Positions 1-64,000 of a stretch of DNA of 64,000 bases are shown piece by piece. The stretch spans positions 1,456 through 65,455 of the forward strand of contig CAYHZA010000001.1 in the NCBI GenBank assembly GCA_964361095.1, written 5' to 3'. This DNA is from an uncultured Candidatus Saccharibacteria bacterium. GTDB taxonomy: Bacteria > Patescibacteriota > Minisyncoccia > UBA6257 > 2-01-FULL-56-20. A model generated the notes under the pieces. That model was not told the origin of the DNA. It searched no databases and saw only the letters and a list, made by a program, of their open reading frames with translations. The translations under genes and the position numbers were made by a program. Position 1 is the first letter of the stretch, and every line of letters begins with the position of its first letter.

Positions 1-141
1 AAATCTCGAAAGCCATTCGAGCTTGTATACTACGAAGCGTATAAGTCAGAAAGTGATGCTAGAAAAAGAGAGGCCAGCTTAAAGTTGCGAAGTCGAGCAT
101 TCGCACAATTGAAGAAACGTATAACCGACAGCACCAAGTAA
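1..141 (+). CDS. GIY-YIG nuclease (YhbQ/UPF0213-like), C-terminal fragment; 5' end lies beyond the window edge
   Basis: Frame 1 translates to KSRKPFELVYYEAYKSESDARKREASLKLRSRAFAQLKKR... This aligns with the C-terminus of the complete GIY-YIG ORF at 30512-30772 (RRPFELVYYEAYRAEDDARTREHNLKLRSNALNQLKRRLKK). Stop TAA at 139-141. Confidence 0.55.
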   Translation, partial: KSRKPFELVYYEAYKSESDARKREASLKLRSRAFAQLKKRITDSTK

Positions 142-154
142 TTTGGTGTGGGGG
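142..154. repeat. Right terminal inverted repeat TTTGGTGTGGGGG of the GIY-YIG mini-element family
   Basis: Immediately follows the GIY-YIG stop codon. Same arm as 222-236, 8486-8498 and 30765-30782. Confidence 0.6.
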
Positions 155-161
155 TAAACTT

Positions 162-389
162 ATGTCAAAGGAAATCGCCACTAAAACTGAGAAAGAAATT
201 CACCCCCACACCAAAGGGATTTTTGGTGTGGGGGTGTGCATCAAGTGCAAGAAGTGTGGCACTAAGGTTCTTTCTATTACGCGCGGTAGTTTAACCCCAT
301 GTAAGTGTGGGGCTATTTCTGTCGATGGCTCTAAAGAGTTAGTGAGAGTTATCGGTAAGCCAGAGGATTATGAAGAAATCCACAAATAA
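162..389 (+). CDS. Small zinc-ribbon protein (CxxCxxC...CxC) carrying an in-frame 36-bp palindromic insertion
   Basis: 75-aa ORF with Cys pairs CIKCKKCG...PCKCG. Codons 14-25 (HPHTKGIFGVGV) are encoded by the palindrome at 201-236. No clear RBS. Confidence 0.35.
   Translation: MSKEIATKTEKEIHPHTKGIFGVGVCIKCKKCGTKVLSITRGSLTPCKCGAISVDGSKELVRVIGKPEDYEEIHK
201..236. repeat. Solo (empty) hairpin copy of the CCCCCACACC element: cacccccacaccaaa-gggatt-tttggtgtgggggtg
   Basis: Perfect 15-bp inverted repeat with a 6-nt loop. Length 36 is a multiple of 3 and sits inside ORF 162-389. Confidence 0.7.
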
Positions 390-432
390 ATTTATGGCAA
401 GGAAATTATCAATAAAGTGGTAAAATGAAGGT

Positions 433-1281
433 ATGGCAAAAACTATAAAAATATTTTTGATTGACGGCGAACCTAACGGCCTAAAAACCGCTGAATTAAG
501 TAATTGGGTTGGTCAAGCAATCGTTATTCCTAGAAATAAACTTAAAGAAATAAAACAACGCCCTGAATGTAACAAGCCAGCAGTTTATTTTCTGATCGGT
601 AAAGAGAGCGAAGAAGCACTCTTGCCTACTGCATATGTAGGAGAGGCAGAAAATTTATGGAATAGACTATCTACTCATGATAGCTCAAAGGATTTTTGGC
701 AAACCGCAGTAGCGTTTGTGAGTAAAGATAATAATTTAACAAAAGCCCATGTTAGGTATCTTGAGAGTAGATGCTTAACTTTAGCAACTAAAGCAAAAAG
801 GTTTAATTTAGAAAATGGCACAGAATCATCTTTACCTTCTTTATCTGAAGCAGATATTGCCGAGATGGAAGAATTTTTGGAAAACCTGAAACTTTTGTTT
901 TCTGCTCTTGGCTACCCAATTTTGCAAGAAGTTATTTCTAAAGAACAAAAAAATATATCAGACCCTCTTTTTACTTGTAGGGGCAAAGATGCTTTAGCAA
1001 CTGGTCGTATGACAAACGACGGCTTTGTTGTTTATAAAGATTCAACCGCAACAACCGATATTTCGAAGGCAGTTATTGATCGTAATCAAAAAATTATAGA
1101 AAAGTTATTAAAAAATAATTATCTCGAAAAATTAAATGACGGCTTATATATTTTTGTTAAGGACTACGTCTTTAATAGTCCCAGTGCCGCATCTGATATT
1201 ACACTAGGCAATTCTACTAGCGGTTGGAAAAAATGGAAAACGGAAAGTGGCAAGACATTAGAAGAGGTTTATAGAAAATAA
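433..1281 (+). CDS. GIY-YIG (T5orf172-like) nuclease with C-terminal DUF4357-like domain
   Basis: N-terminal motifs VYFLIGK...AYVGEAENLWNRLSTH (GIY...YIG...R...H). The C-terminal tail SPSAASDITLGNSTSGWKKWKTESGKTLEEV matches the DUF4357 pattern as I recall it. Confidence 0.6.
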   Translation: MAKTIKIFLIDGEPNGLKTAELSNWVGQAIVIPRNKLKEIKQRPECNKPAVYFLIGKESEEALLPTAYVGEAENLWNRLSTHDSSKDFWQTAVAFVSKDNNLTKAHVRYLESRCLTLATKAKRFNLENGTESSLPSLSEADIAEMEEFLENLKLLFSALGYPILQEVISKEQKNISDPLFTCRGKDALATGRMTNDGFVVYKDSTATTDISKAVIDRNQKIIEKLLKNNYLEKLNDGLYIFVKDYVFNSPSAASDITLGNSTSGWKKWKTESGKTLEEVYRK

Positions 1282-1283
1282 AT

Positions 1284-3095
1284 ATGGGAAAGCTAAAAGA
1301 CATTCCAAAAATTGATAGACCGCGCGAACGATTCCTCCAAAAAGGAGCTGACGCACTTTCAAAAAGTGATCTTTTGGCAATTCTTTTAGGCAGTGGCATA
1401 AAAGGTAAAAATGTCAGGGAACTTTCAGAGAGTATTATCAAAAAATTTGGCAAAAACTTTTTAAATATAACCGTTGATGATCTTTTGGAAATTTCAGGGA
1501 TTGGCCAAGCCAAGGCATTACAAATTACTTCTGCAATTTCTTTGGTAAAAAGATTCTATGCGGACGAAAAATCAAACGAGACTATTATTAAAAATTCTCA
1601 AGATGTCCTATCATTCACCTACGATTTAAGAGATAAGAAAAAAGAACACTTGGTTTGTTTATACCTTAACGCAAGAAATTCTCTCCTCAAAAAGGAAATT
1701 GTTAGCGTAGGCTTACTAGATAAAACATTGCTCCATCCAAGAGAAATTTTTTATCCGGCAACAGAATTAAACGCCGCTAGTGTTATTTTAATTCACAACC
1801 ACCCATCGGGCGATTCTTCGCCAAGCGAAAAAGATAATCAAATTGTTGAAAAAATAGTTCAAGCAGGAGAAATAATGGGAATACCTGTTATTGATTTCAT
1901 TATTATCTCCGAAAATAATCATTATAGTTTTTATGAAAAACTAAGAAAGCAAAAAGAGACTTTTGATTATGTCGCTGACGGAATACAAGGGACACTCTTT
2001 GCAATATTTGAAGCTGAAAAACCAGCCTATGAAATAACTGCTGAAAAAATTCAAGAAAATTATTTCTACATCCCACAAGTAAAAGAAAATCACATCCAAT
2101 TACATAATCGCAGATATATAGGAAATAAACACAAACTAATTGAATGGATTTTTTCTATTATAAACAAAGAATGTAGTGGAAATTCTTTTGCAGATGTTTT
2201 TGCTGGGACGGGGGCTGTATCTGCTGTGGCGACAAAACACTTTAAAAAAGTATTATTAAATGATTTTTTACATTCCAATTACATAATATACCGTGCCTTT
2301 TTTGGAAAAGAAGCGTGGGACAAAAATAAGATAGATAGCATTATTAAGAGCTATAATAATATTTATGGCGGAGATTTAGAAGATAATTATTTTTCCAAAA
2401 ACTTTGGCGGTAAATTTTTCAGCAATAATTCAGCTAAAATTATCGGCTTTATTAGGGAAAACATTGAAGAAAACAAAAACAATTTAACGGAAAGAGAATA
2501 TTTTATGCTGATTGCGTCATTGCTTTATACGGCTGATAAAATCGCTAATACCGTTGGACATTTTGATGCTTATTTTAAAAAAGATTTTGTAAATGATAGT
2601 TTTTTCATGAAACCGATTGATCCGATTGATACCCAAGAAATATCTATTTTTCAAGAAGACACGAATGTTCTGGCAAAAAAGATAAAAGCAGATGTGGTTT
2701 ATATTGATCCGCCCTATAATTCCAGACAATACAGTCGTTTTTATCATGTACTTGAAACATTGACCAAATGGGATAAGCCAAAACTTTATGGAGTTGCGCT
2801 AAAACCAGATCCAGAAAATATGAGCGATTACTGCCGAGCTAATGCCAAAGAAAAATTTGCAGAACTTGTGAGAGATATTGATGCTCAATTTTTGGTTGTT
2901 TCGTATAATAATACATACGATTCAAAAAGTAATTCATCAAAAAATAAAATCACACTTCAAGAAATTGAAAAAATCTTACAAGCAAAAGGTAAAACGAAAG
3001 TTTTTGAAAAAAATTACAGACATTTTAATGCCGGTAATACAAATTTCAATAATCACAAAGAGTATTTGTTCGTAACTAAAAACCAACATGAATAA
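1284..3095 (+). CDS. Fusion protein: N-terminal RadC/JAB (JAMM) domain plus C-terminal Dam-like (D12 class) N6-adenine DNA methyltransferase
   Basis: RadC motifs include the HNHPSGDSSPSEKD JAMM signature and the helix-hairpin-helix-like ISGIGQAKA. The methyltransferase half has RRYIGNKHKL (Dam N-terminal motif), FAGTGAVS (motif I) and DPPY (motif IV). It is one continuous 603-aa ORF. Confidence 0.7.
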   Translation: MGKLKDIPKIDRPRERFLQKGADALSKSDLLAILLGSGIKGKNVRELSESIIKKFGKNFLNITVDDLLEISGIGQAKALQITSAISLVKRFYADEKSNETIIKNSQDVLSFTYDLRDKKKEHLVCLYLNARNSLLKKEIVSVGLLDKTLLHPREIFYPATELNAASVILIHNHPSGDSSPSEKDNQIVEKIVQAGEIMGIPVIDFIIISENNHYSFYEKLRKQKETFDYVADGIQGTLFAIFEAEKPAYEITAEKIQENYFYIPQVKENHIQLHNRRYIGNKHKLIEWIFSIINKECSGNSFADVFAGTGAVSAVATKHFKKVLLNDFLHSNYIIYRAFFGKEAWDKNKIDSIIKSYNNIYGGDLEDNYFSKNFGGKFFSNNSAKIIGFIRENIEENKNNLTEREYFMLIASLLYTADKIANTVGHFDAYFKKDFVNDSFFMKPIDPIDTQEISIFQEDTNVLAKKIKADVVYIDPPYNSRQYSRFYHVLETLTKWDKPKLYGVALKPDPENMSDYCRANAKEKFAELVRDIDAQFLVVSYNNTYDSKSNSSKNKITLQEIEKILQAKGKTKVFEKNYRHFNAGNTNFNNHKEYLFVTKNQHE

Positions 3096-3993
3096 CAAAA
3101 TCAAAAGGTCCCCGTTATTTTATGTCGGGGATAAATACAAACTAATGAAGCAATTGGTAAATTTATTTCCCAAAGAAGTGAATAATTTTTACGAACCTTT
3201 TGTTGGCGGAGGCACTGTATTTTTGAACATTGAAGCGAAGAAGTATTTTTTAAATGACATAAACAAACATCTGATTAACATACATAAGTTTTTGATGAAA
3301 AGCGCAGATAATCCAAGCTCGTTTTTTAAAAGCGTTGGAAAAGTAATATCCAAATATAAATTATCCAAATCTTACAAAGAAGATATAATTCCAGATTCAC
3401 TAAAAAAAGAATGGAAAAAAACTTATTTTGCCCGATTTAACAAAGAGGGATACGAAAAATTGAGAGTGTGTGTGAATAATAACAAAAAAAATGACCCTCT
3501 GATTTTGTATATTTTGCTTATATACGGGTTTAACAGAATGTTGAGATTTAATGGTGGTGGCAAATTTAATCTGCCTGTCGGGAATGTTGATTTTAACAAA
3601 AATGTAGTTAATGCCCTAAATGGCTATTTTGATTTTGTAAATAATAAGAAAATCACAATTACATCGAATGATTTTAAAAAGTTTTTTTTAGAGAAACAAT
3701 ATTTTAAAAATGATTTTGTTTATTTAGATCCGCCCTACTTAATAACCGCAAGCGAATATAATAAGTTTTGGGATTCAAAATCTGAATCTGACTTGTTAAA
3801 CTTAATCGATAATTTAGACAAAAGAGGCGTTAAATTTGCTTTATCAAATGTTACACATTACAACGGAAGCAAAAATGACCTTTTGATAGAGTGGATGGGA
3901 CAATATAAGGTACACAAAATTGAAAGCAACTATATTAGCTATCACAATAATGGGAAAAAGATAATCAAAGAAGTCTTGATCACTAACTATTAA
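3088..3993 (+). CDS. Dam-like (D12 class) N6-adenine DNA methyltransferase
   Basis: FYVGDKYKL N-terminal motif, EPFVGGGTVF (motif I), LDPPY (motif IV). Overlaps the upstream ORF by 8 nt, so operon-like. Confidence 0.75.
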   Translation: MNNKIKRSPLFYVGDKYKLMKQLVNLFPKEVNNFYEPFVGGGTVFLNIEAKKYFLNDINKHLINIHKFLMKSADNPSSFFKSVGKVISKYKLSKSYKEDIIPDSLKKEWKKTYFARFNKEGYEKLRVCVNNNKKNDPLILYILLIYGFNRMLRFNGGGKFNLPVGNVDFNKNVVNALNGYFDFVNNKKITITSNDFKKFFLEKQYFKNDFVYLDPPYLITASEYNKFWDSKSESDLLNLIDNLDKRGVKFALSNVTHYNGSKNDLLIEWMGQYKVHKIESNYISYHNNGKKIIKEVLITNY

Positions 3994-3997
3994 AATT

Positions 3998-5515
3998 ATG
4001 AAAAAACGACAATCCGAATATAAACCATTATTATTTACGACAACAATGAGAAATCCTGAACGACTAAAGGATTTTTTAACCGTGCTTGTTGAATATGATG
4101 GCGAAATTTTAACAAACGAAATTATTGATAAAGTAGCTAAAATCTTGATTCAAAAAGGGTTATATCAACCCATGAAAATAACGCAAGTAGTAAAAGGTAA
4201 ATGGAAAAACGAAATAGAACTAAGCGAGGCTGAAACCGAAAAAGTATTTGATGAGAATCCGCAAAGCCATAAAGAGGCAGGTTTTGAAAAAGGTTGGCCA
4301 TCGAGATTTGATACTTGGTTTAAAATTGCCAAAGAACTTGGTTTTGTTTGGTATTGGCCAAATGAAGAAATAAAATTTTCCGAAAGCGGGAAAATGCTAT
4401 TGGATAAAGAAAAACCTGAAAACGAATTGATGGTTTTTGCTAATGCTTTCGCAAAATATCAGCGACAAAATCCGTTTCGTAGAGTTTTAAATAAAAATGT
4501 ACCATTGATATTGCTGATACAAACAATAAAACTCCTAGACAATGACCCTGCCTATAATGGCACGGGTATTTCAAGGTTAGAAATTCCGTTATTGCTCTGT
4601 TGGCAAAATGATAATGCCGAAAGTTTATATCGTGAAATAAAAAAGTTGCGTAAAAAATATGGCTATTCGCCAAGCAATGAGATAGTTTTAGATCTTTGCT
4701 ATGAATTATTAAACGAAACCAAAAGAGACGATAATTCTATCTTAGGTGATTATCCCGATGATTTTATTCGCAAAATGCGTTTAACTGGTTTATTTTCTTT
4801 GCGTGGTGGCGGTCGTTTCATTGACATCAACACAAAAGAAATTGCGACTGTAAATTATATTTTAGAAAATTATATTTCTTATCCAACCTTTACGACTGAA
4901 AAAGATTATTTTGATTATATTGGCAAAGTGGACACCAATTTGATTGCAACGCTCTCCGTCTATGAAACTCCTGTTAGAACTACTAAAGCGGAGTTGGAAA
5001 AATGGGTAAATCATTATGCGTGGGAATCAATTAAAACCGAGATGCTTAATTTAGCGCAGAAAAAATCTTCCGAAGATGATATTTTGCGGGTGATAGAACA
5101 GCCTTTGCGTTTAGAGTTTTTAACCTCTTTGGCTATTCTCAAAAAATTACCAAATGTTGTAGTAAAGCCAAATTTTGTTTCAGATGATGAGGGTTTACCG
5201 ACAAGCTTTGCTTCTGGTGGAAACCCAGATATTGAATGTCTAGAAGATAAGGACACCGTATTGATAGAAGTGACTTTACTAACAGGCACACAGCAACATA
5301 TTAGAGAGTCATTTTCAGTACACCGACATCTTGAGGAGTATGTAAAGAAAGGCACTAAATCATATTCTGTGTTTATCTCCCCCAAATCTTTCATTGATAC
5401 TGAACGCTATTTTGATTTTATCAAAAAGGATGGTTTGGAAGTGAGAATTTCGAATATCGATAAATTCGTCCTCGGTCTTGAAGAAAAGACAACATTGAAC
5501 GAAGCGACTTTATGA
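3998..5515 (+). CDS. Candidate restriction endonuclease (type IIS-like, family unassigned; possibly AlwI-like)
   Basis: 505-aa ORF starting 5 nt after the second methyltransferase gene. The C-terminal segment GGNPDIECLEDKDTVLIEVTLLTG resembles a PD-(D/E)xK core. Two same-strand N6A methyltransferases upstream are typical of asymmetric-site type IIS systems. Family assignment is by context and memory only. Confidence 0.35.
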   Translation: MKKRQSEYKPLLFTTTMRNPERLKDFLTVLVEYDGEILTNEIIDKVAKILIQKGLYQPMKITQVVKGKWKNEIELSEAETEKVFDENPQSHKEAGFEKGWPSRFDTWFKIAKELGFVWYWPNEEIKFSESGKMLLDKEKPENELMVFANAFAKYQRQNPFRRVLNKNVPLILLIQTIKLLDNDPAYNGTGISRLEIPLLLCWQNDNAESLYREIKKLRKKYGYSPSNEIVLDLCYELLNETKRDDNSILGDYPDDFIRKMRLTGLFSLRGGGRFIDINTKEIATVNYILENYISYPTFTTEKDYFDYIGKVDTNLIATLSVYETPVRTTKAELEKWVNHYAWESIKTEMLNLAQKKSSEDDILRVIEQPLRLEFLTSLAILKKLPNVVVKPNFVSDDEGLPTSFASGGNPDIECLEDKDTVLIEVTLLTGTQQHIRESFSVHRHLEEYVKKGTKSYSVFISPKSFIDTERYFDFIKKDGLEVRISNIDKFVLGLEEKTTLNEATL

Positions 5516-5553
5516 TTGTAAAAAATTAGAATCAATTTACGAGAGCTAAATTT

Positions 5554-7461
5554 ATGGAAGATATTAAAGCAACAATTCACGGAGACGCTACAAGTGATCA
5601 AATTGAAGCAATTGACCACATTGGCAGTCATGCAAGATTACTCGCTGGACCCGGAACGGGAAAAACAAAAACGCTTACTCGGCGCGTACTTTCTTTGATT
5701 CTCCAACATAATGCCGACCCCGATTCAATTCTCTTACTTACGTTCACTCGTTTAGCCGCCGCTCAACTGAAAGATGAGATCAAAAAAGTGTTAGAACCTT
5801 TGGGCAAAACCATTCCACAAGTATCAACGCTTCACTCCTTTGCATTAAGGCAGATTCTTTATAATTCGAGCAGAATTGACACATTACCAAGACCAATCAG
5901 AATAGCCGATGACTGGGAAGAACGGTATATCATTCAAGAAGATTTAAAAAAAGTTTTAAATCTCAAAGAAATTGGCGATGTTCAAAAATTGATCAATCAG
6001 CTTTCAACTGACTGGGAAACTTTGAGAATTGATGAAATTGGCTGGGAGCAACAATTTCCAAACCCCGCTTTTCTTGGTGCGTGGCGAAGCCACAAAGATC
6101 AATATGGCGAAACACTAAGGGCGGAACTTGTTTATCAACTGAAAAAGCAGTTAAACCAAAGCAGGGATTTTCAATTAGACAAAGAGTATAAACATATTCT
6201 GATTGACGAGTATCAAGACCTGAACGCTTGCGATCTTGCCATAGTCAATGAATTAGCAAAGCGAGGCGCGGAATTATTTGTTGCGGGAGATGATGACCAG
6301 AGTATCTACGGCTTCCGTTTCGCAACCCCCGCAGGTATAAGAAATTTTGAACAGATATATCAAAATTCCAAAAAATTGGCGTTAGAAATATGTTTTCGTT
6401 GTGATAAAAACATATTACATTCAGCAGAATTTGTAGCGAGCCTTGATCCTGCACGCTTGCCAAAACCAACACGACCAAAAGACGAAGCTGAAGATGGTGA
6501 GGTTTTGATAATTGGTTTTAAGGATCAAAGTCATGAAGCTGAAATTATAGCCAAGAAAATAAAAAGTTTGATTGACGCAGACATCAAGCCAGATCAAATC
6601 ACAATTTTACTAAGAAACGACCGAAACAGCTTATTATCCAAGCCGATTATTGAAGCCCTAAAAAAGTATAGCGTCGATGTATCTTTGACGACTGATTCGG
6701 AATTAGAAAATAACAAGGAGTATCGAACAGTTTTATCAATAATTCGTTTGTTGGTTGATCAAAATGATTGTTTAGCTTGGCGAACATTATTACAAATCAA
6801 CAAAACTAATGGCTTGGGCGATGAGTGTATAAAAAGTATATGGAATTATGCGCAAAGCAAGGGAATACGTTTTAGTGTGGCTTTACAAAAAATAGCCGAA
6901 TCTCCAAGCGAATTACAAAAGTTTGGCCAAAAAATAGCAAAATTTGTTTCCGAAATAAACGTGGCAATCGTGGAACTCAAAGCCATTGAAAGTCCGACCG
7001 AAGCGATAAACGCAACAGTTGATAAATTTATGGGTGAAGGAGAGATAAAAGAACAAGTGAAAAAATATTTTGTTGGAATTTTGGAGAATCAAGAAAAACC
7101 TGATCTTGAGAATTTAATTAAAATAGTAAGTACTTCGTCGGAATATATTGAGCAAGAAACAAAAGAAAACGCTGTTAATATACTCACTATGCACCAAGCA
7201 AAAGGATTATCTTTTGATGTATGTTTTATAGTTGGTGCGGAAGATGAATATATTCCCGGACGAAATACAGGAGATAAGGAGGGCGATGAAAGAAGATTAC
7301 TGTATGTGTCCATGACAAGAGCGAGGCATAAATTATTTATCAGCTATTGTAATAAACGAACCGGACAACAAAGACATTCAGGAAGTAATAGCGGAACAGA
7401 AAAAAGAACATTAACCAGATTTCTTAGAGATTCCAAAATCCCAATAAAACAGGTAGAATAA
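5554..7461 (+). CDS. UvrD/PcrA-like superfamily-1 DNA helicase
   Basis: Walker A AGPGTGKT. Motifs LLLTFTRLAAAQL, DEYQDLN, and the C-terminal ILTMHQAKGLSFD...RRLLYVSMTRARHKL. Confidence 0.8.
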   Translation: MEDIKATIHGDATSDQIEAIDHIGSHARLLAGPGTGKTKTLTRRVLSLILQHNADPDSILLLTFTRLAAAQLKDEIKKVLEPLGKTIPQVSTLHSFALRQILYNSSRIDTLPRPIRIADDWEERYIIQEDLKKVLNLKEIGDVQKLINQLSTDWETLRIDEIGWEQQFPNPAFLGAWRSHKDQYGETLRAELVYQLKKQLNQSRDFQLDKEYKHILIDEYQDLNACDLAIVNELAKRGAELFVAGDDDQSIYGFRFATPAGIRNFEQIYQNSKKLALEICFRCDKNILHSAEFVASLDPARLPKPTRPKDEAEDGEVLIIGFKDQSHEAEIIAKKIKSLIDADIKPDQITILLRNDRNSLLSKPIIEALKKYSVDVSLTTDSELENNKEYRTVLSIIRLLVDQNDCLAWRTLLQINKTNGLGDECIKSIWNYAQSKGIRFSVALQKIAESPSELQKFGQKIAKFVSEINVAIVELKAIESPTEAINATVDKFMGEGEIKEQVKKYFVGILENQEKPDLENLIKIVSTSSEYIEQETKENAVNILTMHQAKGLSFDVCFIVGAEDEYIPGRNTGDKEGDERRLLYVSMTRARHKLFISYCNKRTGQQRHSGSNSGTEKRTLTRFLRDSKIPIKQVE

Positions 7462-7508
7462 CAATAGAAATTTAAAGTCCGCCGAAAAGTTTTGGGGGCA
7501 AAGCCCAA

Positions 7509-7561
7509 GCAGGCGGGCAAAAAGGAAGGGGGTTGGGGGGAAGGAATTTTTGCTCGCCTGC
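7509..7561 (+). terminator. Hairpin with G-rich loop downstream of the helicase gene (possible terminator)
   Basis: gcaggcgggcaaaaa ... tttttgctcgcctgc (14/15 bp) enclosing the loop ggaagggggttggggggaaggaa. No clear T-tract. Confidence 0.3.
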
Positions 7562-7609
7562 TTCCGTTCCCGTCCCGTTTGAGCAAAGAAAAATGATAAA
7601 ATAACTTTT

Positions 7610-8392
7610 ATGAAAATCAAATCAAAACCACAAATCCTAGAACGGCGGAAAGAGATCGAGCAGGAGCTCTTGGATATGCTCAAAGAAACAGAGAGCGATT
7701 TTACTCTGGATCATGTCCGGGACGTTATTTTCCATGAGGAAGACAACGACGACATGATGAAAGTCGTAGCCATGTTTGATCGCGGAGGAGACGCTTCGGA
7801 ATTGAGTAATGTTCTTGAACTCGTAACCGACGCCTGGAATTACTTTCCACATAAAGTGCTTGGTGGCATCTCTCCGGCGGAGAAATTACTAGAGCACCAC
7901 AATAAAACTAAACTTATGAAAATCAACAACACATTCAAACTCATCATCGCTATCATAGTCTCCGAGCTTGCCGGTATCATCGGCTCGGTGTTTACCACAC
8001 CATCCATTGCTGGCTGGTACGCTGGGATTGCGAAGCCTGCTCTTAATCCTCCGGCGTGGGTATTCGGACCGGTCTGGACGACGCTCTTTGCGCTCATGGG
8101 CATCGCGGCCTTTCTCGTCTGGAAGAAAGGGCTGGATCGCAGAGATGTAAAAATCGCTCTTGGCATATTCCTCGGCCAGCTGGTCTTGAACACGCTTTGG
8201 TCAATTATCTTTTTCGGTCTGCATAGCCCCGGCGGTGCGCTGATTGAGATCGTATTCCTCTGGCTCGCCATTCTCGCCACGATCGTTGCGTTTTATAAAA
8301 TCTCCAAACCGGCGGCGTGGCTTCTGGTGCCATATATTCTTTGGGTCAGTTTCGCGATGTACTTAAACTATGCGATCTGGGCATTAAATTAA
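7610..8392 (+). CDS. tspO: TspO/MBR family membrane protein with ~100-aa N-terminal hydrophilic extension
   Basis: C-terminal 160 aa read WYAGIAKPALNPPAWVFGPVWTTLFALMGIAAFLVW, LGIFLGQLVLNTLWS and WLLVPYILWVSFA. This is typical of TspO. Confidence 0.6.
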   Translation: MKIKSKPQILERRKEIEQELLDMLKETESDFTLDHVRDVIFHEEDNDDMMKVVAMFDRGGDASELSNVLELVTDAWNYFPHKVLGGISPAEKLLEHHNKTKLMKINNTFKLIIAIIVSELAGIIGSVFTTPSIAGWYAGIAKPALNPPAWVFGPVWTTLFALMGIAAFLVWKKGLDRRDVKIALGIFLGQLVLNTLWSIIFFGLHSPGGALIEIVFLWLAILATIVAFYKISKPAAWLLVPYILWVSFAMYLNYAIWALN

Positions 8393-8468
8393 GCAATTAT
8401 GACTCGGTGCAATTTGCTTAATATTTCTTTAGTTAAGCAAATCGTCCCACGCTCACAAATTTGGTTTT

Positions 8469-8499
8469 ACCCCCACACCAAAAACTTTGGTGTGGGGGT
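8469..8499. repeat. Solo hairpin copy of the CCCCCACACC element: acccccacaccaaa-aac-tttggtgtgggggt
   Basis: Perfect 13-14-bp inverted repeat with a 3-nt loop in an intergenic region. Confidence 0.7.
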
Positions 8500-8551
8500 T
8501 TACGGCTCGGACCGGATTCAACTGGTGGCAAACTCTTACTCTCGGTACAAA

Positions 8552-8789
8552 GCTCGCCCCGTTAGATAATTTCATATCTAACGGGGCGAGCCACCCCAGT
8601 AGTACAGCGAAGCTGACTACGGGGCAGGCAAGGGCAACCAAGTGGGGAATCAGGGGTTACAGGTTCTCGTACTTGGCCAGCAATCCTTTCACCCCGTTAG
8701 ATGCAAAGTTATCTAACGGGGTGAATCTGATCCAAAACCACGGTAGGATACCCCAGTAGTAGAACGTGAAGCGTTCACTACGGGGCAGG
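8552..8789. repeat. Two tandem ~136-bp units, each a long hairpin (CCCCGTTAGAT...ATCTAACGGGG) followed by a second hairpin (CCCCAGTAGTA...ACTACGGGGCAGG)
   Basis: Unit A is 8552-8628 and unit B is 8688-8789. The outer stems covary (gctcg/cgagc versus ttcac/gtgaa) while the inner stem is conserved. That pattern suggests a selected RNA or DNA structure. Confidence 0.55.
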
Positions 8790-8888
8790 TTTGTACTCCT
8801 CCGCCCAGTCAAAAGTTCGAAAATCGTTGAGCAGGGCGAGCTTTGGAGTCAATACAAATTACCCGGGAATGTGCGGCGCCCTGTTAAG

Positions 8889-8914
8889 GCGAAGGTTTTA
8901 ATTCGGGAGTAATT
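8889..8914. repeat. 21-nt motif GCGAAGGTTTTAATTCGGGAG(+NAATT), copy 1, upstream of lipoprotein gene
   Basis: Identical 21-mer recurs at 10002-10022. Both copies lie ~100 bp upstream of a start codon. Confidence 0.5.
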
Positions 8915-8917
8915 ACA

Positions 8918-8946
8918 TTGACATTTAGTACGAAGCGTGCTATGAT
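8918..8946 (+). promoter_or_regulatory. Sigma70-type promoter TTGACA-17-TATGAT
   Basis: ttgaca (8918-8923), a 17-nt spacer, then tatgat (8941-8946). An RBS aaaggaga lies upstream of the ATG at 8989. Confidence 0.6.
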
Positions 8947-8988
8947 GTTTTCGGCACTTAACTGATAATCAAAAAGGAGAAACGGGAG

Positions 8989-9411
8989 ATGAAAACGTCG
9001 AAAGGTATCGTATTGTTTTGTGCGGTATTGATCATCCTTATTTCGTCGGCATGCAGAGAAATAAAGATGGTTCTCTCGCCTGAAATGACAGAGGAAGCGA
9101 CTGTCGCTGATCTCGTCTACACGCCGTCAAATCACGGGAGCGACATCAGCCCGACCATGAACATGAACGGAGACCTCGGCGTTGCATTTACGAGTATCGA
9201 CATTTTGGAACGGTATGCAGTAGTCTTCCAGTGCCAGCATGAAAAGTTCATAGTCCAGAGCGACCAGACGAAAGCGAAGGAGCTTTGGACGCGCCTGAAG
9301 AAAGACCAGAAGGTGACCGTCAGATACAGAGAAAGATACGAGGAAACATTCGACGACGAGAAACTCGTCGAACGACGTCTGAAGAAATATGATTTCATCG
9401 ACGCCAACTGA
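8989..9411 (+). CDS. Small secreted or lipoprotein of unknown function
   Basis: N-terminal signal peptide MKTSKGIVLFCAVLIILISSAC (lipobox-like ISSAC). Good RBS. GC-rich relative to neighbours. Confidence 0.5.
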   Translation: MKTSKGIVLFCAVLIILISSACREIKMVLSPEMTEEATVADLVYTPSNHGSDISPTMNMNGDLGVAFTSIDILERYAVVFQCQHEKFIVQSDQTKAKELWTRLKKDQKVTVRYRERYEETFDDEKLVERRLKKYDFIDAN

Positions 9412-9446
9412 AGAGCGGCTGTTTCCTTCCCTTGGGGAACAACACG

Positions 9447-9470
9447 GGACAGGTACGAAAGTGCCTGTCC
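9447..9470 (+). terminator. Stem-loop ggacaggtac-gaaa-gtgcctgtcc followed by attttact
   Basis: 10-bp stem (one G-U pair) with a GAAA tetraloop, 36 nt after the stop of 8989-9411. Confidence 0.5.
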
Positions 9471-9640
9471 ATTTTACTATTAAAAATTATATTTTCTAAT
9501 TCTATTTTTACCTTACCCCAATCTACAGTTCTAAACGCGTCTAACAGATGGAACCAAAAAAACCAGCGGCTTAATGTCGCTAGTTTCTTGTTTTGTTGCG
9601 TGAGGAATCGAACCGAAGGTCGACGAATGACGATAAGGAA

Positions 9641-9699
9641 ATACTGAGCGTAGTAACGCGAATGTGCGAGGAAGTACTGAGCGCAACAGCGCGAATGTG
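9641..9699. repeat. Two tandem ~33-bp repeats (a[a/g]tactgagcg[t/c]a..a.cgcgaatgtg)
   Basis: Lies within the 640-bp non-coding region 9412-10054. Confidence 0.5.
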
Positions 9700-10001
9700 T
9701 ACTACTTAAAAAATCGCAGTCTCGAACGATCCGCCAGCTGGCGGAGAGAGTCGAATTTCTAAAGGTCCCAGAGGGATTGCGACTTGTATTCAAAATCGTT
9801 ACGCTTTTGAACAAGTCGGGAAACTGAGATTTGTAACCCCGCTATGCGCGGACAAATCGGGAGCCTACCCGCGGAGCTCGGAAATCAGATGCCCCTTGTT
9901 GGGGCATTTCAGATTTCGCTTCTTGGATTTGTGTATCAGATTTGGCAAAATAATTTCAAAAACTTGCCCCGTTGGAAGCCGTAGGCTTTCTTTCGGGGTT
10001 T

Positions 10002-10027
10002 GCGAAGGTTTTAATTCGGGAGCAATT
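10002..10027. repeat. 21-nt motif GCGAAGGTTTTAATTCGGGAG(+NAATT), copy 2, upstream of ABC exporter gene
   Basis: 21/21 identical to 8889-8909. Confidence 0.5.
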
Positions 10028-10120
10028 GATTTCTGATTATTTTATAATGGGTTTTTGTGCCACTCCGATCGGGCTCAATCTTTTTATTGCTTAGTTTTCA
10101 TGTTTTACTTACTAAATAGG

Positions 10121-11908
10121 ATGAATACGTCTATTGAGAAACAAGAAATAAAAACTGGTCTCGTAGCTATCTGGAGATTTGTGCGACCATTTAAAAAAGA
10201 GCTTATTATACTTATTATTTCTGGTTTAGTATCGGCAGTTGCCAATGGCTCCGTGCCTTATATAACGGGGCGATTCTTTGATGCCCTCATTAATGTATCA
10301 GAACATCGAATTGTTTCTGATGTCGGTCCTCTTCCTTTGTGGGCTTTCTTACTTTCCTTGTGGGCAATCATCCAACTTATCGCTAATAACATTGATTGGA
10401 TAAGTGATCGCTTAGCGCGTCAAGTAGATGCTAAGGTTCATTTTAATATTCAAACCCAAGGTTTTCTTCATCTCTTTCGTCTTCCACTTTCTTATCATAA
10501 GAGCAAACACATCAATGGAGAGTTGCAAAAAATAAGCGCGGCCGGTTGGAGGGTATCGAGCATTATACGGAACGTAATTGATATCGCACCACAGTTTCTC
10601 AGTATATTAATTGGTATTATCTTGTCTGCCAGTATTAATCTAATGCTGGCAGGCGTTCTTCTTATCGGAGTCCTTCTCTATGTGCTTCTTCTTATGAGAA
10701 TTCTTATGCCGGTCGCCAAAATAGATTTGGCTGCCCACCGTTTCTGGAACGAGAGTTGGGATGATTCAGCAGCAGCGGTGATGCAGATCGAAAGTGTTAA
10801 GCAAGCCACGGCAGAAGAGCATGAATCACAAAAAGTAAAGTCTGCGCTACTCGGTAAAACATACGACCTATGGCATAAGCTTGGAACTATTTGGAGTAAT
10901 ATTAGTTTTTTCCAGCGAATAATCGTCTTCGGGACGCAACTTGTGGTTTTTATTATGTCTGTTCAATTGGTGTCGAATGGAATAATCACTATCGGAGAAC
11001 TTCTGGCTTTGAATGGTTATGCTGCAATGTTCTTCGGACCATTCGTGTCGCTTGGTTTTAGCTGGCAGACAATTCAAAATGGAATCACTTCAGCCGTTCA
11101 CGTCAATGAAATATTCTCTGAGAAAACAGAAAAGTATATTCCCGAAAATGCCGTCGAGTTAAAGACATTAATCGGAAAAGTCATATTTGAAAACGTGACT
11201 TTTAGTTATGAATTGAATCAGCCGATAGTACTCAAGGATGTTAGCTTTGAAGTTCAGCCAGGTCAGGTTGTTGCTCTCGTTGGTGAGTCGGGGGTTGGTA
11301 AAAGCACGGCCATCTCGCTTATCTCTGGGTATAATTTTCCTACACAAGGCAAGGTGTTAATTGATGATATAGATACGAGGAAACTGAATCTAACCAGTCT
11401 AAGAAAACACATTGCCGTTGTTCCTCAGGAAGTGGCTCTTTTTAACGATACTATTAAGGCTAATATACGATATGGATCATTTGAGGCTAACGATGAGGAA
11501 GTTTTTCGTGTAGCTCGAGAAGCCCATATGGATGAATTTATACAAGCCCTTCCGGACAAATATGAATCTCTAGTGGGTGAACGAGGTATCAAGCTGTCAG
11601 TTGGTCAAAAACAACGAGTAGCCATTGCCCGAGCAATGTTGCGGAATCCGGCCATTCTTATTTTAGACGAACCAACAAGCGCTTTGGACGCAAAAACAGA
11701 GAAAATCGTCACGGAGGCTCTTGAAAAACTAATGACGGGAAGAACTACCTTTATCATTGCCCACCGACTCTCAACAGTTCGTAAGGCGAACGTTATTCTT
11801 GTATTTGAAAAAGGGAAAATCGTTGAGAGGGGAACTCATCAAGAACTTATAGAACGCGAGAAGGGTACGTATCTACACCTTTACGAATACCAGATTGGGC
11901 TACATTAA
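10121..11908 (+). CDS. ABC transporter, fused permease/ATP-binding exporter (MsbA-like)
   Basis: Six predicted TM helices. Walker A GESGVGKST, ABC signature LSVGQKQR, Walker B ILILDEPTSALD. The listed ORF begins with TTG at 10055. The internal ATG at 10121 (MNTSIEK...) is the likelier start. Confidence 0.85.
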   Translation: MNTSIEKQEIKTGLVAIWRFVRPFKKELIILIISGLVSAVANGSVPYITGRFFDALINVSEHRIVSDVGPLPLWAFLLSLWAIIQLIANNIDWISDRLARQVDAKVHFNIQTQGFLHLFRLPLSYHKSKHINGELQKISAAGWRVSSIIRNVIDIAPQFLSILIGIILSASINLMLAGVLLIGVLLYVLLLMRILMPVAKIDLAAHRFWNESWDDSAAAVMQIESVKQATAEEHESQKVKSALLGKTYDLWHKLGTIWSNISFFQRIIVFGTQLVVFIMSVQLVSNGIITIGELLALNGYAAMFFGPFVSLGFSWQTIQNGITSAVHVNEIFSEKTEKYIPENAVELKTLIGKVIFENVTFSYELNQPIVLKDVSFEVQPGQVVALVGESGVGKSTAISLISGYNFPTQGKVLIDDIDTRKLNLTSLRKHIAVVPQEVALFNDTIKANIRYGSFEANDEEVFRVAREAHMDEFIQALPDKYESLVGERGIKLSVGQKQRVAIARAMLRNPAILILDEPTSALDAKTEKIVTEALEKLMTGRTTFIIAHRLSTVRKANVILVFEKGKIVERGTHQELIEREKGTYLHLYEYQIGLH

Positions 11909-11988
11909 ATACTTGATGATTTTTAACTCTTCCCATATTCTCACCCACTCCATTGCTATAGACTTATCCAACAGGATGAGCAATCGTA

Positions 11989-12017
11989 TTGACAAATAGT
12001 ACACGCGGAGCTATTTT
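11989..12017 (+). promoter_or_regulatory. Putative promoter TTGACA-17-TATTTT
   Basis: Upstream of the zinc-ribbon ORF. RBS aaagggagg. Confidence 0.4.
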
Positions 12018-12050
12018 GTTTTTAGAACAAACATAAAGGGAGGTAACGCC

Positions 12051-12272
12051 ATGCAGTTTTGTTCGAAGTGCGGCGCGAGTAACTGGGAATATCTCAAAAG
12101 CGGAGGTTGCGGAGGAAACGGTCAGATCAAGGGCTGTAAGAAATGCGGTGCGGTTTTTGTGCAGAAGAGCGGTGGCATCGTCGCGACTCCCGGAGGCGAG
12201 ACATGGAGTCCTCTCGGCTACACCTTGGACGAGTATCGCAAGAGAGTTCCCGAGAAGCCCGCTCGGAAATAA
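12051..12272 (+). CDS. Small zinc-ribbon protein (CxxC...CxxC)
   Basis: CSKCG...CKKCG. Strong RBS. GC-rich. Followed by a conserved-loop hairpin. Confidence 0.45.
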   Translation: MQFCSKCGASNWEYLKSGGCGGNGQIKGCKKCGAVFVQKSGGIVATPGGETWSPLGYTLDEYRKRVPEKPARK

Positions 12273-12292
12273 CGCTCATCGTTTAATATTGA

Positions 12293-12322
12293 GACCGTAT
12301 GGTTCGCCCAGCGGTCTTTTTT
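12293..12322 (+). terminator. Hairpin gaccg-TATGGTTCGCCCAG-cggtc plus T6. The loop is conserved with 46594-46615.
   Basis: Stem sequences differ between the two copies but remain complementary. The 14-nt loop (t/c)ATGGTTCGCCCAG is identical apart from one position. Confidence 0.55.
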
Positions 12323-12439
12323 ATTAACCGCGCCAGCAAATCCAGAAGATGGACACTTTGACCTATCTATCGTATAGTTTTTCAAGTATAATCAGAAAAA
12401 TCATATACCTATCCACAAACTCTGCGGAGGATTATCGAC

Positions 12440-12787
12440 ATGCTTGTGCTTCTGGAAGCTCTGCTCTACAAGTTCGGTTTCAAGAAATTCTCGGTTGAAA
12501 AGCTCTATGCGAACTTCTTGAGCGGAGAATTGTCAGAGGATCAACTGCACCTGTTTTTGAAGATCCATCAGGTAAAAGACTTTACCGCGCTTCACGAGCG
12601 AGTGAAGAAAAATCTGGAAGAGGGAAAACACGATCCATGCCTGCTCACTTTGTTTCCCACGCTCTTGAAAGATCCTCGGCGCATGCATGTCGCTCTCTGC
12701 CAAGTTGATTGTGTAATCGAGCGAGACTTGGAGAAAGGCATCCTGCGGCGGAAAGGAAAGGGCAACGTCGTGAGGAGAACGGACTAA
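12440..12787 (+). CDS. Hypothetical protein
   Basis: 115-aa ORF with RBS gcggagg. No recognisable motifs. Confidence 0.4.
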   Translation: MLVLLEALLYKFGFKKFSVEKLYANFLSGELSEDQLHLFLKIHQVKDFTALHERVKKNLEEGKHDPCLLTLFPTLLKDPRRMHVALCQVDCVIERDLEKGILRRKGKGNVVRRTD

Positions 12788-12879
12788 ATGTCATAACACG
12801 ATCCGGTTGGTCCAAAGCCCGAAATTCTGCAGAGAATATTCGGGCTTTTGTTTTTATCGGGTGCCGGAATAATTTACTT

Positions 12880-13473
12880 TTACGCAATGAAACATTTTCT
12901 ATAAACGGAAAGAATCAATAGCATATTTACAGCAAGAAGATAGACTTGAAAACTCGCATTCTCGATATTCCAAATGGGAATTGAGGGTAAAACCAAAAGG
13001 ACGCTGACTAAACTCGCAACATAGGTCAGGCCAGTTTCTGTTTCCGGATTTGTCCAAGTCTTCTTGATAGTAGGCAGTGCCGCAAATCCGTCACCTGTAG
13101 CAGCAAGCACGATTGCGAGACGAGGAGAATCGGCAAGAATCCAAACAATAAGGGCTATGAGGGAAAGTGCTCCGCATATAAAATCAAAGATGCCAAGTTT
13201 CCAATAACTCTGCTTATTAAAAAAGGAGAAAAGCACCACAAGAAGAGGAATAAATCCGGCAAGAAATATTCGAACAGTTGCCCAGGGATCGGCATGAGCA
13301 TAAATAGCAGCTCCGGTTCCAATCAAGGGAGCAATAGCCCACATTGCCCAGGAAAGACGATTCGGCTTCGTTTTTCCTCTCAGAGTATCTCGAATATAGA
13401 CTGATGCCCCGGCAAGGGAAATAAAAGCACTTGCTATAACAAGCCAATGAACAAAGCTAATTGAAAATAACAT
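12880..13473 (-). CDS. Hypothetical multi-pass membrane protein
   Basis: 197 aa with about 6 hydrophobic helices. Confidence 0.5.
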   Translation of the reverse strand: MLFSISFVHWLVIASAFISLAGASVYIRDTLRGKTKPNRLSWAMWAIAPLIGTGAAIYAHADPWATVRIFLAGFIPLLVVLFSFFNKQSYWKLGIFDFICGALSLIALIVWILADSPRLAIVLAATGDGFAALPTIKKTWTNPETETGLTYVASLVSVLLVLPSIPIWNIENASFQVYLLAVNMLLILSVYRKCFIA

Positions 13474-13619
13474 ATTGCCACAATTATACTCCTAAAAGCT
13501 TTCAAGTTTCATCCTGGACGTTGAGCAAAATTAATTTACCCCGATGCGCGACTTTGGGCAGGCGTACCCCATATCCAAAAGTCGCTATTTAAGCACAATC
13601 GTGCTAAGGTGTATAGACA

Positions 13620-14021
13620 ATGAAGCCGGTTAATAAGGTAAAAATCGACTTAGATAAAAAGTTCCAAAAGGTGATAGAAACACCGGCGGGTTTTGATTTC
13701 TTTGTGGCAATTCATGATTTCGTTGAACACATTGAGTCGAACGCATCGCTTTCCGCCAGTCTTTCGTCCCGCGTGAAATTGAACCAAGAATTGAATATTC
13801 CCAATAAATACGCTTATTTGAAACAGATCTATCAAGGGCTCGAAGATGCCGAAACGAAATCAAATGCCGATTTGGGTCATGCGAGATACGCGGTGCTCAT
13901 AGAACTGAATCGGATCCGTGGCAAAGAGGTTTCGGAAAGCAATTCGTTTTGGAAAAAACGGGAACTGTTCAGGAGATTGACGAGCGAAATCTACCAGAGA
14001 TTGAATCCCACTACGGTATAA
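13620..14021 (+). CDS. Hypothetical protein
   Basis: 133-aa ORF followed by hairpins and a terminator. Confidence 0.45.
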   Translation: MKPVNKVKIDLDKKFQKVIETPAGFDFFVAIHDFVEHIESNASLSASLSSRVKLNQELNIPNKYAYLKQIYQGLEDAETKSNADLGHARYAVLIELNRIRGKEVSESNSFWKKRELFRRLTSEIYQRLNPTTV

Positions 14022-14023
14022 AT

Positions 14024-14090
14024 CCCGTTAGAAATCCGCCCTGTCTTGCTACGGGCGGCAGTTGCCTTTGGGAGGCTTGTTTCTAACGGG
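14024..14090. repeat. Long hairpin CCCGTTAGAAA...TTTCTAACGGG (member of the CCCGTTA-type palindromic repeats)
   Basis: 11-bp terminal stem around a structured 45-nt interior. The stem motif is related to the hairpins at 8556 and 8692. Confidence 0.45.
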
Positions 14091-14097
14091 ATAAATA

Positions 14098-14130
14098 AAA
14101 AATACCCCCGATTATCGGGGGTATTTTTTA
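14098..14130. terminator. Bidirectional rho-independent terminator aaaaaataccccc g-attat-cgggggtatttttt
   Basis: GC stem flanked by an A-tract and a T-tract. Lies between the convergent genes 13620-14021 (+) and csp (-). Confidence 0.7.
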
Positions 14131-14142
14131 AGTGTCAGCGAT

Positions 14143-14340
14143 TTATTCGCGTGACACGTTCGTGGCGCTCGGGCCCTTCTCTCCATCAACGACTTCAAAA
14201 GTGACGATATCGCCAACTTTAAGTTCGTCGAATGTTACACCTTGTAACTCCTTGGAGTGAAAGAAAAGGTCCTTCGTTTCGCCTTCACGGGTAATGAATC
14301 CAAATCCTCTATCCGTGAGTGTTTTTATGGTTCCTTTCAT
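14143..14340 (-). CDS. cspA: Cold-shock protein (CspA family)
   Basis: MKGTIKTLTDRGFGFITREG...DLFFHSKEL...GDIVTFEV. RNP1-like motif present. Confidence 0.9.
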   Translation of the reverse strand: MKGTIKTLTDRGFGFITREGETKDLFFHSKELQGVTFDELKVGDIVTFEVVDGEKGPSATNVSRE

Positions 14341-14503
14341 GCAATTTTGTTTTTTACCTAGAAATTCGACTACGTCTCTTGGTTTGGTTACCCTTTAATC
14401 ATACCAAAGATATACAATTTGTCAATCTTCGAGAAGTTTGGGCTAGTAAAAAACGACGCCCGGCTAAGTTTGACCGGGCGTCACGTTGGTGTTTCAGGCG
14501 AGC

Positions 14504-15601
14504 TCATAGGGTTATCCCCACGAGCTCGTCTGTCAGTTCATCCACAGAGAGAATGCGGTCAATACGCGCCGCATTTGTTCCTACCGTAAAGATAGGAAGA
14601 TCGGGAGTGTTATTGCAATCCACGGCACTGAGGAGCGCGTTGCAGATGCAGAATGCCTCATAACCTTCGAGAGCAAGACAAGTCATGCGGCCATCTTTCC
14701 CTTTGTGGAGCAGATATTGCTTATCGCAGACAAGTGGTCGTCCGTGCGAAAGCGCTTGTCGGTATCCCGGTGATGAATTGATCACGCGGAACGGCATGCC
14801 CGAAGGCGAGCCCGGATTCACCGCAACCTCGATGTCCTCCGCGCGCGCGGCAACGATGGCGCGTTTAAATTCTTCCGATGCGCCACTTTCGTGCGTTGCG
14901 GCAAAACGGGTTCCGATCTGTACACCATCGGCTCCGGTTTTGATCCAGTGCACGATGTCTTCGTGCGTATAGATACCACCCGCCACGATGACCGGGAAGT
15001 TGCCGTTTTTCTGTGCGGATTCTTTTACGGGTCCGAAGATCTCCTCCAGTTGAAATTCCGGCTTGGGAATATCTTCCGCCTTGAAGCCAAGGTGTCCGCC
15101 CGCAAGCGGTCCTTCGAGAACCACTGCGTCCGGCATTCGTCCGTAACGATTCCAGCGTCGACAGATAAGCTCCAATGCGCGTCCGGAAGAAACAATGGGA
15201 ATAAGCGCCACCTGCGCGTTTCCCACGGTTTCCGGAAGAGTCATCGGCAGACCTGCGCCGGCAAGAATGATATCTACTCCGCCTTCAAGTGCGCCCTCGA
15301 TAGAAGGAACATACGTTTTTTCAACGAGGACCATGCAATTGATCGCAATCGCGCCCTTATTTTCCGAAAGTCGCCTTGCTTCTTCGATTTCGAGCTTGGC
15401 GGCTTCCCGATGGCCCACCTTGAGACCAATTCTTCGCTCAACCATTTTGTCTAAGGCAACGAAGGATACTGTTCCGACGCCGCCTCTACGTGCAACTGCT
15501 CCGGCAAGACGCGCGAGCGATACGCCCGCGCCCATGCCTCCCTGGATAAAGATTACTTTGCGATCCAGGCCGCGGACGGCAATAGTCGGCAACGGCACCA
15601 T
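14504..15601 (-). CDS. Nitronate monooxygenase / NPD-family FMN oxidoreductase (FabK-like)
   Basis: IQGGMGAGVS motif and GADGVQIGTRF. The likely start is the internal ATG (MVPLPTIAV...), preceded by gagagggggg. Confidence 0.75.
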   Translation of the reverse strand: MVPLPTIAVRGLDRKVIFIQGGMGAGVSLARLAGAVARRGGVGTVSFVALDKMVERRIGLKVGHREAAKLEIEEARRLSENKGAIAINCMVLVEKTYVPSIEGALEGGVDIILAGAGLPMTLPETVGNAQVALIPIVSSGRALELICRRWNRYGRMPDAVVLEGPLAGGHLGFKAEDIPKPEFQLEEIFGPVKESAQKNGNFPVIVAGGIYTHEDIVHWIKTGADGVQIGTRFAATHESGASEEFKRAIVAARAEDIEVAVNPGSPSGMPFRVINSSPGYRQALSHGRPLVCDKQYLLHKGKDGRMTCLALEGYEAFCICNALLSAVDCNNTPDLPIFTVGTNAARIDRILSVDELTDELVGITL

Positions 15602-15764
15602 GGGTCTTAACCCCCCTCTCTTTTGAAGATGTAAATTAGGTTGCTGGTTTAAGCCTAACACTAGTCAAAAATATTGCGCAACGTGTATCTTCTATAGGGG
15701 TCTGTTTGGTGGCGTATGTTACTTTATTTCAAGGTTCGAAAATCCTGTGGTAGAATAGGTTTGT

Positions 15765-16112
15765 ATGAAACTTGAAGAACGGACGAATATCTCAGATTTT
15801 TTGTGGTTTTCGGGAAAATTCGTGCGTTTTCTCGCCTACGCTTCTCTGGTTTTTTTGTTTTCCGAAGGGCTTTTTCGTCACTGGAAGATCGCCGCGCACT
15901 CTTCTTTGCCCGAGCAGTTCGTTGTTGCCATTGCTTATGCGCTTTTTGATATTGCTGTAATTTCCGTGCTCTTGCTTAGTTTTTTCTTGGCAATCCAGAC
16001 GTATGTGACGTACAGGCGCTGGGTAGTCGTGGGTATTTTACTTCTCATCGTCGCCTTCGCCGCTCCGGAGGCGATGCGGAGCGCATTTGACTACTTCCGA
16101 GCGATTATTTGA
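15765..16112 (+). CDS. Hypothetical small membrane protein
   Basis: 115 aa with 3 hydrophobic segments. Confidence 0.35.
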   Translation: MKLEERTNISDFLWFSGKFVRFLAYASLVFLFSEGLFRHWKIAAHSSLPEQFVVAIAYALFDIAVISVLLLSFFLAIQTYVTYRRWVVVGILLLIVAFAAPEAMRSAFDYFRAII

Positions 16113-16148
16113 GGTAACGCAGTAATCGTATTTAGATAAAAAATTCTT

Positions 16149-17144
16149 ATGCTTATCGATAATGTTGTTATTAAAGTAGTAGCCGGAAAAGGCGGCGATG
16201 GAGCCGTTGCGTTCAGCCACGTAAAGATGACGCTTGGACCCACGGGTGCGCACGGGGGCAGGGGTGGTGATGTGTATTTTGAAGCAGTATCGGATCTTGG
16301 GGCACTCCGCCGTTTTCGCGCGAGAAAAGTATTTGTCGCGGAGAATGGCCAGCATGGTCGTTCCTCTTTTCGTGACGGACATGAAGGCAAGGATCTAATC
16401 CTTACGGTTCCGCGCGGGACGGTGGTTCATAATACGACCGCGGGTACGGAACACGAACTCACGAAACTTGGCGAACGACTTCTCGTGGCGCGCGGCGGCA
16501 GGGGCGGCAAGGGAAATTTCCATTATAAATCTTCGCGCAATACGTCCCCCAAGCAGTTCCAGCACGGATTGCCGGGAGAAGAATGGGGATTGCAGTTGGA
16601 ATTGAAATTAATCGCGGATATAGGTCTTGTGGGATTTCCGAATATCGGGAAATCAAGTTTTTTAAACACCGTAACAAATGCGGAGAGCCGCGTGGCGAAT
16701 TATCCCTTCACGACGCTTGAACCAAACCTTGGTGTCTATCAGGCATTGGTGCTTGCCGATATACCCGGGCTTATCGAAGGCGCTTCTTCCGGAAAAGGGT
16801 TGGGAATAAAATTTTTGCGTCATATTGAACGAACACGAATCCTTTTTCATTTCATTGATGCCGCGACAAAAGATCCACTCGCGGATTATAAAACGCTTCG
16901 CAACGAACTTAAGCTCTATAATCCGCTCCTTCTCAAAAAACCCGAATATATCATACTCTCGAGATCCGACATGATATCTGCCGATCAGATTAAAAAAACC
17001 ATAAAAATTCTTTCGTCGCAAAAGAAGGAAATCTTCGTGCTTTCTCTCTATGATGACACGCTTATAGCGACAGTAACCAAGCTTCTTTCGCGTATCATGA
17101 AAGACATCGAAGTGGTTCCCGATTCCATCGAGCACTCCAAGTAG
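16149..17144 (+). CDS. obg: GTPase Obg/CgtA
   Basis: Obg fold N-terminus with glycine-rich GGxGG repeats. G1 motif GFPNIGKSS. YPFTTLEPNLG. Confidence 0.9.
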   Translation: MLIDNVVIKVVAGKGGDGAVAFSHVKMTLGPTGAHGGRGGDVYFEAVSDLGALRRFRARKVFVAENGQHGRSSFRDGHEGKDLILTVPRGTVVHNTTAGTEHELTKLGERLLVARGGRGGKGNFHYKSSRNTSPKQFQHGLPGEEWGLQLELKLIADIGLVGFPNIGKSSFLNTVTNAESRVANYPFTTLEPNLGVYQALVLADIPGLIEGASSGKGLGIKFLRHIERTRILFHFIDAATKDPLADYKTLRNELKLYNPLLLKKPEYIILSRSDMISADQIKKTIKILSSQKKEIFVLSLYDDTLIATVTKLLSRIMKDIEVVPDSIEHSK

Positions 17145-17148
17145 TTCT

Positions 17149-17904
17149 CTAAAGGGTTTTTTCTTTTTGGGTATCGTCGTATTTCATGATCCTGTCTTTA
17201 CCAGCGTGTTTTGCGTTATAGAGCGCGCTGTCGGATCGTTCCATACACGTCTCGAGCGTGTCACCTGTTTCCCAGTCGGAAACGCCTCCGCTTAGGGTAA
17301 TCGTGAATTCATGGCCCGCGATGCCGCTTTTGAAACTTACTTCGGCTCTGCCGTCCTTTTCGTTGAAATACTTGTCAATAACTTTTTGGGCATCGGTACC
17401 GTTGAAGACGATCGCGAATTCTTCGCCTCCGACGCGGGCGAGGATATCGGATTTTCGAAGCTCTCCTCCGATTTCTTTTACGAATTGCCGAAGGACCGAG
17501 TCGCCGACATTGTGGCCGTAGATGTCGTTGATTTGTTTAAAGTTGTCTATATCAAGTACTAGGAGTGAGATTTTCTTTTTGCGGCGTCTTTCTCCTTCTC
17601 GCTTTTCGTCTTCACCCGTGAACGCATCGGGCGTAATTTTTTCGAGAAGTTCCTTAAGCCCGCGTACGTTATAGGCTCCGGTCTTCGGATCTTTTGTCGC
17701 GAGTTCTTTCGCTTCCTTAACCTCTCGCTTCAGATCTTCAACCTCAAGATTCAATCCGCGATTTTCTTTAAGAAGCGTTTCGTTCTGCCGTTCCAGTTCG
17801 TCGATCGCGAATTCAAGGCGTTCGATCTCGCCGTCTTCCTTGGGGTCGGCTTTTTCTTCCGTATTTTCTTCTGATTCGAGAATAGGAAATTTTTCTTTGG
17901 GCAT
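17149..17904 (-). CDS. Diguanylate cyclase (GGDEF domain) with N-terminal coiled coil
   Basis: RVGGEEFAIVF (GGEEF motif) and LVLDIDNFKQINDIYGH. Confidence 0.8.
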   Translation of the reverse strand: MPKEKFPILESEENTEEKADPKEDGEIERLEFAIDELERQNETLLKENRGLNLEVEDLKREVKEAKELATKDPKTGAYNVRGLKELLEKITPDAFTGEDEKREGERRRKKKISLLVLDIDNFKQINDIYGHNVGDSVLRQFVKEIGGELRKSDILARVGGEEFAIVFNGTDAQKVIDKYFNEKDGRAEVSFKSGIAGHEFTITLSGGVSDWETGDTLETCMERSDSALYNAKHAGKDRIMKYDDTQKEKTL

Positions 17905-17931
17905 CTTCTCTTATTTTACAACATTTGAATT

Positions 17932-17963
17932 AAAACACCCCCGCTCACAAGCGGGGGTGTTTT
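17932..17963 (-). terminator. Rho-independent terminator aaaacaccccc gc-ttgtgag-cgggggtgtttt
   Basis: Perfect GC stem with a T-tract, downstream of nrdJ on the minus strand. Confidence 0.65.
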
Positions 17964-17979
17964 AATGGTTACGGTACGA

Positions 17980-20421
17980 TTACATACACCTCGAGAATCC
18001 GCAATTCTTGCAACTCATACACCCCTCGCTCATTTGAAGATGCCCACCGCAATCGGGACAACCGGGCATGTAGCCGAAGTCGGCAATTGATTTTTTGAGA
18101 TATACGGCGGTTAAGTCTTTTTCCGCGTGTACGCTTACGGTTTGTTCTATCTTCTCCGGTTCCAAAAGAGGAGTGGATGATTCAGGATTTGATGAGCGCA
18201 CATGTTCTTCAAGTATTTGGCCGATGGCATCCGGAAGAGAAAGAATAGTTCCCTTGTTCGTCATCGTCGGCATCGGCCCCCGGATTCCCTTTAGGTTCTC
18301 AATGACCTCTTCTACTTTAATTCCCGCGCGTAAGGCAACCGAAATCATGCGGCAGATTCCCTCGCTCTGCTCCTGAAAGAATCCTCCGCTTTTTCCGATG
18401 ACCGCGAACACCTCGAACGGAGCGTCATGTTCGTCGTTATTGATCGTAACGTAGAGATTGCCGTAGCCGGTTTTTACTTTGTATGTTTTTCCGGCCATAA
18501 CTTCCGGTCGCTTCCTCGTTTCAAGCTTTCCTTCGTCAATAGAGAGGTCAACTTGATTATCCTGATTTTTCTTCGTGCCAAATTCCGTCGGCGACTTAAT
18601 GTTCGCGCTCTCGAGATTTAAGATTTGTACCTCACGACTTCCGTCGCGATATACCGTCGCGCTTTTACACTTCATTTTCCAGGCGAGAATATAGCCGTTC
18701 CGTACGTCTTCTTTGGTGGCGCTGTTGGGGAAGTTGATGGTCTTTGAGATCGAATTATCAACATTCTTTTGGAAAGCCGCCTGCATGCGCATGTGATCCT
18801 CGGCGGAGATATCCATCGCCACGATAAATGTCTTCCGAAATTCTTCGGGAATGTCTTGAACCCCTTGGATGCTTCCTGTATTCGCGATTGCCGCGTTAAT
18901 CTCATTCCTTTTCTCCTCGCTTATGTTGTATTTTTGAAAAGCGGCCACAAAATGGCGGTTTAAGTAGGGGTATTGATGTCCGTCTTTATCTTGCTTGATA
19001 TAAGAGAGGGCAAAATTGGGCTCGATACCCGAGGAGCAGTCAAACATCATGGAAATCGATCCGGTTGGCGCGACAGTCGTGAGGGCCGCATTACGCATCT
19101 TTATATTATCTTTCGCGTAAATGCTTACATTTAAATTTGCGAAAGCGCCCTTTTCTTCCGCGAGTTCCCGAGACATCTCATGCGCCGCGTCGGTTATCGT
19201 CTTCATTACTTTTTCCCCGGTTTTTTGACCTTCGGGAGAGTTATAGGGAATGTTCAACTGATAGAGCATGTCCGCAAAGCCCATGATACCCAAGCCAATT
19301 CTTCTGTTCTTTTTGGCGAGATCGGTAACTTGTTGAACCGGAAAATCAAAAAGATCAATGACATTGTCCATGAGCCGTGTAGCGGTGCGTGTTACGTGGC
19401 GCAGATGATTCCAGTCGATTTTTCCGTTGTTCACGAATACCGATAAATTGATGGATCCGAGGTTGCAGTTGTCGTAGTGATGGAGGAATTGTTCTCCGCA
19501 GGGATTCGAACAGTCAATGGGTCCCAAGCCGGGCAGGGGATTTGTGCGGTTCACTTCGTCGATAAAAACAATTCCCGGTTCTCCGTTTCGCCATGCGTAA
19601 GTTACGATCTCGTCAAAAAGTTCTCCTGCGGTAATATCAATTTCTTCCGCGCCGCTTACCGAGCCGTTTCCTCCTCGGATAACGCGGTGCGGTTTTGTCT
19701 TGACCCCGTTCCACTCGCAATACCACTGTTGGTTTGGATTTTCGACGAGGGTCTTCATGAACGCGTCCGTCAGTTTTATCGAAATATTAAAATTGCGGAT
19801 TTCTCCCTCTACCTCTTTGGCGCGGATGAAATCCAAAACATCCGGATGGTCGATCTGCATCATCGCCATATTCGCGCCGTGGCGCCCCTGTTGTTTAATG
19901 ACGCCGAACGCTTCGTTGTAAACCTTGAGGAACGAAACAGGACCCGAAGAAACACCGTTTGATTTTTTCGTTGTCGTCATCGCGGGTCGGAGATGCGAAA
20001 AATCAAATCCCAACCCGGAGCCGGCTTGTTGTAGGCGCGCGGAATCTTTGAGTGTTTGAAAGATACTCTCCATCGAATCGAGAATAGGAAGTACGATGCA
20101 GTTCGCGATAAGGGGTGTCGAGCCACCGGCGTTCGTCATCGTGCGTCCCGCGGGCGTGTATTCCTTCGATGCCATGATATCGAAGAACTCACGTTCTGTT
20201 TTTGAGATGAATTTCTTGTCATGTCCGTAATTTTTCTCGACGGAAGCCAAAGCATGAGCGACGCGTCCGAACATTTCCGCGGGCGATTCCTGTGAACCGT
20301 CATCCCGTTTTAAAAGATAGCGTTTTTTGAGCATACGAAGAGAATTATCTGAAAAAGATGCGTTAATTTTTTCGTACGTTGCCGCTTTTGACTTGCTCGA
20401 GACATTTTTCTCTACGCTCAT
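17980..20421 (-). CDS. nrdJ: Ribonucleoside-diphosphate/triphosphate reductase, class II (adenosylcobalamin-dependent), with C-terminal zinc ribbon
   Basis: CSNPCGEQFL active-site motif. 813 aa. C-terminal CPDCGG...CMSCKNCG. Confidence 0.9.
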   Translation of the reverse strand: MSVEKNVSSKSKAATYEKINASFSDNSLRMLKKRYLLKRDDGSQESPAEMFGRVAHALASVEKNYGHDKKFISKTEREFFDIMASKEYTPAGRTMTNAGGSTPLIANCIVLPILDSMESIFQTLKDSARLQQAGSGLGFDFSHLRPAMTTTKKSNGVSSGPVSFLKVYNEAFGVIKQQGRHGANMAMMQIDHPDVLDFIRAKEVEGEIRNFNISIKLTDAFMKTLVENPNQQWYCEWNGVKTKPHRVIRGGNGSVSGAEEIDITAGELFDEIVTYAWRNGEPGIVFIDEVNRTNPLPGLGPIDCSNPCGEQFLHHYDNCNLGSINLSVFVNNGKIDWNHLRHVTRTATRLMDNVIDLFDFPVQQVTDLAKKNRRIGLGIMGFADMLYQLNIPYNSPEGQKTGEKVMKTITDAAHEMSRELAEEKGAFANLNVSIYAKDNIKMRNAALTTVAPTGSISMMFDCSSGIEPNFALSYIKQDKDGHQYPYLNRHFVAAFQKYNISEEKRNEINAAIANTGSIQGVQDIPEEFRKTFIVAMDISAEDHMRMQAAFQKNVDNSISKTINFPNSATKEDVRNGYILAWKMKCKSATVYRDGSREVQILNLESANIKSPTEFGTKKNQDNQVDLSIDEGKLETRKRPEVMAGKTYKVKTGYGNLYVTINNDEHDAPFEVFAVIGKSGGFFQEQSEGICRMISVALRAGIKVEEVIENLKGIRGPMPTMTNKGTILSLPDAIGQILEEHVRSSNPESSTPLLEPEKIEQTVSVHAEKDLTAVYLKKSIADFGYMPGCPDCGGHLQMSEGCMSCKNCGFSRCM

Positions 20422-20825
20422 GGTGGTGTGTTGTGTTTAGTTTTTGCCGTGTCAGGTAAATGATCTGGCCGCGGATTGTTTTGACCTTGTTGGTACATTC
20501 TACCACCTTGTTTTTTGCGAGGGAGTGGATAAATTCTTGTCAAAAATTTAGAAAGTTGCTGTAATGTCTCTTCCGGCCATTTCTGTCGGGCGCGATGGTG
20601 GAGAATGCTCGCTCCCCAACTTTTTTTAAGAGCAATTTTCTATCACGCGTCTGTCGCGAAAAAGATCCCCAATCTTCCATTGGTTGATTTTGGTCCTTGA
20701 CAGGTAATCCCGAGGGCCCTTTTCCGTTTTTGCGCCCTAAGAAAGAACACCCGAGAGCATTTTTTAGGAAATAAATCCTTGTTTGTGGCTCGTATCATAT
20801 TTTGTTAGAGTTTAGAGATATTTCC

Positions 20826-22340
20826 ATGGTGAGTAATCCTTCACGAAGGGTTTTCGGGAAAAAAAACGGCGCGATAAGTTCTGGAATAGTTTTGGTGTTC
20901 GGCGCGATCACTCTTTTGGTTCTTGGAGGACTGATATTCGGAAAAAATTTCATCGGTCAGACGGCAAATCTTATCGATCAGTCACTGGAAGATGTTTTTT
21001 CGGGCAAAGGAGCTACTCCTGTGTTTGAGATAGCGCTTGAGGGATCGTTCCGCCTTCCGAATATAAGCACGACATCCGATAGCGGCGATAAAAAAGAAGA
21101 CGCGAGCGGTTTGCCCGTCGCGAAAAGCGAAAATCGTCCGGAAAAGAATAAAACTATTTCATCGCTCGGCGGTTCTCGCGTCTCGTCTTCTCCGTCTTCG
21201 GCATCTTTGTCGGCCGGAGGAACGACAACTTCTCAAAAAAATATAGTTCATACTCCGATAGCGAATGAAGATCCGGTTCTTCCCGTGCCTCAAGTAGCGC
21301 CGGTGTGTGACTTCTCGGGAACTCTTGCGCCAAGCCACACGGTTCTCGTGAGCGAGATCGCGTGGATGGGAGGAAGCGGGAGCACGAATGACGAATGGAT
21401 GGAACTGAAGAATAATATTTCAGACGCGGTTCATCTCGCGCGTTGGCAACTCATAAACCAAAGTGGCGGAATCAAAATTGTTTTTAAGAGTAACGCGCAG
21501 ATAAAAAGCGGAGGATTATATCTTTTGGAACGAAGTGATGACGTGACTGTTCCGAATATTGCCGCTGACGCGATTTACAGCGGAGCGCTTTCGAATAGCG
21601 GTGAATGGCTGAAACTTTTTGACGATACGTGCCGACTTGTTGACGAACTCGACGCGTCGTCGGGGTGGGGAGCAACCGGTGGCGATAACACGACAAAGCA
21701 GACGCTCGAGAGAAATACTTCTGATCTTGCGTGGCACACAAGTGTCATAAGCGGTGGAACCCCCCGCGCGCACAATTCTTTGCCATCGTCATCATCTCCT
21801 GCGCCACAACCTTCGTCACCTCCGCCGGCGTCCCCGACGCCACCACCAAATCCTTCGCCACCTCCTCTTCCCATACCTCCACCAGTAAGTTCAGGAACAC
21901 ATATAGTAATTAGTGAAATTCTTGCGGGAATTGACGGGAATGCGGATTATGAGTTTATTGAGCTCTATAATCCAACAGAGGATTCGATTAATCTTGCGGG
22001 CTGGGAGCTGCGGAAACAATCGTCTTCGGGAAGCGAAAGCAATGTGGTCGACAATGGGAAATTTACGGGAATGATTCCCGCGCATGGCTATTTTTTGATC
22101 GCAAATCCGGCATATAACGGCGCGCCAGGCGCTGATCTTCTTTATTCCGTGACCTCGGCTGCGCTTGCGTATACTTCGAATACAGTTCTGCTCTATAGCG
22201 GAGACTATGTCTCTTCGCCGGTCGTGGATCAAGTAAGCTGGGCAGAGATCCCCAAAGATCAAAGCTATACGCGCGACCTTGCTACGGGAAATTTTGCTTT
22301 AAATGCCAATCCGACCCCGCAGAACGCACAAAATCTCTAA
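20826..22340 (+). CDS. Membrane-anchored protein with two lamin-tail-like domains (LTD) separated by a Pro/Ser-rich linker
   Basis: N-terminal TM helix. VSEIAWMGGSGSTNDEWMELKN and ISEILAG...DYEFIELYNPTEDSINLAGWEL are LTD signatures. The listed ORF starts with TTG at 20802. The ATG at 20826 is used here. Confidence 0.6.
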   Translation: MVSNPSRRVFGKKNGAISSGIVLVFGAITLLVLGGLIFGKNFIGQTANLIDQSLEDVFSGKGATPVFEIALEGSFRLPNISTTSDSGDKKEDASGLPVAKSENRPEKNKTISSLGGSRVSSSPSSASLSAGGTTTSQKNIVHTPIANEDPVLPVPQVAPVCDFSGTLAPSHTVLVSEIAWMGGSGSTNDEWMELKNNISDAVHLARWQLINQSGGIKIVFKSNAQIKSGGLYLLERSDDVTVPNIAADAIYSGALSNSGEWLKLFDDTCRLVDELDASSGWGATGGDNTTKQTLERNTSDLAWHTSVISGGTPRAHNSLPSSSSPAPQPSSPPPASPTPPPNPSPPPLPIPPPVSSGTHIVISEILAGIDGNADYEFIELYNPTEDSINLAGWELRKQSSSGSESNVVDNGKFTGMIPAHGYFLIANPAYNGAPGADLLYSVTSAALAYTSNTVLLYSGDYVSSPVVDQVSWAEIPKDQSYTRDLATGNFALNANPTPQNAQNL

Positions 22341-22818
22341 ATTCAGGCGCATTGAGCTTGTGGTTGTGCTTCATAATATAAGAAGTCTTCACAATGTCGG
22401 CTCGATTTTTCGCACCGCAGAGGCGGCAGGTGTCAAAACCCTGTATCTTACGGGTATTACTCCTGCTCCAATAGATCGATTCGGGAAATTGATACCCTCA
22501 TTTGCCAAGGTTTCTTTAGGCGCGGAAAAAACGGTTGTTTGGGAAAAAGTTTCCTCAATCGTTGCGACGGCGCGAAAAGTGCGCAAGGAAGGGTACAAAA
22601 TATGCGCGGTGGAGCAGTCGAAACATTCAATACCGTTTTATACATTCAAAAGAAAGATCGGGAAAACAGCCCTCATTCTGGGAAACGAAGTGAGGGGATT
22701 GCCGAAAGGTGTTCTCGGGCTTGCCGATCATATTATCGAAATTCCGATGCATGGCAAAAAAGAATCGTTAAATGTCGGCGTCGCGGCGGGAATTGTAATT
22801 TTCGGTTTTCTCTATTAA
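22303..22818 (+). CDS. SpoU/TrmH-family RNA 2'-O-methyltransferase
   Basis: ELVVVLHNIRSLHNVGSIFRTAEAAG, LILGNEVRGL and IPMHGKKESLNVGVAAGIVIF. The start is uncertain and overlaps the upstream gene. Confidence 0.7.
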   Translation: MPIRPRRTHKISKFRRIELVVVLHNIRSLHNVGSIFRTAEAAGVKTLYLTGITPAPIDRFGKLIPSFAKVSLGAEKTVVWEKVSSIVATARKVRKEGYKICAVEQSKHSIPFYTFKRKIGKTALILGNEVRGLPKGVLGLADHIIEIPMHGKKESLNVGVAAGIVIFGFLY

Positions 22819-22916
22819 ATAAATTTACTCCACCGCAGAGTGGCAACGGTTTGAAGGTTAAAATAAAAACACTCCCTATGTTTGGAGAGTGTCGATGGGA
22901 CAGTAAGAAAAAATTT

Positions 22917-22949
22917 TGCAGGAGGAGGAACGCCACGATCCTCCTCCTG
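22917..22949 (+). terminator. Perfect 12-bp hairpin gcaggaggagga-acgccacga-tcctcctcctgc
   Basis: Downstream of the trmH-like gene. Weak T-tract. Confidence 0.45.
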
Positions 22950-23269
22950 CTTTGAAGTCGCGCGAGTCAATCATACTGGACCGAGTGATTAGAACTCGCT
23001 GGACCTCTTGTGCTCTATCGGCCCCTGTCCTAGGCCCCATTGCCTAAAAAACCGATAGAGGTGCAATGTGCCAGATTTCCAGCTTCCCAACCCCCCTGCC
23101 AAGAAAGTCGGGTTAATGGATAACTAGCAACAGAAGGATATGATAAACTATTAATCTTATTTTGTCAATCCATGTTGGAAATATCATTTTTCACGGGGTA
23201 ACGGGGAGTGTTTTGGGGTATACTATAAGAGAGGATTTGTTTTTACGCAGTCGTCCCAAAGGCATCCCG

Positions 23270-23752
23270 ATGAAAAAATTGATCATTCTTATTTCACTTT
23301 TGCTCGGAGTTGCGGCGCTTTTCCTTTTTGCCTATTTTTATGTTTTCTTTTTGAATCCGGGTCGATTCGATTACGATAAAGTTTCTCTCGCGATTCGCAA
23401 TAAGATTTTTTCCGTGGAGATCGCCGATACGATGCCAAAGCGCGCGCAGGGGCTTTCCGGGCGGACGAGTTTCGGTGAGAGCGAAGGAATGCTTTTTATT
23501 TTTAAAACAGCTTCATCAACGCATAATTTTTGGATGAAAGATATGAGGATCCCTTTGGATATTGTTTGGATTCGCGGCACTACGATTGTCGGGTTTGCGG
23601 AGAACGCAGAGCCGGAACCGGAAAAACCTTTATGGGGGCTTACTATCTACTATCCGCCGGAGCCCGTGGACAAGGTTTTGGAAATCAATGCCGGTTTGGT
23701 AAAAAAATATGGTTTTGCGATAGGCGATAAGATTGATGTAAAGAAACGATGA
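23270..23752 (+). CDS. DUF192 (COG1430) family protein with N-terminal signal/TM segment
   Basis: MLFIFKTASSTHNFWMKDMRIPLDIVWI...VLEINAGLVKKYGFAIGDKI. The listed 23162 start is TTG. ATG 23270 (MKKLIILISLLL) is preferred. Confidence 0.6.
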   Translation: MKKLIILISLLLGVAALFLFAYFYVFFLNPGRFDYDKVSLAIRNKIFSVEIADTMPKRAQGLSGRTSFGESEGMLFIFKTASSTHNFWMKDMRIPLDIVWIRGTTIVGFAENAEPEPEKPLWGLTIYYPPEPVDKVLEINAGLVKKYGFAIGDKIDVKKR

Positions 23753-23837
23753 TAGTGGCTATGGAGAGAAGACAAAGCAATAGTGGTATAATTAAGAAGA
23801 TGACTCTTGTCCGCACGGGGTTTAATGGTTTCAAAAA

Positions 23838-24290
23838 ATGACTAAACGTAACATTCTTGATGTAGCGATTTTTTTTCTGGGGTATCTTTTGATGCTGCTT
23901 TTATTTTTTCTTCAGGGTTCTGTTCTTCTTCCCTCCTCGGTATATGAGAAATTTTTTGGACACAGCATGTGGGCTGATATAGTAGGCATTTTACTCCCAC
24001 TCCTTGTCGTTTTTATTCTCGCAGTTCGTCACTGGCAAGAAGGTCTAGGACGCATAGTGAAGTCGTTTAGTTTTATTGTGTTTTTTTTGGGTTACCTTGC
24101 TACAGCTTTGGCCATCGCTTTTTTAAATTTTTCCCAATATTTCCCTATGACGCGATGGGCATGTGACGAACTTGCTGCAATTGGGTGCGTATTATATGTT
24201 ATAGCTAGTTTTTTTACCGCTTTCATAGGGAGTATTATGGTGAGTGTTAAGATTATTCGACAAGTTCCCATCCAGAATAAAAATAATTAA
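23838..24290 (+). CDS. Hypothetical membrane protein
   Basis: 150 aa with 4 hydrophobic helices. Confidence 0.4.
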   Translation: MTKRNILDVAIFFLGYLLMLLLFFLQGSVLLPSSVYEKFFGHSMWADIVGILLPLLVVFILAVRHWQEGLGRIVKSFSFIVFFLGYLATALAIAFLNFSQYFPMTRWACDELAAIGCVLYVIASFFTAFIGSIMVSVKIIRQVPIQNKNN

Positions 24291-25336
24291 TGGCGAATCC
24301 CGTACGCATAGGCCTCAATGGTTTCGGCAGAATCGGTCGTTTATTCTTACGGCAAGCTTTGGAACGGCCGGAGTTTGAGATTGTCGCGATCAATGACTTG
24401 GGCGATCTCGAAAACCTCGCCTATTTGGTGAAATATGACACGGTCTACGGCCACTATCAGAAAGAAATAAAAATCGACAAGGAAAAGAATCTGCTTATTG
24501 TTGCCGGAAAGCCGATAAAGATACTACAAGTAAAGGACCCTCTGGAACTTCCTTGGAGGGATTTGGATATTCATATCGCGGTTGAAGCGACGGGTTTTTT
24601 TGAATCATACGAAAAAGCAAAGGCGCATATTACCGCGGGAGCGAAGCGTGCGGTCATTACCGCGCCCGCGAAGGATCCGGATGGCGCTCCGCCAGACGGC
24701 GGAGGAAAAACGGTTCTCATGGGCGTAAATGAAGGCGAGTTAAAGTCTGCGGTTATAACCTCGAACGGCTCGTGTACCACGAATGCCGCATCGCCTGTAA
24801 TCCAAGTACTTTCCGAAAATCCGGGGATAGCGAAGGCGATCCTGAACACGGTTCACGGGTATACGGCGACGCAGAATATCGTTGATGGTCCAGTGAAAGG
24901 TGGGCATGATTTTCGTCGCGGCCGCACGGCATCGCAGAACATCGTGCCGTCAACGACGGGTTCGGCGATCGCGGTCGCGCGCGCGATTCCCGAAATGAAC
25001 GGAAAATTCGACGGCATAGCGTTGCGCGTGCCGGTTCCGACCGGTTCGATCGCGGATATAACCTTTGTCGCGAAACGAAAGACGAGTGTGGAGGAGATCA
25101 ACAAAATTCTGAAAGACGCGGCGGCGAGCCCGAGATGGCAGGGAATTTTAACGGTGAGCGAAGATCAGCTCGTCTCCTCGGATATTATCGGGATGCCCTA
25201 CGGCGCGATTGTAGATTTGAATTTCACGAAGGTTATAGACGGAGATTTGGTAAAGGTACTTTCATGGTATGACAACGAATGGGGGTATGTATCAACCTTA
25301 GTAAGACATTTATTGCGCGTCGCGGAAATTTTATAG
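24290..25336 (+). CDS. gap: Glyceraldehyde-3-phosphate dehydrogenase (type I)
   Basis: RIGLNGFGRIGR NAD-binding N-terminus. Active-site SCTTNA. Confidence 0.9.
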   Translation: MANPVRIGLNGFGRIGRLFLRQALERPEFEIVAINDLGDLENLAYLVKYDTVYGHYQKEIKIDKEKNLLIVAGKPIKILQVKDPLELPWRDLDIHIAVEATGFFESYEKAKAHITAGAKRAVITAPAKDPDGAPPDGGGKTVLMGVNEGELKSAVITSNGSCTTNAASPVIQVLSENPGIAKAILNTVHGYTATQNIVDGPVKGGHDFRRGRTASQNIVPSTTGSAIAVARAIPEMNGKFDGIALRVPVPTGSIADITFVAKRKTSVEEINKILKDAAASPRWQGILTVSEDQLVSSDIIGMPYGAIVDLNFTKVIDGDLVKVLSWYDNEWGYVSTLVRHLLRVAEIL

Positions 25337-25473
25337 CAATAAATGAAAGCTATGATTGCTATTTTTACGTCATGGCGGGAGATATTCGGTGGAAGTATCA
25401 AAACGAAGAAAATCAATTTAAGGGGAAGTACTTAGTTTCTTTTGCGAATGAAGTGGAATAGGATATTGCTATT

Positions 25474-26562
25474 GTGTTTATCGCGGCGATAGTGAAACAT
25501 CGGGTATGGCTGGTAGCGACGGTATTTTTCTTTGCATTAGGAATTTGGGGTGTTGTGTTGAGTTTACAAACTCGTCATGTATTTGAAGAGTCTTTCCGCG
25601 CAAGAGTTTCTGCCGCATTCTTGAGTACGAAGGTCTTTTCGAACGAGGTTATAGCAAAAGACGAAAAAGAAATTTCCCTCCTTTTCGTTGGCGACGTGAT
25701 GCTCTCTCGCGCGGTGGGACGGAGGATTGAAAAAGAGCAGGATTCTAACTACCCGTTTTTGAAGATTGTCGACACTCTACGCGCTGCGGATATTGCGTTC
25801 GGTAATTTAGAAGGTCCCATTTCCGCCCGTGGTGAAAATCAGGGAAGCGAATATTCATTTCGCGCCGATCCGCAGGTCGTTCACGGATTGAAGTTCGCAG
25901 GTTTTGATGTGATGTCGGTTGCGAACAATCATATTTTGGACTGGGGAGGTGAAGCGCTTGCGGACACGGTCGATATTCTAAATACAAATGGTATTCGTTC
26001 TCTTGGAGCGGGGAAAAATAACAAGGACGCGAACGCGCCCTATGTTTTTACCATGGGGGATAACAGGATCGTTTTTTTTGGATTCACGACGCTTTATCCG
26101 AAAAGTTTGGAAGCGGGGGATGATTCGGCGGGGATCAGCTCATTCAATCTTTTACGGGTAAAAAGTGAAATTACCGAAATAAAAAAATCAAACTTGGATA
26201 CTATAGTAATTGTTTCCTTCCATTGGGGTGACGAGTATGAGATGAAGGCAAACGAGAAGCAGCGCGAAATCGCTCATGCTTTGATCGACGCCGGAGTGGA
26301 CTTGATTGTTGGGCATCATCCCCATGTGATTCAGGAAGTTGAGCGATACAGCCCTTCGACAAACTCAGGGTCGTCCTCTCGGACGAGTTGGATTGCGTAT
26401 AGCTTGGGCAATTTTATTTTTGACCAGAATTTTTCCCAAGAAACGCAGGAGGGGCTTATGTTGAAGGTTGGGGTGCGGCACGGGAAAATATCAAGCGTAA
26501 GAGAAGATAAGATTTCAATTTCCCCGTCATTTCAGGCATCCCTTGTAGAAGATTTTGAATAA
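25474..26562 (+). CDS. CapA/PgsA-family metallophosphatase (poly-gamma-glutamate/capsule biosynthesis-like)
   Basis: N-terminal TM helix. LLFVGDVML..., GNLEGP, SVANNH, IVGHHPHV motifs. Confidence 0.7.
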   Translation: MFIAAIVKHRVWLVATVFFFALGIWGVVLSLQTRHVFEESFRARVSAAFLSTKVFSNEVIAKDEKEISLLFVGDVMLSRAVGRRIEKEQDSNYPFLKIVDTLRAADIAFGNLEGPISARGENQGSEYSFRADPQVVHGLKFAGFDVMSVANNHILDWGGEALADTVDILNTNGIRSLGAGKNNKDANAPYVFTMGDNRIVFFGFTTLYPKSLEAGDDSAGISSFNLLRVKSEITEIKKSNLDTIVIVSFHWGDEYEMKANEKQREIAHALIDAGVDLIVGHHPHVIQEVERYSPSTNSGSSSRTSWIAYSLGNFIFDQNFSQETQEGLMLKVGVRHGKISSVREDKISISPSFQASLVEDFE

Positions 26563-26661
26563 AGGAATTTTACATGTAAAACTATTTTTTATGAGGCGTA
26601 GTATGTGGTACGATGAAAGCAATAATAAAATAATCATTAAAATCCAATTGATATCAATAGG

Positions 26662-28377
26662 ATGTCGTATAAAAAATACTTAGTCGCGGTTTTCTCGTTG
26701 GCAATCCTTGCGTTGCCTCTTTTTTCGCTTGCCCAAACAGTCGGAACCGGCAACGAAGCGCTTCAGGCGCAGATTCAAGAACTCTTGAATCAAGTACAAA
26801 CATTGCAGACGCAATTGAACCAAGTGCCGCAAAACGAACTACCTCGAACTATTCCGAGTTCTATTGTGCAATCCGCCTCTTCTATGGCAGAGCTTCAATT
26901 CTGTTATGATTTTACCGCTAACCTCAAGGTGGGAAACCGGGGCGAAGGGGTAGTGGCGCTTCAAAAAATATTGGATGATCAGGGATTTACGATTCCCGAA
27001 AATGAACTGAAATCTAAAACATTCGCGGAGGGAACGGCTCGCGCCGTGCGCGATTTTCAGGAAACGTACGCTTCCGAAATTCTTACTCCAGTAGGTCTTT
27101 CGGTCGGTAGCGGATTCGTGGGAAAGAACACAAGGGTGCTTCTCAATCGTTTGAGTAGTTGTAAGACCACGGATTTAAAGGGCGTTTCTCCTCTTGGCGT
27201 ATCGCTTACCGATCCACAGATCTCGAGCGAGAGATATCAGATTCCAGGAGTACCTGTCGCGCTTTCAACTTCAACGCCTTCCTTTGGAATAATAGTTGAA
27301 AAAAATACTGCATATGCAAATCCGGCATTTGGCGTAGGACACCAAAACGCAAAGATCGGCTCATACAGTTTTACGGCTTATCCGACCGAAGGGGTAAGTC
27401 TCGTGAGTGTCACTATTAGCACGGGTGGAGGCTCATCAAACTTCAAAAACTTGAAACTTAAGGATGGTGGTACCCAAATCGGTCTTACATATCCTACGCT
27501 TTCTCATAGCGCGAACTACGCATTTGTTGGAAATTCTGCCGTAATTATTCCGGCTGGCAAGACAAAAGTTCTCGATATCTATGCTGACGTGTTTTCTGGT
27601 GCACCTCTGGGAACGTATTCAAGCATCACTATACTGAATGGTTGTACCGGTACAACGGCTATAAGGGGATTGCTCATTACTTGCGGCGTGACCTTTGGAC
27701 AGGATGTCTCCACTGTTTTGCCCACGTTGACGGTTAGCTTAGACAGTAGCTCTCCTCCCGCGAGCCAAGTTGTTATGGGGTCAATTAATAACAACCTCGC
27801 GGTTTTTCGTTTTAGTGAAACCAGTAATATTGAAGACACGCAAATTACCGATCTTGTCGTTACTCAGCAAGTTCCGAATACTGCCACAAAGGTAAGTTTT
27901 ACGAATCTTGGGCTTTATAATGCGAGCTCACTCGTTGGAACCGCATTTTCGTCAGTAATAAATAATGCATACCCCTTTCCCTTTTACCGATGGAACTTCC
28001 ATTTTGTAAATCCGGTAGTTGTGTCACATGCTGGATCGATATCGCTTGTCTTGAAGGGCGATGTTGCGTCATATGCTTCAAGCGGCGCAACGGATAATAC
28101 CGCGCATGTCTTTAAGATCGCAAGCACGACCGATGTGACTGCATTGGGATCGACTTCGAATATGCGGGCACGGGTGAGTCTTGGGCTTCCGGTAAGCTAT
28201 CCGGTGGTAGTGTTGCGGACAAAACCTCCTGTTTCGGCAGCATTTCCCGAGACAATAATTGGCCATATGCCAATGCAACAAATTTTGGCATCGACAAAAT
28301 CTTTATTTCAGGAAAAATTGGACGAGATAAACAAGAATCTCCAGGAGCTTATTCGTCAATTACAGCTTCTTCGTTAG
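26662..28377 (+). CDS. Secreted protein with peptidoglycan-binding (PG_binding_1-like) domain and coiled-coil termini
   Basis: Signal peptide. GNRGEGVVALQKILDDQGF...GTARAVRDFQ. Confidence 0.55.
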   Translation: MSYKKYLVAVFSLAILALPLFSLAQTVGTGNEALQAQIQELLNQVQTLQTQLNQVPQNELPRTIPSSIVQSASSMAELQFCYDFTANLKVGNRGEGVVALQKILDDQGFTIPENELKSKTFAEGTARAVRDFQETYASEILTPVGLSVGSGFVGKNTRVLLNRLSSCKTTDLKGVSPLGVSLTDPQISSERYQIPGVPVALSTSTPSFGIIVEKNTAYANPAFGVGHQNAKIGSYSFTAYPTEGVSLVSVTISTGGGSSNFKNLKLKDGGTQIGLTYPTLSHSANYAFVGNSAVIIPAGKTKVLDIYADVFSGAPLGTYSSITILNGCTGTTAIRGLLITCGVTFGQDVSTVLPTLTVSLDSSSPPASQVVMGSINNNLAVFRFSETSNIEDTQITDLVVTQQVPNTATKVSFTNLGLYNASSLVGTAFSSVINNAYPFPFYRWNFHFVNPVVVSHAGSISLVLKGDVASYASSGATDNTAHVFKIASTTDVTALGSTSNMRARVSLGLPVSYPVVVLRTKPPVSAAFPETIIGHMPMQQILASTKSLFQEKLDEINKNLQELIRQLQLLR

Positions 28378-28391
28378 AAAATTTTTTCTTT

Positions 28392-28424
28392 CACCCCCGC
28401 TTTGCGGGGGTTCTTTTTGTTTTC
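28392..28424 (+). terminator. Rho-independent terminator cacccccgc-tttg-cgggggttcttttt
   Basis: GC stem plus T-tract after the stop at 28377. Confidence 0.65.
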
Positions 28425-28466
28425 TCGCAAGGCGAATCAGAGCTTCTTGGTGTATAATAGAAGAGT

Positions 28467-28931
28467 ATGATTATTTATCTCGGAGCGGATCACCGCGGTT
28501 TTGCCTTTAAAGAAGAGCTGAAGAAGATGTTGCATGCCGGAGGATATGAGGTGGTAGATAAAGGGAATGCCGTATCCGATGAAAAAGACGACTATCCGGA
28601 CTTCGCCGCCGCGGTGGCGCGAGAAGTAAGCCAAACCCCGAAAGAATCAAAGGGTATTTTGGTGTGTGGATCAGGCGCGGGAATGGATATGGTTGCGAAT
28701 AAATTTCCGCGGGTTCGTTCCGTACTTGCAATTTCAAAGGATCAAGTGCGTAAAGCGTGCAATGATGATGATGCGAATGTGCTAACGCTCGCGGCCGATG
28801 TGTTTTCTGCGCCGGATGCGGAAGATATGGTCCGTATTTTTCTTGAAACTAATTACGCGGGAGAGGAGCGGCACGAACGGCGGCTCGAAAAGCTTTTTAA
28901 AATCGAAGACGAACTTTATAAAAATTATTAA
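28467..28931 (+). CDS. rpiB: Ribose-5-phosphate isomerase B
   Basis: MIIYLGADHRGF...GILVCGSGAGMDMVANK. Confidence 0.85.
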   Translation: MIIYLGADHRGFAFKEELKKMLHAGGYEVVDKGNAVSDEKDDYPDFAAAVAREVSQTPKESKGILVCGSGAGMDMVANKFPRVRSVLAISKDQVRKACNDDDANVLTLAADVFSAPDAEDMVRIFLETNYAGEERHERRLEKLFKIEDELYKNY

Positions 28932-28934
28932 GCC

Positions 28935-29612
28935 ATGGAAGTTACCCCGGCCATTAACTGTTTAGATTTTGAGTGCGTGAAGCAAAAAATAAATCTCGCG
29001 CAGAATTTTCTTCCCGCGAACGGGTGGATCCATATTGATGTTACGGACGCGCGTTTTACATTCAATAAAACATGGGGAAACCCCGAGGAGTTTAAGGCTT
29101 TGCAAGCGACGGCGGGCGGTTTGCACTTTGAGATTCATCTCATGGTTGAAGAGCCGGAAAAAGTAATCGATCAATGGCTCGAAGCCGGCGCTCGGAGAGT
29201 TATTGTTCATTTTGAGGCAATTACGCAGAACGTAAAAACACTTTCCGACTACCATAGCACTATTGATACGATCATTGAGAGTTGTAAAAAATATAATGCC
29301 AAAGTGATGCTCGCGATAAATCCCGAAACGCCGATTGATGACATGATGCCCTACGCGAAAAAGTTTTCTTGTTTTCTTATGTTGGCCGTGCATCCCGGGC
29401 TTGCCGGACAGAATTTTTTACCGGCTGTTCTTGCGAAAATAAAATCGTTGCGGGAAAAATTGCCGGATGCTAAAATTGAAGTAGACGGAGGAATTACTTT
29501 GGAAACTGCCCGCGCGGCGAAAGATGCCGGTGCCGATATTGTCGTATCCGCGTCCTATATTTTAGGAAGCGGGAATCCCAAGGCCGCGTATGATTCTTTA
29601 AGCACGCTTTAA
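28935..29612 (+). CDS. rpe: Ribulose-phosphate 3-epimerase
   Basis: HIDVTDARF, HLMVEEPE, VDGGI motifs of the Rpe TIM barrel. Confidence 0.75.
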   Translation: MEVTPAINCLDFECVKQKINLAQNFLPANGWIHIDVTDARFTFNKTWGNPEEFKALQATAGGLHFEIHLMVEEPEKVIDQWLEAGARRVIVHFEAITQNVKTLSDYHSTIDTIIESCKKYNAKVMLAINPETPIDDMMPYAKKFSCFLMLAVHPGLAGQNFLPAVLAKIKSLREKLPDAKIEVDGGITLETARAAKDAGADIVVSASYILGSGNPKAAYDSLSTL

Positions 29613-29621
29613 ATTTTAAAA

Positions 29622-30482
29622 ATGGAGGGTTTGCACGATAAAAAATTAAAATTCTTAGAGGAGATGTCGAATGTCTTGCGTCAAGACGTGATAAAAACAC
29701 TCGTCGAGGCGGGGAGCGGACACTCGGCGGGTCCCTTGGGTATGGCGGACATCTTTACGACGCTTTATTTCCATATTTTAAATCACGATCCGAAGAAACC
29801 GGAGTGGCCGGATCGGGATCGCGTGGTTCTCTCGAATGGGCATATTTGCCCGATTTTATACGTTACGCTTGCCCACGCTGGCTATTTCAAGCTCGAAGAG
29901 TTAAAGACGCTCCGTAAGCTCAATTCTCGTCTCCAGGGCCATCCGCACCGTAAATCATTGCCGGGAGTTGAAACCACGTCCGGCCCTTTGGGTTCGGGGA
30001 TTTCGCAGGCGATCGGTATCGCGCTCGCGGCAAAGCTTGACGGCAAGCGGTATCGCACCTATTGTCTGACGTCCGACGGCGAACACGAGGAGGGAAATAC
30101 ATGGGAGGCGATAATGTTTGCGGGAAAAAACAGATTAAGCAATCTTACGGTTGTCGTGGATCGCAATAACATTCAAATCGACGGTTTTACCGAAACGATA
30201 ATGCCCCTTGAGCCGTTTGCCGAAAAGTACAAATCTTTCAACTGGTATGTGATTGAAGTGAACGGCCACAGCCATCAGGATTTTGTGGATGCTGTTGCCG
30301 AAGCGCACGCGATTCATGAACGCCCGACGGTAATTATCGCGCATACGATTCCCGGAAAAGGGGTGAGTTTTATGGAAGATGACTTTCGCTGGCATGGTAA
30401 ACCACCAAACAAAGAAGAAGCTAATAAGGCATTAAAAGAGCTAAGAACTTTAGGTGATCGCATCGCCAGCGAACATCAATAA
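29622..30482 (+). CDS. tkt: Transketolase, N-terminal (TPP-binding) subunit; its last ~25 codons are supplied by the inserted element
   Basis: GHSAGPLGMADI, LSNGH, GPLGSGISQAIGIALA, TSDGEHEEG. The 3' end (30393-30482) has AT-rich, recoded codon usage. Confidence 0.85.
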   Translation: MEGLHDKKLKFLEEMSNVLRQDVIKTLVEAGSGHSAGPLGMADIFTTLYFHILNHDPKKPEWPDRDRVVLSNGHICPILYVTLAHAGYFKLEELKTLRKLNSRLQGHPHRKSLPGVETTSGPLGSGISQAIGIALAAKLDGKRYRTYCLTSDGEHEEGNTWEAIMFAGKNRLSNLTVVVDRNNIQIDGFTETIMPLEPFAEKYKSFNWYVIEVNGHSHQDFVDAVAEAHAIHERPTVIIAHTIPGKGVSFMEDDFRWHGKPPNKEEANKALKELRTLGDRIASEHQ

Positions 30483-30782
30483 GTGGCACGCCCCCACACC
30501 TAACGAGTTTTATGTTCTACATCTATATGTTAAAGAGCAAAAAGGATAATATGTTATATGTAGGTTCTACTGGTGATCTACGAGAAAGGTTTGCTTTGCA
30601 TAATGCAGGGAAAATAGTTTCTACCAAAGGTCGCCGCCCGTTTGAACTGGTTTATTATGAAGCTTATCGCGCCGAGGATGATGCCCGTACACGCGAGCAT
30701 AACCTAAAGCTTCGTTCTAATGCCCTAAACCAGTTGAAACGCAGATTGAAGAAAAGTCTCGAAACTCGTTAGGTGTGGGGGC
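30393..30782 (+). mobile_element. GIY-YIG mini-element: recoded transketolase 3' end, 18-bp terminal inverted repeats (gcccccacacctaacgag / ctcgttaggtgtgggggc) and the GIY-YIG gene
   Basis: Inverted repeats lie at 30490-30507 and 30765-30782. Upstream of the left repeat is a synonymous, AT-rich recoding of the host gene end. Host sequence resumes at 30783. Confidence 0.7.
30512..30772 (+). CDS. GIY-YIG nuclease (YhbQ/UPF0213-like, 86 aa)
   Basis: MLYVGSTGDLRERFALHN (GIY...YIG...R...H). The stop codon lies inside the right inverted repeat. Confidence 0.8.
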   Translation: MFYIYMLKSKKDNMLYVGSTGDLRERFALHNAGKIVSTKGRRPFELVYYEAYRAEDDARTREHNLKLRSNALNQLKRRLKKSLETR

Positions 30783-30871
30783 ACGGGAAACCGCCGAAGC
30801 CGGACGAAGCACGGATTGCACTTAAGGAACTGCGGACATTAGGGGAGAGGATAAAGAGCGAACACCAATAA
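30783..30871 (+). pseudogene. Displaced original 3' end of the transketolase N-subunit gene (HGKPPKPDEARIALKELRTLGERIKSEHQ*)
   Basis: GC-rich host-like codons. Translation parallels ...HGKPPNKEEANKALKELRTLGDRIASEHQ* at the end of the intact ORF. Confidence 0.65.
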
Positions 30872-30875
30872 AGAT

Positions 30876-31541
30876 ATGAAAACAGAAAAAACCAACTACA
30901 TCATTCTTCTTATACTCGTCTTAGTGACGGCGATTGGCGTTGCGGCATACATAACACAAGCACGGAGGATATATAAACTTCCGGATGCAAGCCAGTTATC
31001 TATCGCCCACCGTGGCAACGGCACCAGTATTGATGTTAGCACTTGGAAAACGTATCGGAATGAGCAGTATGGGTTTGAGTTCAGATATCCAGATGGATTG
31101 CAGATTGAGGAGTATAAAAATGGGTTTGAATATAGTGTTTACGCAATATGGTTTAAAAACATAAATGTACGGATTGGAGTTTCAAATGCTGCCTCGCGAG
31201 AAAGTTATAATACTCGATGCGAGAGCGACGACACGGGAATGTGCATTGGATTTGAGTTTCTTAGATGCGAAAGTCAGCAGGATGTTTTGTGCAGTGAGTA
31301 TTCCTATGTACCCATTGGAGGGTTTTGGCAAAAGAAGGCCTCTATCTACAATCAGGATCAATCATTGCGAGGAGAATTTGAAGTTGACTTTAGTTTTGAT
31401 GGTCGAGTTATATCGCCAGCCGTTGTTCTAACCGACGAGATAGTCTTTGATTCAGTAGCTAGCGGTCAAATTGATAAACGCAATGAAAAAAACTTGAGAA
31501 TTTTTGAAGAGATTCTTTCCACTTTCAAATTCATAAGATAA
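30876..31541 (+). CDS. Hypothetical protein with N-terminal TM anchor
   Basis: 221 aa. Its stop overlaps the start of tktC (TAATG). Confidence 0.4.
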   Translation: MKTEKTNYIILLILVLVTAIGVAAYITQARRIYKLPDASQLSIAHRGNGTSIDVSTWKTYRNEQYGFEFRYPDGLQIEEYKNGFEYSVYAIWFKNINVRIGVSNAASRESYNTRCESDDTGMCIGFEFLRCESQQDVLCSEYSYVPIGGFWQKKASIYNQDQSLRGEFEVDFSFDGRVISPAVVLTDEIVFDSVASGQIDKRNEKNLRIFEEILSTFKFIR

Positions 31542-32533
31542 TGTTGAACCCTGATCTAAAATTATCCGAAAAAATCTTCGAGTCCGATATCGAACAAAAG
31601 CCGACCCGTGATGGGTATGGCGATGGATTAGTGATCGCGGGTGAAAAAAACAAAAATGTCGTGGTGCTCTGCGCGGACTTGACCGAATCCACGCGTTCCG
31701 AGGGGTTTGCGAAGAAATTCCCGGACCGGTTTTTTGAGGTGGGCGTGGCGGAACAAAATATGGCGACGATCGCTGCGGGCTTGGGCATCTCGGGCAAAAT
31801 TCCTTTTATTTCTTCCTACGCCACCTTTTCTCCGGGCAGAAATTGGGAGCAGATCCGCACGACGATTTCCTATAACGACTCGAATGTAAAAATCGCGGGG
31901 CACCATTCGGGAATTTCGGTGGGTCCCGATGGCGCGACGCACCAAGCAATAGAAGATATCGCGACCATGCGCGTGATGGCGAATATGAAGGTATGGGTGC
32001 CGTGTGATGCGATAGAGGCAAAAAAGGCGACCATTGCCGCCACAAAAATTTGGGGGCCGATCTATATCCGCTTCGCGCGCGAGAAGACGCCGATTATGAC
32101 GACGGAGAAAACTCCTTATGTGCCGGGTAAAGCCGAAATTTTTTGGATGCCCAAAGGCAGAGCGCAAGCAGTCATAATCGGCTGCGGTCCGCTTCTTTAT
32201 AACGCGCTTCTTGCCGCGCGGGATTTGGAAAAAGTTAAGATTAACGTTATTGTTTTGAATTCACACACCATAAAACCATTGGATGAGCATAAAATTATCG
32301 AACTCGCCAAAAAAACCGGCGCGGTGGTGACGGTCGAGGAGCATCAAATTGCGGGCGGTTTGGGCGGTGCCGTCGCGGAAGTATTGGCGAAACACGCGCC
32401 CACGCCCATGGAATTTATCGGTATGCAGGGAGTTTTTGGAGAATCCGGCGCGCCGAACGAATTAATAGAAAAATACGGGATGGGAGTGAAGAGCATCAAG
32501 TTCGCGGTGAAGAGGGTTCTGAGGAGGAAGTAA
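31541..32533 (+). CDS. tkt: Transketolase, C-terminal (pyrimidine-binding) subunit
   Basis: FFEVGVAEQNM, GHHSGISVGPDGATHQ and the C-terminal domain. Confidence 0.85.
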   Translation: MLNPDLKLSEKIFESDIEQKPTRDGYGDGLVIAGEKNKNVVVLCADLTESTRSEGFAKKFPDRFFEVGVAEQNMATIAAGLGISGKIPFISSYATFSPGRNWEQIRTTISYNDSNVKIAGHHSGISVGPDGATHQAIEDIATMRVMANMKVWVPCDAIEAKKATIAATKIWGPIYIRFAREKTPIMTTEKTPYVPGKAEIFWMPKGRAQAVIIGCGPLLYNALLAARDLEKVKINVIVLNSHTIKPLDEHKIIELAKKTGAVVTVEEHQIAGGLGGAVAEVLAKHAPTPMEFIGMQGVFGESGAPNELIEKYGMGVKSIKFAVKRVLRRK

Positions 32534-32561
32534 TACGATTTGTTATACTTAGGGAAAGCTC

Positions 32562-33593
32562 ATGAACCAGGATTTGATTAATTACGTAAGGCAGGCTCGA
32601 TCGGAGGGCATGTCGGATGATGCTATACGATCCGCATTGCTGGGGGCAGGCTGGGATTCTGTAGAAGTTAACTCTGTGATTGCCGGCATTGTACCCCAGT
32701 CGATCAGTCCGATTATGGGATCTTCTCCGGCACAGTCCCATTCTTCTGCGGTGCAGGCAGGTAGCGCAACTATTAATCAGGAAGATTTTATACGGCGATG
32801 GTCTTGGGGCGGTTTTCTTTTATACTTTTTATATTTTCTCGGGAGCCGAAATTACAAAAGAGCGTTTCTCTATTTTCTTGGTGCCACCGTTCCTTTTCTG
32901 GGTATATACCTCTGGATTAAATCTGGTCTTCGTGGTCGCAAGTTAGTTTGGGGAAGCGGAAAATGGCAAGATTTTGAATCTTACAGAAGGAGACAAGTTC
33001 TCTTGGATCGGATCGGTTTAGTACTTTTAGTATTGTCTCTTCTGGGTATTGCGGCGGGAGTATTTGGCATGTTTAGTTTGGAAGGAAATAAAAGCTCTAC
33101 CGCAATAGAATTTTCAGCTCCGTCTTCCACGGTACAAGAGCAAAATATTCAACCACAACCGGCTGTTGCAACAGCACAGAATTGTGGTTCTCTTGATTCT
33201 GACCGTACTGGTCTTCTTGTATTTGAGTCTCTCGCCAAGGCAACTCCTGCAGAGAAAAAAATTGTTGACTGCATGGACACGGCCGTCAAAAGTTGTAACA
33301 TTGCCTATCTTACAATCACTAAAGGTGGGCAGGAAATTGAAAGGGTTGAGATTCAAGGGAAAGAAAGTGATGCCTGCGTTATCACGCAAAAACTTTCTAC
33401 GGAAAAGATAAAAGGAACGGTTACGTGCAAGGTTTCATCCGCTGTTATTGCGAAGATTGTTACGAAGGCAGAACAGCAGAACGCTAGCTTATCTTTAAAC
33501 TTGGCGGGCGCAATGGAATTTGAACAAGCGAAAGGGACACCCGGTTTATCAATTACCGGAGGAGAGGAATTGAATTGTACAAAAACTCAATAA
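32562..33593 (+). CDS. Hypothetical membrane protein
   Basis: 343 aa with TM segments in the middle. Confidence 0.4.
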   Translation: MNQDLINYVRQARSEGMSDDAIRSALLGAGWDSVEVNSVIAGIVPQSISPIMGSSPAQSHSSAVQAGSATINQEDFIRRWSWGGFLLYFLYFLGSRNYKRAFLYFLGATVPFLGIYLWIKSGLRGRKLVWGSGKWQDFESYRRRQVLLDRIGLVLLVLSLLGIAAGVFGMFSLEGNKSSTAIEFSAPSSTVQEQNIQPQPAVATAQNCGSLDSDRTGLLVFESLAKATPAEKKIVDCMDTAVKSCNIAYLTITKGGQEIERVEIQGKESDACVITQKLSTEKIKGTVTCKVSSAVIAKIVTKAEQQNASLSLNLAGAMEFEQAKGTPGLSITGGEELNCTKTQ

Positions 33594-33596
33594 AAA

Positions 33597-34223
33597 ATGG
33601 ACGAAACATCCAAGGTTATAAATCAAGACGAAAAAGTGATTTGGGAGGGTCAGCCGCAGTTTGCTCCCTATGCCCTGAGTGTTGTTCCAGCTGTTATTAT
33701 TGGCTTGATCTGGAGCACGGCTATTTCTTTTATAGGTTATATTTTTATGACGCACGGCGCTCCGGGAATGTTTGCGCTTTTCTTTGCGCCTTTTATCTTG
33801 ATAGGTCTTTATATGTTGATTGGAGCACCGTTGATTGCGTTTTTAACATATAAATATATCTGGTATGTTATTACTGATAAGCGAGTTATTCTCCAGCGAG
33901 GATTGATAGGTAGGGATTTCGATTTCGTAGATTACGACAAGGTTGAAAGTGCTGGCGTGGATGTGGGAGTAATTGATAAGGTTGCTGGGAAAAATTCTGG
34001 AAGTATAAGAATTTATGCCAATCGATTAGTATATGTAGCAGGAAGCAGGGATCGTTCCGGAGGTACACAGAATGTGCCATTTACTCTCTCGCATATTACC
34101 GATCCCTACGGCGTTTTTGAGCTTTTCAAAAAAGTTTCCTTTGACGTAAAGGCAGATATCAACTTTCCAAACCAAATGCGGCCGCCGGGGAATAAAGGAT
34201 ACAACACGGAGTATAAGGGATAG
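33597..34223 (+). CDS. Membrane protein with bacterial PH-like (YdbT/bPH_2-like) domain
   Basis: Two TM helices then VITDKRVILQRGLIGRDFDFVDYDKVES. Confidence 0.45.
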   Translation: MDETSKVINQDEKVIWEGQPQFAPYALSVVPAVIIGLIWSTAISFIGYIFMTHGAPGMFALFFAPFILIGLYMLIGAPLIAFLTYKYIWYVITDKRVILQRGLIGRDFDFVDYDKVESAGVDVGVIDKVAGKNSGSIRIYANRLVYVAGSRDRSGGTQNVPFTLSHITDPYGVFELFKKVSFDVKADINFPNQMRPPGNKGYNTEYKG

Positions 34224-34227
34224 ATAA

Positions 34228-34560
34228 ATGAAAAACTTTTTCTTTGGCACCTCTAGTTTTTTAGGAATTGCGAGTCAGGCCCTTGCGCAGGGCAAATGTA
34301 TGTTAAACGGCAAGGAAGTCCCTTGCGGAGAATTAGGGAAAACAGTCAGCGGATTTTTGGGGGTGGGCTTTGCGGTAATTGGCGCGCTCGTTATTTTGGG
34401 AGTTGTGGCGCTGGTTTTTTGGATCATGATGCTTGTCCATGCCATCTCGAAGCCGATCGATCAAAAGCCGCTCTGGATCATTGTTTTGCTTCTTTTCGGA
34501 ATCGTTGGCGCGATTATCTATTATTTTGCCGTCAAAAAAAATTTTACTAATCGAGCTTAA
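34228..34560 (+). CDS. Small membrane protein with PLDc_N-like C-terminal segment
   Basis: KPLWIIVLLLFGIVGAIIYYFAVKK. Confidence 0.4.
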   Translation: MKNFFFGTSSFLGIASQALAQGKCMLNGKEVPCGELGKTVSGFLGVGFAVIGALVILGVVALVFWIMMLVHAISKPIDQKPLWIIVLLLFGIVGAIIYYFAVKKNFTNRA

Positions 34561-34616
34561 TTTAGGGGTCTACTCGACACATTTTTTTGCCCTAAAGCGT
34601 GGTATAATTTGCAAGT

Positions 34617-35636
34617 ATGTATGATATTGTCACCATCGGCGCCGCGACACGGGATATTTTTTTAAAAAGCCCGCTTTTTAAGATCGTCCACGATCCCAAA
34701 CATTTGGAAAAGCTCGGTTTTCCAACGGGTGAGGCGCAGTGCTTCGCGCTCGGAGGAAAAATTGAAGTAGGTCAACCGATTGAAACGATTGGCGGCGGCG
34801 CGGCAAACGCCGCGGTAACATTCAGCCGGCAGGGATTTAAAGTTGCGACGCTTGTAAAAATCGCGCGCGACAGAAACGGCGAGGCAGTGATGGATAATTG
34901 CAAAAAAGAGAATGTCGCGCTTCTGCCTCTTTTTGATAAAAAAGTCGGGACCGCCTATTCCGTTATTCTTCTCTCGTCATCCGGAGAACGAACGATATTG
35001 AACTTTCGTGGGGCCTCCGAGGATATAAAGCAGAGCGAAGTGCCGTTCGCTCAACTCAAAGCTCGTTGGGCCTACATTTCAACGGGCAAGATTCATCTGC
35101 CGGTTATGAAATCGATCATCACGCATTTGAGAAAGAACAACGTGAAGATCGCGATGAATCTCTCGCGGTATTATCTGAATATGGGACTCAAGGCATTGCG
35201 ACCGATCCTTTCCGAACTTGATGTAATTCTCTTGAATCGTGAGGAGGCGGCATATCTTATGGGATGCAAGTACGAGGAAGAAGAAAAAATTTTCAAAAAG
35301 TTTGACGAGGTGGTCAAAGGCATCGCGGTTATGACTGATGGTCCCTTAGGGGTTTTGGTTTCGGACGGGCGTACGATATATCACGCGGGGATTTTTAAGG
35401 AGAAAAAGATCGAAGATCGGACGGGCGCCGGAGACGCGTTCGGCTCAGGATTTGTCACGGCATTGATCGGCGCGGGAAAGATTGACGAGAAAAGCATACG
35501 GGAGGCGATTCGCGTCGGGTCCGCGAACGCGACATCGGTTGTCGAATATATCGGCGCCACACAGGGAGTGCTTCGGAAAAAGGACATAAAAAATCCTCGC
35601 TGGAAGAAGCTTTCGATTAAAATTCGGACCATATAG
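34617..35636 (+). CDS. PfkB-family carbohydrate kinase (ribokinase-like)
   Basis: N-terminal GGGAANAA. C-terminal TGAGDAFGSGF motif. Confidence 0.75.
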   Translation: MYDIVTIGAATRDIFLKSPLFKIVHDPKHLEKLGFPTGEAQCFALGGKIEVGQPIETIGGGAANAAVTFSRQGFKVATLVKIARDRNGEAVMDNCKKENVALLPLFDKKVGTAYSVILLSSSGERTILNFRGASEDIKQSEVPFAQLKARWAYISTGKIHLPVMKSIITHLRKNNVKIAMNLSRYYLNMGLKALRPILSELDVILLNREEAAYLMGCKYEEEEKIFKKFDEVVKGIAVMTDGPLGVLVSDGRTIYHAGIFKEKKIEDRTGAGDAFGSGFVTALIGAGKIDEKSIREAIRVGSANATSVVEYIGATQGVLRKKDIKNPRWKKLSIKIRTI

Positions 35637-36908
35637 ATGGACACGTACGATTATCTCGGGAAAGTGCTTGGCGTTGAGAAGAGTCAACTTGAGCGACTTG
35701 ACTCGGTGATGGCCGAGCGAACGGGGCGTGCGGACATTTTAGAGAAAGTGCGAAAAGAAAATGAAGATCGGATTTCCACTACGCTCGCGCTTCTTGGTGC
35801 AACGCAAAAATCGGCATCCCATGTACGTGAAGTCTTAAAAAATGCGGTTCTCGCGCATGAAGCACAGCTTCTTAGTTTTTTGACGATTATCGAGGGTCAG
35901 AACCAGTTCGAGAAGGCCGCGAAGTTGGCGAAGAAGATTGCCAAGTCGAGCCCGGGATTTTTCTTGAAGAGGCAGTACGCCGAAGAAATTTTACGGAAGC
36001 GTCGCCCCGAAAATCTTTTGAAGTATCTTGGATACGCGAACGTGGACGAGCTTTTCGAAAAGAATGACGTTTTGGAGGCGTTTAGCGCTTTGCGATTCGT
36101 GGAATCCGACGAGTGGATGCACCAGACATTCGAAGAGGCTTACAGCGCATTTACGCCTGCGGATTTTGAGGAACGAGAGATTGAGATCAAGGTATTGGGT
36201 TCCGAGTGGCATGAGATTGCCGCGAAATTTGTCGCGAAGAAGCATCATAACGTAAGTCATCTTAAGGAATTCGGAGTCATTTTCATAAATCCTATCCAAG
36301 AAGACGTGCAGGGGAAATTCTTAAGGGACTTCGCGCTTCTCCTCCATTATTTCCACGAGGTAGAATTCTATTCGAAGCTCTTTAAGAAATACTCGTGGGG
36401 CAGTGATTTTGCGGTGAGACTTAAGGCGCTTCTTCGCGGCGATGTGAAGGAAGTCAGTTTGGTTGGTGACGGCTCGCCCTCCCAAGTTTCGCAGAGCGAA
36501 ACTTGGGAGGGTAAATGGCTTATTGTTCAGAGGTATCTTTTTAAAGAAAACCCAAGCGACCCGCGGCTTTTTCTCCCGCGCGTGAATCCGGAATCAATGC
36601 ATTGGCTCCGCGGCGAGCGTGATCTGGCGCTCTTTAGCGGAGCGGGAGAAAAGCTAGATATGAAGTTGTGGCATAACTTGGACTGGGTAGGCGGGCTTTT
36701 TGACGGCGAAAAGGATGAAATAGTGAGTTTCGATTTGGAAGATAACGCGATGGCGGCAGTTTCTTTTATAGAAAACAAAAATGAATTTTTTACCTATCAT
36801 CAACGGGAGGCTCTCTGGACGAAGATTTTTATGGAGTACGTGGGCGGAGAGGAAGAGATGGAGCGTCTGCTTATTGAGAATTTTGATAAGGGCGTGATTA
36901 AGTTTTAA
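35637..36908 (+). CDS. Hypothetical protein
   Basis: 423 aa with no recognisable motifs. Start is adjacent to the previous stop. Confidence 0.4.
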   Translation: MDTYDYLGKVLGVEKSQLERLDSVMAERTGRADILEKVRKENEDRISTTLALLGATQKSASHVREVLKNAVLAHEAQLLSFLTIIEGQNQFEKAAKLAKKIAKSSPGFFLKRQYAEEILRKRRPENLLKYLGYANVDELFEKNDVLEAFSALRFVESDEWMHQTFEEAYSAFTPADFEEREIEIKVLGSEWHEIAAKFVAKKHHNVSHLKEFGVIFINPIQEDVQGKFLRDFALLLHYFHEVEFYSKLFKKYSWGSDFAVRLKALLRGDVKEVSLVGDGSPSQVSQSETWEGKWLIVQRYLFKENPSDPRLFLPRVNPESMHWLRGERDLALFSGAGEKLDMKLWHNLDWVGGLFDGEKDEIVSFDLEDNAMAAVSFIENKNEFFTYHQREALWTKIFMEYVGGEEEMERLLIENFDKGVIKF

Positions 36909-36937
36909 AGGGGTGGTAGAATTTCTACATTAAAAAC

Positions 36938-37831
36938 ATGAAAACACTTCGGGAAATCTTTAAAGAGGCAGAAGACATGGGTAGAGCTGTTGGGCACTTC
37001 AATATTTCCGACTCTGTTGCCTTGCGGGCTATTTTTGAATCCGCGAGAGAGTTGAATGTGCCGATCTTAATCGGAGCCTCCGAAGGCGAACGTGATTTTT
37101 TGGGAGTGCGGCAAACAGTGGCGCTTGTAAAAAGTCTTCGCGAAGAATATGACTACCCGATTTTTTTGAATGCCGATCATACGCATTCTGTGGAAAAAAT
37201 AAAGGAAGCGGTAGAAGCGGGATTTGATGCCGTGCTTTTTGACGGCTCGAAGCTTCCCTTTGAAGAGAACGTGCGGCTTACGAAAGAGGTCGTGCAACTT
37301 GCGAAGAGCTTGAATCCCGATGTTGTCGTTGAAGGGGAACTTGGATATATAGGTTCTTCTTCGGCAATTTTGAAAGAAATTCCGGAGGGAGCCGCGATGA
37401 AACCTGAGGATCTTACGAGTCCCGAGCAATCGGCGATATTTATAAAAGAAACAGGAATCGATCTTTTCGCTCCCGCGGTCGGGAATTTGCACGGAATGCT
37501 TGTCCGCCAAAGCACAAGCGGCGGCGGATTCGAGACGATAAATCCGCGTCTCGACATAAACCGGATTTCGGAAATTAAAAAAGTGGTCGGCATCCCTTTG
37601 GTGCTTCACGGAGGGTCGGGGATTGTTGATGAGGATTTTGTCGCGGCAATAAAGGCGGGTATTACGATTATTCATATTAATACCGAAATTCGCCTTGCGT
37701 GGCGAAAAGGAATAGAGGAAGGATTGAAAAATAATCCCGATGAAGTTGCGCCCTACAAAATTTATCCGCCGGCTCTTGAGGGAATAAAGCGTGTCGTGCG
37801 CGAGCGTCTGCGCTTATTCAGCGGCTCCTGA
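36938..37831 (+). CDS. fba: Fructose-bisphosphate aldolase, class II
   Basis: AVGHFNISD, LNADHTHS, HGGSG motifs. Confidence 0.8.
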   Translation: MKTLREIFKEAEDMGRAVGHFNISDSVALRAIFESARELNVPILIGASEGERDFLGVRQTVALVKSLREEYDYPIFLNADHTHSVEKIKEAVEAGFDAVLFDGSKLPFEENVRLTKEVVQLAKSLNPDVVVEGELGYIGSSSAILKEIPEGAAMKPEDLTSPEQSAIFIKETGIDLFAPAVGNLHGMLVRQSTSGGGFETINPRLDINRISEIKKVVGIPLVLHGGSGIVDEDFVAAIKAGITIIHINTEIRLAWRKGIEEGLKNNPDEVAPYKIYPPALEGIKRVVRERLRLFSGS

Positions 37832-38303
37832 TTTTTTGGTAAACCGAGAAGCGGTATCCCTCGCGCTTTTCTTCTTCGGTAATTTCCCATTCCGTCTGCT
37901 TGATCGCGGGGAAGTATGTGTCTCCGGGAATGTTTTGCAGTACATGCGTAATACAAAGGCGGTCCGCGCTATCGATTGTCTGCGCGTAAATTTCGGCTCC
38001 CCCGATTATAAAAACATCTTCGTTTTCGTGTGCCGTGAGAGCATCGTGAACACTATGGCGTATTTCTACCTCCGGCGGTGCTTGGAAATCCTCGCTTCTC
38101 GTCACAACCACGTTTTTTCTTCCCGGAAGAGGGTGTCCGAGCGTTTTTAAAATCGACTCAAACGTTTTCCGTCCCATTATGAGCGTGTGCCCCAGTGTCA
38201 GCGTTTTGAAGCGTTTCAGGTCTTCGGGAATATGCCAGGGAATCTGATTGTCTTTTCCGATTACGTTATCTTCGGCTACCGCGGCGATAAGGGTGATACT
38301 CAT
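37818..38303 (-). CDS. folA: Dihydrofolate reductase
   Basis: ITLIAAVAEDNVIGKDNQIPW...LIMGRKTFESI. The start is taken at the MSITL Met. Overlaps the thyA stop by a few nt. Confidence 0.8.
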   Translation of the reverse strand: MSITLIAAVAEDNVIGKDNQIPWHIPEDLKRFKTLTLGHTLIMGRKTFESILKTLGHPLPGRKNVVVTRSEDFQAPPEVEIRHSVHDALTAHENEDVFIIGGAEIYAQTIDSADRLCITHVLQNIPGDTYFPAIKQTEWEITEEEKREGYRFSVYQKIRSR

Positions 38304-38307
38304 CGGT

Positions 38308-39180
38308 TTAGACGGCGATTTCGAAGTTGATTCTCGGATAACTTTGATAGTTTTCAATGAGTGTGTCTTCCGCTTTCCAATCAAAGATCGACGTGAAATT
38401 AGGAGTAGATACGGCAGGAAGAGGATATGTCGATGGGTCGCGGGAAAGTTGTTCTTTTGCTCCGTCCAAATGATTTACGTAAATGTGGGTATCCGCGAGA
38501 AATCCGACGAGATGTCCCTCCTTCAGTCTGGATTCTTTCGCGATAAGGTGCAGAAGAAGGCCGTAACTTGCGATATTAAACGGAAGGCCGAGCATGACAT
38601 CCACCGAGCGTTGATTCCAGAGGAGGTTTAACTTCCCGTTAATAACGGTTATCTGGAAGGCGTAGTGGCATGGGGGCAGACCCATCTTGTCGAGGGTGAG
38701 AGGATTCCAACTTGATACGATCATTCTCCGGTCGTTCGGATCGTTTTTTAATTTTTCGATTACGCGGCGCAGTTGATCGATGCCTTCCGTGCCGTATTGG
38801 GCTTCGTATCCGCGATATTCGGCGCCGAAGTGTCTCCATTGAAAACCGTAAATCGGTCCAAGGTCCCGCTCCTCGAGCATTTTCTGTTTCGTGACCGCGT
38901 CGTGTCCGTAAGGAACTTTTTCCGGACTCGCCCATTCATCCCAAATATGATTCCCGTGATCTTGGAGCCATTTTTTATCGGTGGAGCCTTTTATGAAGAA
39001 TTCGAGTTCGCTCGCGATGAGTCGGAACGGTATTTTTTTTGTCGTAAGAAGCGGGAATCCCCGCGTCATGTCGTGTTCGAAAATCGCGCCCGCTATCGTA
39101 AGCGCGTCTACGCCCGTTCGGTTTTTTTTCCGCTCTCCCTTTTGTATGACGTTTTGGACGATCGTTAAATACGGTTTCAT
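38308..39180 (-). CDS. thyA: Thymidylate synthase (ThyA)
   Basis: MKPYL...RTGVDALTIAG...PPCHYAFQ...DTHIYVNH. Confidence 0.9.
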   Translation of the reverse strand: MKPYLTIVQNVIQKGERKKNRTGVDALTIAGAIFEHDMTRGFPLLTTKKIPFRLIASELEFFIKGSTDKKWLQDHGNHIWDEWASPEKVPYGHDAVTKQKMLEERDLGPIYGFQWRHFGAEYRGYEAQYGTEGIDQLRRVIEKLKNDPNDRRMIVSSWNPLTLDKMGLPPCHYAFQITVINGKLNLLWNQRSVDVMLGLPFNIASYGLLLHLIAKESRLKEGHLVGFLADTHIYVNHLDGAKEQLSRDPSTYPLPAVSTPNFTSIFDWKAEDTLIENYQSYPRINFEIAV

Positions 39181-39300
39181 CTGTTTTGTGTACATAGTAT
39201 CAGTGTTTTTTTCTTGGCGCAATTGATGCGTTTTAAGGTGTTGGGGCGTATATCCTATGCATCGTTGTCAAAACAAAAAAGGTGTGATATTCTTACCAGC

Positions 39301-39954
39301 ATGGAATTAGCAGTTGAAGAACGCAAAAAATTCGGGAAAGCAGGTAAAACACTCCGTGGCGAGGGTTTGATTCCCGCGGAATTGTATGGGCATGGGCTTC
39401 AAAACATGCATCTCGCGGTAAAAACAAAAGAGTTTTCAAAGGTGTTTAAAGAAGCGGGAGAGAATATCATTGTGAATCTTATGTTCGGAAAAGAAAAACT
39501 TCCGGCGCTTATCCACGATATCCAACGGCACTATGTGACCGATGAAATAATCCATATCGATTTTTATCAGGTGAGAATGGACGAAAAAATTACGACTCAT
39601 ATTCCGATCGAATTTACGGGAGACGCGCCTGCCGTAAAAGAACAAGGTGGATTTTTGAATAAAACATTGACAGAGATTGAAGTAGAAGCTTTACCGGCCG
39701 ATTTACCGCATGGTTTTACTTTGGATTTAGGATCTTTGAATGAGTTGAATAAAAGTTTATATGTTAAAGATATTTCGGTGCCGTCGGGCGTCAAGGTGCT
39801 TCTTGACCCGGAGGCGGTGGTGGTAACGGTTATTCCTCCTGTTAAAGAAGAAGAGAAGGTTGAAGTTCCCGTTGACGTAACCGCCGTCAAAGTTGAATCC
39901 GAAGAAAAGAAAGCAGAACGAGCAGCGGAAAAATCTAAAGAAGAGAAAGAGTAG
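39301..39954 (+). CDS. rplY: Ribosomal protein bL25 / general stress protein Ctc
   Basis: MELAVEERKKFGK...LRGEGLIPAELYG. Confidence 0.75.
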   Translation: MELAVEERKKFGKAGKTLRGEGLIPAELYGHGLQNMHLAVKTKEFSKVFKEAGENIIVNLMFGKEKLPALIHDIQRHYVTDEIIHIDFYQVRMDEKITTHIPIEFTGDAPAVKEQGGFLNKTLTEIEVEALPADLPHGFTLDLGSLNELNKSLYVKDISVPSGVKVLLDPEAVVVTVIPPVKEEEKVEVPVDVTAVKVESEEKKAERAAEKSKEEKE

Positions 39955-40006
39955 ATTTAGAGGTGTTGTCGTTTTACAAATTCAAACGTAGTATTTAAGG
40001 CACAGT

Positions 40007-41443
40007 ATGTCGAAGCTTTCAAAACCAAGAATACTCCGAGACGTGCGGCCCTTTGGAAATATGAGCAATTTCGAAGCTCTTGCTCCGCGGGTTAATTTGC
40101 GATGGAGTTCTTTTTTTGTGATTCCCGTAGGAAGGTTTGTGAAGTATCTTGTGGGGGCTTTCGCGCTTCTTACATTCATTACGGGTTCGGCATCCGCTCC
40201 TACGATGCTTACTCTCGCGGCTCCGAATGTTCCAACGGCTCCAAATCAAGAAGAACGGAATGCGCTTGAAGTTCAACTTCAGGATCTTGAACGCCAAATC
40301 GACGAATACGAGAATCAAGTTACCACCTATAAAAAACAGGGAGGAAATTTAAAAACCCAAATTTTGAGCTTGAACGGAAAGATCTCCCAAATTAACCTTA
40401 AAATTAAGGCGGTCACTTTGACATTGGGACAAATTGATAGACAAATCGACGAAACACAAGAAGAAATTAGCGGAACCGAAGCGGAAATACGGATTAACAA
40501 GGAGGCGATAAGTATTTTATTGCAAAATATTTACGCAAACGACCAAGTAAGTTTGATAGAGATTTTTCTCGCGAAACCGAAGCTTTCCGATTTTTTTGGC
40601 GACATGAATAACATCGCGCTCCTTCAAAAGAATTTACGTGTTGCCTTGAGTGGGGGTGTGAATCTTCACGAAAAACTTACCGAAGAAAAAACTCGGCTTG
40701 TACTCGCGCGATCTGATGCGACAATGTTGAAAAACCATAATGCCGTTCAGCGCGCGGAAGTTGAGCGCACGAAGCTCGAGAAGAATAATTTGCTTCTCGC
40801 GACAAAAGGACAAGAATCAAAATATCAGTCATTACTCAAGGAAACAAAAAAAACCGCGGCGCAGATACGCAGCCGACTCTTCCAACTTTTGGGCGGGGGA
40901 GAACTTACATTCGAACAGGCTTATGAATACGCGAAGCTTGCCTCAAACGCGACGGGTGTGCGCCCCGCGCTCATTTTAGCGGTACTCGATAGAGAATCCG
41001 CGCTGGGACAAAATGTGGGACGATGCGGCTATAAAACATCAATGAGTCCGAAGAACCAGCCGATCTTTCTCGATATCACGAAGGAGTTGAAAATTAATCC
41101 GGATACGATGATGGTGTCGTGCGCGAATAAAGACGGCGCTTATGGCGGCGCTATGGGTCCCGCTCAATTTATTCCCTCAACATGGATTCTCTATCGTGAT
41201 GCGGTTGCAAGAGTTACGGGCAATACTCCGGCTTCTCCTTGGAGTAATGCCGATGCTTTCGTGGCTACCGCTTTGTATCTTCGGGATGCCGGCGCTGCAA
41301 ATGCTTCGATCACCGAAGAACGAAAGGCGGCGGCTCGCTACTATGCGGGCGGAAGATGGCAAAGGTTCCTTTGGACCTATGGTGAAGCCGTGGTGAGCCG
41401 TGCCCAGAGGTTCCAGCAGGATATCGCGGCGATAACCGGTTAG
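40007..41443 (+). CDS. Secreted coiled-coil protein with C-terminal lytic-transglycosylase-like domain
   Basis: N-terminal TM/signal and long coiled coil. [10 protein letters not shown] motif. Confidence 0.55.
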
Positions 41444-41565
41444 TGTTTTAGTCCGGGGTTTTAGGGCGTCACAAGACCGGCCGGCACGCCGGCTATTTCA
41501 TTTCTCCGAGAATTTCTTTACTATTAGATTGTCGAATAAAATCTTATATCACCATAGTAAACGTT

Positions 41566-42831
41566 ATGCATAAAAAAATAGTCCTTAGGAATGGTTTACG
41601 TCTTATTCTCGCGCCCCAGCCGACGAGTTTTGCGGCGACGGCCCTTATTTTAGTCGAAGCCGGTTCGGAGTATGAGACAAAGGATATAAACGGTGTCTCC
41701 CATTTCCTTGAGCATATGGTGTTTAAGGGTACGACGAAGCGGCCGGAGGCAAGCACTATCTCAAGCGAACTCGACAGCCTTGGCGCCGAATACAATGCTT
41801 TCACCGGTCAGGAATACACGGGTTATTGGGCGAAGGTTCAGAACAAAAAAATCGCGGAAATCTTGGATATTGTCGCGGATATGTATTTAAATCCGCTTTT
41901 TAAGTCCGAAGAGATTGACAAGGAACGGGGAGTGATTATTGAAGAGATCAATCTTTACGAAGACACGCCAACGCGCCGCGTGCATGATCTTTTTACGACG
42001 CTTCTTTATGGCAACCAGCCGGCTGGCTGGGATATCGGAGGAAGAAAAGAAGTTATCAGAAAATTAAAGCGGGAAGATTTTATCAAGTATCGTGCAGCGC
42101 ATTACGTTGCCCCGGCAACGGTAGTGGCGATTGCGGGAAATTTCAACGTGAAAAGAGTTATGGCGCAAGTAAAGGGACTCTTTGGTGGCCTCAAGCGTGA
42201 GCGAAAACAAGGGAAATCACGCACTCATGAATCACAATCAAAACCGAAGATGTTTTTGAAATTCAAGGAATCGGAGCAGAGCCATCTTGTATTGGGGACT
42301 CGCGCATTCAATCTTTTTGACAAGCGGCGTTATGCGCTCCAGGTTTTGAGCGATGTCTTAGGAGGAGGGATGAGTTCCCGTCTTTTCCGGAGAGTTCGTG
42401 AGGAACTTGGCGCCGCATATTACGTCCGCGCGGGATCGGAATTATCGATCGATCACGGCTATCTCTCGGTTTCGGCGGGTGTTGATCATTTGAAAATTGA
42501 AAAAGTAATAGCGATCGTACTCGAAGAAATGAACCGCTTGAAAAAAGAGGAGATTCCTCGCGGAGAACTTCAAAAGGCAAAGGATCATCTTTCGGGGAGT
42601 GTTATCTTGGGTTTGGAAACGTCGGATGAACTTGCCGGTTTTTACGGCGGAGAAGAGATCGCGACGCGCTCCATTGAAGAACCGGAGGTCCTTATTAAAA
42701 AGATCCAGAAGGTTACTGCCGAGGAGATAAGAAAAGTCGCGCAAGATATTTTCCAAAATGCCAAGTTGAATATGGTCGTTATCGGACCCTATAAGAAAGA
42801 AGATACATTCAAACGAATTCTAAAACTATAA
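41566..42831 (+). CDS. M16-family zinc peptidase (insulinase-like)
   Basis: HFLEHMVFKGT (inverted HxxEH zinc motif). Confidence 0.75.
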   Translation: MHKKIVLRNGLRLILAPQPTSFAATALILVEAGSEYETKDINGVSHFLEHMVFKGTTKRPEASTISSELDSLGAEYNAFTGQEYTGYWAKVQNKKIAEILDIVADMYLNPLFKSEEIDKERGVIIEEINLYEDTPTRRVHDLFTTLLYGNQPAGWDIGGRKEVIRKLKREDFIKYRAAHYVAPATVVAIAGNFNVKRVMAQVKGLFGGLKRERKQGKSRTHESQSKPKMFLKFKESEQSHLVLGTRAFNLFDKRRYALQVLSDVLGGGMSSRLFRRVREELGAAYYVRAGSELSIDHGYLSVSAGVDHLKIEKVIAIVLEEMNRLKKEEIPRGELQKAKDHLSGSVILGLETSDELAGFYGGEEIATRSIEEPEVLIKKIQKVTAEEIRKVAQDIFQNAKLNMVVIGPYKKEDTFKRILKL

Positions 42832-42847
42832 GATAAAAACTGCTCGT

Positions 42848-43870
42848 ATGGAAAAGGTCAATTTGGAAATTTCATGGGGTGCGCTCTGGCGAGTGCTTTT
42901 CTTTGTTCTCTTTGTTGCGGTTATGTTTTTGGCGCGTCAGATCTTTTTCGGTCTTTTCCTCGCGATCGTGATTTCTTCGGGACTTGAGGGTGTCGTGAAT
43001 TTTTTGGAAAAACGCGGTTTACCGCGGGCGTTAAGCGTTATTGCTATTTTCGTCGCGGGTATTGTGATGGTGATAGGAGTGGTTTATCTCGCGGTGCCTC
43101 TTCTTATCGCGGATATTAATATCGCGGTTACCAGTTTTAATAAATCGATCCAATCGTTCGGATTCGGACCCGTGTTGAATCCCGAGATCTTGAAGTCATT
43201 CAACGGTTTTATCACGAGAATTTCAACGAGTTTATTTTCTTCCGACAGTACGTCGCCGCTTGAAGCGCTTTCCGGATTTTTGGGGGGATTAAGTCTGGCG
43301 GTTTCGGTATTCGTGAGCTCGTTTTACTTGAGTCTTACCAAGGACGGAGTTGAGCGTTTCATTCGCGCGGTATTTCCCGCCGATTCGGAAGAAGCGGCGC
43401 TTCGTGTATATGATCGTTCAAAACGACAGATTGCGATTTGGTTCCGTACGCAAGTGATCTTGAGTTTTGTGATAGGAATTTTGGTTTGGGGAGCGCTTTC
43501 TGTTTTAGGAGTAAAGCATGCCTTGCTTCTTGCGATTCTTGCCGGTCTCTTTGAAATTGTGCCGTATGTAGGACCGATCTTGGCGGGCGCCACGGCGGTG
43601 CTTGCGGCTCTCGCGGTTTCCCCTGGCCTCGCGCTTACGACACTTATCGTCTTCCTCGGTATACAACAGCTCGAAAACCATATTCTTGTACCCGTGTTGA
43701 TGAAGCGTTCCGTAGGGCTTCATCCCGTTGTGGTGATCATCGCATTACTTGTGGGAGCGGAGATCATGGGCTTTTTGGGAATCCTCATCGCGGTTCCTGT
43801 CGCCGCGATATTTCAGGAGGTTGTCGAAGATTGGTCCAGTAAAAAAAGATCGCGTTCCGCCGCTTCTTAG
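42848..43870 (+). CDS. AI-2E family transporter (PerM/YhhT-like)
   Basis: 8 TM helices with the typical AI-2E hydrophobicity pattern. Low-specificity call. Confidence 0.5.
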   Translation: MEKVNLEISWGALWRVLFFVLFVAVMFLARQIFFGLFLAIVISSGLEGVVNFLEKRGLPRALSVIAIFVAGIVMVIGVVYLAVPLLIADINIAVTSFNKSIQSFGFGPVLNPEILKSFNGFITRISTSLFSSDSTSPLEALSGFLGGLSLAVSVFVSSFYLSLTKDGVERFIRAVFPADSEEAALRVYDRSKRQIAIWFRTQVILSFVIGILVWGALSVLGVKHALLLAILAGLFEIVPYVGPILAGATAVLAALAVSPGLALTTLIVFLGIQQLENHILVPVLMKRSVGLHPVVVIIALLVGAEIMGFLGILIAVPVAAIFQEVVEDWSSKKRSRSAAS

Positions 43871-43873
43871 CCG

Positions 43874-45328
43874 ATGAGAAAGTTCTATATTACGACGGCG
43901 ATCGATTACGTGAATGACAAGCCGCATCTTGGCCATGCCTTGGAAAAAGTGCAGGCTGATGTTATCGCGCGTTATCATCGCCTCAAAGGCGATGATGTTT
44001 TCTTTTTAACGGGCACGGACGAGCATGGACAGAAAATCGCCCGTGCGGCAAAAGGGGTAGAGAAGGAGCCGCAAAAATTCGTAGATGAAGTTTCCGAGAA
44101 ATTTCGGTCTTTGAAAGACGCGCTTAATTTATCGTATAACGATTTTATCCGCACGAGCGATAAAGAACGGCACTGGCCGGGAGCAGTAAATATGTGGCGG
44201 GAACTTATGCTCGCGGGCGCGATCTACAAGAAAAACTACAAGGGATTTTATTGCGTGGGACACGAGGCGTTTATTACGGAAAAAGAGTTAATTGACGGTA
44301 AATGCCCGGATCATGGGAAAGAGCCCGAAATTATCGAAGAGGAGAATTATTTTTTTAAACTCTCGGAATATGGTTCGCGGATCAAAGAGAAAATAGAGAG
44401 TGATGAATTTCAGATTATTCCGGAGAGTCGTAAGAATGAGATTCTGTCTTTGATTGATCGTGGGCTTGAGGATATAAGCTTTTCACGTTCCGCAAAAAAT
44501 TTAGAGTGGGGCATACCGGTGCCGGATGATTCGGATCAGGTGATGTATGTGTGGTGCGACGCGCTCACAAATTATCTTTCGGCAATCGGCTATGGGCAGA
44601 ATGATGATTATAAAAAATGGTGGCCGGCGGATGTGCAGGTAATCGGCAAGGACATTCTGCGTTTTCACGCCGCAATCTGGCCCGCGATGCTTTTGGCCGC
44701 AGGCTTGGAATTGCCCCAAAAGCTTTTTGTGCATGGGTTTATTACGGTAGATGGCAAGAAAATGTCTAAAACGATTGGGAATGTTCTCGACCCGGTGGAA
44801 TTTATAGAAAAACTGGTTCAAAGGGGCGTTCCGCGAGAGAGCGCAATAGATGCCCTTCGTTATTATTTACTGCGCGAAATTCCCTCGACCGAGGACGGCG
44901 ATTTTTCCGAAGAGAAATTTATCGAGCGCTATAATGCCGATTTGGCGAACGGATTGGGGAATTTGGTAAGTCGTGTTATGAAAATGGCAGGATCTTTTGG
45001 GGCAAAATTAAAAAAGGATGAAGTGGGAAAAATCGAGGGAGACATAACTAATTTACAAATCAATGAAATGTTATTGTGCTTTAATTTTGCTCATGCGCTC
45101 GAGATGATAATGGGTTATTTTAGACAATGCGACATTTACATACAAGAGAAAGAACCATACAAATTGGAGGGTGAACAGGGGCGTTTCCATGTCGAGTATC
45201 TGATGGCGGCCCTGTATAGGGACATAGAGTTTTTGGAACCATTTTTACCGGCAACAAGTAAAAAAATTTTCGACATACTCGAACGTGGTCTAGAGGTAAA
45301 AAACCCTCTTTTCCCCCGCATTTCCTAA
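43874..45328 (+). CDS. metG: Methionine--tRNA ligase (short form)
   Basis: HLGH motif, KMSKT motif, zinc knuckle CxxC. Confidence 0.9.
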   Translation: MRKFYITTAIDYVNDKPHLGHALEKVQADVIARYHRLKGDDVFFLTGTDEHGQKIARAAKGVEKEPQKFVDEVSEKFRSLKDALNLSYNDFIRTSDKERHWPGAVNMWRELMLAGAIYKKNYKGFYCVGHEAFITEKELIDGKCPDHGKEPEIIEEENYFFKLSEYGSRIKEKIESDEFQIIPESRKNEILSLIDRGLEDISFSRSAKNLEWGIPVPDDSDQVMYVWCDALTNYLSAIGYGQNDDYKKWWPADVQVIGKDILRFHAAIWPAMLLAAGLELPQKLFVHGFITVDGKKMSKTIGNVLDPVEFIEKLVQRGVPRESAIDALRYYLLREIPSTEDGDFSEEKFIERYNADLANGLGNLVSRVMKMAGSFGAKLKKDEVGKIEGDITNLQINEMLLCFNFAHALEMIMGYFRQCDIYIQEKEPYKLEGEQGRFHVEYLMAALYRDIEFLEPFLPATSKKIFDILERGLEVKNPLFPRIS

Positions 45329-46156
45329 ATGTATTTCGACGCTCACACTCATTCGCATTTTGCCGCTTTCGAAAACGACTGGAAGGAAGTTATTGATCGT
45401 GCGCTTGCCAAGAATGTATGGATGATTAACGTCGGCACGCAGGCAGATACCTCAAAGAGCGCTATCGAAGTTGCGTATGGATATAAAGAAGGCGTATACG
45501 CGACTGTAGGTCTCCATCCTATTCACACGGAAAAATCGTATCATGACGCGAATGAACTTGGTGATTCTGAAGAGGCGAAAGGATTTACAAGCCGCGGAGA
45601 GGAGTTTGATTATGCCGCGTATTTAAAACTCGCCGAGGATCCCAAGGTGGTCGCGATAGGCGAGTGTGGATTGGATTATTACCGTTTAAGCGAAGAAACT
45701 CGTAAGCGCCAAGAGGCGACGTTCTTGGGACACGTGGAACTTGCGCATGAGGTGAAAAAGCCGCTTATGATTCATTGCAGGAACGCTTTTGCGGACCTTA
45801 TTCGCATCCTTGGGGCGGCAAAAGATTCTTTAAATGACCAGCCGGGTGTCATCCATTTTTTCACCGGAACTCCGGAGGACGCAAAGCAACTTCTGGATCT
45901 TGGATTTTCTTTTACGTTCGGCGGGGTGATCACATTCGCGCGGGATTACGATGAAGTCATAAAAACGATACCTATAGATAGAATACTCTCCGAAACCGAC
46001 GCGCCCTATGTAACTCCCGTGCCCTATCGCGGCAAGCGCAACGAGCCGGCGTACGTGGTTGAGGTGGTCAAAAAATTGGCGGAACTTAAAAATATCGAGG
46101 TGGACAGAATGGAAGCATATATATTTGACAACGCCAAACATATCTTTAAGATATAG
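45329..46156 (+). CDS. tatD: TatD-family metal-dependent hydrolase/DNase
   Basis: N-terminal HTHSH motif and TatD TIM-barrel pattern. Confidence 0.8.
   Translation: MYFDAHTHSHFAAFENDWKEVIDRALAKNVWMINVGTQADTSKSAIEVAYGYKEGVYATVGLHPIHTEKSYHDANELGDSEEAKGFTSRGEEFDYAAYLKLAEDPKVVAIGECGLDYYRLSEETRKRQEATFLGHVELAHEVKKPLMIHCRNAFADLIRILGAAKDSLNDQPGVIHFFTGTPEDAKQLLDLGFSFTFGGVITFARDYDEVIKTIPIDRILSETDAPYVTPVPYRGKRNEPAYVVEVVKKLAELKNIEVDRMEAYIFDNAKHIFKI
46124..46156. repeat. 33-bp direct repeat copy 1 (tatD 3' end tttgacaacgccaaacatatctttaagatatag)
   Basis: 31/33 identical to 46631-46663. Confidence 0.7.
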
Positions 46157-46189
46157 ACAGCAATTCTCGACATCAAGGAGGAAGAAGAG

Positions 46190-46567
46190 ATGTATAGCGA
46201 CGATGTTGTGCGCCAGCTTTTCTACCAGATTGTGGTTCGCCTGCGGGATTCCTTGGGAAAGCCAAAGCCTTTTCACTACAAGCTCGCGATTCTGCTCGGA
46301 GTAAGGGAGCAAGAGGTGCGTTCGTGGGAAGGCGGAGGTCTGCCCGATGAGCAGACGGTGTGGAAAGCGCTCCGCTTGCAGATGCTTCTTGATGCCTTGG
46401 GTAATCAGGTGAACGCAGAAGACCGGATAGGTTTTCTACTTCGGTTCCACCAGGGGCTTTCTGGCCTCCGTCCCATAGACTGTCTTGATTCGGCGTCGGC
46501 AGCGGCCGAGGTGAGGCAACTTGTGTTTGGGGATAGAAATGGTGGGAACGAGATTCCTCAGGGATAG
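46190..46567 (+). CDS. Hypothetical protein (cassette ORF between the tatD-end direct repeats)
   Basis: 125 aa, GC-rich, RBS aaggagg. Confidence 0.35.
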   Translation: MYSDDVVRQLFYQIVVRLRDSLGKPKPFHYKLAILLGVREQEVRSWEGGGLPDEQTVWKALRLQMLLDALGNQVNAEDRIGFLLRFHQGLSGLRPIDCLDSASAAAEVRQLVFGDRNGGNEIPQG

Positions 46568-46593
46568 GATACAGCTCCCATAGAAATTCAAAA

Positions 46594-46624
46594 GCCGCAT
46601 GGTTCGCCCAGCGGCATTTTATTT
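46594..46624 (+). terminator. Hairpin gccg-CATGGTTCGCCCAG-cggc plus T-rich tail. Conserved-loop partner of 12293-12316.
   Basis: See 12293-12322. Confidence 0.5.
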
Positions 46625-46630
46625 ATGGTG

Positions 46631-46663
46631 TTTGCAAACGCCAAACATATCTTTAAGATATAG
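46631..46663. repeat. 33-bp direct repeat copy 2 (tttgcaaacgccaaacatatctttaagatatag)
   Basis: Duplicate of the tatD 3' end, 474 bp downstream of copy 1. Confidence 0.7.
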
Positions 46664-46705
46664 GCAGAAGCTTGATAAACTACCTTTGATGGTTTGGAGG
46701 ATATT

Positions 46706-47266
46706 GTGGAAAAAACCAGAAGAAAGATCTGTGTGTTTTGCGCTTCGGCTCCGAGCACTCCGATCGAACACGTGAAACTTGCCGAACAATTCGGGAAAGA
46801 CCTCGCCGTGGGCGGGTTCGATCTGGTATGGGGCGGCTGTGAAGCGGCCTCGATGGGGGCTCTTGCAAGAGGCGTTCAATCCGGAGGCGGCAAGGTATTC
46901 GGCGTCATTTTGGAACGCATGTTGGAAGAGGGGCTTGTCTATCGTTCTTCCGACATCCTCTACGCGGAAGAAACCCTCTCAGCGCGCAAACAGCTCATGG
47001 GAGAAATGGCGGATGCGTTCGTGGTTTTGCCGGGAGGATTTGGAACCCTCGACGAATTCGCTTCCCGCCTTGCGGAATCCATTATTGACGCAAAGCACGG
47101 AATCCAGCACAAGAAAATCGCCGTTTTGAACTGGGAGAGATTTTACAGCGACCTTGTCTGTTTTCTCGAAGGTCTTTATGCCTACCGGTTCGCCGACATC
47201 TCGTATCGGGACCTGTATAGGATTCTTCCAGATACGCAATCCGTTCTTGAGTACCTGAAGGAATAA
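46706..47266 (+). CDS. LOG-family protein (cytokinin riboside 5'-monophosphate phosphoribohydrolase-like)
   Basis: PGGFGTLDEF motif. GTG start preceded by ggagg. Confidence 0.7.
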   Translation: MEKTRRKICVFCASAPSTPIEHVKLAEQFGKDLAVGGFDLVWGGCEAASMGALARGVQSGGGKVFGVILERMLEEGLVYRSSDILYAEETLSARKQLMGEMADAFVVLPGGFGTLDEFASRLAESIIDAKHGIQHKKIAVLNWERFYSDLVCFLEGLYAYRFADISYRDLYRILPDTQSVLEYLKE

Positions 47267-47296
47267 AATTTTTTACCAAGATTAGGGAGGTATTCC

Positions 47297-47467
47297 GTGA
47301 AGAAGAAACAAGAACCCGAACTTCGCCTACGTCAGCTTACGCAGGAGGAGATGCGAGAAGCGCTTGTGCGAGAGGCGGCAGAGCTTGAAGCGGCATTTCG
47401 AGAGTTGGATCGAATCCGCTGTGGCGTGTCACAGAGATTTCTTCGGGAGACGAAATTCAATGTCTAA
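47297..47467 (+). CDS. Small hypothetical protein (56 aa, GTG start)
   Basis: Strong RBS gggagg 7 nt upstream. Overlaps the next small ORF. Confidence 0.3.
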   Translation: MKKKQEPELRLRQLTQEEMREALVREAAELEAAFRELDRIRCGVSQRFLRETKFNV

Positions 47468-47630
47468 TGAGCAATCGGAAAAGAAAATAGTTTTTGAAGT
47501 TCGTGAGCTTTCCCACGAGGAAATCGTCGAGTGTGCTCGCGAGGGTCGGCGGCTTCGGCGGGAGATGCAAAAAGAGATCGATGGGACTCGGCACATTTCG
47601 TCCGAAGCGTGGAACTTCCACGTTGACTAA
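47460..47630 (+). CDS. Small hypothetical protein (56 aa) translationally coupled to 47297-47467
   Basis: ATG overlaps the upstream stop (ATGTCTAATGAG). Followed by a terminator. Confidence 0.3.
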   Translation: MSNEQSEKKIVFEVRELSHEEIVECAREGRRLRREMQKEIDGTRHISSEAWNFHVD

Positions 47631-47663
47631 TCCCTGCATACTCATTTTTCGGTGTTTCATCAT

Positions 47664-47696
47664 GACCGCGGAGCATTATTCTGCGGTCTTTTTTTT
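47664..47696 (+). terminator. Rho-independent terminator gaccgcggagc-attatt-ctgcggtc plus T8
   Basis: GC stem plus a T-run. Confidence 0.6.
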
Positions 47697-47726
47697 GCTC
47701 ATTTTTTGCGGTAAAATCTTAATACC

Positions 47727-50333
47727 GTGAAGTACAACCATCGAAAAATTGAGAAGGGATGGCAAAAGCAGTGGCTTAAGGAAAAAATCTATGAGCCCTT
47801 CTTCGCTCCCGCCGCCGCTAAAGCTACGGTGGGCAAGCCTGATTTAACGCACGCAAAGAGGCCTTTTTATAACCTGATGATGTTCCCATATCCTTCCGCG
47901 GAAGGGCTTCATGTCGGGAATATGTACGCGTTTGTGGGCGCGGATATCTACGGGCGTTTCAAGCGGATGCACGGGTATGACGTATTTGAACCGATAGGTT
48001 TGGATGGTTTCGGAATCCATGCCGAAAACTATGCCCTGAAGATAAAGAAGCATCCCGCCGAACAGGCGAAGATTTCCGAAAAGAATTTCTATCGCCAGCT
48101 TGTGGAAATCGGCAACGGTTTTTCGTGGGATGAGCACTTGGAAACCTATGATTCGGAGTACTACAAATGGACGCAGTGGATTTTCGTCCAAATGTTCAAG
48201 CATGGGCTCGCGTATCGTAAAAAGCAGGCGGTTAATTGGTGCCCGGACTGTAAAACCGTTTTGGCCGACGAACAGGTCCTATCCGGAGAATGCGAGCGAT
48301 GCGGTACAAAAGTTATGAAACGAGAGTTGGAACAGTGGTTTTTTCGTATAACGAAGTACGCGGAAAAACTTTTGAAAGGCCTAGATGGATTGGATTGGTC
48401 GGAAAAAATAAAGATCGCCCAGAAAAATTGGATCGGTAAATCCGAAGGCGCGCTTATCGACTTTACGATTAAGGGTACGGGTATGAACGTAGAGGTATTT
48501 ACCACGCGGCCGGATACCATTTTCGGCGCGACGTTTTTGGTTTTGTCGCCGGAAAATCCCTTGGTGACGGCGCTGGAATTCGAAATGAAAAACAGGAAAG
48601 AGGTAACGCGGTACGTGGAGCAGTTCATTAAGCATAAAGAAACTTCGACACCCCACAGGGGTCGGAGTCCCAACCGAAGCGTCGGGGAAAAAAAGGGCAT
48701 AGAACTCAAGGGTGTAAAAGCCATAAATCCGGCGACCAAAAAGGAAATTCCGATTTGGGTCGCGGATTACGTGGTTATGGAATACGGCACGGGGGCGATT
48801 ATGGCGGTACCGGCTCATGACGAACGGGACTTTGAGTTTGCGAAAGAAAAAAAGTTACCCATTAAATTCGTTGTTGTCCCGCCAGCCGATCAGCAAAGCC
48901 GTTTAATGTTGTCTCACTTAGATCTTGCTTCGGGCAATTCAAAATCTCGCACGGATTTTTCCGGTCCCTACACAGGCATAGGCTTTCTCATAGATTCCGA
49001 TCGATACAGTGGTTTTGATTCCGAAAAAGCAAAGTGGGCAATCACGAAATTCGTCAAAGGCAAAAAAGAAATCCACTACCGCCTCCGTGACTGGCTTATC
49101 TCACGCCAGCGTTATTGGGGGCCACCGATTCCGATGATTTTCTGTCCGCATTGCGCGCACCGAAAAATGGGTGAACGAAACGATATGCCCGGGTGGTACA
49201 GCGTTCCCGAAAAAGATCTGCCGGTTCGTTTACCGAAGATCAAAGATTTTCGTCCGAAAGGCGAGGGGGTTTCGCCGTTGGCAAAAGTTCCCTCATTTTA
49301 TGAAGTAAAATGTCCCAAGTGCAACCATGAGGCGGTGCGGGAAACCGACGTTTCGGACACCTTCTTGGATTCCGCATGGTATTACCTTGGGTATTTGATG
49401 CAAAATCAAAAATCAAAAATCAAAAATCAAAATTACAAAGCGAAAAATAAAAGTCCTTGGGATCAAGCGGTTGTACGAAAATGGCTTCCGGTCGATATGT
49501 ATATCGGAGGAGCGGAACACGCCGTACTTCACCTTTTGTACGTTCGATTTATGGCAAAGGTATTTCATGATTGGAAACTCGTTGATTTTGATGAGCCAGC
49601 AAAAAAATTCCGCGCGCACGGGCTTTTGATCCGCGACGGAAAAAAAATCTCAAAATCAAAAGGCAATATTATAAATCCCGATCAGTTTATCAGCGAGTTC
49701 GGCGCGGACGCTCTGCGGATGCACCTGATGTTTTTGGGCCCGTTCGAAGAAGGCGGCGATTTTCACGATCAGGGTATTATGGGCCCCGTACGGTTTTTGG
49801 AGCGCGTGTGGGAGAGATTTAACTCTGTAGCGAAATTTGATTTGCCGCGTTCCAAAGATTCGAATGGGGACGTGAATACCGCCATGTCAGATGAGTATTT
49901 TCATCGGGCGATAAAAAAAATTACCGGAGACATAAAAAATCTGCGTTACAATACCGCCGTGAGCGCTCTTATGATGCTCTTAAACGATATGGTAACGCTC
50001 AAAGTTTATGACAGCAGATTTTTGGTGCTTCTTGCTCCGTTTGCGCCGCACATGGCGGAAGAATTGTGGCGGAACGTTTTGGGCCATAAAACTTCCATTC
50101 ATCGCGAGCCGTGGCCCGTATATGATAAAAACAAAATAGCGGAAAAGACATTCACGTTGGTAATTCAGGTGAACGGCAAAGTGCGGGATACCGTGGATGT
50201 CACGGTTGGAATAAGCGAGTCCGATGCGAGAGAACTTGCTTTAAGTCGAGAGAAAATTAAGAACGCGGTGGGTGAACATTCCATAAAACGCATAATTTAT
50301 ATTCCCGGTCGTCTTATGAATATCGTACTCTAA
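47727..50333 (+). CDS. leuS: Leucine--tRNA ligase
   Basis: GTG start. HVGN(HIGH-like) and KISKSKGN (KMSKS) motifs, editing domain. 868 aa. Confidence 0.9.
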   Translation: MKYNHRKIEKGWQKQWLKEKIYEPFFAPAAAKATVGKPDLTHAKRPFYNLMMFPYPSAEGLHVGNMYAFVGADIYGRFKRMHGYDVFEPIGLDGFGIHAENYALKIKKHPAEQAKISEKNFYRQLVEIGNGFSWDEHLETYDSEYYKWTQWIFVQMFKHGLAYRKKQAVNWCPDCKTVLADEQVLSGECERCGTKVMKRELEQWFFRITKYAEKLLKGLDGLDWSEKIKIAQKNWIGKSEGALIDFTIKGTGMNVEVFTTRPDTIFGATFLVLSPENPLVTALEFEMKNRKEVTRYVEQFIKHKETSTPHRGRSPNRSVGEKKGIELKGVKAINPATKKEIPIWVADYVVMEYGTGAIMAVPAHDERDFEFAKEKKLPIKFVVVPPADQQSRLMLSHLDLASGNSKSRTDFSGPYTGIGFLIDSDRYSGFDSEKAKWAITKFVKGKKEIHYRLRDWLISRQRYWGPPIPMIFCPHCAHRKMGERNDMPGWYSVPEKDLPVRLPKIKDFRPKGEGVSPLAKVPSFYEVKCPKCNHEAVRETDVSDTFLDSAWYYLGYLMQNQKSKIKNQNYKAKNKSPWDQAVVRKWLPVDMYIGGAEHAVLHLLYVRFMAKVFHDWKLVDFDEPAKKFRAHGLLIRDGKKISKSKGNIINPDQFISEFGADALRMHLMFLGPFEEGGDFHDQGIMGPVRFLERVWERFNSVAKFDLPRSKDSNGDVNTAMSDEYFHRAIKKITGDIKNLRYNTAVSALMMLLNDMVTLKVYDSRFLVLLAPFAPHMAEELWRNVLGHKTSIHREPWPVYDKNKIAEKTFTLVIQVNGKVRDTVDVTVGISESDARELALSREKIKNAVGEHSIKRIIYIPGRLMNIVL
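49401..49434 (+). repeat. Heptanucleotide microsatellite (CAAAAAT)x~4.7 inside leuS
   Basis: Encodes QNQKSKIKNQNYK in an insertion region of leuS. Confidence 0.8.
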
Positions 50334-51247
50334 TGGCAAAAGTATTTGGCGCCGCGATTTTAATCCTTGCCTTGATTGTTCTTATTGTTATAGTACGTTC
50401 CGATTCCAATCCCTTAAGTCGGATTTTTACCCGTTCCTCGAGTACTTTTGGAGGTTTTGGCACAAGCACGATTTCGCAGAGACCCTCTCCTCCTGCTTAC
50501 ACTCCGCCGCCACGAACTTCGCCATCTGGCGGATCACCTCCTCTGGCGCAAACGACCTCGACGATAAATCCCCGTGACATTCCGCAGGGATTTACGCTTG
50601 CCCAGCTTTCGCCTTATTTCAAAAAAGTGCGCATTGCTTCGCTCTCTGCCGGTTCGGAGACTAGTTATAGCGTGGTAACACTTCGCGCGGGAATCAGCGG
50701 GTCAAGTACGGTAAATATTACCGGTTGGCAGTTCAAATCGAACCGCGGCGGACAAATTATGCCGCGCGCGATCAATAGTTACGATCCGAGCGGACTTACG
50801 AGCGAGAGCGATATTGTACTTAAAAACGGGGATTTCGTGAGGATCTATTCGACGGTAAGTCCTATCGGGAAAAATCTTCGCCTTAATTCCTGCGTTGGGT
50901 ATCTCGAAAATCATTTGAATTTTAATCCGCGGCTTTCGGTAAGTTGCCCGCAGATTGATTATTCGGGGATCTCTTCATTTACCGGCAGATGTCAGGATTA
51001 TATTCGCTCGCTCGGATCGTGCCGCGAGCCGGTGGCAAATCCGCCGATACCGCTTACCGATTACGCGTGCAGAGATTATGTGAGCGTCTTAAATTATCGC
51101 GGGTGTTACGACCGCCATCGCGGCGATTCTGATTTCTTGAAAAACGAATGGCGCGTGTGGACAGGGAGTAAATTCCTTGATTTTCGTCACGACCGAGTAT
51201 ACCTCTTTGATACGCGAGGCTTGCTGGTAGACGCTTATACGTACTAA
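50333..51247 (+). CDS. Hypothetical secreted/membrane-anchored Pro/Ser-rich protein with Cys-rich C-terminus
   Basis: N-terminal TM helix. ATG overlaps the leuS stop. Confidence 0.4.
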   Translation: MAKVFGAAILILALIVLIVIVRSDSNPLSRIFTRSSSTFGGFGTSTISQRPSPPAYTPPPRTSPSGGSPPLAQTTSTINPRDIPQGFTLAQLSPYFKKVRIASLSAGSETSYSVVTLRAGISGSSTVNITGWQFKSNRGGQIMPRAINSYDPSGLTSESDIVLKNGDFVRIYSTVSPIGKNLRLNSCVGYLENHLNFNPRLSVSCPQIDYSGISSFTGRCQDYIRSLGSCREPVANPPIPLTDYACRDYVSVLNYRGCYDRHRGDSDFLKNEWRVWTGSKFLDFRHDRVYLFDTRGLLVDAYTY

Positions 51248-51253
51248 GAATTT

Positions 51254-52303
51254 CTATTTTCGTTCGGCGAGAGCGATCTGCACGTTGAATTTTTTTATTC
51301 CGCGGAGGATGAGGAGGTTCACTTTGTCGCCTACGGCAAGATTTTCGAGTACGTCCTGGATCGGATGCTCGCGGTCGATTTTCTGATCGTTGCACTCAAG
51401 AATAATATCTTTTTCTTTGATGCCCGCCTTTTCCGCAGGTCCCTTGGAGAGTACGCCGTGGTCATGGGGAGTTTCGCTCATTATGAGAGCTCCATAACTT
51501 ACCGGAAGTTTCATTTTGTCCTTTAAATTTTCGTCAATGGTTAAGTAGCGGACGCCGAGCATTGGGCGTAGAATACGGCCGTATTTTTTGAGATCATTAA
51601 AGTCGCGGTGCGCGGCGTTAATAGGAATGGCAAAACCGATATTTTGCGCTCCAAATACGATTGCGGCGTTGATGCCGATCGCAAAGCCATTCATATCAAC
51701 AAGAGGTCCGCCGGAGTTTCCGGGGTTGATTGCGGCGTCGGTTTGAATCAAGCCGCGCATTTCCTGAGGAGGGGACATCGGATCTGCCTGCGCGGAGATT
51801 GATCGTGAAAGTCCCGAGACGATGCCGAGAGATACGGTATTTTTGAAAAGCCCCAGCGCGTTTCCAATCGCGATTACGCTTTGACCGAGGTCAAGTTTTG
51901 TAGCATCTCCAAGCTCAACAACCGGCATTTCGAAGGCTTCGATTTTGATAATCGCGACGTCGTTTATGGGATCGCGACTCAATACTTTCCCGGGAAATTT
52001 CCTTCCATCGTCGGTTAGTATCGTATATTCGGCCTTGGGGTCGCTGATGACGTGTTTGTTGGTGAGTATCAAACCGTCGGCTTCAACAATAAAGCCGGAA
52101 CCGCCGCCGATTTGCACCATTCCATTTTTATCGACAAGTTCGGGAGGGATTTTAAGTTTTGGTCCTTTTGGTCCGCCCGGAAGAAAAGGGAGAAGTTCCC
52201 GAGGAATTTCTTTTTCGAGATCTTCGAGATGTTTTGTAATGACGATCGAAACGACCGCCGGCATTACTTTTTTAATCGTCGCGATAATTTGTTTTTCTTC
52301 CAT
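51254..52303 (-). CDS. htrA: HtrA/DegP-family serine protease with PDZ domain
   Basis: GSGFIV...TNKHVI (His), TDAAINPGNSGGPL (Ser) motifs. PDZ at the C-terminus. Start at MEEKQ, preceded by aaaggtggg. Confidence 0.8.
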   Translation of the reverse strand: MEEKQIIATIKKVMPAVVSIVITKHLEDLEKEIPRELLPFLPGGPKGPKLKIPPELVDKNGMVQIGGGSGFIVEADGLILTNKHVISDPKAEYTILTDDGRKFPGKVLSRDPINDVAIIKIEAFEMPVVELGDATKLDLGQSVIAIGNALGLFKNTVSLGIVSGLSRSISAQADPMSPPQEMRGLIQTDAAINPGNSGGPLVDMNGFAIGINAAIVFGAQNIGFAIPINAAHRDFNDLKKYGRILRPMLGVRYLTIDENLKDKMKLPVSYGALIMSETPHDHGVLSKGPAEKAGIKEKDIILECNDQKIDREHPIQDVLENLAVGDKVNLLILRGIKKFNVQIALAERK

Positions 52304-52438
52304 CCCACCTTTAAAGAATTGCAAAGCAGTCACAATTCTTAATTTTAGTTTTTGACCGTTTTTTCAAGTATATAACACATTGCTTATGAAATACAGTATA
52401 TAGAAAATAAGAAAACAGATTCTTTAAAGGTGGGGGAT

Positions 52439-52476
52439 CCCGTTACAATCAGAACCCTAAGCCGGATTGTAACGGG
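52439..52476. repeat. Hairpin CCCGTTACAATC-(14 nt)-GATTGTAACGGG
   Basis: 12-bp perfect stem. Another CCCGTTA-type palindrome. Confidence 0.5.
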
Positions 52477-52542
52477 GGTAATTTAAACAAAAATCGCTCC
52501 GAGGGTGCGGAACGATTTTTGCTGCAACGTATGTATCAATTA

Positions 52543-53361
52543 CTACGGAGTCGAAGTCGAAGTTGTTGTAGTTGTTGCATTTTTGGCCTCGCCGAATGCT
52601 ACCTTAAGGTCAGCCCTCGCCTTTTCCATCGCTGTCTTGAAATCACTATGCGCCTTTTCAAAGGCGGATTTTCGAGTGGTCTTTAGTGCCTCGAAGCCAG
52701 TCTTGAAGGTATCTTGAGCTTTTTTTACGGCATTCGTAAAGGTTTCACGGGCGGACGCGAGAGCGGTTTTTAAGCCCTCCCGTATCGTGTCACGATCAGC
52801 TCCCGCGGCGCAGTCGGTTTTCGCCTTGGCGATTGCCGCTGATTTTGCGGTTTTTGCCGCGACCATCGCCTGGTCGATTGCCACCTTTCTTTCATCTATG
52901 AGCTTCTGAACTCCGGTAGTGAAAGAAGAAATCGAGGCATCGACAGCTTTGCGGCGTGCGGAGATAGCATTCGCAACCGCTGTTTGGAACGCCGTTACTG
53001 CCGCTTTTTGCGCGTCAGTTTGCGCTCGTTCCATAAGCTTCGTGATGTGCTCTTGCGTTTTTCCATCCTGTTTCACACGGTTTTCGGAAAGTTTGTTTTT
53101 GCGGTCTTCAACTTTCTTTTCGACCATCTCTTTCCGTTCCATGCGGCGATCCTTGATGTTTTCCGTTCGCTCCATCAAGTTTTGGTCAAGTTTGGAGAGC
53201 CGCTCATTGAGCATGCTACAGAAGTTTGCTGTGTTGCCCGGTGTTGAACTTGGTGCGGCCCCTTTTCTCTCTACCCGCTCCGCCTGGGCAAAACTGCCCA
53301 CCGGCGCGAGAAGAACAACGAGGGTCAAGCTTCCGACTATTTTTTTAATTGCTGTGTTCAT
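52543..53361 (-). CDS. Hypothetical secreted alpha-helical (Ala/Lys-rich) protein
   Basis: Signal peptide and repetitive helical sequence. Confidence 0.45.
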   Translation of the reverse strand: MNTAIKKIVGSLTLVVLLAPVGSFAQAERVERKGAAPSSTPGNTANFCSMLNERLSKLDQNLMERTENIKDRRMERKEMVEKKVEDRKNKLSENRVKQDGKTQEHITKLMERAQTDAQKAAVTAFQTAVANAISARRKAVDASISSFTTGVQKLIDERKVAIDQAMVAAKTAKSAAIAKAKTDCAAGADRDTIREGLKTALASARETFTNAVKKAQDTFKTGFEALKTTRKSAFEKAHSDFKTAMEKARADLKVAFGEAKNATTTTTSTSTP

Positions 53362-53363
53362 GG

Positions 53364-53660
53364 TTAGAATTGACTCCCGTCAAAAGACTTGCCAAAATCG
53401 CTGATGGCTTGGTCGTTTTCCGCAAGAATTGAAGGATCATTTTCGAGTGTGGGAGTTTCGTCGGCCGCGCCGATGCTCATGATGATCGCGGCAGTCGCGT
53501 CGTCAGGATTACCGTTTGCCGCCGGCGGGTTTTGCACATTGGCCGGATTTGTCGCCCCCGTGTTTTCGTTCGAAGGGGTCATCGGCTGGCTATTCATAAA
53601 GAAATACAGCCCGACAACCACCAAAACTACTACAATACCGATAATATATTTTTTTGCCAT
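53364..53660 (-). CDS. Small membrane-anchored hypothetical protein
   Basis: N-terminal TM helix. 98 aa. Confidence 0.4.
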   Translation of the reverse strand: MAKKYIIGIVVVLVVVGLYFFMNSQPMTPSNENTGATNPANVQNPPAANGNPDDATAAIIMSIGAADETPTLENDPSILAENDQAISDFGKSFDGSQF

Positions 53661-53676
53661 GATTTTGGATTATATA

Positions 53677-53814
53677 CCCCCACACCTAAATGAAATAATT
53701 ATCATCTCGAAGTTCTTGCTTCATCCCGCATCTTAAGAAGTTCGGAAGAACATAGACCTAATCTCAAGGCGGAAAGAGCGTGGTGAGCTTCGCAATTTCA
53801 TTTAGGTGTGGGGG
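53677..53814. mobile_element. MITE-like miniature copy of the CCCCCACACC element: perfect 19-bp terminal inverted repeats (cccccacacctaaatgaaa / tttcatttaggtgtggggg) around ~100 bp with no ORF
   Basis: The inverted repeats match the transketolase-associated GIY-YIG element subtype (cctaa). The interior carries its own small inverted repeat. Confidence 0.7.
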
Positions 53815-53953
53815 CGAGTCGACCTTTCTTTGGATGATATACGTATCATTGTATCATTTTGAAACCAGGAAACAAACGCGCGGAATACTTTGAAAATAGA
53901 AAGAAAAACCGCGGCATGTGATGTGCCGCGGGGAAAATAGAGGGAATCGTGAA

Positions 53954-54283
53954 TCATCGATGCGCAGTGGCGGTTTTTGTCTTCTCGATTTGGCTTTCGA
54001 TCTCTCGCCATGTGTCCGACGAGCGGTTTCGCACATCTTCGAGTTTTCCGCGTCCTCTTCGCCGGTAGAGGATGAAGCAGAGCTGGCGGCTTTCCTTGAT
54101 GAAAGTTGCTTCTTCGTGGGCGTGGAGTTGGATTACCAACGGATTTCTTCCGCCCGTGGTGCGAAGCACCTCAAAGCAATTCTCATCCACATCTCCACGG
54201 TGTCTCAAAAAGTCGACGATAGCTTCATTCGTTGCTTGATTCCTCGGTTCGACGTACCAGCGGGTTTCCTCATCTTTCGCCAC
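53954..54283 (-). CDS. Hypothetical protein (GTG start)
   Basis: 109 aa. RBS gaggag 8 nt upstream of GTG. Confidence 0.3.
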   Translation of the reverse strand: MAKDEETRWYVEPRNQATNEAIVDFLRHRGDVDENCFEVLRTTGGRNPLVIQLHAHEEATFIKESRQLCFILYRRRGRGKLEDVRNRSSDTWREIESQIEKTKTATAHR

Positions 54284-54390
54284 GATTATTCTCCTCTCGA
54301 GAGAAAAGTTTTTATACGTTGTGCTGACAATAGGGGAGCTATTATTGATACTAAAGAAAAGAGAGTTTTTTGTAAATTACCTGCTTTTCC

Positions 54391-54480
54391 CACCCAAAGC
54401 GGAAGGTGGATGCCCCGCCCATGGCGGGATTGCTGTTTTCTAAATTCGCTTTGCTTATTAAGAAAACAGGGAAGATTCTT
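54391..54480. repeat. Degenerate duplicate of the tRNA-Ser flanking region with the tRNA body deleted
   Basis: cccaaagcggaaggtgga ... tgctgttttctaa...ttaagaaaacaggga parallels 54613-54640 and 54725-54775. Confidence 0.5.
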
Positions 54481-54540
54481 CCCGTTCGGTACAAATCTTT
54501 GATTTGTTAACCGAACGCAATCCCGCTTCGCGGGAGAACC

Positions 54541-54600
54541 TCTACCGATTTTCCCGAACATTGCGGTAGGGGTGAGATTCGAACTCACGATACCATTTCT
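54541..54600 (-). other. tRNA 3'-half-like fragment (stem-loop plus T-arm GTGAG-TTCGAAT-CTCAC plus acceptor-3'-like strand) lacking a 5' half
   Basis: Minus-strand read ...CTATACCAGAAATGGTATCGTGAGTTCGAATCTCACCCCTACCGC. No D-arm or 5' acceptor strand is found. Confidence 0.4.
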
Positions 54601-54626
54601 GGTATAGCAGTTTTCCCCGCCCAAAG

Positions 54627-54713
54627 CGGAAGGTGGAGGATTCGAACCTCCGAAGCTGTTTCCAGCTTACCGCATTTCAAGTGCGGCGCATTCGTCCACT
54701 CTGCCAACCTTCC
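54627..54713 (-). tRNA. tRNA-Ser (anticodon TGA), type II with long variable arm
   Basis: GGAAGGT acceptor stem, 3-bp D-stem, anticodon loop CTTGAAA, variable hairpin, T-arm GGAGG-TTCGAAT-CCTCC, discriminator G. 12-bp leader/trailer complementarity. Confidence 0.85.
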
Positions 54714-54958
54714 GCTTTGGGCGGGACTGCTTTTTTCTAAGCTCATCTTATTCGCTAAGAAAACAGGGAGCAAGACTGCCGCCTTCAACCCTTGCCCGCC
54801 AAAACTTTGGCGTCGGCGGGACTCGGCCACCCCACCCGCTTGCTTTATTGTTAGTGAAAAATAAGAAAATTACAAATTCCGAGGGTGGCATGGAATGAAG
54901 CTCCGATGCTTCGATCGGAGCACAAAAAAAACCCTGAGTATTCGGGGTTTTCTTTTTG

Positions 54959-55029
54959 TGGACCTACGGGGAATCGAACCCCGATATCACGCATGCCATG
55001 CGTGCGCTTTACCACTAAGCTATAGGCCC
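54959..55029 (-). tRNA. tRNA-Ala (anticodon GGC)
   Basis: GGGCCTA acceptor with the G3:U70 identity pair. Anticodon loop ATGGCAT. T-arm CGGGG-TTCGATT-CCCCG. Upstream promoter TTGCAA-17-TACTAT. Downstream terminator. Confidence 0.85.
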
Positions 55030-55151
55030 AAAGCATTTATATAGTATCTAAACAAAGTTTTTCTTGCAACAAATCTTCCAGGTATCAGCTTTAAGGTGGA
55101 GATGGATAGTAGCTATCGCTCTAGGACGATTAGGTATGTTATAATATTTCT

Positions 55152-55775
55152 ATGAGAAAGTTGGCGGCTGGAACAGTTTCGAAAATTAAGACGTTTCGGA
55201 GGCACGGGTTTAGCATTCCAGAAATCAGCAGGAAACTTCTTATCCCTAAGTCTACAGTATTCCGTTATATCCAGGGCGTAGCGATCGCCCCGGAATATTA
55301 TCAACGCTGGCAAGATCGTAGAAACGCGAGCAAAATCATCTCGTTGCGTAATTGGCAGATTGCCGAAAAGAATGCGAAAGAAATGTTGCCCCGCATCACA
55401 AAAAGAGAAATGGCGATTATGGGGGCAATGTTATACTGGGGCGAGGGATCAAAAGGAGACTTTAGTTTTTCCAATACCGATCCCCAAATGATAAGATTTT
55501 TTCTGAAAATCCTTCGAAGTGCATTTGGAATAAAAGATTCCGAAATAAAAGTTTCTTTAAGAATCTATGAAGATCTCGATCGAAAAAAATGCTTAAAGTT
55601 TTGGTCAAAAACAACCCGCATTAAATTAGACTCTACAACTTCAATCAACGTACTGAAGGGTTCTAAGAAAGGAAAACTAAAATACGGCATGTGCAGAATC
55701 CGAGTTCGAAAGTCGGGGTTGCTTTTGAAACAAATTTTGTCCATTATAAAGTTGCTTGCCGAGACGCCCTCGTAG
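55152..55775 (+). CDS. HTH plus LAGLIDADG-like (single-motif) homing-endonuclease-like protein
   Basis: N-terminal HTH FSIPEISRKLLIPKSTVFRYIQG. Core AIMGAMLYWGEGSKGDFSFSNTD...IRFFLKILRSAFGIK resembles the LAGLIDADG helix-strand pattern (LxxGxGDG variant). The stop codon overlaps the first nucleotides of tRNA-Arg. Confidence 0.45.
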   Translation: MRKLAAGTVSKIKTFRRHGFSIPEISRKLLIPKSTVFRYIQGVAIAPEYYQRWQDRRNASKIISLRNWQIAEKNAKEMLPRITKREMAIMGAMLYWGEGSKGDFSFSNTDPQMIRFFLKILRSAFGIKDSEIKVSLRIYEDLDRKKCLKFWSKTTRIKLDSTTSINVLKGSKKGKLKYGMCRIRVRKSGLLLKQILSIIKLLAETPS

Positions 55776-55840
55776 TTCAATGGATAGAACGGCCCTCTCC
55801 TAAGGGGCAAATGACTGTTCGATTCAGTCCGGGGGCACCA
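55766..55840 (+). tRNA. tRNA-Arg (anticodon CCT), CCA encoded
   Basis: Acceptor GCCCTCG/CGGGGGC. D-stem GTTC/GAAC. Anticodon loop CTCCTAA. T-arm GACTG-TTCGATT-CAGTC. Confidence 0.85.
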
Positions 55841-55971
55841 GAAAGGAAGTATGATAGAATTACTATAAGAGCCGCACCGATAAAAACTGCCAAAGAACCT
55901 GTTAAAAACATCGGCTCGAACCATATTTTAATTTTGGGGGAAGAAAATTTTTTAATCATAAAGTTCATAAG

Positions 55972-56406
55972 ATGTCAGATGATATTCCACAATTTGGTAC
56001 AAAACCAGAAAAAGAATATAAAGATAGACTTAGTGCTTACGCGGTTGTTTTTAATGACGACGGGAAACTTCTAACTCTAATAGTTGGAACAACATTTCAT
56101 CTTCCAGGGGGAGGCATTGATTTGGGCGAAGACCCGCAGGAGGCTGTAGTGCGCGAAGCGCAAGAAGAAGCTGGTTGTAAGATTACAGATTTACAATACA
56201 TTGGAAAGGCTAATCAGTTTTTTCTAAATACTGATATGGGCCCGTTAAACAAACTCGGAATTTTTTTCAAAGCACGAATGATTCACATAGATTCAACAAA
56301 AGGAGTTGAGGCTGATCACAAAATTTCCTGGCTTACTCCAGAAGAATTTTTTTATTCGTCATCTAGTGAATTTCAAAAGTGGGCGTTGAAGAAAGCTTTA
56401 GAGTAG
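55972..56406 (+). CDS. NUDIX hydrolase
   Basis: Nudix box GGGIDLGEDPQEAVVREAQEEAG. Confidence 0.75.
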   Translation: MSDDIPQFGTKPEKEYKDRLSAYAVVFNDDGKLLTLIVGTTFHLPGGGIDLGEDPQEAVVREAQEEAGCKITDLQYIGKANQFFLNTDMGPLNKLGIFFKARMIHIDSTKGVEADHKISWLTPEEFFYSSSSEFQKWALKKALE

Positions 56407-56607
56407 CAAATAGTGTTTCTTATTTACTAAAACTATGTAAGAGTAAAGCAAAGAAAGATCAGAAATTCTCACCAAGTATTGACTTTTTCCATTGAATATA
56501 GCAATCTAACTGCATCTTAGAGAAATGGTTCTTTAAGATGCTCTTTGAATTTTGAAGAACAGGGGATTCTACAAACCGGGTTCACCCCATTACCTGGAGG
56601 GATCTCT

Positions 56608-57453
56608 ATGGGTAGGTCGGTTCGGATAATAAGCGGTGTTGAGGCACAGGTCGTCGTGAATGGAAGGTTGTGTTTCATTGGCGACGATGGATGTATCAGT
56701 TCGGTTTTGACCGACCGGGACTTTGTTTTCCTGGGTGTCATTTCCACACGAAAGAATACCCACGTGTTCACCGTCACTCTTGAGGACAAGAAAACAAACA
56801 AGAGGCGCGTGAACGAGCTTCGTCACGGTCCGGAAAGCACCAGCGAGCGTTATGTTTATAGCCGGAGTATGCCGGTGCGTAAGGGACATGGCGATTTCTA
56901 CGTGGACTCGCGCACGAACGCGATGCACATGATCGCCATCTATCCGCCGAACTTCACGTTCCACGAGTTGCGTGTCGTATCCCGCCATGGAAAATTTTTT
57001 CTCACGGCGCAGTTACAGACGGGGCTTTGCTATCGGGATGAAACCTCGAACCTCCGATGCCCTCTCTTCGAGGAAGATCCGAAACGTCCCCGTCACAGCG
57101 GCTGGCCCGAAATGATTGAGTTTTTAAAGAAGAGAACCGCGATGGCCGAGAGGTCGTCCAAGATCTTCCCGCACATCAACGAGTATCGGCCGAAACCCGA
57201 TCTGCCGCTCGAGAAGCTCAAAGAAAAGGAGGGTTTCGTTCGCTGGTGGAACATCGGGAGAGGTATCGGCGCCTTCGTCACCCGTACGGGAGATGAGGTT
57301 CGGATGCATCACACGAAGGTTGTCGCCAAAGATCGCGTCCCGATCCTTCGCGAAGGTGATCTCGTGACGTTCGATGAGCTTCAGGCTCCGACCGGCAATA
57401 CGAGCTTCAAGTACGAGGCGATCGGTGTGAGGGTCGTGTCGCTCGCGAGTTAG
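56608..57453 (+). CDS. Hypothetical protein with C-terminal cold-shock-domain-like module
   Basis: GFVRWWNIGRGIGAFVTRTGDEVRMHHTKVV...GDLVTFDEL follows the CSD pattern. GC-rich. Start taken at MGRSV (RBS ggaggg). The listed ORF begins at 56545. Confidence 0.4.
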   Translation: MGRSVRIISGVEAQVVVNGRLCFIGDDGCISSVLTDRDFVFLGVISTRKNTHVFTVTLEDKKTNKRRVNELRHGPESTSERYVYSRSMPVRKGHGDFYVDSRTNAMHMIAIYPPNFTFHELRVVSRHGKFFLTAQLQTGLCYRDETSNLRCPLFEEDPKRPRHSGWPEMIEFLKKRTAMAERSSKIFPHINEYRPKPDLPLEKLKEKEGFVRWWNIGRGIGAFVTRTGDEVRMHHTKVVAKDRVPILREGDLVTFDELQAPTGNTSFKYEAIGVRVVSLAS

Positions 57454-57488
57454 TGAATCACTCCTGTTTTTGGAAATAGATTGACATC

Positions 57489-57525
57489 AAGGCCTTGCCG
57501 ATTTCTCGGCAAGGCCTGTTTTTTA
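57489..57525 (+). terminator. Rho-independent terminator aggccttgccg-atttct-cggcaaggcct plus T-tract
   Basis: 11-bp GC-rich stem followed by gtttttt. Confidence 0.65.
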
Positions 57526-57559
57526 TCACGGCAGGCAATAATCTGATAGAATAAGTGCA

Positions 57560-58567
57560 ATGAGAAAGCCGAAGCTGGTTGTGCTGGGAGGTGGCACGGG
57601 AACGTTCATGGTTCTCTCGGGCCTCAAAAAATATCCAATCGAACTTTCCGCGGTTGTCTCTATGGCGGATGACGGCGGATCAACGGGAATGCTTCGCGAT
57701 GAGCTTGGTGTTCTTCCTCCGGGCGACGTGCGTCAATGCCTTGTCGCGCTTTCGCGCTCGGATAAGCTTATGCGGGAATTGATGAATTACCGTTTTACGA
57801 ACGGAACATTGAAGGGCCACAGCGTCGGGAATCTTCTCTTGTCCGCGCTCGAAAAAATAACGGGGAGTTTCGATGTGGCGGTGGAAAAAGCATCCGAAAT
57901 TTTACAGCTTGAAGGGCGGGTGATCCCCGCGACGCTTGATAAGGTAGAACTTATGGCTCGCCTTGATCGCGGACGAACCATCCGCGGCGAGCGAGCGGTG
58001 TACGAGGCGAATCTTAAAGGATTGCGGCGGCTTGAGCTTATTCCCCGTTCGCGGGCGAATCCGAAAGCGTTACGCGCGCTTCGCGACGCGGATTTCATCG
58101 TGATCGGCCCCGGGGATCTTTACTCGAGCTTGATTCCGGTGCTCCTCGTTCCCGGGATTCCGCGCGCCATTACGGAGAGTAAGGCGAAAAAAGTTTATAT
58201 CTGCAATCTGATGACAAAAGCAGGTCAGACAGAAGGATTTGGTGTTTATGATTATGTGCGGGTCATTGAGCAATATCTCAAGGGACACTTTGATTATGCT
58301 GTGTTCAATAAGGAACGCCCGTCGGAGGATTTGCTCAAGCGTTACGCGCGGAAAGGTGAACATTTTGTTGATATTCTCAAGGGAGACAAAAAGAATACAC
58401 CGGGAAAAAATTTGAAAAAGAGTACTACCTATGTCGGTGGGAATTTGTTAAGCCGAAAAATTTTTATTCCGCCCAAAGGCGACCCGCTCGCGCGAACGCT
58501 GATTCGCCATAATTCGGATCGGCTCGCGCGCCTTCTTTTTAGGAAACTTATTGTTCATACGCTGTAA
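57560..58567 (+). CDS. YvcK/CofD-family protein (gluconeogenesis factor / 2-phospho-L-lactate transferase-like, UPF0052)
   Basis: VVLGGGTGTFMVLSGLK...MADDGGSTGMLRDELGVLPPGDVRQCL. Confidence 0.7.
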   Translation: MRKPKLVVLGGGTGTFMVLSGLKKYPIELSAVVSMADDGGSTGMLRDELGVLPPGDVRQCLVALSRSDKLMRELMNYRFTNGTLKGHSVGNLLLSALEKITGSFDVAVEKASEILQLEGRVIPATLDKVELMARLDRGRTIRGERAVYEANLKGLRRLELIPRSRANPKALRALRDADFIVIGPGDLYSSLIPVLLVPGIPRAITESKAKKVYICNLMTKAGQTEGFGVYDYVRVIEQYLKGHFDYAVFNKERPSEDLLKRYARKGEHFVDILKGDKKNTPGKNLKKSTTYVGGNLLSRKIFIPPKGDPLARTLIRHNSDRLARLLFRKLIVHTL

Positions 58568-58572
58568 TATTT

Positions 58573-59217
58573 ATGCGCCCTTCCTGTATCGCCCTTGATC
58601 TCGACCAAACACTTATCCACTACCGTGGCGAGTACGAAGGTATGTTCGAGCCTTTTACAAAAAGAAATGTTCCCAAAAAAATAGTGGAGACCGCGCGGGA
58701 TAACACTACTCTTGTCGGAGGGTTTTCGATCGTGAATTTACTGGTGACACTTCGTTCTCTTATTACTCATGTGCCCGACGAGCCGGCCATAGAACGTGAA
58801 CTCGAAATGTGGTTCAAGAATTGCCTCGCGCTTTATGATGATGCATCGCGTTTTATGAAACAGTGGGAGAAAAAACATACCCCGCCTCTTGCGATCGTGA
58901 CTCGGGGAGATGAAACGTGGCAAAGGCGTAAAGTTGAATTTCTTACTCTTGCCCATGATCATCTTTTTGTCACCGAGAAAAGGATTACGAAATGTGACGC
59001 ACTCCGCAAACTTATCACACGTTACGGCGCGCCTCTTATATTCGTTGATGACAAAGCGAGTGAACTCGATCGTGTGCGCGAAGAAGGGCTTGGGGAAAAT
59101 GCGGTTCTCACTGTTCTTATAAAACGTCCCGAAAGCATCTATAGGGACCAAAAGGCAGAGTTTCCGCATCGGGTAATCTCGACACTTGAAGATTTGAATC
59201 CGATTCTCGCTTCGTGA
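58573..59217 (+). CDS. HAD-superfamily hydrolase-like protein
   Basis: N-terminal motif I IALDLDQTL (DxDxT). Confidence 0.5.
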   Translation: MRPSCIALDLDQTLIHYRGEYEGMFEPFTKRNVPKKIVETARDNTTLVGGFSIVNLLVTLRSLITHVPDEPAIERELEMWFKNCLALYDDASRFMKQWEKKHTPPLAIVTRGDETWQRRKVEFLTLAHDHLFVTEKRITKCDALRKLITRYGAPLIFVDDKASELDRVREEGLGENAVLTVLIKRPESIYRDQKAEFPHRVISTLEDLNPILAS

Positions 59218-59285
59218 TACGCTCAAACAGCGAGGGCCTATAGTTTATCCGCCAGCTGGCGGAGGTAGAACGCCTCGTTTGTTCC

Positions 59286-59391
59286 CGCCCAGCCCCACTT
59301 TTACACACAGCATCGCATAACTCATAGAAAATTGTGCCATCAACCATTTTGGACTCTTATCTAACATTACTAGTAAAAGTGGGGCTGGGCG
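59286..59391. repeat. Perfect 19-bp inverted repeat (cgcccagccccacttttac / gtaaaagtggggctgggcg) around a 68-bp spacer, 20 nt upstream of tRNA-Cys
   Basis: Arms at 59286-59304 and 59373-59391. AT-rich interior with no ORF. Confidence 0.6.
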
Positions 59392-59411
59392 CAATCCCGT
59401 ATGACTTTGGT

Positions 59412-59486
59412 GGGCCGTTAGCTCAGTGGCAGAGCGCCTCATTTGCAATGAGGAGGTCACCGGTTCAATCCCGGTACGGTCCACCA
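59412..59486 (+). tRNA. tRNA-Cys (anticodon GCA), CCA encoded
   Basis: GGGCCGT acceptor, D-stem GCTC/GAGC, anticodon loop TTTGCAA, T-arm ACCGG-TTCAATC-CCGGT. A 12-bp leader/trailer complementarity includes the CCA. Confidence 0.85.
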
Positions 59487-59560
59487 AAGTCATACGGGGC
59501 AATGAGGGGGTCACCGGTTCGCAAAAACCTAAAAAATCCCAGATTATTTTGTAAATTGAT

Positions 59561-60412
59561 ATGTTCGAATTTTTAAGCTACATATTTTATTTTACCGCTG
59601 CAAGTGCTTCTCCACTACAAAGGAGATGGTTAGCGACGGCAAAAAATATTGATAACAAAGGGCAAATACATTTTGCTTTTCAAGTAACATTCATTACGGT
59701 CGTTTTGAGCTTGCTTCTGCCGTTTTTTAAACCTTTTTATCTCGCAGGAGATTTTTCTTATCTGACCGGTCTATCTCTAATCTGCGGAATATTCGGAGCG
59801 GGTTATTTTATAAGTTCCTATACTGCCCAAAAACATGTTGAAGCTGGCGTTACTACCCTCGTTAGCAATATTTACACACCCGTAACGATAGTTTTAGCGA
59901 CTTTTTTTCTCAATGAAAAATTAACAACAATACAGATATTTGGAACAATATTATTGCTCGTTGGTATGTTGATTGTTTCTCAAAAACACCGGATAGGAAA
60001 ATTCAAATTCGATAAGTATTTTATGCTTATGGTATTAAGTGGCGTAATGCTTGGAATATCTTTGACGGCAGAACGAGCACTGCAAAAAATGACAGGTTTT
60101 ACCGCGGGAACGATGTTTAGTTGGTGGATGCAATGTGCATTTTTGGGATTGGCAACACTTATAACACAAAATAAAAGCGAGTATTCAAAAAAAGATATTA
60201 CCATCACCGGAGGATTGAGATTTTTACAATCGTTGTCATGGGTCATTCTAATATTTGTGGTTGGAAATTTAAGCTTGGTATCCGCGATAACCACGTTCAA
60301 AGTTGTGATTATTTTTATAGCCGCGGCGATTTTCTTGAAAGAGCGCGAAGATTTGCCACGAAAAATTACCGGCAGTTTGGTTGCGCTCATGGGATTACTT
60401 TTGATGAAATAG
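59561..60412 (+). CDS. DMT-superfamily (EamA-like) membrane transporter
   Basis: About 10 TM helices with a two-repeat architecture. Confidence 0.45.
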   Translation: MFEFLSYIFYFTAASASPLQRRWLATAKNIDNKGQIHFAFQVTFITVVLSLLLPFFKPFYLAGDFSYLTGLSLICGIFGAGYFISSYTAQKHVEAGVTTLVSNIYTPVTIVLATFFLNEKLTTIQIFGTILLLVGMLIVSQKHRIGKFKFDKYFMLMVLSGVMLGISLTAERALQKMTGFTAGTMFSWWMQCAFLGLATLITQNKSEYSKKDITITGGLRFLQSLSWVILIFVVGNLSLVSAITTFKVVIIFIAAAIFLKEREDLPRKITGSLVALMGLLLMK

Positions 60413-60478
60413 TCTATGCCCCATGCAAAGATTTTAACCCTTGCCCATTTCACTCATTTGTTGTTACAATAACCACCA

Positions 60479-61705
60479 ATGCGTCGAAATCCACGGCTTA
60501 TACTCGGCATCATAACCCTCGTGACCATCGCGGCCGCTTTTTTTGTTTGGCCGGGGTCGCCGCTCGGGAAATGGCATCCGTGGCGTTTGGGGCTCGACTT
60601 GGTAGGTGGGAGCCACTTGGTTTACAAGGTTGATCTTTCACAAGTTACCGAGGGAGACCGAACCTCTGTTTTGAACGGCCTTCGGAATGTGATCGAAACG
60701 CGGGTGAATCTTTTTGGAGTAAGCGAGCCGCAGGTTTTTATCGCCGAATCCGGAAATGAAACACAGCTCATCGTTGAGCTCGCCGGAATTTCAAACATAA
60801 GCGATGCCATTAAACTCATCGGCGAGACGCCCTTTCTGGACTTTCGCGTATCCGAAGGGAACGGCACGAGTACGACCTTTAGCCCGACGAATCTGAACGG
60901 TCGCTACATCACACGTGCTCAACTTTCGTTTGCTCAGACCACCCAATCACCGGAAGTTTCCATTTCGTTCAATGACGAAGGGGCGAAAATTTTTGAAAAA
61001 CTTACCGAAGCGAATGTCGGCAAACCGGTTGGTATTTTCTTGGACGGCAATTTAATTTCGGCTCCGACCGTGCAGACTAAAATTTCCGGCGGTCAAGCAG
61101 TGATTACCGGGCGTTTTACGCTTACAGAGGCGCGTGAGCTTGTTGAGCGCTTTAACGCCGGCGCGCTTCCCGCCGCGATTACGCTTATCAATCAACAAAC
61201 GGTGAGTCCGAGCTTGGGCGCCGATTCCATGCGCAAGGCGATATTTGGAGGGATTGCCGGAACGCTCATCGTTATACTTTTTATGCTTTTCTATTATCGG
61301 TTTTTCGGGATCTTTGCCGCGCTCGCGCTCGTGGCTTATATCGTTCTCACGCTTGCGGTTTTCAAGTTGATTCCCATTACGCTTACGCTTGCCGGTCTCG
61401 CGGGTTTTATTTTGACGATCGGCATGGCGGTTGACGCGAATATTCTTATTTTTGAACGTACCAAAGAGGAGTTGAAGCGCGGTCTCTCGAAGGTCGCGGC
61501 GATCGAAGAAGGATTTCGCCGCGCGTGGCCCTCGGTGCGGGACTCGAATATGAGCACCATTATTACGGCGCTTATTCTCTACTATTTCACCTCGAGTTTT
61601 ATCCGCGGATTCGCGCTCACGCTTCTTCTCGGGGTATTAGTGAGCATGTTCAGCGCCATTACCGTAACGCGTACACTGATGCGGGTTTTTATCAAAAACA
61701 AATAA
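60479..61705 (+). CDS. secD: Protein translocase subunit SecD
   Basis: LGLDLVGGSHLVYKVD periplasmic-domain start. C-terminal 6-TM domain. Confidence 0.85.
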   Translation: MRRNPRLILGIITLVTIAAAFFVWPGSPLGKWHPWRLGLDLVGGSHLVYKVDLSQVTEGDRTSVLNGLRNVIETRVNLFGVSEPQVFIAESGNETQLIVELAGISNISDAIKLIGETPFLDFRVSEGNGTSTTFSPTNLNGRYITRAQLSFAQTTQSPEVSISFNDEGAKIFEKLTEANVGKPVGIFLDGNLISAPTVQTKISGGQAVITGRFTLTEARELVERFNAGALPAAITLINQQTVSPSLGADSMRKAIFGGIAGTLIVILFMLFYYRFFGIFAALALVAYIVLTLAVFKLIPITLTLAGLAGFILTIGMAVDANILIFERTKEELKRGLSKVAAIEEGFRRAWPSVRDSNMSTIITALILYYFTSSFIRGFALTLLLGVLVSMFSAITVTRTLMRVFIKNK

Positions 61706-62632
61706 ATGAAAGAATTCAATATCGTCGGGAATAAAAATATTTTTCTTTTTATATCGGGCGCGCTCGTCCTCGCGGCGGTTGTCGCTATTTTTCTTTTTGG
61801 ATTCCAGCTTGCGGTTGATTTCCGCGGTGGCACCTTGTGGCAGTTCGAAATTCAACCCGCATCGGCAACCTCAACTATTCCCACACTGGGGGACGTACAA
61901 AAATTCTTCGCGGAAAATCTAAAGATAAGCGACGCGGTAGTGAGTTCGGATCTTGCCGCGAAGACGTTTCTCGTCCGCTTGCCGGTCGTCGAAGAGCCGG
62001 ATCACCAGAAATACGTCTCGATCTTCAAAAGCGCGTTTCCCGGATTTTCCGAATTAAGTTTTCAATCTATTGGCCCTTCGGTAGGGAAAGATCTTCGAAC
62101 GAAATCAATATGGGCGATCGTCTTGGTTTTAGTCGGCATCTCGCTTTATATCGCGTTCGCGTTTCGAAAAGTTTCACGGCCCATCAGTTCGTGGAAGTAT
62201 GGCCTGATAACGCTCGTCACGTTGCTCCATGACGTGGTCATTCCCGCCGGATTTCTCGCGTTTTTGGGGTATTCTCAAGGAGTTGAAATAGACGGCAATT
62301 TTGTCGTCGCGCTTCTCGTCATCATGGGATTTTCGGTACACGATACTATCGTTGTGTTCGACAGAATCCGCGAAAATCTTTTTATATCAAAAGACAAAAG
62401 TAATTTTTCGCATATCGTAAATCAAAGCATTAACCAGACCATTAGCCGTTCGGTAAATACTTCACTTACGCTCATTTTGGTGTTGATTGCTCTTTATTTC
62501 GTGGGACCGCAGACGCTTTCTTACTTCGTCCTCACGCTTCTTATCGGGGTCACGCTTGGTGTTTACTCCTCGATCTTCGTGGCAAGCCCGGCATTGCTTT
62601 TGATCAATAAAAAACCCAAAGGAAGAGCTTAA
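61706..62632 (+). CDS. secF: Protein translocase subunit SecF
   Basis: DFRGGTLWQFE. C-terminal TM bundle. Adjacent to secD. Confidence 0.85.
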   Translation: MKEFNIVGNKNIFLFISGALVLAAVVAIFLFGFQLAVDFRGGTLWQFEIQPASATSTIPTLGDVQKFFAENLKISDAVVSSDLAAKTFLVRLPVVEEPDHQKYVSIFKSAFPGFSELSFQSIGPSVGKDLRTKSIWAIVLVLVGISLYIAFAFRKVSRPISSWKYGLITLVTLLHDVVIPAGFLAFLGYSQGVEIDGNFVVALLVIMGFSVHDTIVVFDRIRENLFISKDKSNFSHIVNQSINQTISRSVNTSLTLILVLIALYFVGPQTLSYFVLTLLIGVTLGVYSSIFVASPALLLINKKPKGRA

Positions 62633-62699
62633 AAACGAGGGGTGGCTGTGGATAACATAATAACTTGACGAATTGGGAAAGCCGATTTATAATAATCCT

Positions 62700-63728
62700 A
62701 TGCTACAAGCCCAAAAGGTTTTCAGCTCGTTATTTGATGGTTTAGCCCCTCGGCAGAGGGATATTTTGGTTAACCGTTTTGGCCTCCAAAACGGAGAGCC
62801 CGAGACGCTCGCGGCCCTTGGAAAGCGCTATGGTATTACTCGTGAGCGGGTTCGCCAGATCGAGGCAAGTGCCATTGATCTCTTAAAAAAGAGGATCAAG
62901 GTTAATAACGCCTGTATTGAGCTTATTCATTCGAGCGTAAAATACTTGCGTAGCATGGGCGGGGTGGTAGGGCAGGAAGATCTCCTTGCGTATCACCGAT
63001 CGTTTATCGAGGGACTTACGGCCAATCACGTGGCGTTTCTCGTTGAGGCGACCGGCGCGTTTTGTATTTATCCGGCGGATAAAAATTTTCTGGCGTTTTA
63101 TTACACCGATAAACAAAGCCTCAAAAAAACGATGGATTGGATCGCGCAATTTACCAAATCGTTAAAGGCGAAGAAACGGGAAATTTTAAACGGAGCTTAT
63201 CAGGCGCATCTCGTGAATTTTGTGCGCGAAAAGCGCATGGAGCAGAAACTCGCCGAAAGCCTTTTGGGTATTTCAAAAAAAATCATGGCGAGTCCGTACG
63301 GTGACGTAGGTCTCGCGGAGTGGCCTGAAATTTCTCCTCGGACGGTGCGTGATCGTATTTACTTGATCTTAAAGAAAAAAGGCGAGCCGATTCACTTCGA
63401 AAACATCGCGCGCGACATCAATGAGGCGGGTTTTGGCGGGCGGAAAGCATTGGGTCCTACGGTGCATAACGAACTTATCAAAGACGCCCGTTTTGTGCTT
63501 GTGGGGAGGGGAATTTACGGACTTGCCGAACAAGGATACGAACCCGGAACCGCGAAAGAGGTAATTCATAAAATTTTAAAGAAAAACGGTCCGCTCGCCT
63601 TTAAGGATCTCGTAAAGGAGGTGCAGAAAGATCGTTTCTTCAAACAGAACACAATTTTGGCGAATTTACAGAATAAAGGGCTTTTTGAGCGTCTTACGAC
63701 CGGCGTGTATCGCGTGCGCGAGGCATAA
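62700..63728 (+). CDS. Sigma-70 region-4-like domain protein with two C-terminal HARE-HTH-like winged-helix repeats
   Basis: LAPRQRDILVNRFGL...TLAALGKRYGITRERVRQIEASAI (sigma70 r4). Repeats RDRIYLILKKKGEPIHFENIARDI and AKEVIHKILKKNGPLAFKDLVKEV. The listed ORF starts with TTG at 62673. Confidence 0.55.
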   Translation: MLQAQKVFSSLFDGLAPRQRDILVNRFGLQNGEPETLAALGKRYGITRERVRQIEASAIDLLKKRIKVNNACIELIHSSVKYLRSMGGVVGQEDLLAYHRSFIEGLTANHVAFLVEATGAFCIYPADKNFLAFYYTDKQSLKKTMDWIAQFTKSLKAKKREILNGAYQAHLVNFVREKRMEQKLAESLLGISKKIMASPYGDVGLAEWPEISPRTVRDRIYLILKKKGEPIHFENIARDINEAGFGGRKALGPTVHNELIKDARFVLVGRGIYGLAEQGYEPGTAKEVIHKILKKNGPLAFKDLVKEVQKDRFFKQNTILANLQNKGLFERLTTGVYRVREA

Positions 63729-64000
63729 CGGAGGTTATTTTTTAAGTACTTCCAGAAAAGGTCCATAGTTTTGTGCGGCTCCATAGAGGGATTATCTCTT
63801 CCTCTTTAATGATAAGGGAGAGAAAGGTATACTGAATCAGTAGACTCCCGCCTTTGCGGGACGGGCAATTTTTTTGAAAATGGAGCAATTTTTCGATCAA
63901 TTATCCAATATAACAGGAGGCATTAACTTTGCTTCCCTCGCGAGTAACCAGTTTTTAGTTCTCGAAATCGGTCTTTTGGTTCTCTTTATTTTTTTTCCGT

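Follow-up and report, generated by a model that had tools for sequence, protein, structure and literature searches.

A probable AlwI-family type IIS restriction endonuclease within a compact restriction-modification cassette shared by distant bacterial phyla

We analyzed a window of 64,000 nucleotides from an uncultured Candidatus Saccharibacteria bacterium (GCA_964361095.1, CAYHZA010000001.1:1456-65455) and found that the gene at 3998..5515 on the plus strand very probably encodes an active type IIS restriction endonuclease of the AlwI family that belongs to a restriction-modification (R-M) cassette. Judged from the sequence, we put the probability of this reading at about 0.88. The ORF listing confirmed a 505-aa reading frame with an ATG start, exactly where a preliminary description of this DNA had placed it. 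The frame is not a chance one, because a homologue search returned 2461 database matches and because the dN/dS values against orthologues are 0.04-0.14. The preliminary description had left the choice between a novel enzyme and an AlwI-like type IIS endonuclease, and our searches bore out the latter. The "novel" option is unsupported because close homologues, 77-88% identical, are already listed as "AlwI family type II restriction endonuclease" at NCBI. The endonuclease itself is uncharacterised, but near-identical relatives are already correctly labelled in public databases.

Profile searches, which had been proposed earlier as a check, were positive with two collections. The sole Pfam match of the endonuclease was RE_AlwI (PF09491), with 145.7 bits (gathering score, 23.1 bits; E 2.7e-42). 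The REBASE-derived PADLOC model REase_II PDLC03507, named "Type II restriction enzyme," aligned with residues 4-498 at an E-value of 3e-131, and two PADLOC models for a "Type II nicking endonuclease" matched more weakly (PDLC03393, E 2.8e-35; PDLC03394, E 5e-8). The NCBIfam search gave no matching model for the endonuclease. When the protein was compared with the sequences in the PDB, only the subunits of R.BspD6I were found, namely the small subunit (2p14) and Nt.BspD6I. The single sequence matched the small subunit at E 8e-11 and the Nt.BspD6I catalytic domain at E ~1e-7; when a profile of 49 sequences was used, the values were 8e-13 and 3e-11, respectively. The N-terminal domain gave two weak, collinear alignments with Nt.BspD6I in the same search.

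Structure prediction, the other computational check suggested at the outset, was likewise positive. An AlphaFold2 model built from an alignment of 49 endonuclease homologues with 68-97% identity (alignment A1) had a mean pLDDT of 81.8 and a pTM of 0.78. When this model was searched against the PDB with Foldseek, Nt.BspD6I was the best match; eight of its chains came out on top (E ~1e-14, ~580 aligned columns), followed by 2p14. All profile and fold matches of the endonuclease were to restriction enzymes. The predicted two-domain architecture is that of the AlwI family. It consists of a mostly helical N-terminal recognition region (~aa 20-300; 4055..4897, plus strand), linker helices (aa 301-353; 4898-5056, plus strand) and a C-terminal catalytic domain of the PD-(D/E)xK type (~aa 355-505; 5060..5512, plus strand). 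An N-terminal DNA-recognition region had been postulated beforehand, and the model indeed contains a separate predicted domain of the Nt.BspD6I/FokI type at that place.

The catalytic core had also been placed in the C-terminal part by the preliminary description. This location was right, but the motif is noncanonical: it reads PD...E-V-T, with a threonine where a lysine is usual, as in Nt.BspD6I. The segment singled out in that description, GGNPDIECLEDKDTVLIEVTLLTGTQQ (residues 407-433; window 5216-5296), includes both D411 and E424. By alignment, E373 (codon 5114..5116) corresponds to the catalytic E418 of Nt.BspD6I, and D411 of the PD motif (codon 5228..5230) corresponds to the catalytic D456. 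E424-V425-T426 (codons 5267..5275) occupies the (D/E)xK position and aligns with E469-V-T471, and E437 (codon 5306-5308) aligns with E482; all of these codons lie on the plus strand. In making these assignments, we corrected for the numbering of the Nt.BspD6I crystal chains, which is native +6 (610-aa chains as compared to the 604-aa 6qnz chain). We take E424 and E437 to be probably catalytic as well, from the alignment and from the structure of Nt.BspD6I. Exchanging either E418 or D456 of Nt.BspD6I for alanine leaves a catalytically deficient enzyme (PMC6261011). E373, D411, E424, T426, and E437 are all invariant across the 49 homologues, and the endonuclease of the window carries every family-invariant residue, the catalytic ones included. 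Taken together, the protein is an intact, ordinary member of the AlwI/MlyI/PleI/BstNBI family, and it displays all AlwI-family features that are testable in silico.

The best 120 of the 2461 homologues are 68-97% identical to the endonuclease and nearly all 503-512 aa long, and where NCBI has named them, the name is "AlwI family type II restriction endonuclease." These named relatives come from Kuenenbacteria, Falkowbacteria, Flavobacterium, Firestonebacteria, Deltaproteobacteria, Melioribacteraceae, and Margulisbacteria. An exhaustive search of 50%-clusters yielded 689 representatives, 117 of them below E 1e-30, with identity declining smoothly from 68% to ~30%. Among species-representative genomes, a relative of the endonuclease is encoded at 24 loci. 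By the Nei-Gojobori method, dN/dS came to 0.04-0.14 for each half of the protein, and dS was >1 in most comparisons. This implies strong constraint, and it also means that the similarity is not merely due to very recent transfer. Genes with 30-41% identity are also present in plasmid records, where their annotation is AlwI family. A Staphylococcus epidermidis plasmid (41% identity) shares the gene order of the window, with an adenine methylase, a Dam-family methylase and then the endonuclease, but has no RadC module, and on a Helicobacter plasmid it is placed between the two methylases. The phage records that we searched gave no matches to the endonuclease.

The endonuclease gene is the last of three genes in a sharply bounded block, preceded by a RadC-methyltransferase A fusion and by methyltransferase B. 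The window segment 1276/1283..5517 forms a single homology block in 14 complete loci (tblastn, blastn), and the products of the three genes there are 74-98% identical to the window proteins. The tight linkage of the endonuclease to a methyltransferase pair, noted in the preliminary description, was kept in all 14 of these loci. The gap to the upstream gene had been given as 5 nt and is actually 4 nt (AATT, 3994-3997), the TAA stop codon of methyltransferase B lying at 3991-3993; the two methyltransferase genes overlap by 8 nt. DNA homology stops at the endonuclease stop codon in ~20 genomes, with nothing kept downstream. The cassette has spread through Patescibacteria, Proteobacteria, Nitrospirae, Margulisiibacteriota, and other groups.

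The two upstream genes had been described earlier as Dam-like methyltransferases. Both do carry N6-adenine methyltransferase domains of the D12 class and the second belongs to the Dam family, but the first is a fusion with a RadC/JAB module. Methyltransferase B (301 aa; 3088..3993, plus strand) matched Pfam MethyltransfD12 at E 5e-32, the NCBIfam model TIGR00571 dam with 150.2 bits (cutoff 114.85), and the PADLOC model MTase_II PDLC03383 at E 2e-107. It is similar to T4 Dam (E 4e-43) and to DpnM (E 8e-22). The fusion protein (603 aa; 1284..3095, plus strand; Pfam UPF0758_N, RadC, and MethyltransfD12) begins with a RadC module made up of UPF0758_N, i.e., the HhH part, and the RadC JAB domain (aa 1-219; 1284-1940, plus strand) and continues with a D12-class methyltransferase (~aa 269-599; 2088-3080, plus strand). 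The best-matching PADLOC model for this methyltransferase, PDLC03373 (339 positions), covers only residues 269-599, i.e., the methylase part, for which we found no PDB relative below E 1e-3. The fusion matched the NCBIfam RadC equivalog above its cutoff (218 bits) and the RadC homologue 2qlc from the PDB at E 7e-26, and the HNHPSG...D motif of its JAB domain is intact. By Pfam and NCBIfam, both methylases are intact.

No stop codon interrupts the fused reading frame at any of the 14 orthologous loci, the same Pfam architecture is present in >120 database clusters, and the database proteins include a 100%-identical match. Cluster names vary between "DNA repair protein RadC," which is the commonest and is wrong, and "adenine-specific DNA-methyltransferase." The fused two-domain methyltransferase models PDLC03292 and PDLC03287 of PADLOC (722 and 646 positions) are collinear with A followed by B; their first half matches methylase A and their second half methylase B. 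The methylases in the window are encoded by two separate ORFs rather than as one fused chain.

A fourth gene upstream of the cassette is optional. It encodes a 282-aa DUF4357/RAMA protein (433..1281, plus strand; Pfam DUF4357, E 9e-19) that also gave RAMA and GIY-YIG matches below the Pfam cutoff and that corresponds to the PADLOC candidate defence gene PDC-S14 (E 1e-106). The gene ends 2 nt upstream of the RadC-methylase gene and accompanies the cassette in 5 of the 14 complete loci, where the homology block extends left to 432. At one further locus (L024), a 58% identical copy of the 282-aa protein lies immediately downstream of an endonuclease remnant. Further upstream, a cysteine-rich DUF7695 protein of 75 aa is encoded at 162-389, and a G+C-rich hairpin with a 15-bp stem is located within its coding region (201-236, minus strand).

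The GC content is 0.29-0.35 over the cassette and 0.45-0.50 beyond 7.5 kb. On a broader scale, it is 0.29-0.40 at window positions 1-7500 and 0.45-0.54 over 7500-16000, and a defence islet gained by horizontal transfer would be consistent with this low-GC left end, which includes the cassette. Beyond the endonuclease, a UvrD/PcrA-like superfamily 1 helicase is encoded at 5554-7461, 38 nt past the endonuclease gene. Its best PADLOC matches were GajB and a DRT-associated helicase, with no GajA-like partner. This helicase gene was absent from the vicinity of the cassette in all ~20 other genomes. A TspO/MBR protein follows at 7610-8392, with its domain at residues 114-257 and an acidic N-terminal extension of ~110 aa. 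Between the helicase and TspO genes, we observed a G-rich intergenic element (7479-7542) with the inverted repeat GTCCGCC...GGCGGGC. This element recurs at locus L018 at 94-97% identity, once per orientation, and at L014 at 81%. It gave no Rfam and no tRNA match and is possibly a short repeat of the dispersed kind. A promoter and terminator scan of positions 1-8000 yielded no more sites than shuffled sequence, and tRNA and Rfam searches over 1-12000 found none, so that they gave no integration-site or regulatory-RNA clue.

At four related loci (L014, L016, L019, and L021), a common module stands in place of the methylases and of the initial 70-100 endonuclease codons; it is located at 590-3345, ~1487-2648, 5868-7029, and 5840-7005, respectively. 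The module consists of a 305-aa PLD-family nuclease (PLDc_2/NgoFVII N-terminal PLD) and an ORF of ~90 aa, and L014 additionally carries a Schlafen-AlbA_2/HATPase_c_4 protein. The right junctions of the replacement all fall in one short stretch of the endonuclease gene (window 4233-4309), and the left junction varies. The endonuclease remnant at L019 is frameshifted. This arrangement looks like one defence cassette swapped for another.

In the mechanism that we propose, the N-terminal helical domain, whose architecture is that of the Nt.BspD6I and FokI recognition domains, would read a short asymmetric site, and the catalytic domain (E373, D411, E424, and E437) would cut on one side of it, at a distance of a few base pairs. 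For the second strand, another endonuclease molecule would make the cut in a transient dimer formed through the catalytic domains, as in AlwI, MlyI, and FokI, and the two adenine methyltransferases would protect one strand each of this site. By analogy with these relatives, the endonuclease probably cleaves both strands as a homodimer, a mode that we favor because the cassette has no separate small-subunit gene. AlwI and MlyI have one catalytic site per chain and dimerise for the double-strand cut, and BstNBI/BspD6I combines a large nicking subunit with a small subunit of 186 aa that has its own gene (PMC3017599, PMC4081073). No small-subunit gene (~186 aa) adjoins the endonuclease gene, the next gene being the unconserved UvrD-like helicase, and tblastn detected no paralogue of the catalytic domain in the 64-kb window. 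Having no such gene, the endonuclease does not belong to the heterodimeric BstNBI subtype, which is defined by it.

That no small subunit is encoded nearby would also suit a natural nicking endonuclease which, like the large subunit of BstNBI/BspD6I on its own, cuts a single strand. The nearest solved structure is that of a nickase, Nt.BspD6I, the PADLOC nicking models match too (PDLC03393, E 2.8e-35; PDLC03394, E 5e-8), and Nt.BstNBI is an AlwI-family member able to nick alone. We nevertheless consider a nickase unlikely. The "Type II restriction enzyme" model fits far better (E 3e-131 versus 2.8e-35), the chain is 100 aa shorter than Nt.BspD6I, and, of the two R.BspD6I subunits, it is the small one that its catalytic domain resembles more. 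The nicking of Nt.BstNBI, moreover, accompanies a small-subunit partner in vivo (PMC3017599, PMC4081073). A nickase would be expected to form a weak barrier, yet the endonuclease is under strong purifying selection alongside two methylases.

The homodimeric restriction enzyme that we favor was also weighed against two readings other than active classical restriction. A decaying cassette, in which the nuclease no longer cuts and the methylases persist as orphans, is very improbable: the endonuclease of the window is full length with all invariant residues in place, including the catalytic ones, its dN/dS is 0.04-0.14, and both methylases are intact. Decay does occur in related cassettes (L014, L016, L019, and L021, with the frameshifted remnant at L019), and GmeIP, a GGATC-type relative, is listed with activity unknown (PMC3526280). 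It is scarcely probable that the endonuclease acts with the RadC module and the UvrD-like helicase in repair or in another form of defence instead of in classical restriction. A role in nucleic-acid processing has been suggested for RadC domains (PMC5512222), and the UvrD/GajB-like helicase gene begins only 38 nt downstream. But the helicase is found next to the cassette in none of ~20 other genomes, the trio of endonuclease and two methylases exists without RadC, e.g., on the S. epidermidis plasmid, and the profile and fold matches of the endonuclease all point to restriction enzymes. We rejected a helicase-linked or repair function because conservation of the cassette does not extend to the UvrD-like gene.

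As for the recognition sequence, our best guess, which we hold tentatively and at somewhat short of even odds, is a site containing GATC, e.g., GGATC. A GATC-type site is favored because methylase B resembles T4 Dam and DpnM and because the two methylases are collinear with the fused AlwI-type methylases. R130 of T4 Dam contacts a guanine of GATC. When methylase B is aligned with T4 Dam, K11, M114, R116, and P126 are conserved and R130 is a valine, so the site may be different from plain GATC. A GCATC-type site seems unlikely, and some other sequence accounts for the remainder. Homology does not fix the site of an AlwI-family enzyme: for one such enzyme from Caldicellulosiruptor, REBASE predicted GASTC by homology and the actual site is GCATC (PMC9799307). 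The weak alignment of the N-terminal domain with Nt.BspD6I suggests a different target. That there are two strand-specific methylases, and not a single GASTC methylase as for MlyI, argues for a truly asymmetric site.

Two further routes to the site were tried. Named homologues did not help, since the ten 50%-cluster representatives and the plasmid matches are annotated at the level of the AlwI family only. For k-mer avoidance, we calculated maximal-order Markov observed/expected ratios (O/E) of every 4-, 5-, and 6-mer, both for the window and for a total of 200 kb of flanking DNA pooled from 14 cassette-bearing genomes. GGATC, GAGTC, GCATC, and GGATG showed no depletion in the window or in the flanks; the O/E of GGATC was 0.85-0.88 (z ~-2) in the window and 0.98 in the pooled flanks. 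Avoidance of type IIS sites is often weak, and with none of the candidate sites depleted, this approach was uninformative. The most depleted 5-mers in the window were GCAGC/GCTGC, a BbvI-type site (O/E 0.33, z -7.5), and CCAGG/CCTGG, a CCWGG-type site (O/E 0.48, z -5.2). Both were depleted in the pooled flanks of other cassette-bearing genomes as well, and these site types suggest that other R-M systems exert pressure.

The RadC-methylase fusion is the only unusual, unexplained element of the cassette. The RadC/JAB module may have a role, for instance in processing nucleic acids or in balancing methylase and nuclease after horizontal transfer; if real, such a role would explain the near-unchanged cassette across very distant phyla. 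Rather doubtful, in our view, is the joint reading that the endonuclease has a new recognition sequence or cleavage geometry and that RadC/JAB supplies a functional fourth activity. The unusual aspects, the RadC fusion and the cross-phylum spread, are peripheral to the endonuclease itself. The cassette is a clean example of an R-M unit spread across phyla and opens no new biological question. The endonuclease could provide a new specificity or a nicking-enzyme scaffold for biotechnology, although its practical value is modest.

Among known systems, the family profile and published descriptions liken the cassette to those of AlwI (GGATC 4/5) and EacI/GmeIP, which belong to the same RE_AlwI family. 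Like the cassette, these combine a single-chain endonuclease with two adenine methylase activities of the D12/Dam type, one per strand, and the transient homodimerisation of AlwI (PMC3017599) would be expected, by analogy, for the endonuclease of the window too. They differ in having one fused double methylase, whereas the cassette has two overlapping genes, the first with an N-terminal RadC/JAB module. M.AlwI, M.EacI, and M.GmeI each hold two domains in one chain and make GGm6ATC and Gm6ATCC (PMC3526280, PMC4081073). R.BspD6I/BstNBI (GAGTC 4/6; 2ewf and 2p14) is the best match in structure and in PDB sequence over both domains; overall identity between Nt.BspD6I and the endonuclease is 18-23%, however, the endonuclease is ~100 aa shorter, and R.BspD6I has a small-subunit gene that the cassette lacks. 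MlyI, a GAGTC-type relative, has a single GASTC methylase (PMC4081073), in contrast to the two strand-specific methylases here. FokI shows no detectable sequence similarity to the endonuclease and belongs to a different Pfam family. Lastly, the SfaNI-like system of Caldicellulosiruptor (GCATC/GATGC; R.Cal02329, M1, and M2), likened to the cassette by its published description, has an operon that encodes an AlwI-family endonuclease together with two adenine methyltransferases as separate proteins (PMC9799307).

Follow-up and report, generated by a model that had tools for sequence, protein, structure and literature searches.

The window, by which we mean the whole 64-kb stretch of DNA analysed here, comes from Hainich groundwater (0.1-µm fraction) and contains a region, at 8393-8988, where mechanical ORF calling finds short ORFs only, in the neighbourhood of genes for TspO and a lipoprotein. 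A preliminary description of this DNA had placed four hairpins in what it took to be a non-coding region, and in both respects it holds up: the coordinates and stems of all four were recovered, far beyond chance. The hairpins are of two kinds, here called hp1 and hp2, each present in two copies (A and B). A hairpin of a third kind, hpC, lies beside them, and a gene-carrying element with hpC-type repeats is found at 30.5 kb. The features discussed below are as follows.

203-234, no strand assigned: second hpC miniature hairpin, CCCCCACACCAAAGGGATTTTTGGTGTGGGGG, ssDNA fold z -5.8
7911-7920, plus strand: empty target on the TspO start codon (ACTTATGAAAATC), filled in L245, L164 and L284 with the duplication ATGA
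8470-8498, no strand assigned: hpC miniature hairpin CCCCCACACCAAAAACTTTGGTGTGGGGG, with TTTA directly duplicated at 8466-8469 and 8499-8502
8552-8591: stem of hp1A including its GCTCG/CGAGC extension, 17 bp, perfect
8557-8586, no strand assigned: hp1A, perfect palindrome CCCCGTTAGAT-AATTTCAT-ATCTAACGGGG, followed by the tail CGAG at 8587-8590
8594-8624, plus strand: hp2A, bulged, CCCC-A-GTAGT-A-CAGC-GAA-GCTG-ACTAC-GGGG, followed by the tail CAGG at 8625-8628
8688-8725: stem of hp1B including its TTCA/TGAA extension, 15 bp, perfect
8692-8721, no strand assigned: hp1B, CCCCGTTAGAT-GCAAAGTT-ATCTAACGGGG, followed by the tail TGAA at 8722-8725
8751-8785, plus strand: hp2B, bulged, CCCCAGTAGTA-GAACG-TGAAG-CGTTC-ACTACGGGG, followed by the tail CAGG at 8786-8789
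9963-9998, minus strand: possible further member, weak, CCCCG..CGGGG with the tail CAAG
30491-30781, plus strand: gene-carrying element of hpC type, 291 bp, with CACG duplications at 30487-30490 and 30782-30785
30512-30772, plus strand: gene for a single-domain GIY-YIG nuclease of 86 aa (Pfam PF01541, E 1.9e-16)

In total the window has six to seven hairpin copies, all within its first 10 kb; the family membership of the one at 9963-9998 is uncertain because its fold z is only -1.9. The 11-mer arm CCCCGTTAGAT occurs four times here, compared with a chance expectation of 0.98 in the window at up to one mismatch, and the observed count was reached in none of 100 shuffles. Folded as ssDNA, the hairpins have stems of 11-17 bp and z values of -4.8 to -11 relative to shuffled sequence (-5.5 to -11 for the four of the original description), and the whole region folded as RNA gives z values of -6.7 and -6.0 on the two strands. 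The hp2 copies follow the general form CCCC-A-GTAGT-A-(inner stem-loop)-ACTAC-GGGG and are followed by CAGG; hp2B is without a target duplication. The tail of either hp1 copy pairs with the host flank on the other side, of which it is the reverse complement: CGAG with CTCG (8553-8556) in hp1A and TGAA with TTCA (8688-8691) in hp1B.

The four hairpins had been grouped into two tandem units of about 136 bp with covarying outer stems. We find no such unit: the hairpins alone repeat, at distances of 135 nt for hp1 and 157-161 nt for hp2, and they are separated by unrelated sequence. The irregular spacing of the hp1 and hp2 copies and the lack of cas genes in the annotated 23 kb around the site agree with the earlier statement that this is not a CRISPR array. 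A scan against Rfam 15, one of the checks proposed at that stage, returned only four tRNAs at gathering score in the whole window; no relevant family appeared at gathering score or at E up to 10, and at a relaxed threshold no match to 8350-9050 was better than E = 2. The hairpin sequence strings gave only chance primer matches in the literature.

Relatives of the window organism allow the individual hairpins to be compared with their target sites. One hp2 match, L241, comes from a relative and covers the orthologous intergenic region, its flanks being 81-100% identical. L193 and L245 are further relatives; L241 and L193 are groundwater genomes as well. Four hairpins of the window can be aligned with uninterrupted sites (a slash marks the point of insertion).

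hpC: window TTTGGTTTTA(CCCCCACACC..GGGGG TTTA)CGG; L241 TTTGGTTTTA/TGG; insert of 29 nt plus a 4-nt direct duplication
hp1A: window, after AAAGCTCG; L241 AAAGCTCG/CCACCCC; insert of 30 nt plus CGAG, 34 nt
hp1B: window, after CCTTTCA; L241 and L193 CCTTTCA/TCTGATCC; insert of 30 nt plus TGAA
hp2B: window, after GGTAGGATA; L241 and L193 GGTAGGATA/TTTGTA; insert of 35 nt plus CAGG, 39 nt

The hpC block (33 nt) is missing in L241 and L193 and present in L245, and hp1A, hp1B and hp2B are likewise all missing from the intergenic region of L241 and L193, where the spacer lacks about 140 nt of the sequence inserted in the window. The only one of the four hairpins common to all four genomes is hp2A, whose inner stem differs among them; L193 and L241 have this hairpin alone, and L245 has all five elements and others, with a different loop in hp1B. 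The relatives also carry hairpins at sites that are empty in the window, several of them in frame in a small ORF upstream of TspO. The fetched loci supplied at least 10 more clean pairs of filled and empty sites, and in L071 and L115 homologous proteins differ by a hairpin. The Hainich assemblies of the window organism are identical across the region and so carry no information on polymorphism at the locus. Judged by these alignments, each of the hairpins is a separately inserted mobile hairpin copy and not part of one structured RNA, and the two supposed units resolve into four separate insertions, or five with the neighbouring hpC.

The same comparison bears on the covariation that had been reported in the outer stems. 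The hp1 copies do differ there with pairing kept, but this is not the evolution of one RNA, because the left bases are host flank, as seen at the empty site in L241, and the right 4 nt came with the insert. The nearby CCCCCACACC hairpin, which had been described as a solo neighbour, exists as such; however, it is no bystander but a third member of the family, with a TTTA duplication and a gene-carrying counterpart at 30.5 kb. We considered a terminator role for this hairpin and rejected it, given that the T-run that follows it is the duplicated target TTTA; a terminator scan called no terminator-like site on this or any other of the hairpins.

Three kinds of 4-nt tail are found at the right junction. 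In the first, identical 4 nt lie on both sides of hp1 (31 of 122 copies among the matches listed, against 4.5 expected from shuffled flank pairing), and the duplicated target is mostly TTNA. In the second, which includes both window copies of hp1, the left flank is matched on the right by its reverse complement, and empty sites show that the left flank belongs to the host and that the right 4 nt came with the insert. The third has CAGG, CAAG or CGAG on the right, without a duplication and usually with the insert after an A; every hp2 pair examined shows this pattern as well. The 4 nt added on insertion are a direct copy of the target (TTNA preferred), its reverse complement or a fixed CARG tail (always for hp2); we looked for a single rule covering all three kinds of tail and found none. 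L193 and L245 have the loop in reverse-complement form relative to each other at one site, which explains why loop orientation is independent of the flanks.

Both families are widespread. The exact hp1 palindrome (CCCCGTTAGAT-loop-ATCTAACGGGG) was found by an exact-pattern scan in at least 120 MAG contigs of many phyla, labelled as Patescibacteria lineages, Omnitrophota, Elusimicrobiota, Nitrospirota, Planctomycetota, Cloacimonadota, WOR-3, Ignavibacteria, proteobacteria and one Aenigmatarchaeota, where the labels are the records' own and may include mis-binned contigs. It also occurs in 8 IMG/VR viral contigs. A pattern scan for the bulged hp2 hairpin found at least 120 metagenome contigs. 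There are several hairpin copies per MAG among the matches listed, although such copy numbers and the identity of stems across phyla are subject to ascertainment, and the identity is partly built in because the search used an exact pattern. Variants with symmetric changes exist (CCCCGTTAGAG..CTCTAACGGGG and CCCTGTTGGAT..ATCCAACAGGG). The inner stem of hp2 varies freely in sequence, with 98.9% of cells paired, and it shows 41 double-change cells compared with 11.7 in shuffles, none of 500 of which reached 41; by this measure the hp2 hairpin is maintained. Around about 250 copies no neighbouring gene family was present in more than 11 loci, which argues against a role in a linked operon or in cis-regulation. 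The copies occur in both orientations relative to genes, and some hp2 copies are just upstream of start codons.

About a quarter of the copies lie inside long ORFs (27 of about 125 for hp1 and 35 of 127 for hp2, among the matches listed). Here they form in-frame inserts of 11-13 residues in conserved genes, for example IscS, WecB and a pilin, and encode peptides of the form ..TPLDxxHLTG.. or ..PVRCLLSNGV... When IscS (cysteine desulfurase) and UDP-GlcNAc 2-epimerase are aligned with solved homologues, a gap of 11-12 residues falls exactly at the hairpin peptide, and in the pilin the removal of the hairpin and one TTTA restores a canonical leader, MDKKGF/TLVEL. Adding 4 to the hairpin length gives a number divisible by 3 in 15 of 17 copies in long ORFs and in 58 of 96 elsewhere (p = 0.03), an excess in keeping with a unit of insertion made up of the hairpin and 4 nt and with selection for the reading frame.

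The element at 30.5 kb connects the hairpins to a gene. Its repeats, GCCCCCACACCTAACGAGTTT and AAACTCGTTAGGTGTGGGGGC, are 21 nt long and perfectly inverted (30490-30510 and 30762-30782), the outermost G and C of these tool-reported repeats being part of the CACG duplication, and the hairpins at 8470-8498 and 203-234 have the outer 10 nt of these repeats as their arms. The ATG of the nuclease gene (30512) is 1 nt past the left repeat, and the stop codon TAG (30770-30772) is within the right repeat. The best solved relative of the 86-aa protein is 1ZG2, a UPF0213 GIY-YIG protein (E 4.6e-6). The search found 120 homologues, of which the three close ones that were fetched (L255, L265 and L273, with record labels Falkowbacteria, Sungbacteria and Omnitrophota) are 62-69% identical to it and share the CCCCCACACC-type repeats. 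In the two CPR loci, L255 and L265, the ATG again lies 0-2 nt past the left repeat and the stop codon is in the right repeat; L265 has a clean target duplication, TCAA.

Ends of hp1 type bracket GIY-YIG genes as well, in L040 (where the element is flanked by TGAA/TTCA), in L245, L164 and L284, and in L294. In L245 and L164 the TspO start codon is the exact site of a gene of about 90 aa for a single-domain GIY-YIG nuclease, bracketed by the hp1-type arms CCCGTTAGAG ... CTCTAACGGG. Another start-codon site, in front of an NTP-transferase gene, holds an hp1-type GIY-YIG element with the duplication ATGA. In all, there are seven independent sites at which a GIY-YIG gene has terminal repeats identical to hairpin arms.

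Full-length elements are about 290 bp long and have terminal inverted repeats of 11-21 bp beginning with CCCC; the start codon is 1 nt past the left repeat or upstream of the repeat, and the stop codon is inside or just after the right repeat. In miniature copies the repeat cores are split by a loop of 3-12 nt (hp1 and hpC) or by a variable inner stem-loop (hp2), giving hairpins of 29-35 nt. Both kinds of element occupy sites that are uninterrupted in relatives, and insertion adds the element and 4 nt. The proteins are 62-69% and 57% identical within the two repeat types and 48-56% identical between them, and in these comparisons each nuclease subfamily has its own repeat sequence. With 4840 clusters at E up to 1e-10, the hp1-type protein family is very large. 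The sampled loci yielded no GIY-YIG gene between ends of hp2 type.

We read the region, with a probability of roughly 0.7, as five independently inserted miniature hairpins, gene-less derivatives of a family of very small mobile GIY-YIG elements that would be driven by their nuclease. The 86-aa protein is a candidate for the mobilising and hairpin-binding enzyme. Of the two possibilities raised in the preliminary description, the structured ncRNA of two units does not stand, but the protein-binding palindromic repeat comes close to this reading, in that the arms are the terminal repeats of GIY-YIG nuclease genes and such nucleases reportedly bind flanking hairpins in ssDNA form and cut beside them (PMC11893778).

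We suspect that the nuclease of full-length copies recognises the folded repeat pair on ssDNA, for instance at replication forks or on incoming DNA, and that it nicks at the hairpin foot. Host replication or repair could then complete the movement into a site with a 4-nt stagger, and miniature copies may be mobilised in trans. The loops of palindromic copies could flip in place, and their unpaired flanks may be "corrected" into longer stems by template switching, which would produce the apparent covariation. Our working idea for the tails is similar, namely that intrastrand template switching may later turn a duplication into its complement. If the nearby genes for TspO and the lipoprotein are affected at all, this would be a secondary effect. 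The weak point of this mechanism is the joining step, since GIY-YIG nucleases are known to cut DNA but, to our knowledge, not to join it, and we know of no enzyme for the integration step. It could also be that the hairpins are the primary elements and the GIY-YIG genes are cargo nested in hairpin loops.

The closest known system is that of the Ssn family, single-domain GIY-YIG proteins (cd10448) encoded by genes with hairpin repeats on either side (Chenal et al., Nat Commun 2025, PMC11893778). These repeats are NTS/dRS3 in Neisseria and are called "SRM" elsewhere, including in Rickettsia, which is among the SRM-rich genera, and in Wolbachia. Ssn nucleases bind the flanking hairpin repeats as ssDNA only and nick a few nucleotides 5' of the hairpin; the authors pointed out that the repeat-gene-repeat layout is IS-like and hypothesised mobility, with movement not shown (PMC11893778). 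Shared with our elements are a single-domain GIY-YIG gene of about 90 aa with hairpin-forming repeats of 20-50 nt on both sides, the joint variation of protein and repeat sequence, and a short conserved 3' flank after the hairpin (CYRG in NTS, CARG or CGAG here). The Ssn repeats are dispersed genome-wide in many copies, as those described here may be, given the six to seven copies in the window and the several per MAG among the matches listed. All three families have the hairpin inverted repeat of 20-50 nt, and a gene flanked on both sides is found for hpC and hp1 but not for hp2.

However, there are differences from Ssn. The elements described here have no 5' CGTC tag and their stems are clamped by CCCC/GGGG; the SRM pattern HGTCWYN(0-2)YYVSBRHN(0-5)WNVSBRGN(0-2)RNCYNB has no match on the two strands of the window (shuffles average 0.3), nor in any of the hairpins or terminal repeats. 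Our elements occur in Patescibacteria, Omnitrophota and similar groups, with about one copy in four intragenic compared with 2% for NTS, and their insertion is backed by filled and empty sites and a 4-nt duplication. The window protein may belong to cd10448 with Ssn; it matches the Pfam GIY-YIG family, and its best solved match is a UPF0213 protein.

The alternative that fares best, although we consider it unlikely, is that these are REP/REPIN-type repeats moved by a RAYT, a Y1 HUH enzyme of the IS200/IS605 superfamily, and that the GIY-YIG genes are passengers with no link to them. Our hairpins are like REPs in their size, form and clustering and in the absence of an adjacent gene; REPs are short, GC-clamped and dispersed and are thought to be mobilised in trans by a nuclease reading ssDNA hairpins. 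A catalogue of REPs tagged with GTAG or CGTC includes some that lie within genes, and the same work describes Y1 transposases with GGGGWSAS repeats at their flanks (Di Nocera et al. 2013, PMC3733652). In addition, hp2 contains GTAG, and its insertion, free of duplication, beside a short motif and in a fixed orientation, resembles IS200/IS605 behaviour. Y1_Tnp genes do exist in these communities (L116 and L194, confirmed with Pfam), but they are the only two in about 250 loci and both go with GGGGTCAGAC-type repeats rather than with hp1, hp2 or hpC. A phmmer screen of the window ORFs with approximate Y1 transposase query sequences found no Y1_Tnp. Furthermore, hp1 and hpC have neither a GTAG nor a CGTC tag, their 5' flanks are variable host sequence, and the GTAG of hp2 is inside the stem. 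The 4-nt target duplication is not a feature of Y1 transposition, and the gene bracketed by the arms at seven independent sites is GIY-YIG and not Y1_Tnp.

A comparison with IS200/IS605, PATEs and integron attC sites is instructive in other respects. In all of them the recognised feature is a folded ssDNA hairpin with conserved bulges, as in hp2, and insertion is oriented beside a short motif. In contrast to IS200/IS605 and PATEs, which have two different subterminal hairpins, one hairpin is the entire element here, and neither a Y1 transposase nor an integrase is associated with it. We rejected integron attC sites as an identification: the core sites are reversed in hp1 (GTTAGAT 5' and ATCTAAC 3', compared with RYYYAAC 5' and GTTRRRY 3' in attC), the stem is perfect and without extrahelical bases, and the copies are solitary, with no integrase, no array and no recurring neighbour gene.

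Slightly less probable still is that the hairpins are ordinary MITEs, that is, internally deleted IS copies whose CCCC.. repeats are read by a DDE transposase making 4-bp staggered cuts. The likeness is considerable, and includes terminal inverted repeats with a fixed 4-nt duplication (in hp1 and hpC) and TTNA preference, insertion in either orientation, nested insertions, and a non-autonomous form with a gene-carrying partner that has the same ends. In about 300 loci, however, such ends neither enclosed nor adjoined a DDE transposase gene, no transposase family is enriched near the copies, and GIY-YIG is the only gene seen bracketed by them. Typical MITEs, at 70-300 bp, are several times the size of these copies, whose ends are just 3-12 bp apart and would be hard to bring together as duplex DNA. 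The absence of a duplication in hp2, together with its conserved bulges, points instead to recognition of a folded single strand. Rickettsia palindromic elements, which are about 100-150 bp long and confined to Rickettsiales, are set apart by description from the elements here, which are 29-39 nt long and occur in many phyla.

That the region holds a functional structured RNA or a cis-regulatory element (terminator, mRNA stabiliser or sRNA) conserved in place seems to us very improbable, since the strong folds, the compensatory changes in hp2 inner stems, the retention of hp2A at its site in four related genomes and the hp2 copies just upstream of start codons must be weighed against the lack of any Rfam family or called terminator, the three of four hairpins that are missing from the relatives' orthologous region, and the copies that lie inside ORFs or in both orientations relative to genes. 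Individual copies may be used secondarily as RNA elements.

Returning to the mobile GIY-YIG elements, we also considered a broader proposal, which is tentative and on balance somewhat doubtful: that a single-domain, Ssn-like GIY-YIG nuclease is the sole protein of an unrecognised class of prokaryotic transposable element of about 290 bp, with CCCC repeats and a 4-bp duplication, often inserted on host start codons so as to borrow the ribosome-binding site. The 29-39-nt hairpin derivatives would then be the smallest mobile DNA units, spread across phyla and tolerated in frame in essential genes. If this were true, the element would be among the smallest autonomous mobile elements known, and if the nuclease drives movement, it would represent a transposase type absent among the known prokaryotic classes considered and an extreme lower limit of size.

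The hypothesis from the Ssn work that units of gene and hairpin are insertion-sequence-like is made testable by this locus and its relatives, which offer sites in both the filled and the empty state, a duplicated target, autonomous forms with their miniature counterparts, and pairs of protein and repeat for biochemistry. Each pair of nuclease and hairpin is a potential sequence-specific ssDNA cutter. For annotation, short palindromic inserts in conserved proteins of candidate phyla, assemblies broken at these repeats and intergenic "structured RNA" candidates may often be these elements. Among the more distant homologues of the nuclease, several GIY-YIG genes in the sampled loci stand beside tRNA genes and are without such repeats, a point against the GIY-YIG reading.

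In relatives, namely L245 (which has the orthologous intergenic region), L164, L284 and L294, GIY-YIG elements of the hp1 type lie exactly at host start codons, with ATGA as the duplication. These elements are units of about 290 bp in which a small nuclease gene sits between inverted repeats starting CCCC, and in the hp1 type the repeats match the arms of hp1, one of the three families of mobile hairpins (hp1, hp2 and hpC). Translation of the nuclease ORF begins at the duplicated ATG and continues through the left repeat (MNPVRE..); the TGA that ends the ORF overlaps the host ATG. The 94-aa form of the nuclease, with its start at the duplicated ATG, occurs in about 60% of the best 120 homologues.

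The GIY-YIG element of the window, which is of the hpC type (30491-30781), immediately follows the stop codon of the gene for the transketolase N-terminal subunit (29622-30482). Directly 3' of the element (30782-30870), the final ~28 codons of that gene appear a second time in a GC-richer version (HGKPPKPDEARIALKELRTLGERIKSEHQ*). This arrangement suggests that the element came with a replacement transketolase 3' end, which took the place of the original one. The more remote GIY-YIG homologues at L274-L279 (44-50% identity) adjoin tRNA genes, the 5' segment of the tRNA being duplicated upstream of the homologue. No CCCC-type inverted repeats were found at these homologues, which appear to have a different, tRNA-targeting habit.

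Two genes for RAYT-like Y1_Tnp (Y1 HUH transposases, considered as rival movers of the hairpins) were identified:
L116, 345-1316, RAYT-like Y1_Tnp gene
L194, 466-1251, RAYT-like Y1_Tnp gene
One of the two carries a DnaA-type HTH, and both are flanked by GGGGTCAGAC / GGTCTGACCCC repeats, in agreement with GGGGWSAS, the motif that has been reported at "TIRYT" genes. Shortly upstream of the L116 gene there is a broken hp1 as well as an hp1-like hairpin.

In MAGs that are unrelated to each other, short direct repeats (6-14 nt; CACAGAG, AATCAGCG, AAATTCC and CAATTTACAAT) stand a few nucleotides off on both sides of many hp1 copies (L002, L015, L024, L050, L085, L099, L100 and others). Where hairpins share an orthologous site, their loop or inner stem diverges far more than the flanks, as in two pairs:
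Window 8594-8624 and L241 2088-2124, diverged hairpins at the same site
Window 8692-8721 and L245, diverged hairpins at the same site
This suggests either repeated insertion at a hot spot or gene conversion among copies. Other palindrome families are present in the relatives' orthologous loci (L193 9000-9200; L245, reverse strand). One of these families, CCTGCCTGCCGGCAGGCAGG, recurs at multiple positions, among them the hp1A site of L193.

All window hairpin copies are in the first 10 kb, inside or slightly past a low-GC island (1-7500; 30-39% GC versus 45-50% across the remaining window) that encodes a restriction-modification-like cluster:
Within 1-7500, DUF4357/RAMA protein
Within 1-7500, RadC and D12 adenine-methyltransferase fusion
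Within 1-7500, second D12 methyltransferase
Within 1-7500, AlwI-family endonuclease
Within 1-7500, UvrD helicase
Two genes probably make up the ORF at 7610-8392: a small ORF comes first, followed by TspO, which starts at ATG 7916. Downstream of every hairpin, and upstream of a 140-aa gene (8989-9411), is a near-consensus promoter at 8918-8946 (TTGACA, 17-nt spacer, TG-TATGAT); this gene is therefore independent of read-through across the hairpins.

What the first reader, a model, noticed from the sequence alone, without database searches (positions are those of the whole stretch)
12293..46624. Two hairpins with different but compensatory stems and a near-identical 14-nt loop (T/C)ATGGTTCGCCCAG
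At 12293-12316 the hairpin is gaccg-TATGGTTCGCCCAG-cggtc. At 46594-46615 it is gccg-CATGGTTCGCCCAG-cggc. Stem covariation with strict loop conservation implies selection on the loop sequence, for example a protein-binding site, a processing signal or an attC-like recombination site. It is not a generic intrinsic terminator. Each hairpin follows a small GC-rich ORF.
Basis: seen in the sequence. Interest (0 to 1): 0.5.

Follow-up and report, generated by a model that had tools for sequence, protein, structure and literature searches.

The report
Two terminators sharing a conserved cap
Two transcription-terminator hairpins in a Patescibacteria genome share a 20-base core that recurs letter for letter after unrelated genes in many bacteria and phages, and in two other RNA settings, for a reason that is still unknown.

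Summary
Both sites carry CCG[T/C]ATGGTTCGCCCAGCGG (12295-12314 and 46595-46614); no shuffle of the window gives a match. The "14-nt loop" is not a loop. It folds as a bulged A plus UGG/CCA, or as GG/CC capped by a UUCG tetraloop. Each hairpin is followed by a U-tract and lies 18-26 nt after a small, GC-rich ORFan gene, so both look like intrinsic terminators. The sequence is nevertheless special. The same 20-mer occurs in more than 117 loci of species-representative genomes (mostly Patescibacteria, also Proteobacteria) and in 45 viral contigs, with unrelated flanks and upstream genes. It always has the U-tract on the same strand, and it is far commoner than a more stable perfect-stem version (2 loci) or an arm-swapped version (0 loci). 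The cap also heads the leader of NYN (HEC-09) nuclease genes, and the first hairpin of one GOLLD RNA subclass. Relatives of this genome lack the hairpin at the orthologous site. There, ORF125 plus the hairpin is a 507-bp insert flanked by a 37-nt direct repeat. Verdict: these are terminators of acquired genes, built on a recurrent hairpin cap I found no description of. Why the cap is conserved is unexplained.

The parts
12291..12318 (+). Hairpin 1: GAGACCGU-A-UGG-UUCGC-CCA-GCGGUCUU. The conserved 20-nt core is at 12295-12314 (T variant, with a U.G pair).
   Evidence: Sequence; fold (-13.2 kcal/mol; z = -4.05 against shuffles for the 51-nt context); exact core match.
12317..12325 (+). U-tract of terminator 1 (TTTTTTATT). 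Its first two T also pair at the base of the stem.
   Evidence: A T-tract follows the core in 132 of 153 unique contexts elsewhere.
12051..12272 (+). ORF73: a small gene with CxxC...CxxC motifs, 55% GC. A GGGAGG ribosome-binding site lies upstream, and a promoter-like site (TTGACA-17-TATTTT) at 11989-12017. The stop codon ends 18 nt before hairpin 1.
   Evidence: No Pfam, PADLOC or PHROGs hit.
46594..46615 (+). Hairpin 2: GCCGC-A-UGG-UUCGC-CCA-GCGGC. The conserved 20-nt core is at 46595-46614 (C variant).
   Evidence: Sequence; fold (-11.5 kcal/mol); exact core match.
46617..46626 (+). Interrupted U-tract of terminator 2 (TTTTATTTAT), after a single A.
46190..46567 (+). ORF125: an ORFan of 55% GC with an AGGAGG ribosome-binding site. 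The stop codon ends 26 nt before hairpin 2.
   Evidence: Its only homologue among 5.8 billion clustered proteins is itself. No Pfam, PADLOC or PHROGs hit.
46124..46160 (+). Direct repeat, copy A: the 3' end of the TatD gene including its stop codon. It contains the promoter-like site TTGACA-16-TAAGAT that would drive ORF125.
   Evidence: 37 nt, 92% identical to copy B, spacing 507 nt; promoter scan.
46631..46667 (+). Direct repeat, copy B. This is the ancestral-looking copy: it matches the TatD 3' end of relative L375 better than copy A does. It lies 15 nt after hairpin 2 and just upstream of the LOG-family gene.
   Evidence: In L375, TatD is followed directly by the LOG gene.

Best explanation
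Both elements are Rho-independent (intrinsic) transcription terminators. They close two lineage-specific, GC-rich small ORFan genes in a Patescibacteria (Paceibacteria/Liptonbacteria-like) chromosome. Each is an interrupted G+C-rich hairpin: a lower stem, a bulged A or 2x2 mismatch, and GG/CC capped by UUCG. A U-tract follows immediately.

The two are nearly identical because both are built on one recurrent hairpin cap, YAUGGUUCGCCCAG inside CCG...CGG. This cap occurs letter for letter in many unrelated terminators of Patescibacteria, Proteobacteria and phages. Something other than hairpin stability keeps its sequence.

Shown here: the anatomy, the position relative to genes, the wide recurrence, the strand specificity, the fact that the cap is less stable than available alternatives, and the insertion status of ORF125 plus hairpin 2. 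Inferred: that termination actually happens at these sites, that the modules were acquired horizontally, and that the cap has an added sequence-specific role such as binding a trans-acting factor or protecting the RNA end.
For: Anatomy: 9-11 pairs and a U-tract starting 0-1 nt after the stem. The hairpins lie 18 and 26 nt after stop codons. The next genes run in the same direction, with a promoter-like site after hairpin 1 and repeat copy B after hairpin 2.

132 of 153 unique contexts have a T-tract downstream; none is a terminator in the opposite orientation. Flanks are unrelated. The first three flanking positions pair in 129, 106 and 90 of 136 cases. Upstream proteins are unrelated, mostly without Pfam hits; the phage copies follow capsid and tail genes.

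Not a stability optimum: the core folds at -8.1 kcal/mol, the perfect-stem version at -13.2 and the reverse complement at -9.6. Yet viral loci number 45 for the motif, 2 for the perfect version and 0 for the arm-swapped version. Loop variants among T-tailed hits are mostly of the UNCG type. AU/CA makes up 29 of 58 T-tailed variants at the mismatch positions. Near-variants are rare in 0.89 Mb of loci that carry the motif, and no other 13- or 14-mer recurs there apart from tRNA T-arm words and a few G+C-rich coding words.

Acquisition: ORF125 is an ORFan. ORF125 plus hairpin 2 sits between 37-nt direct repeats and is absent from relatives. ORFs upstream of the motif are 3.1 GC points richer than other ORFs of their loci (p = 2e-4).
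Against: There are no transcript 3'-end data, so termination is inferred from sequence alone. The U-tract of copy 2 is interrupted (A-UUUU-A-UUU-A-U). The tool's own terminator scan did not list either site, because it requires a 3-8 nt loop on an uninterrupted stem.

No mechanism was found that explains identical 14-20 nt in non-homologous contexts across phyla. The same cap also occurs where it is not a terminator: at the 5' end of NYN/HEC-09 leaders and as the first hairpin of GOLLD. So termination cannot be the only thing the cap is good for.

Counts from row-capped scans are relative, not absolute.
Confidence: 0.8

Rival explanations
1. The cap is mainly a recognition module for a trans-acting factor, either an RNA-binding protein or an RNase such as a NYN-domain nuclease. 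It would mark or control transcript ends, and termination would be a secondary or shared function.
For: The cap shows strict sequence conservation, strand specificity and lower stability than alternatives. The exact 20-mer is the first hairpin of the leader of NYN (PADLOC HEC-09) genes in nine alphaproteobacterial or compost-metagenome loci. NYN is the commonest Pfam family among the nearest neighbours of the motif in AT-rich loci (4 of 109). The cap is also the first hairpin of a GOLLD subclass.
Against: No binder is identified, and there is no NYN gene next to either window copy. In unbiased samples the homologous hairpin of HEC-09 leaders and of GOLLD varies freely. It keeps only CC...GG ends and a UNCG or CUUG cap, so those RNAs do not need the exact 14-mer. 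HEC-09 gave no phage defence when tested (bioRxiv 10.1101/2024.01.29.577857).
Confidence: 0.25
2. The hairpins are attC-like or other site-specific recombination sites that mobilise small gene cassettes.
For: The upstream genes are small ORFans. ORF125 plus hairpin 2 forms a discrete 507-bp insert whose right end is 15 nt past the hairpin. L096 and L098 show arrays of small ORFs separated by repeats of about 38 nt, and one unit ends with the motif.
Against: The direct repeats are a duplicated TatD 3' end and promoter region, not the hairpin. No repeat flanks copy 1. In the L096 array the other units end in different terminators, so the shared element there is the 38-nt repeat, not the hairpin. 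At 20-28 nt the hairpin is far shorter than attC sites (57-141 nt, from general knowledge), and no GTTRRRY cores are visible. The strict association with a U-tract, and the copies after capsid genes in phages, fit termination.
Confidence: 0.05
3. It is a miniature mobile or copy-pasted repeat (REP/MITE-like, or spread by short-patch gene conversion) with no function beyond forming a hairpin.
For: Identical copies lie in non-homologous contexts, including several per genome: 2 in this window, at least 3 in MAG JAGWKK01 (L008, L020) and 2 in CAZDPS01. At one orthologous phage site the same outer stem GCCCGC/GCGGGC carries a different interior (CATAGA in phage phi297).
Against: Copy number per genome is low, about one extra copy per 450 kb. 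No conserved flanks, terminal repeats or target duplications are seen. No transposase or RAYT-like gene appears among the 25 commonest of the 108 Pfam families found in neighbouring genes. No known mechanism moves 14-20 nt across phyla. Orthologous pairs keep 20 of 20 core bases while their flanks differ at about 17% of positions (L064 versus L072).
Confidence: 0.08
4. The resemblance is chance, or convergence on a generic strong terminator.
For: CCGC/GCGG stems and UUCG loops are common building blocks. Many CCGC-NN-GGUUCGCC-NN-GCGG terminators with other NN combinations exist in phages, and near-variants occur in E. coli, Ralstonia and Ensifer.
Against: 0 of 100 shuffles give any match. Observed counts exceed the chance expectation by more than an order of magnitude. 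The motif is less stable than rarer alternatives and is orientation-specific.
Confidence: 0.03

Closest known systems
Canonical Rho-independent (intrinsic) terminators
   Same: A G+C-rich hairpin followed at once by a U-tract, placed just after a stop codon. The outer stem pairs vary and covary freely.
   Different: Ordinary terminators are conserved in structure, not in sequence. Here a 14-20 nt interior is identical in well over 100 unrelated contexts across phyla. It contains an obligatory bulge or mismatch and is less stable than the perfect version.
UNCG (cUUCGg-type) tetraloop hairpins
   Same: The cap contains GG-UUCG-CC. Natural loop variants among terminator copies are UCCG, UACG and UGCG, plus UUAG.
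   Different: The closing pair is G-C, not C-G. The conserved unit extends well beyond the tetraloop (A, U ... C, A and the Y.G pair). ViennaRNA slightly prefers a pentaloop register.
Sequence-conserved terminator repeats within one lineage (REP/BIME elements; Neisseria DUS or Pasteurellaceae USS inverted pairs)
   Same: A repeated, imperfect palindrome that lies after genes and can act as a terminator.
   Different: Those are abundant (hundreds to thousands per genome), lineage-specific and tied to a known machinery (RAYT transposase, DNA uptake). This motif has few copies per genome, spans phyla and phages, and has no associated enzyme. The comparison rests on general knowledge and was not tested here.
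First hairpin of the 5' domain of GOLLD RNA (Rfam RF02032 models the 3' domain; cryo-EM 14-mer cage, PMC12286853)
   Same: The exact 14-mer UAUGGUUCGCCCAG caps that hairpin in 20 of 89 members of one GOLLD subclass, with covarying closing stems.
   Different: There is no GOLLD in the window. In GOLLD the hairpin is 5'-proximal and has no U-tract. Most GOLLD members have a plain GG-UUCG-CC or GG-CUUG-CC cap instead.
Leader of NYN-domain (PADLOC HEC-09) genes
   Same: The exact 20-mer is hairpin 1 of a leader made of two hairpins, right after a promoter and followed by a terminator hairpin.
   Different: The window copies have no second hairpin and no downstream NYN gene. In the wider HEC-09 family, hairpin 1 covaries freely.
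Integron attC sites
   Same: An imperfect hairpin at the 3' end of a small, promoter-less-looking gene.
   Different: The size is 20-28 nt against 57-141 nt. There are no R/L boxes and no integron integrase was seen. A U-tract is always present, and the repeats that flank the insert are not in the hairpin.

Membership tests
Intrinsic (Rho-independent) terminator | Stable G+C-rich stem-loop | tested here: met
   -13.2 and -11.5 kcal/mol, with 11 and 8 pairs and one bulge each.
Intrinsic (Rho-independent) terminator | U-rich tract directly 3' of the stem on the transcribed strand | tested here: met
   TTTTTTATT for copy 1 and A-TTTT-A-TTT-A-T for copy 2, which is weaker. 132 of 153 family members elsewhere have one.
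Intrinsic (Rho-independent) terminator | Lies at the 3' end of a transcription unit | tested here: met
   The hairpins start 18 and 26 nt after the stop codons of ORF73 and ORF125. The next genes run in the same direction, with a promoter-like site after hairpin 1 and repeat copy B after hairpin 2.
Intrinsic (Rho-independent) terminator | RNA 3' ends map to the U-tract, or termination is seen in vitro | not testable with these tools
   No transcriptome data are available.
Integron attC site | 57-141 nt imperfect palindrome with R''/L''/L'/R' boxes (GTTRRRY core) and extrahelical bases | tested here: not met
   The hairpins are 22-28 nt, and no GTTRRRY is seen at their borders.
Integron attC site | Adjacent IntI integrase and attI, with cassette boundaries inside the site | tested here: not met
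   The insert boundaries are a 37-nt duplication of the TatD 3' end beside the hairpin. The genes scanned nearby show no integrase. Not every ORF of the window was scanned.
REP/MITE-like dispersed repeat | Many copies per genome with decayed variants, conserved flanking or terminal sequences, and an associated transposase | tested here: not met
   There are 2 copies in 64 kb. Only 2-3 variants at 2-4 mismatches occur in 0.89 Mb. Flanks are not conserved. No transposase appears among the 25 commonest Pfam families of neighbouring genes. The whole source genome was not available.
GOLLD RNA (RF02032) | Match to the Rfam covariance model of the conserved 3' domain | tested here: not met
   The only Rfam hits in the window are four tRNAs. 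Nothing is found at the hairpins even at E <= 10.
NYN/HEC-09 leader RNA (undescribed; defined here) | Promoter-proximal hairpin 1, then a terminator hairpin, then a NYN-domain gene | tested here: not met
   The window copies have no second hairpin and no NYN gene downstream.
Recurrent YAUGGUUCGCCCAG-capped terminator family (defined here) | Exact core CCGYATGGTTCGCCCAGCGG, flanking pairs that extend the stem, and a T-tract on the same strand | tested here: met
   Both window copies meet all three criteria, as do 132 unique contexts elsewhere.

The most novel reading that the evidence does not exclude
The 14-nt cap YAUGGUUCGCCCAG is a portable recognition module for a widespread trans-acting factor. 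One candidate is a NYN-domain RNase of the HEC-09 kind, which would regulate itself through the same hairpin in its own leader, much as Regnase-1 does through a stem-loop in its own mRNA. Another is some other end-binding protein. The factor would read the ends of transcripts from phage-derived or horizontally acquired genes. This would explain why one imperfect hairpin is kept letter for letter in terminators of Patescibacteria, Proteobacteria and phages, in NYN leaders and in GOLLD RNA.
Probability: 0.15. Interest if true: 0.85.

Novelty: new variant of a known kind. Interest (0 to 1): 0.5.

Why it matters
Intrinsic terminators are thought to be constrained only in shape and U-tract. A terminator interior that is identical across phyla and phages, strand-specific and less stable than available alternatives implies an extra layer that has not been described. 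That layer could be a binding partner, a special fold, or a way of spreading. The same cap appears in GOLLD RNA, whose function is unknown, and in the leader of a candidate defence nuclease. This gives three independent experimental routes to what it does. For Patescibacteria, where regulatory signals are almost unknown, it marks recently acquired small genes and gives a simple search handle. For annotation, it is a ready-made, high-specificity terminator signature.

Tried and rejected
- **Rfam.** At gathering score on the whole window, and at E <= 10 around both hairpins, only tRNAs and noise were found. There were also no Rfam hits on the alphaproteobacterial leader loci or on the GC-rich phage variants.
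- **Literature.** A full-text search for the sequence in both orientations, as DNA and RNA, found 0 papers. Searches on Patescibacteria terminators and on UUCG terminators found nothing relevant.
- **A common upstream gene or cassette.** Rejected. The upstream proteins do not cluster, and few have Pfam domains.
- **A terminator of tRNA or tmRNA genes.** Rejected. Only 1 of about 165 copies lies within 100 nt of a tRNA. An E. coli near-variant does follow ssrA at the edge of an island.
- **Conservation at orthologous sites.** Rejected. Relatives with 72-84% identical TatD, or 77-80% identical ABC transporter, lack the motif.
- **Direct repeats around copy 1.** None found. A general scan for repeats flanking the ORF plus hairpin gave clear signal only for the window copy 2, with weaker signal for L096, L098, L032 and L115.
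- **Phage origin of the window ORFans.** No PHROGs hits.
- **Resemblances recalled from memory.** These were the tRNA T-arm (GGTTCG), the complement of 16S helix 45, ssRNA-phage coat-protein operators, a sigma-54 promoter on the other strand, and Chi-like AGCGG. None was testable or convincing, and none is used.
- **Similarity between the window's 37-nt repeat and the L096 array repeat** (TTTAAGAT.TAGGCA). It lies outside the conserved part of the L096 repeat, so I judged it coincidental.

Full report
**1. The observation**

In register they share the 20-mer CCG[T/C]ATGGTTCGCCCAGCGG, at 12295-12314 and 46595-46614. With up to three mismatches allowed, these are the only two copies in the window, and none of 100 dinucleotide-preserving shuffles gives any match. 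The 13-mer alone would not have been convincing: 31 of 100 shuffles give at least two matches at up to two mismatches.

The two copies differ at one core position, T versus C, which faces a G (U.G versus C-G). The pair just outside the core is A-U in one copy and G-C in the other. That is the only true compensatory change.

**2. What the RNA looks like**

The "14-nt loop" is not an open loop. ViennaRNA folds copy 1 as GAGACCGU-A-UGG-UUCGC-CCA-GCGGUCUU, and copy 2 as GCCGC-A-UGG-UUCGC-CCA-GCGGC.

| Copy | A-bulge plus pentaloop | GG/CC plus UUCG tetraloop, 2x2 internal loop (AU/CA) |
|---|---|---|
| Copy 1 | -13.2 kcal/mol | -12.8 kcal/mol |
| Copy 2 | -11.5 kcal/mol | -10.0 kcal/mol |

The two registers are nearly equal in energy.

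Both hairpins are followed at once by a T-tract (TTTTTTATT; A-TTTT-A-TTT-A-T). They start 18 and 26 nt after the stop codons of two plus-strand ORFs of 73 and 125 aa. Each ORF has a good ribosome-binding site and a promoter-like site upstream. The next genes run in the same direction. This is the anatomy of intrinsic terminators. The tool's simple terminator scan missed them only because it requires an uninterrupted stem with a 3-8 nt loop.

**3. What the window is**

The window is a bacterial chromosome segment of 45% GC. It carries MetRS, TatD, a LOG-family protein, LeuRS, Obg, ribonucleotide reductase and tRNAs. The same contigs occur in Hainich groundwater metagenomes, in the 0.1 µm filter fraction. 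The closest TatD and ABC-transporter homologues are named Liptonbacteria, Parcubacteria or Paceibacterota. So the source is a member of the Patescibacteria.

**4. The core is widespread**

I expect about four by chance, given the size of the collection. IMG/VR gave 45 more loci.

- Taxonomy: of the 80 genome loci whose titles were shown, I count about 42 as named Patescibacteria lineages. The rest include Comamonadaceae, Noviherbaspirillum, Brenneria, Rhizobiales and Magnetospirillum. The viral contigs have 49-66% GC.
- Orientation: of 153 unique contexts, 132 have a T-tract just downstream. None is a terminator in the opposite orientation.
- Position 4: it is C or T in all T-tailed copies. 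A or G appears only in G+C-rich loci without a T-tract, which look like chance matches in coding sequence.
- Flanks: they share no similarity outside a few orthologous pairs and show no conserved positions. The first three flanking positions pair in 129, 106 and 90 of 136 cases, extending the stem with different bases each time.
- Upstream genes: the proteins are unrelated to each other and mostly lack Pfam domains. In phage contigs the motif follows major capsid, tail-tube and tip-attachment genes.
- Other recurrent words: in 0.9 Mb of these loci, apart from tRNA T-arm words and a few G+C-rich coding words, no other 13- or 14-mer recurs. Near-variants at 2-4 mismatches are rarer than extra exact copies.

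**5. The core is not a stability optimum**

| Sequence | Predicted energy | Viral loci |
|---|---|---|
| Motif (20-nt core) | -8.1 kcal/mol | 45 |
| Reverse complement | -9.6 kcal/mol | 0 used as a terminator |
| Perfect-stem version, CCGCAUGGUUCGCCAUGCGG | -13.2 kcal/mol | 2 |
| Arm-swapped version | -9.3 kcal/mol | 0 |

Three relaxed scans of the viral contigs probed which positions vary.

- Loop left free: T-tailed hits carry UUCGC 33 times, UUAGC 3, UCCGC 2, and UACGC, UGCGC and CCCGC once each. That is mostly the UNCG tetraloop family.
- The two mismatch positions left free: AU/CA accounts for 29 of 58 T-tailed contexts, while perfect pairs are rare.
- The outer two pairs left free: they covary (CT/AG, CG/CG, CA/TG, GA/TC). 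So the constant unit is the inner 14-16 nt.

**6. The hairpin is not conserved at orthologous sites; it travels with odd genes**

ORF125 has no homologue other than itself among 5.8 billion protein clusters. ORF73 and ORF125 are both 55% GC, against 41-53% for their neighbours.

Relatives keep the gene order M16 peptidase, AI-2E transporter, MetRS, TatD ... LeuRS:

- L375 (TatD 75% identical): TatD is followed directly by the LOG gene.
- L374 (TatD 84% identical): a different 59-aa ORF with a different terminator sits between them.

In the window, ORF125 plus hairpin 2 is a 507-bp insert bounded by a 37-nt direct repeat, 34 of 37 identical (46124-46160 and 46631-46667). The repeat is the TatD 3' end and contains a promoter-like site. 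Copy A reads TTGACA-16-TAAGAT. Copy B resembles the relatives' sequence more closely.

Downstream of the ABC transporter, next to copy 1, gene order is not conserved in relatives, and the region holds four ORFs without any family match.

Across 47 loci, the ORF just upstream of the motif is on average 3.1 GC points richer than the other long ORFs of its locus (31 of 47 positive, Wilcoxon p = 2e-4).

I infer that the motif terminators belong to recently acquired small genes. The route of acquisition is not shown.

**7. The same cap occurs in two other RNA settings**

(a) NYN/HEC-09 leaders. In eight alphaproteobacterial loci the 20-mer sits right after a promoter-like sequence and is followed, with no spacer, by a second hairpin with a U-tract. 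A 205-214 aa NYN-domain gene comes next. It matches PADLOC family HEC-09 at E = 4e-47. In Chelativorans the gene lies between trpB and trpA. HEC-09 is a candidate defence RNase that gave no protection in the one published test (bioRxiv 10.1101/2024.01.29.577857).

In 80 metagenome loci retrieved by protein similarity alone, the leader architecture persists in many of them. It reads AUC, hairpin 1, hairpin 2, U-tract. Hairpin 1 changes with compensatory substitutions and keeps only CC...GG ends and a UNCG loop. Seven of nine predicted pairs show double changes. This leader is not in Rfam.

(b) GOLLD RNA. In AT-rich contigs from large phages, the 14-mer UAUGGUUCGCCCAG caps a hairpin with covarying closing triplets. 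The hairpin lies about 380-400 nt upstream of the Rfam GOLLD (RF02032) match, which scores 181-235 bits. That places it as the first helix of the GOLLD 5' domain, just after a -10-like box. The published structure puts the 5' domain at residues 1-420 (PMC12286853).

An unbiased sample of that subclass, anchored on an unrelated conserved 16-mer, has the exact 14-mer in 20 of 89 loci. Most others carry plain GG-UUCG-CC or GG-CUUG-CC caps on perfect stems. The cryo-EM construct does not contain the 14-mer.

In both families, then, the exact cap is a recurrent variant of a UUCG-capped hairpin rather than a requirement.

NYN-domain genes are the commonest Pfam family among the three nearest neighbours of the motif in AT-rich loci (4 of 109). 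I have not tested whether that count is an enrichment.

**8. Interpretation**

The best-supported reading is that both window elements are intrinsic terminators of two acquired ORFan genes (confidence about 0.8). They resemble each other because both use one widespread hairpin cap.

Why that cap is kept letter for letter is not explained. The data exclude chance, convergence on stability, a shared upstream gene, a larger conserved RNA, and a classical dispersed repeat. They leave open:

- a sequence-specific binder or nuclease; the NYN link is the only lead;
- a special fold that protects RNA ends, since the cap sits at the 3' end in terminators and near the 5' end in GOLLD and in NYN leaders;
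- an unknown short-patch copying process.

The attC idea fails on size, on architecture, and on the position of the repeats.

**9. Novelty and score**

Terminators are known and UNCG caps are known. I found no record of a cross-phylum, strand-specific and thermodynamically suboptimal terminator interior that is also shared with GOLLD and a nuclease leader. I class it as a new variant of a known kind and give it interest 0.5. The phenomenon is solid and surprising. But the function at the two window sites is ordinary termination, and the reason for conservation is open.

Noticed in passing
L004:5780-6513; also L012, L042, L046, L050, L061, L110, L117 and L384-L463: An undescribed leader of two hairpins lies upstream of NYN-domain genes that match PADLOC HEC-09. 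It consists of a promoter-like site, then AUC, then hairpin 1 (CC-stem-UNCG-stem-GG), then a terminator hairpin with a U-tract, then the gene. Both hairpins covary across metagenome loci retrieved by protein similarity, and the leader is not in Rfam. In Chelativorans the cassette sits between trpB and trpA. It could be an attenuator, an autoregulatory target or an RNA antitoxin.
   Followed up: partly
L465-L553 and L554-L653 (for example L496:1100-2012): The first hairpin of the 5' domain of one GOLLD RNA subclass, in AT-rich contigs from large phages and next to tRNA arrays, carries the exact 14-mer UAUGGUUCGCCCAG in 20 of 89 loci. Elsewhere it has a plain UUCG or CUUG cap. A -10-like box lies about 8-10 nt before the GGGCAG start. 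The Rfam model covers only the 3' domain.
   Followed up: partly
window 46124-46667: A 507-bp insert (ORF125 plus terminator) is bounded by a 37-nt direct repeat of the TatD 3' end, which doubles as a promoter-like site for the next gene. Copy A has gained a perfect TTGACA. Relatives have the empty site (L375) or a different small ORF there (L374). The insertion mechanism is unknown; candidates are Campbell-type integration of a small circle, or integration anchored on short homology.
   Followed up: partly
L096:2100-3700 and L098:5100-6300: Arrays of unrelated small ORFs (membrane and soluble proteins) are each preceded by a conserved repeat of about 38 nt (...TAAACTCNATNACACYRCCATCTTC), spaced 196-557 nt apart. 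Most units end in a terminator, and one of these is the motif. They look like cassette arrays of unknown kind.
   Followed up: partly
L168:4001-4034 and L169 (E. coli chromosomes, just downstream of ssrA): A near-variant terminator, GCCCGCATGGTACAAGCCCTGCGGGC, occurs in 106 of 5,426 complete E. coli genomes. In the two loci inspected it lies 35 nt after the tmRNA gene, at the edge of an integrase-bearing island. Klebsiella P2-like phages carry a further variant.
   Followed up: partly
L181, L188, L206, L244, L253 (GC-rich viral contigs): A loop variant of the hairpin (CCGCATGGTGCGCCCAGCGG, or UGUGC) is followed directly by CCCCC...GGGG and by 150-250 nt of G+C-rich, apparently structured intergenic sequence. 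There is no Rfam match. It may be a phage non-coding RNA or leader related to the NYN-leader architecture.
   Followed up: no
L022:444-1087; L028, L079, L081: NYN-domain genes (LabA-like, and one HEC-09-like) lie within the three nearest ORFs of the motif in four AT-rich loci. In L022 the motif terminator is 118 nt upstream of the NYN gene on the same strand.
   Followed up: partly
window 1-8000: The first 8 kb have a much lower GC content (30-39%) than the rest of the window (45-50%). The stretch includes a UvrD-like helicase and a TspO/MBR protein and may be a foreign island.
   Followed up: no
window 12051-14021: A cluster of four ORFs (73, 115, 197 and 133 aa) has no Pfam hit, and none in PHROGs or PADLOC where scanned. 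It lies downstream of an ABC transporter whose neighbourhood is not conserved in relatives, so it appears to be a small variable region.
   Followed up: partly
L170:355-385 compared with L126:5455-5490: At the same position between two tail genes, Pseudomonas phage phi297 has GCCCGC-CATAGA-GCGGGC, while related metagenomic phages have GCCCGC-ATGGTTCGCCCA-GCGGGC. The outer stem is the same and the interior differs. This hints that hairpin interiors can be swapped or remodelled in place.
   Followed up: no
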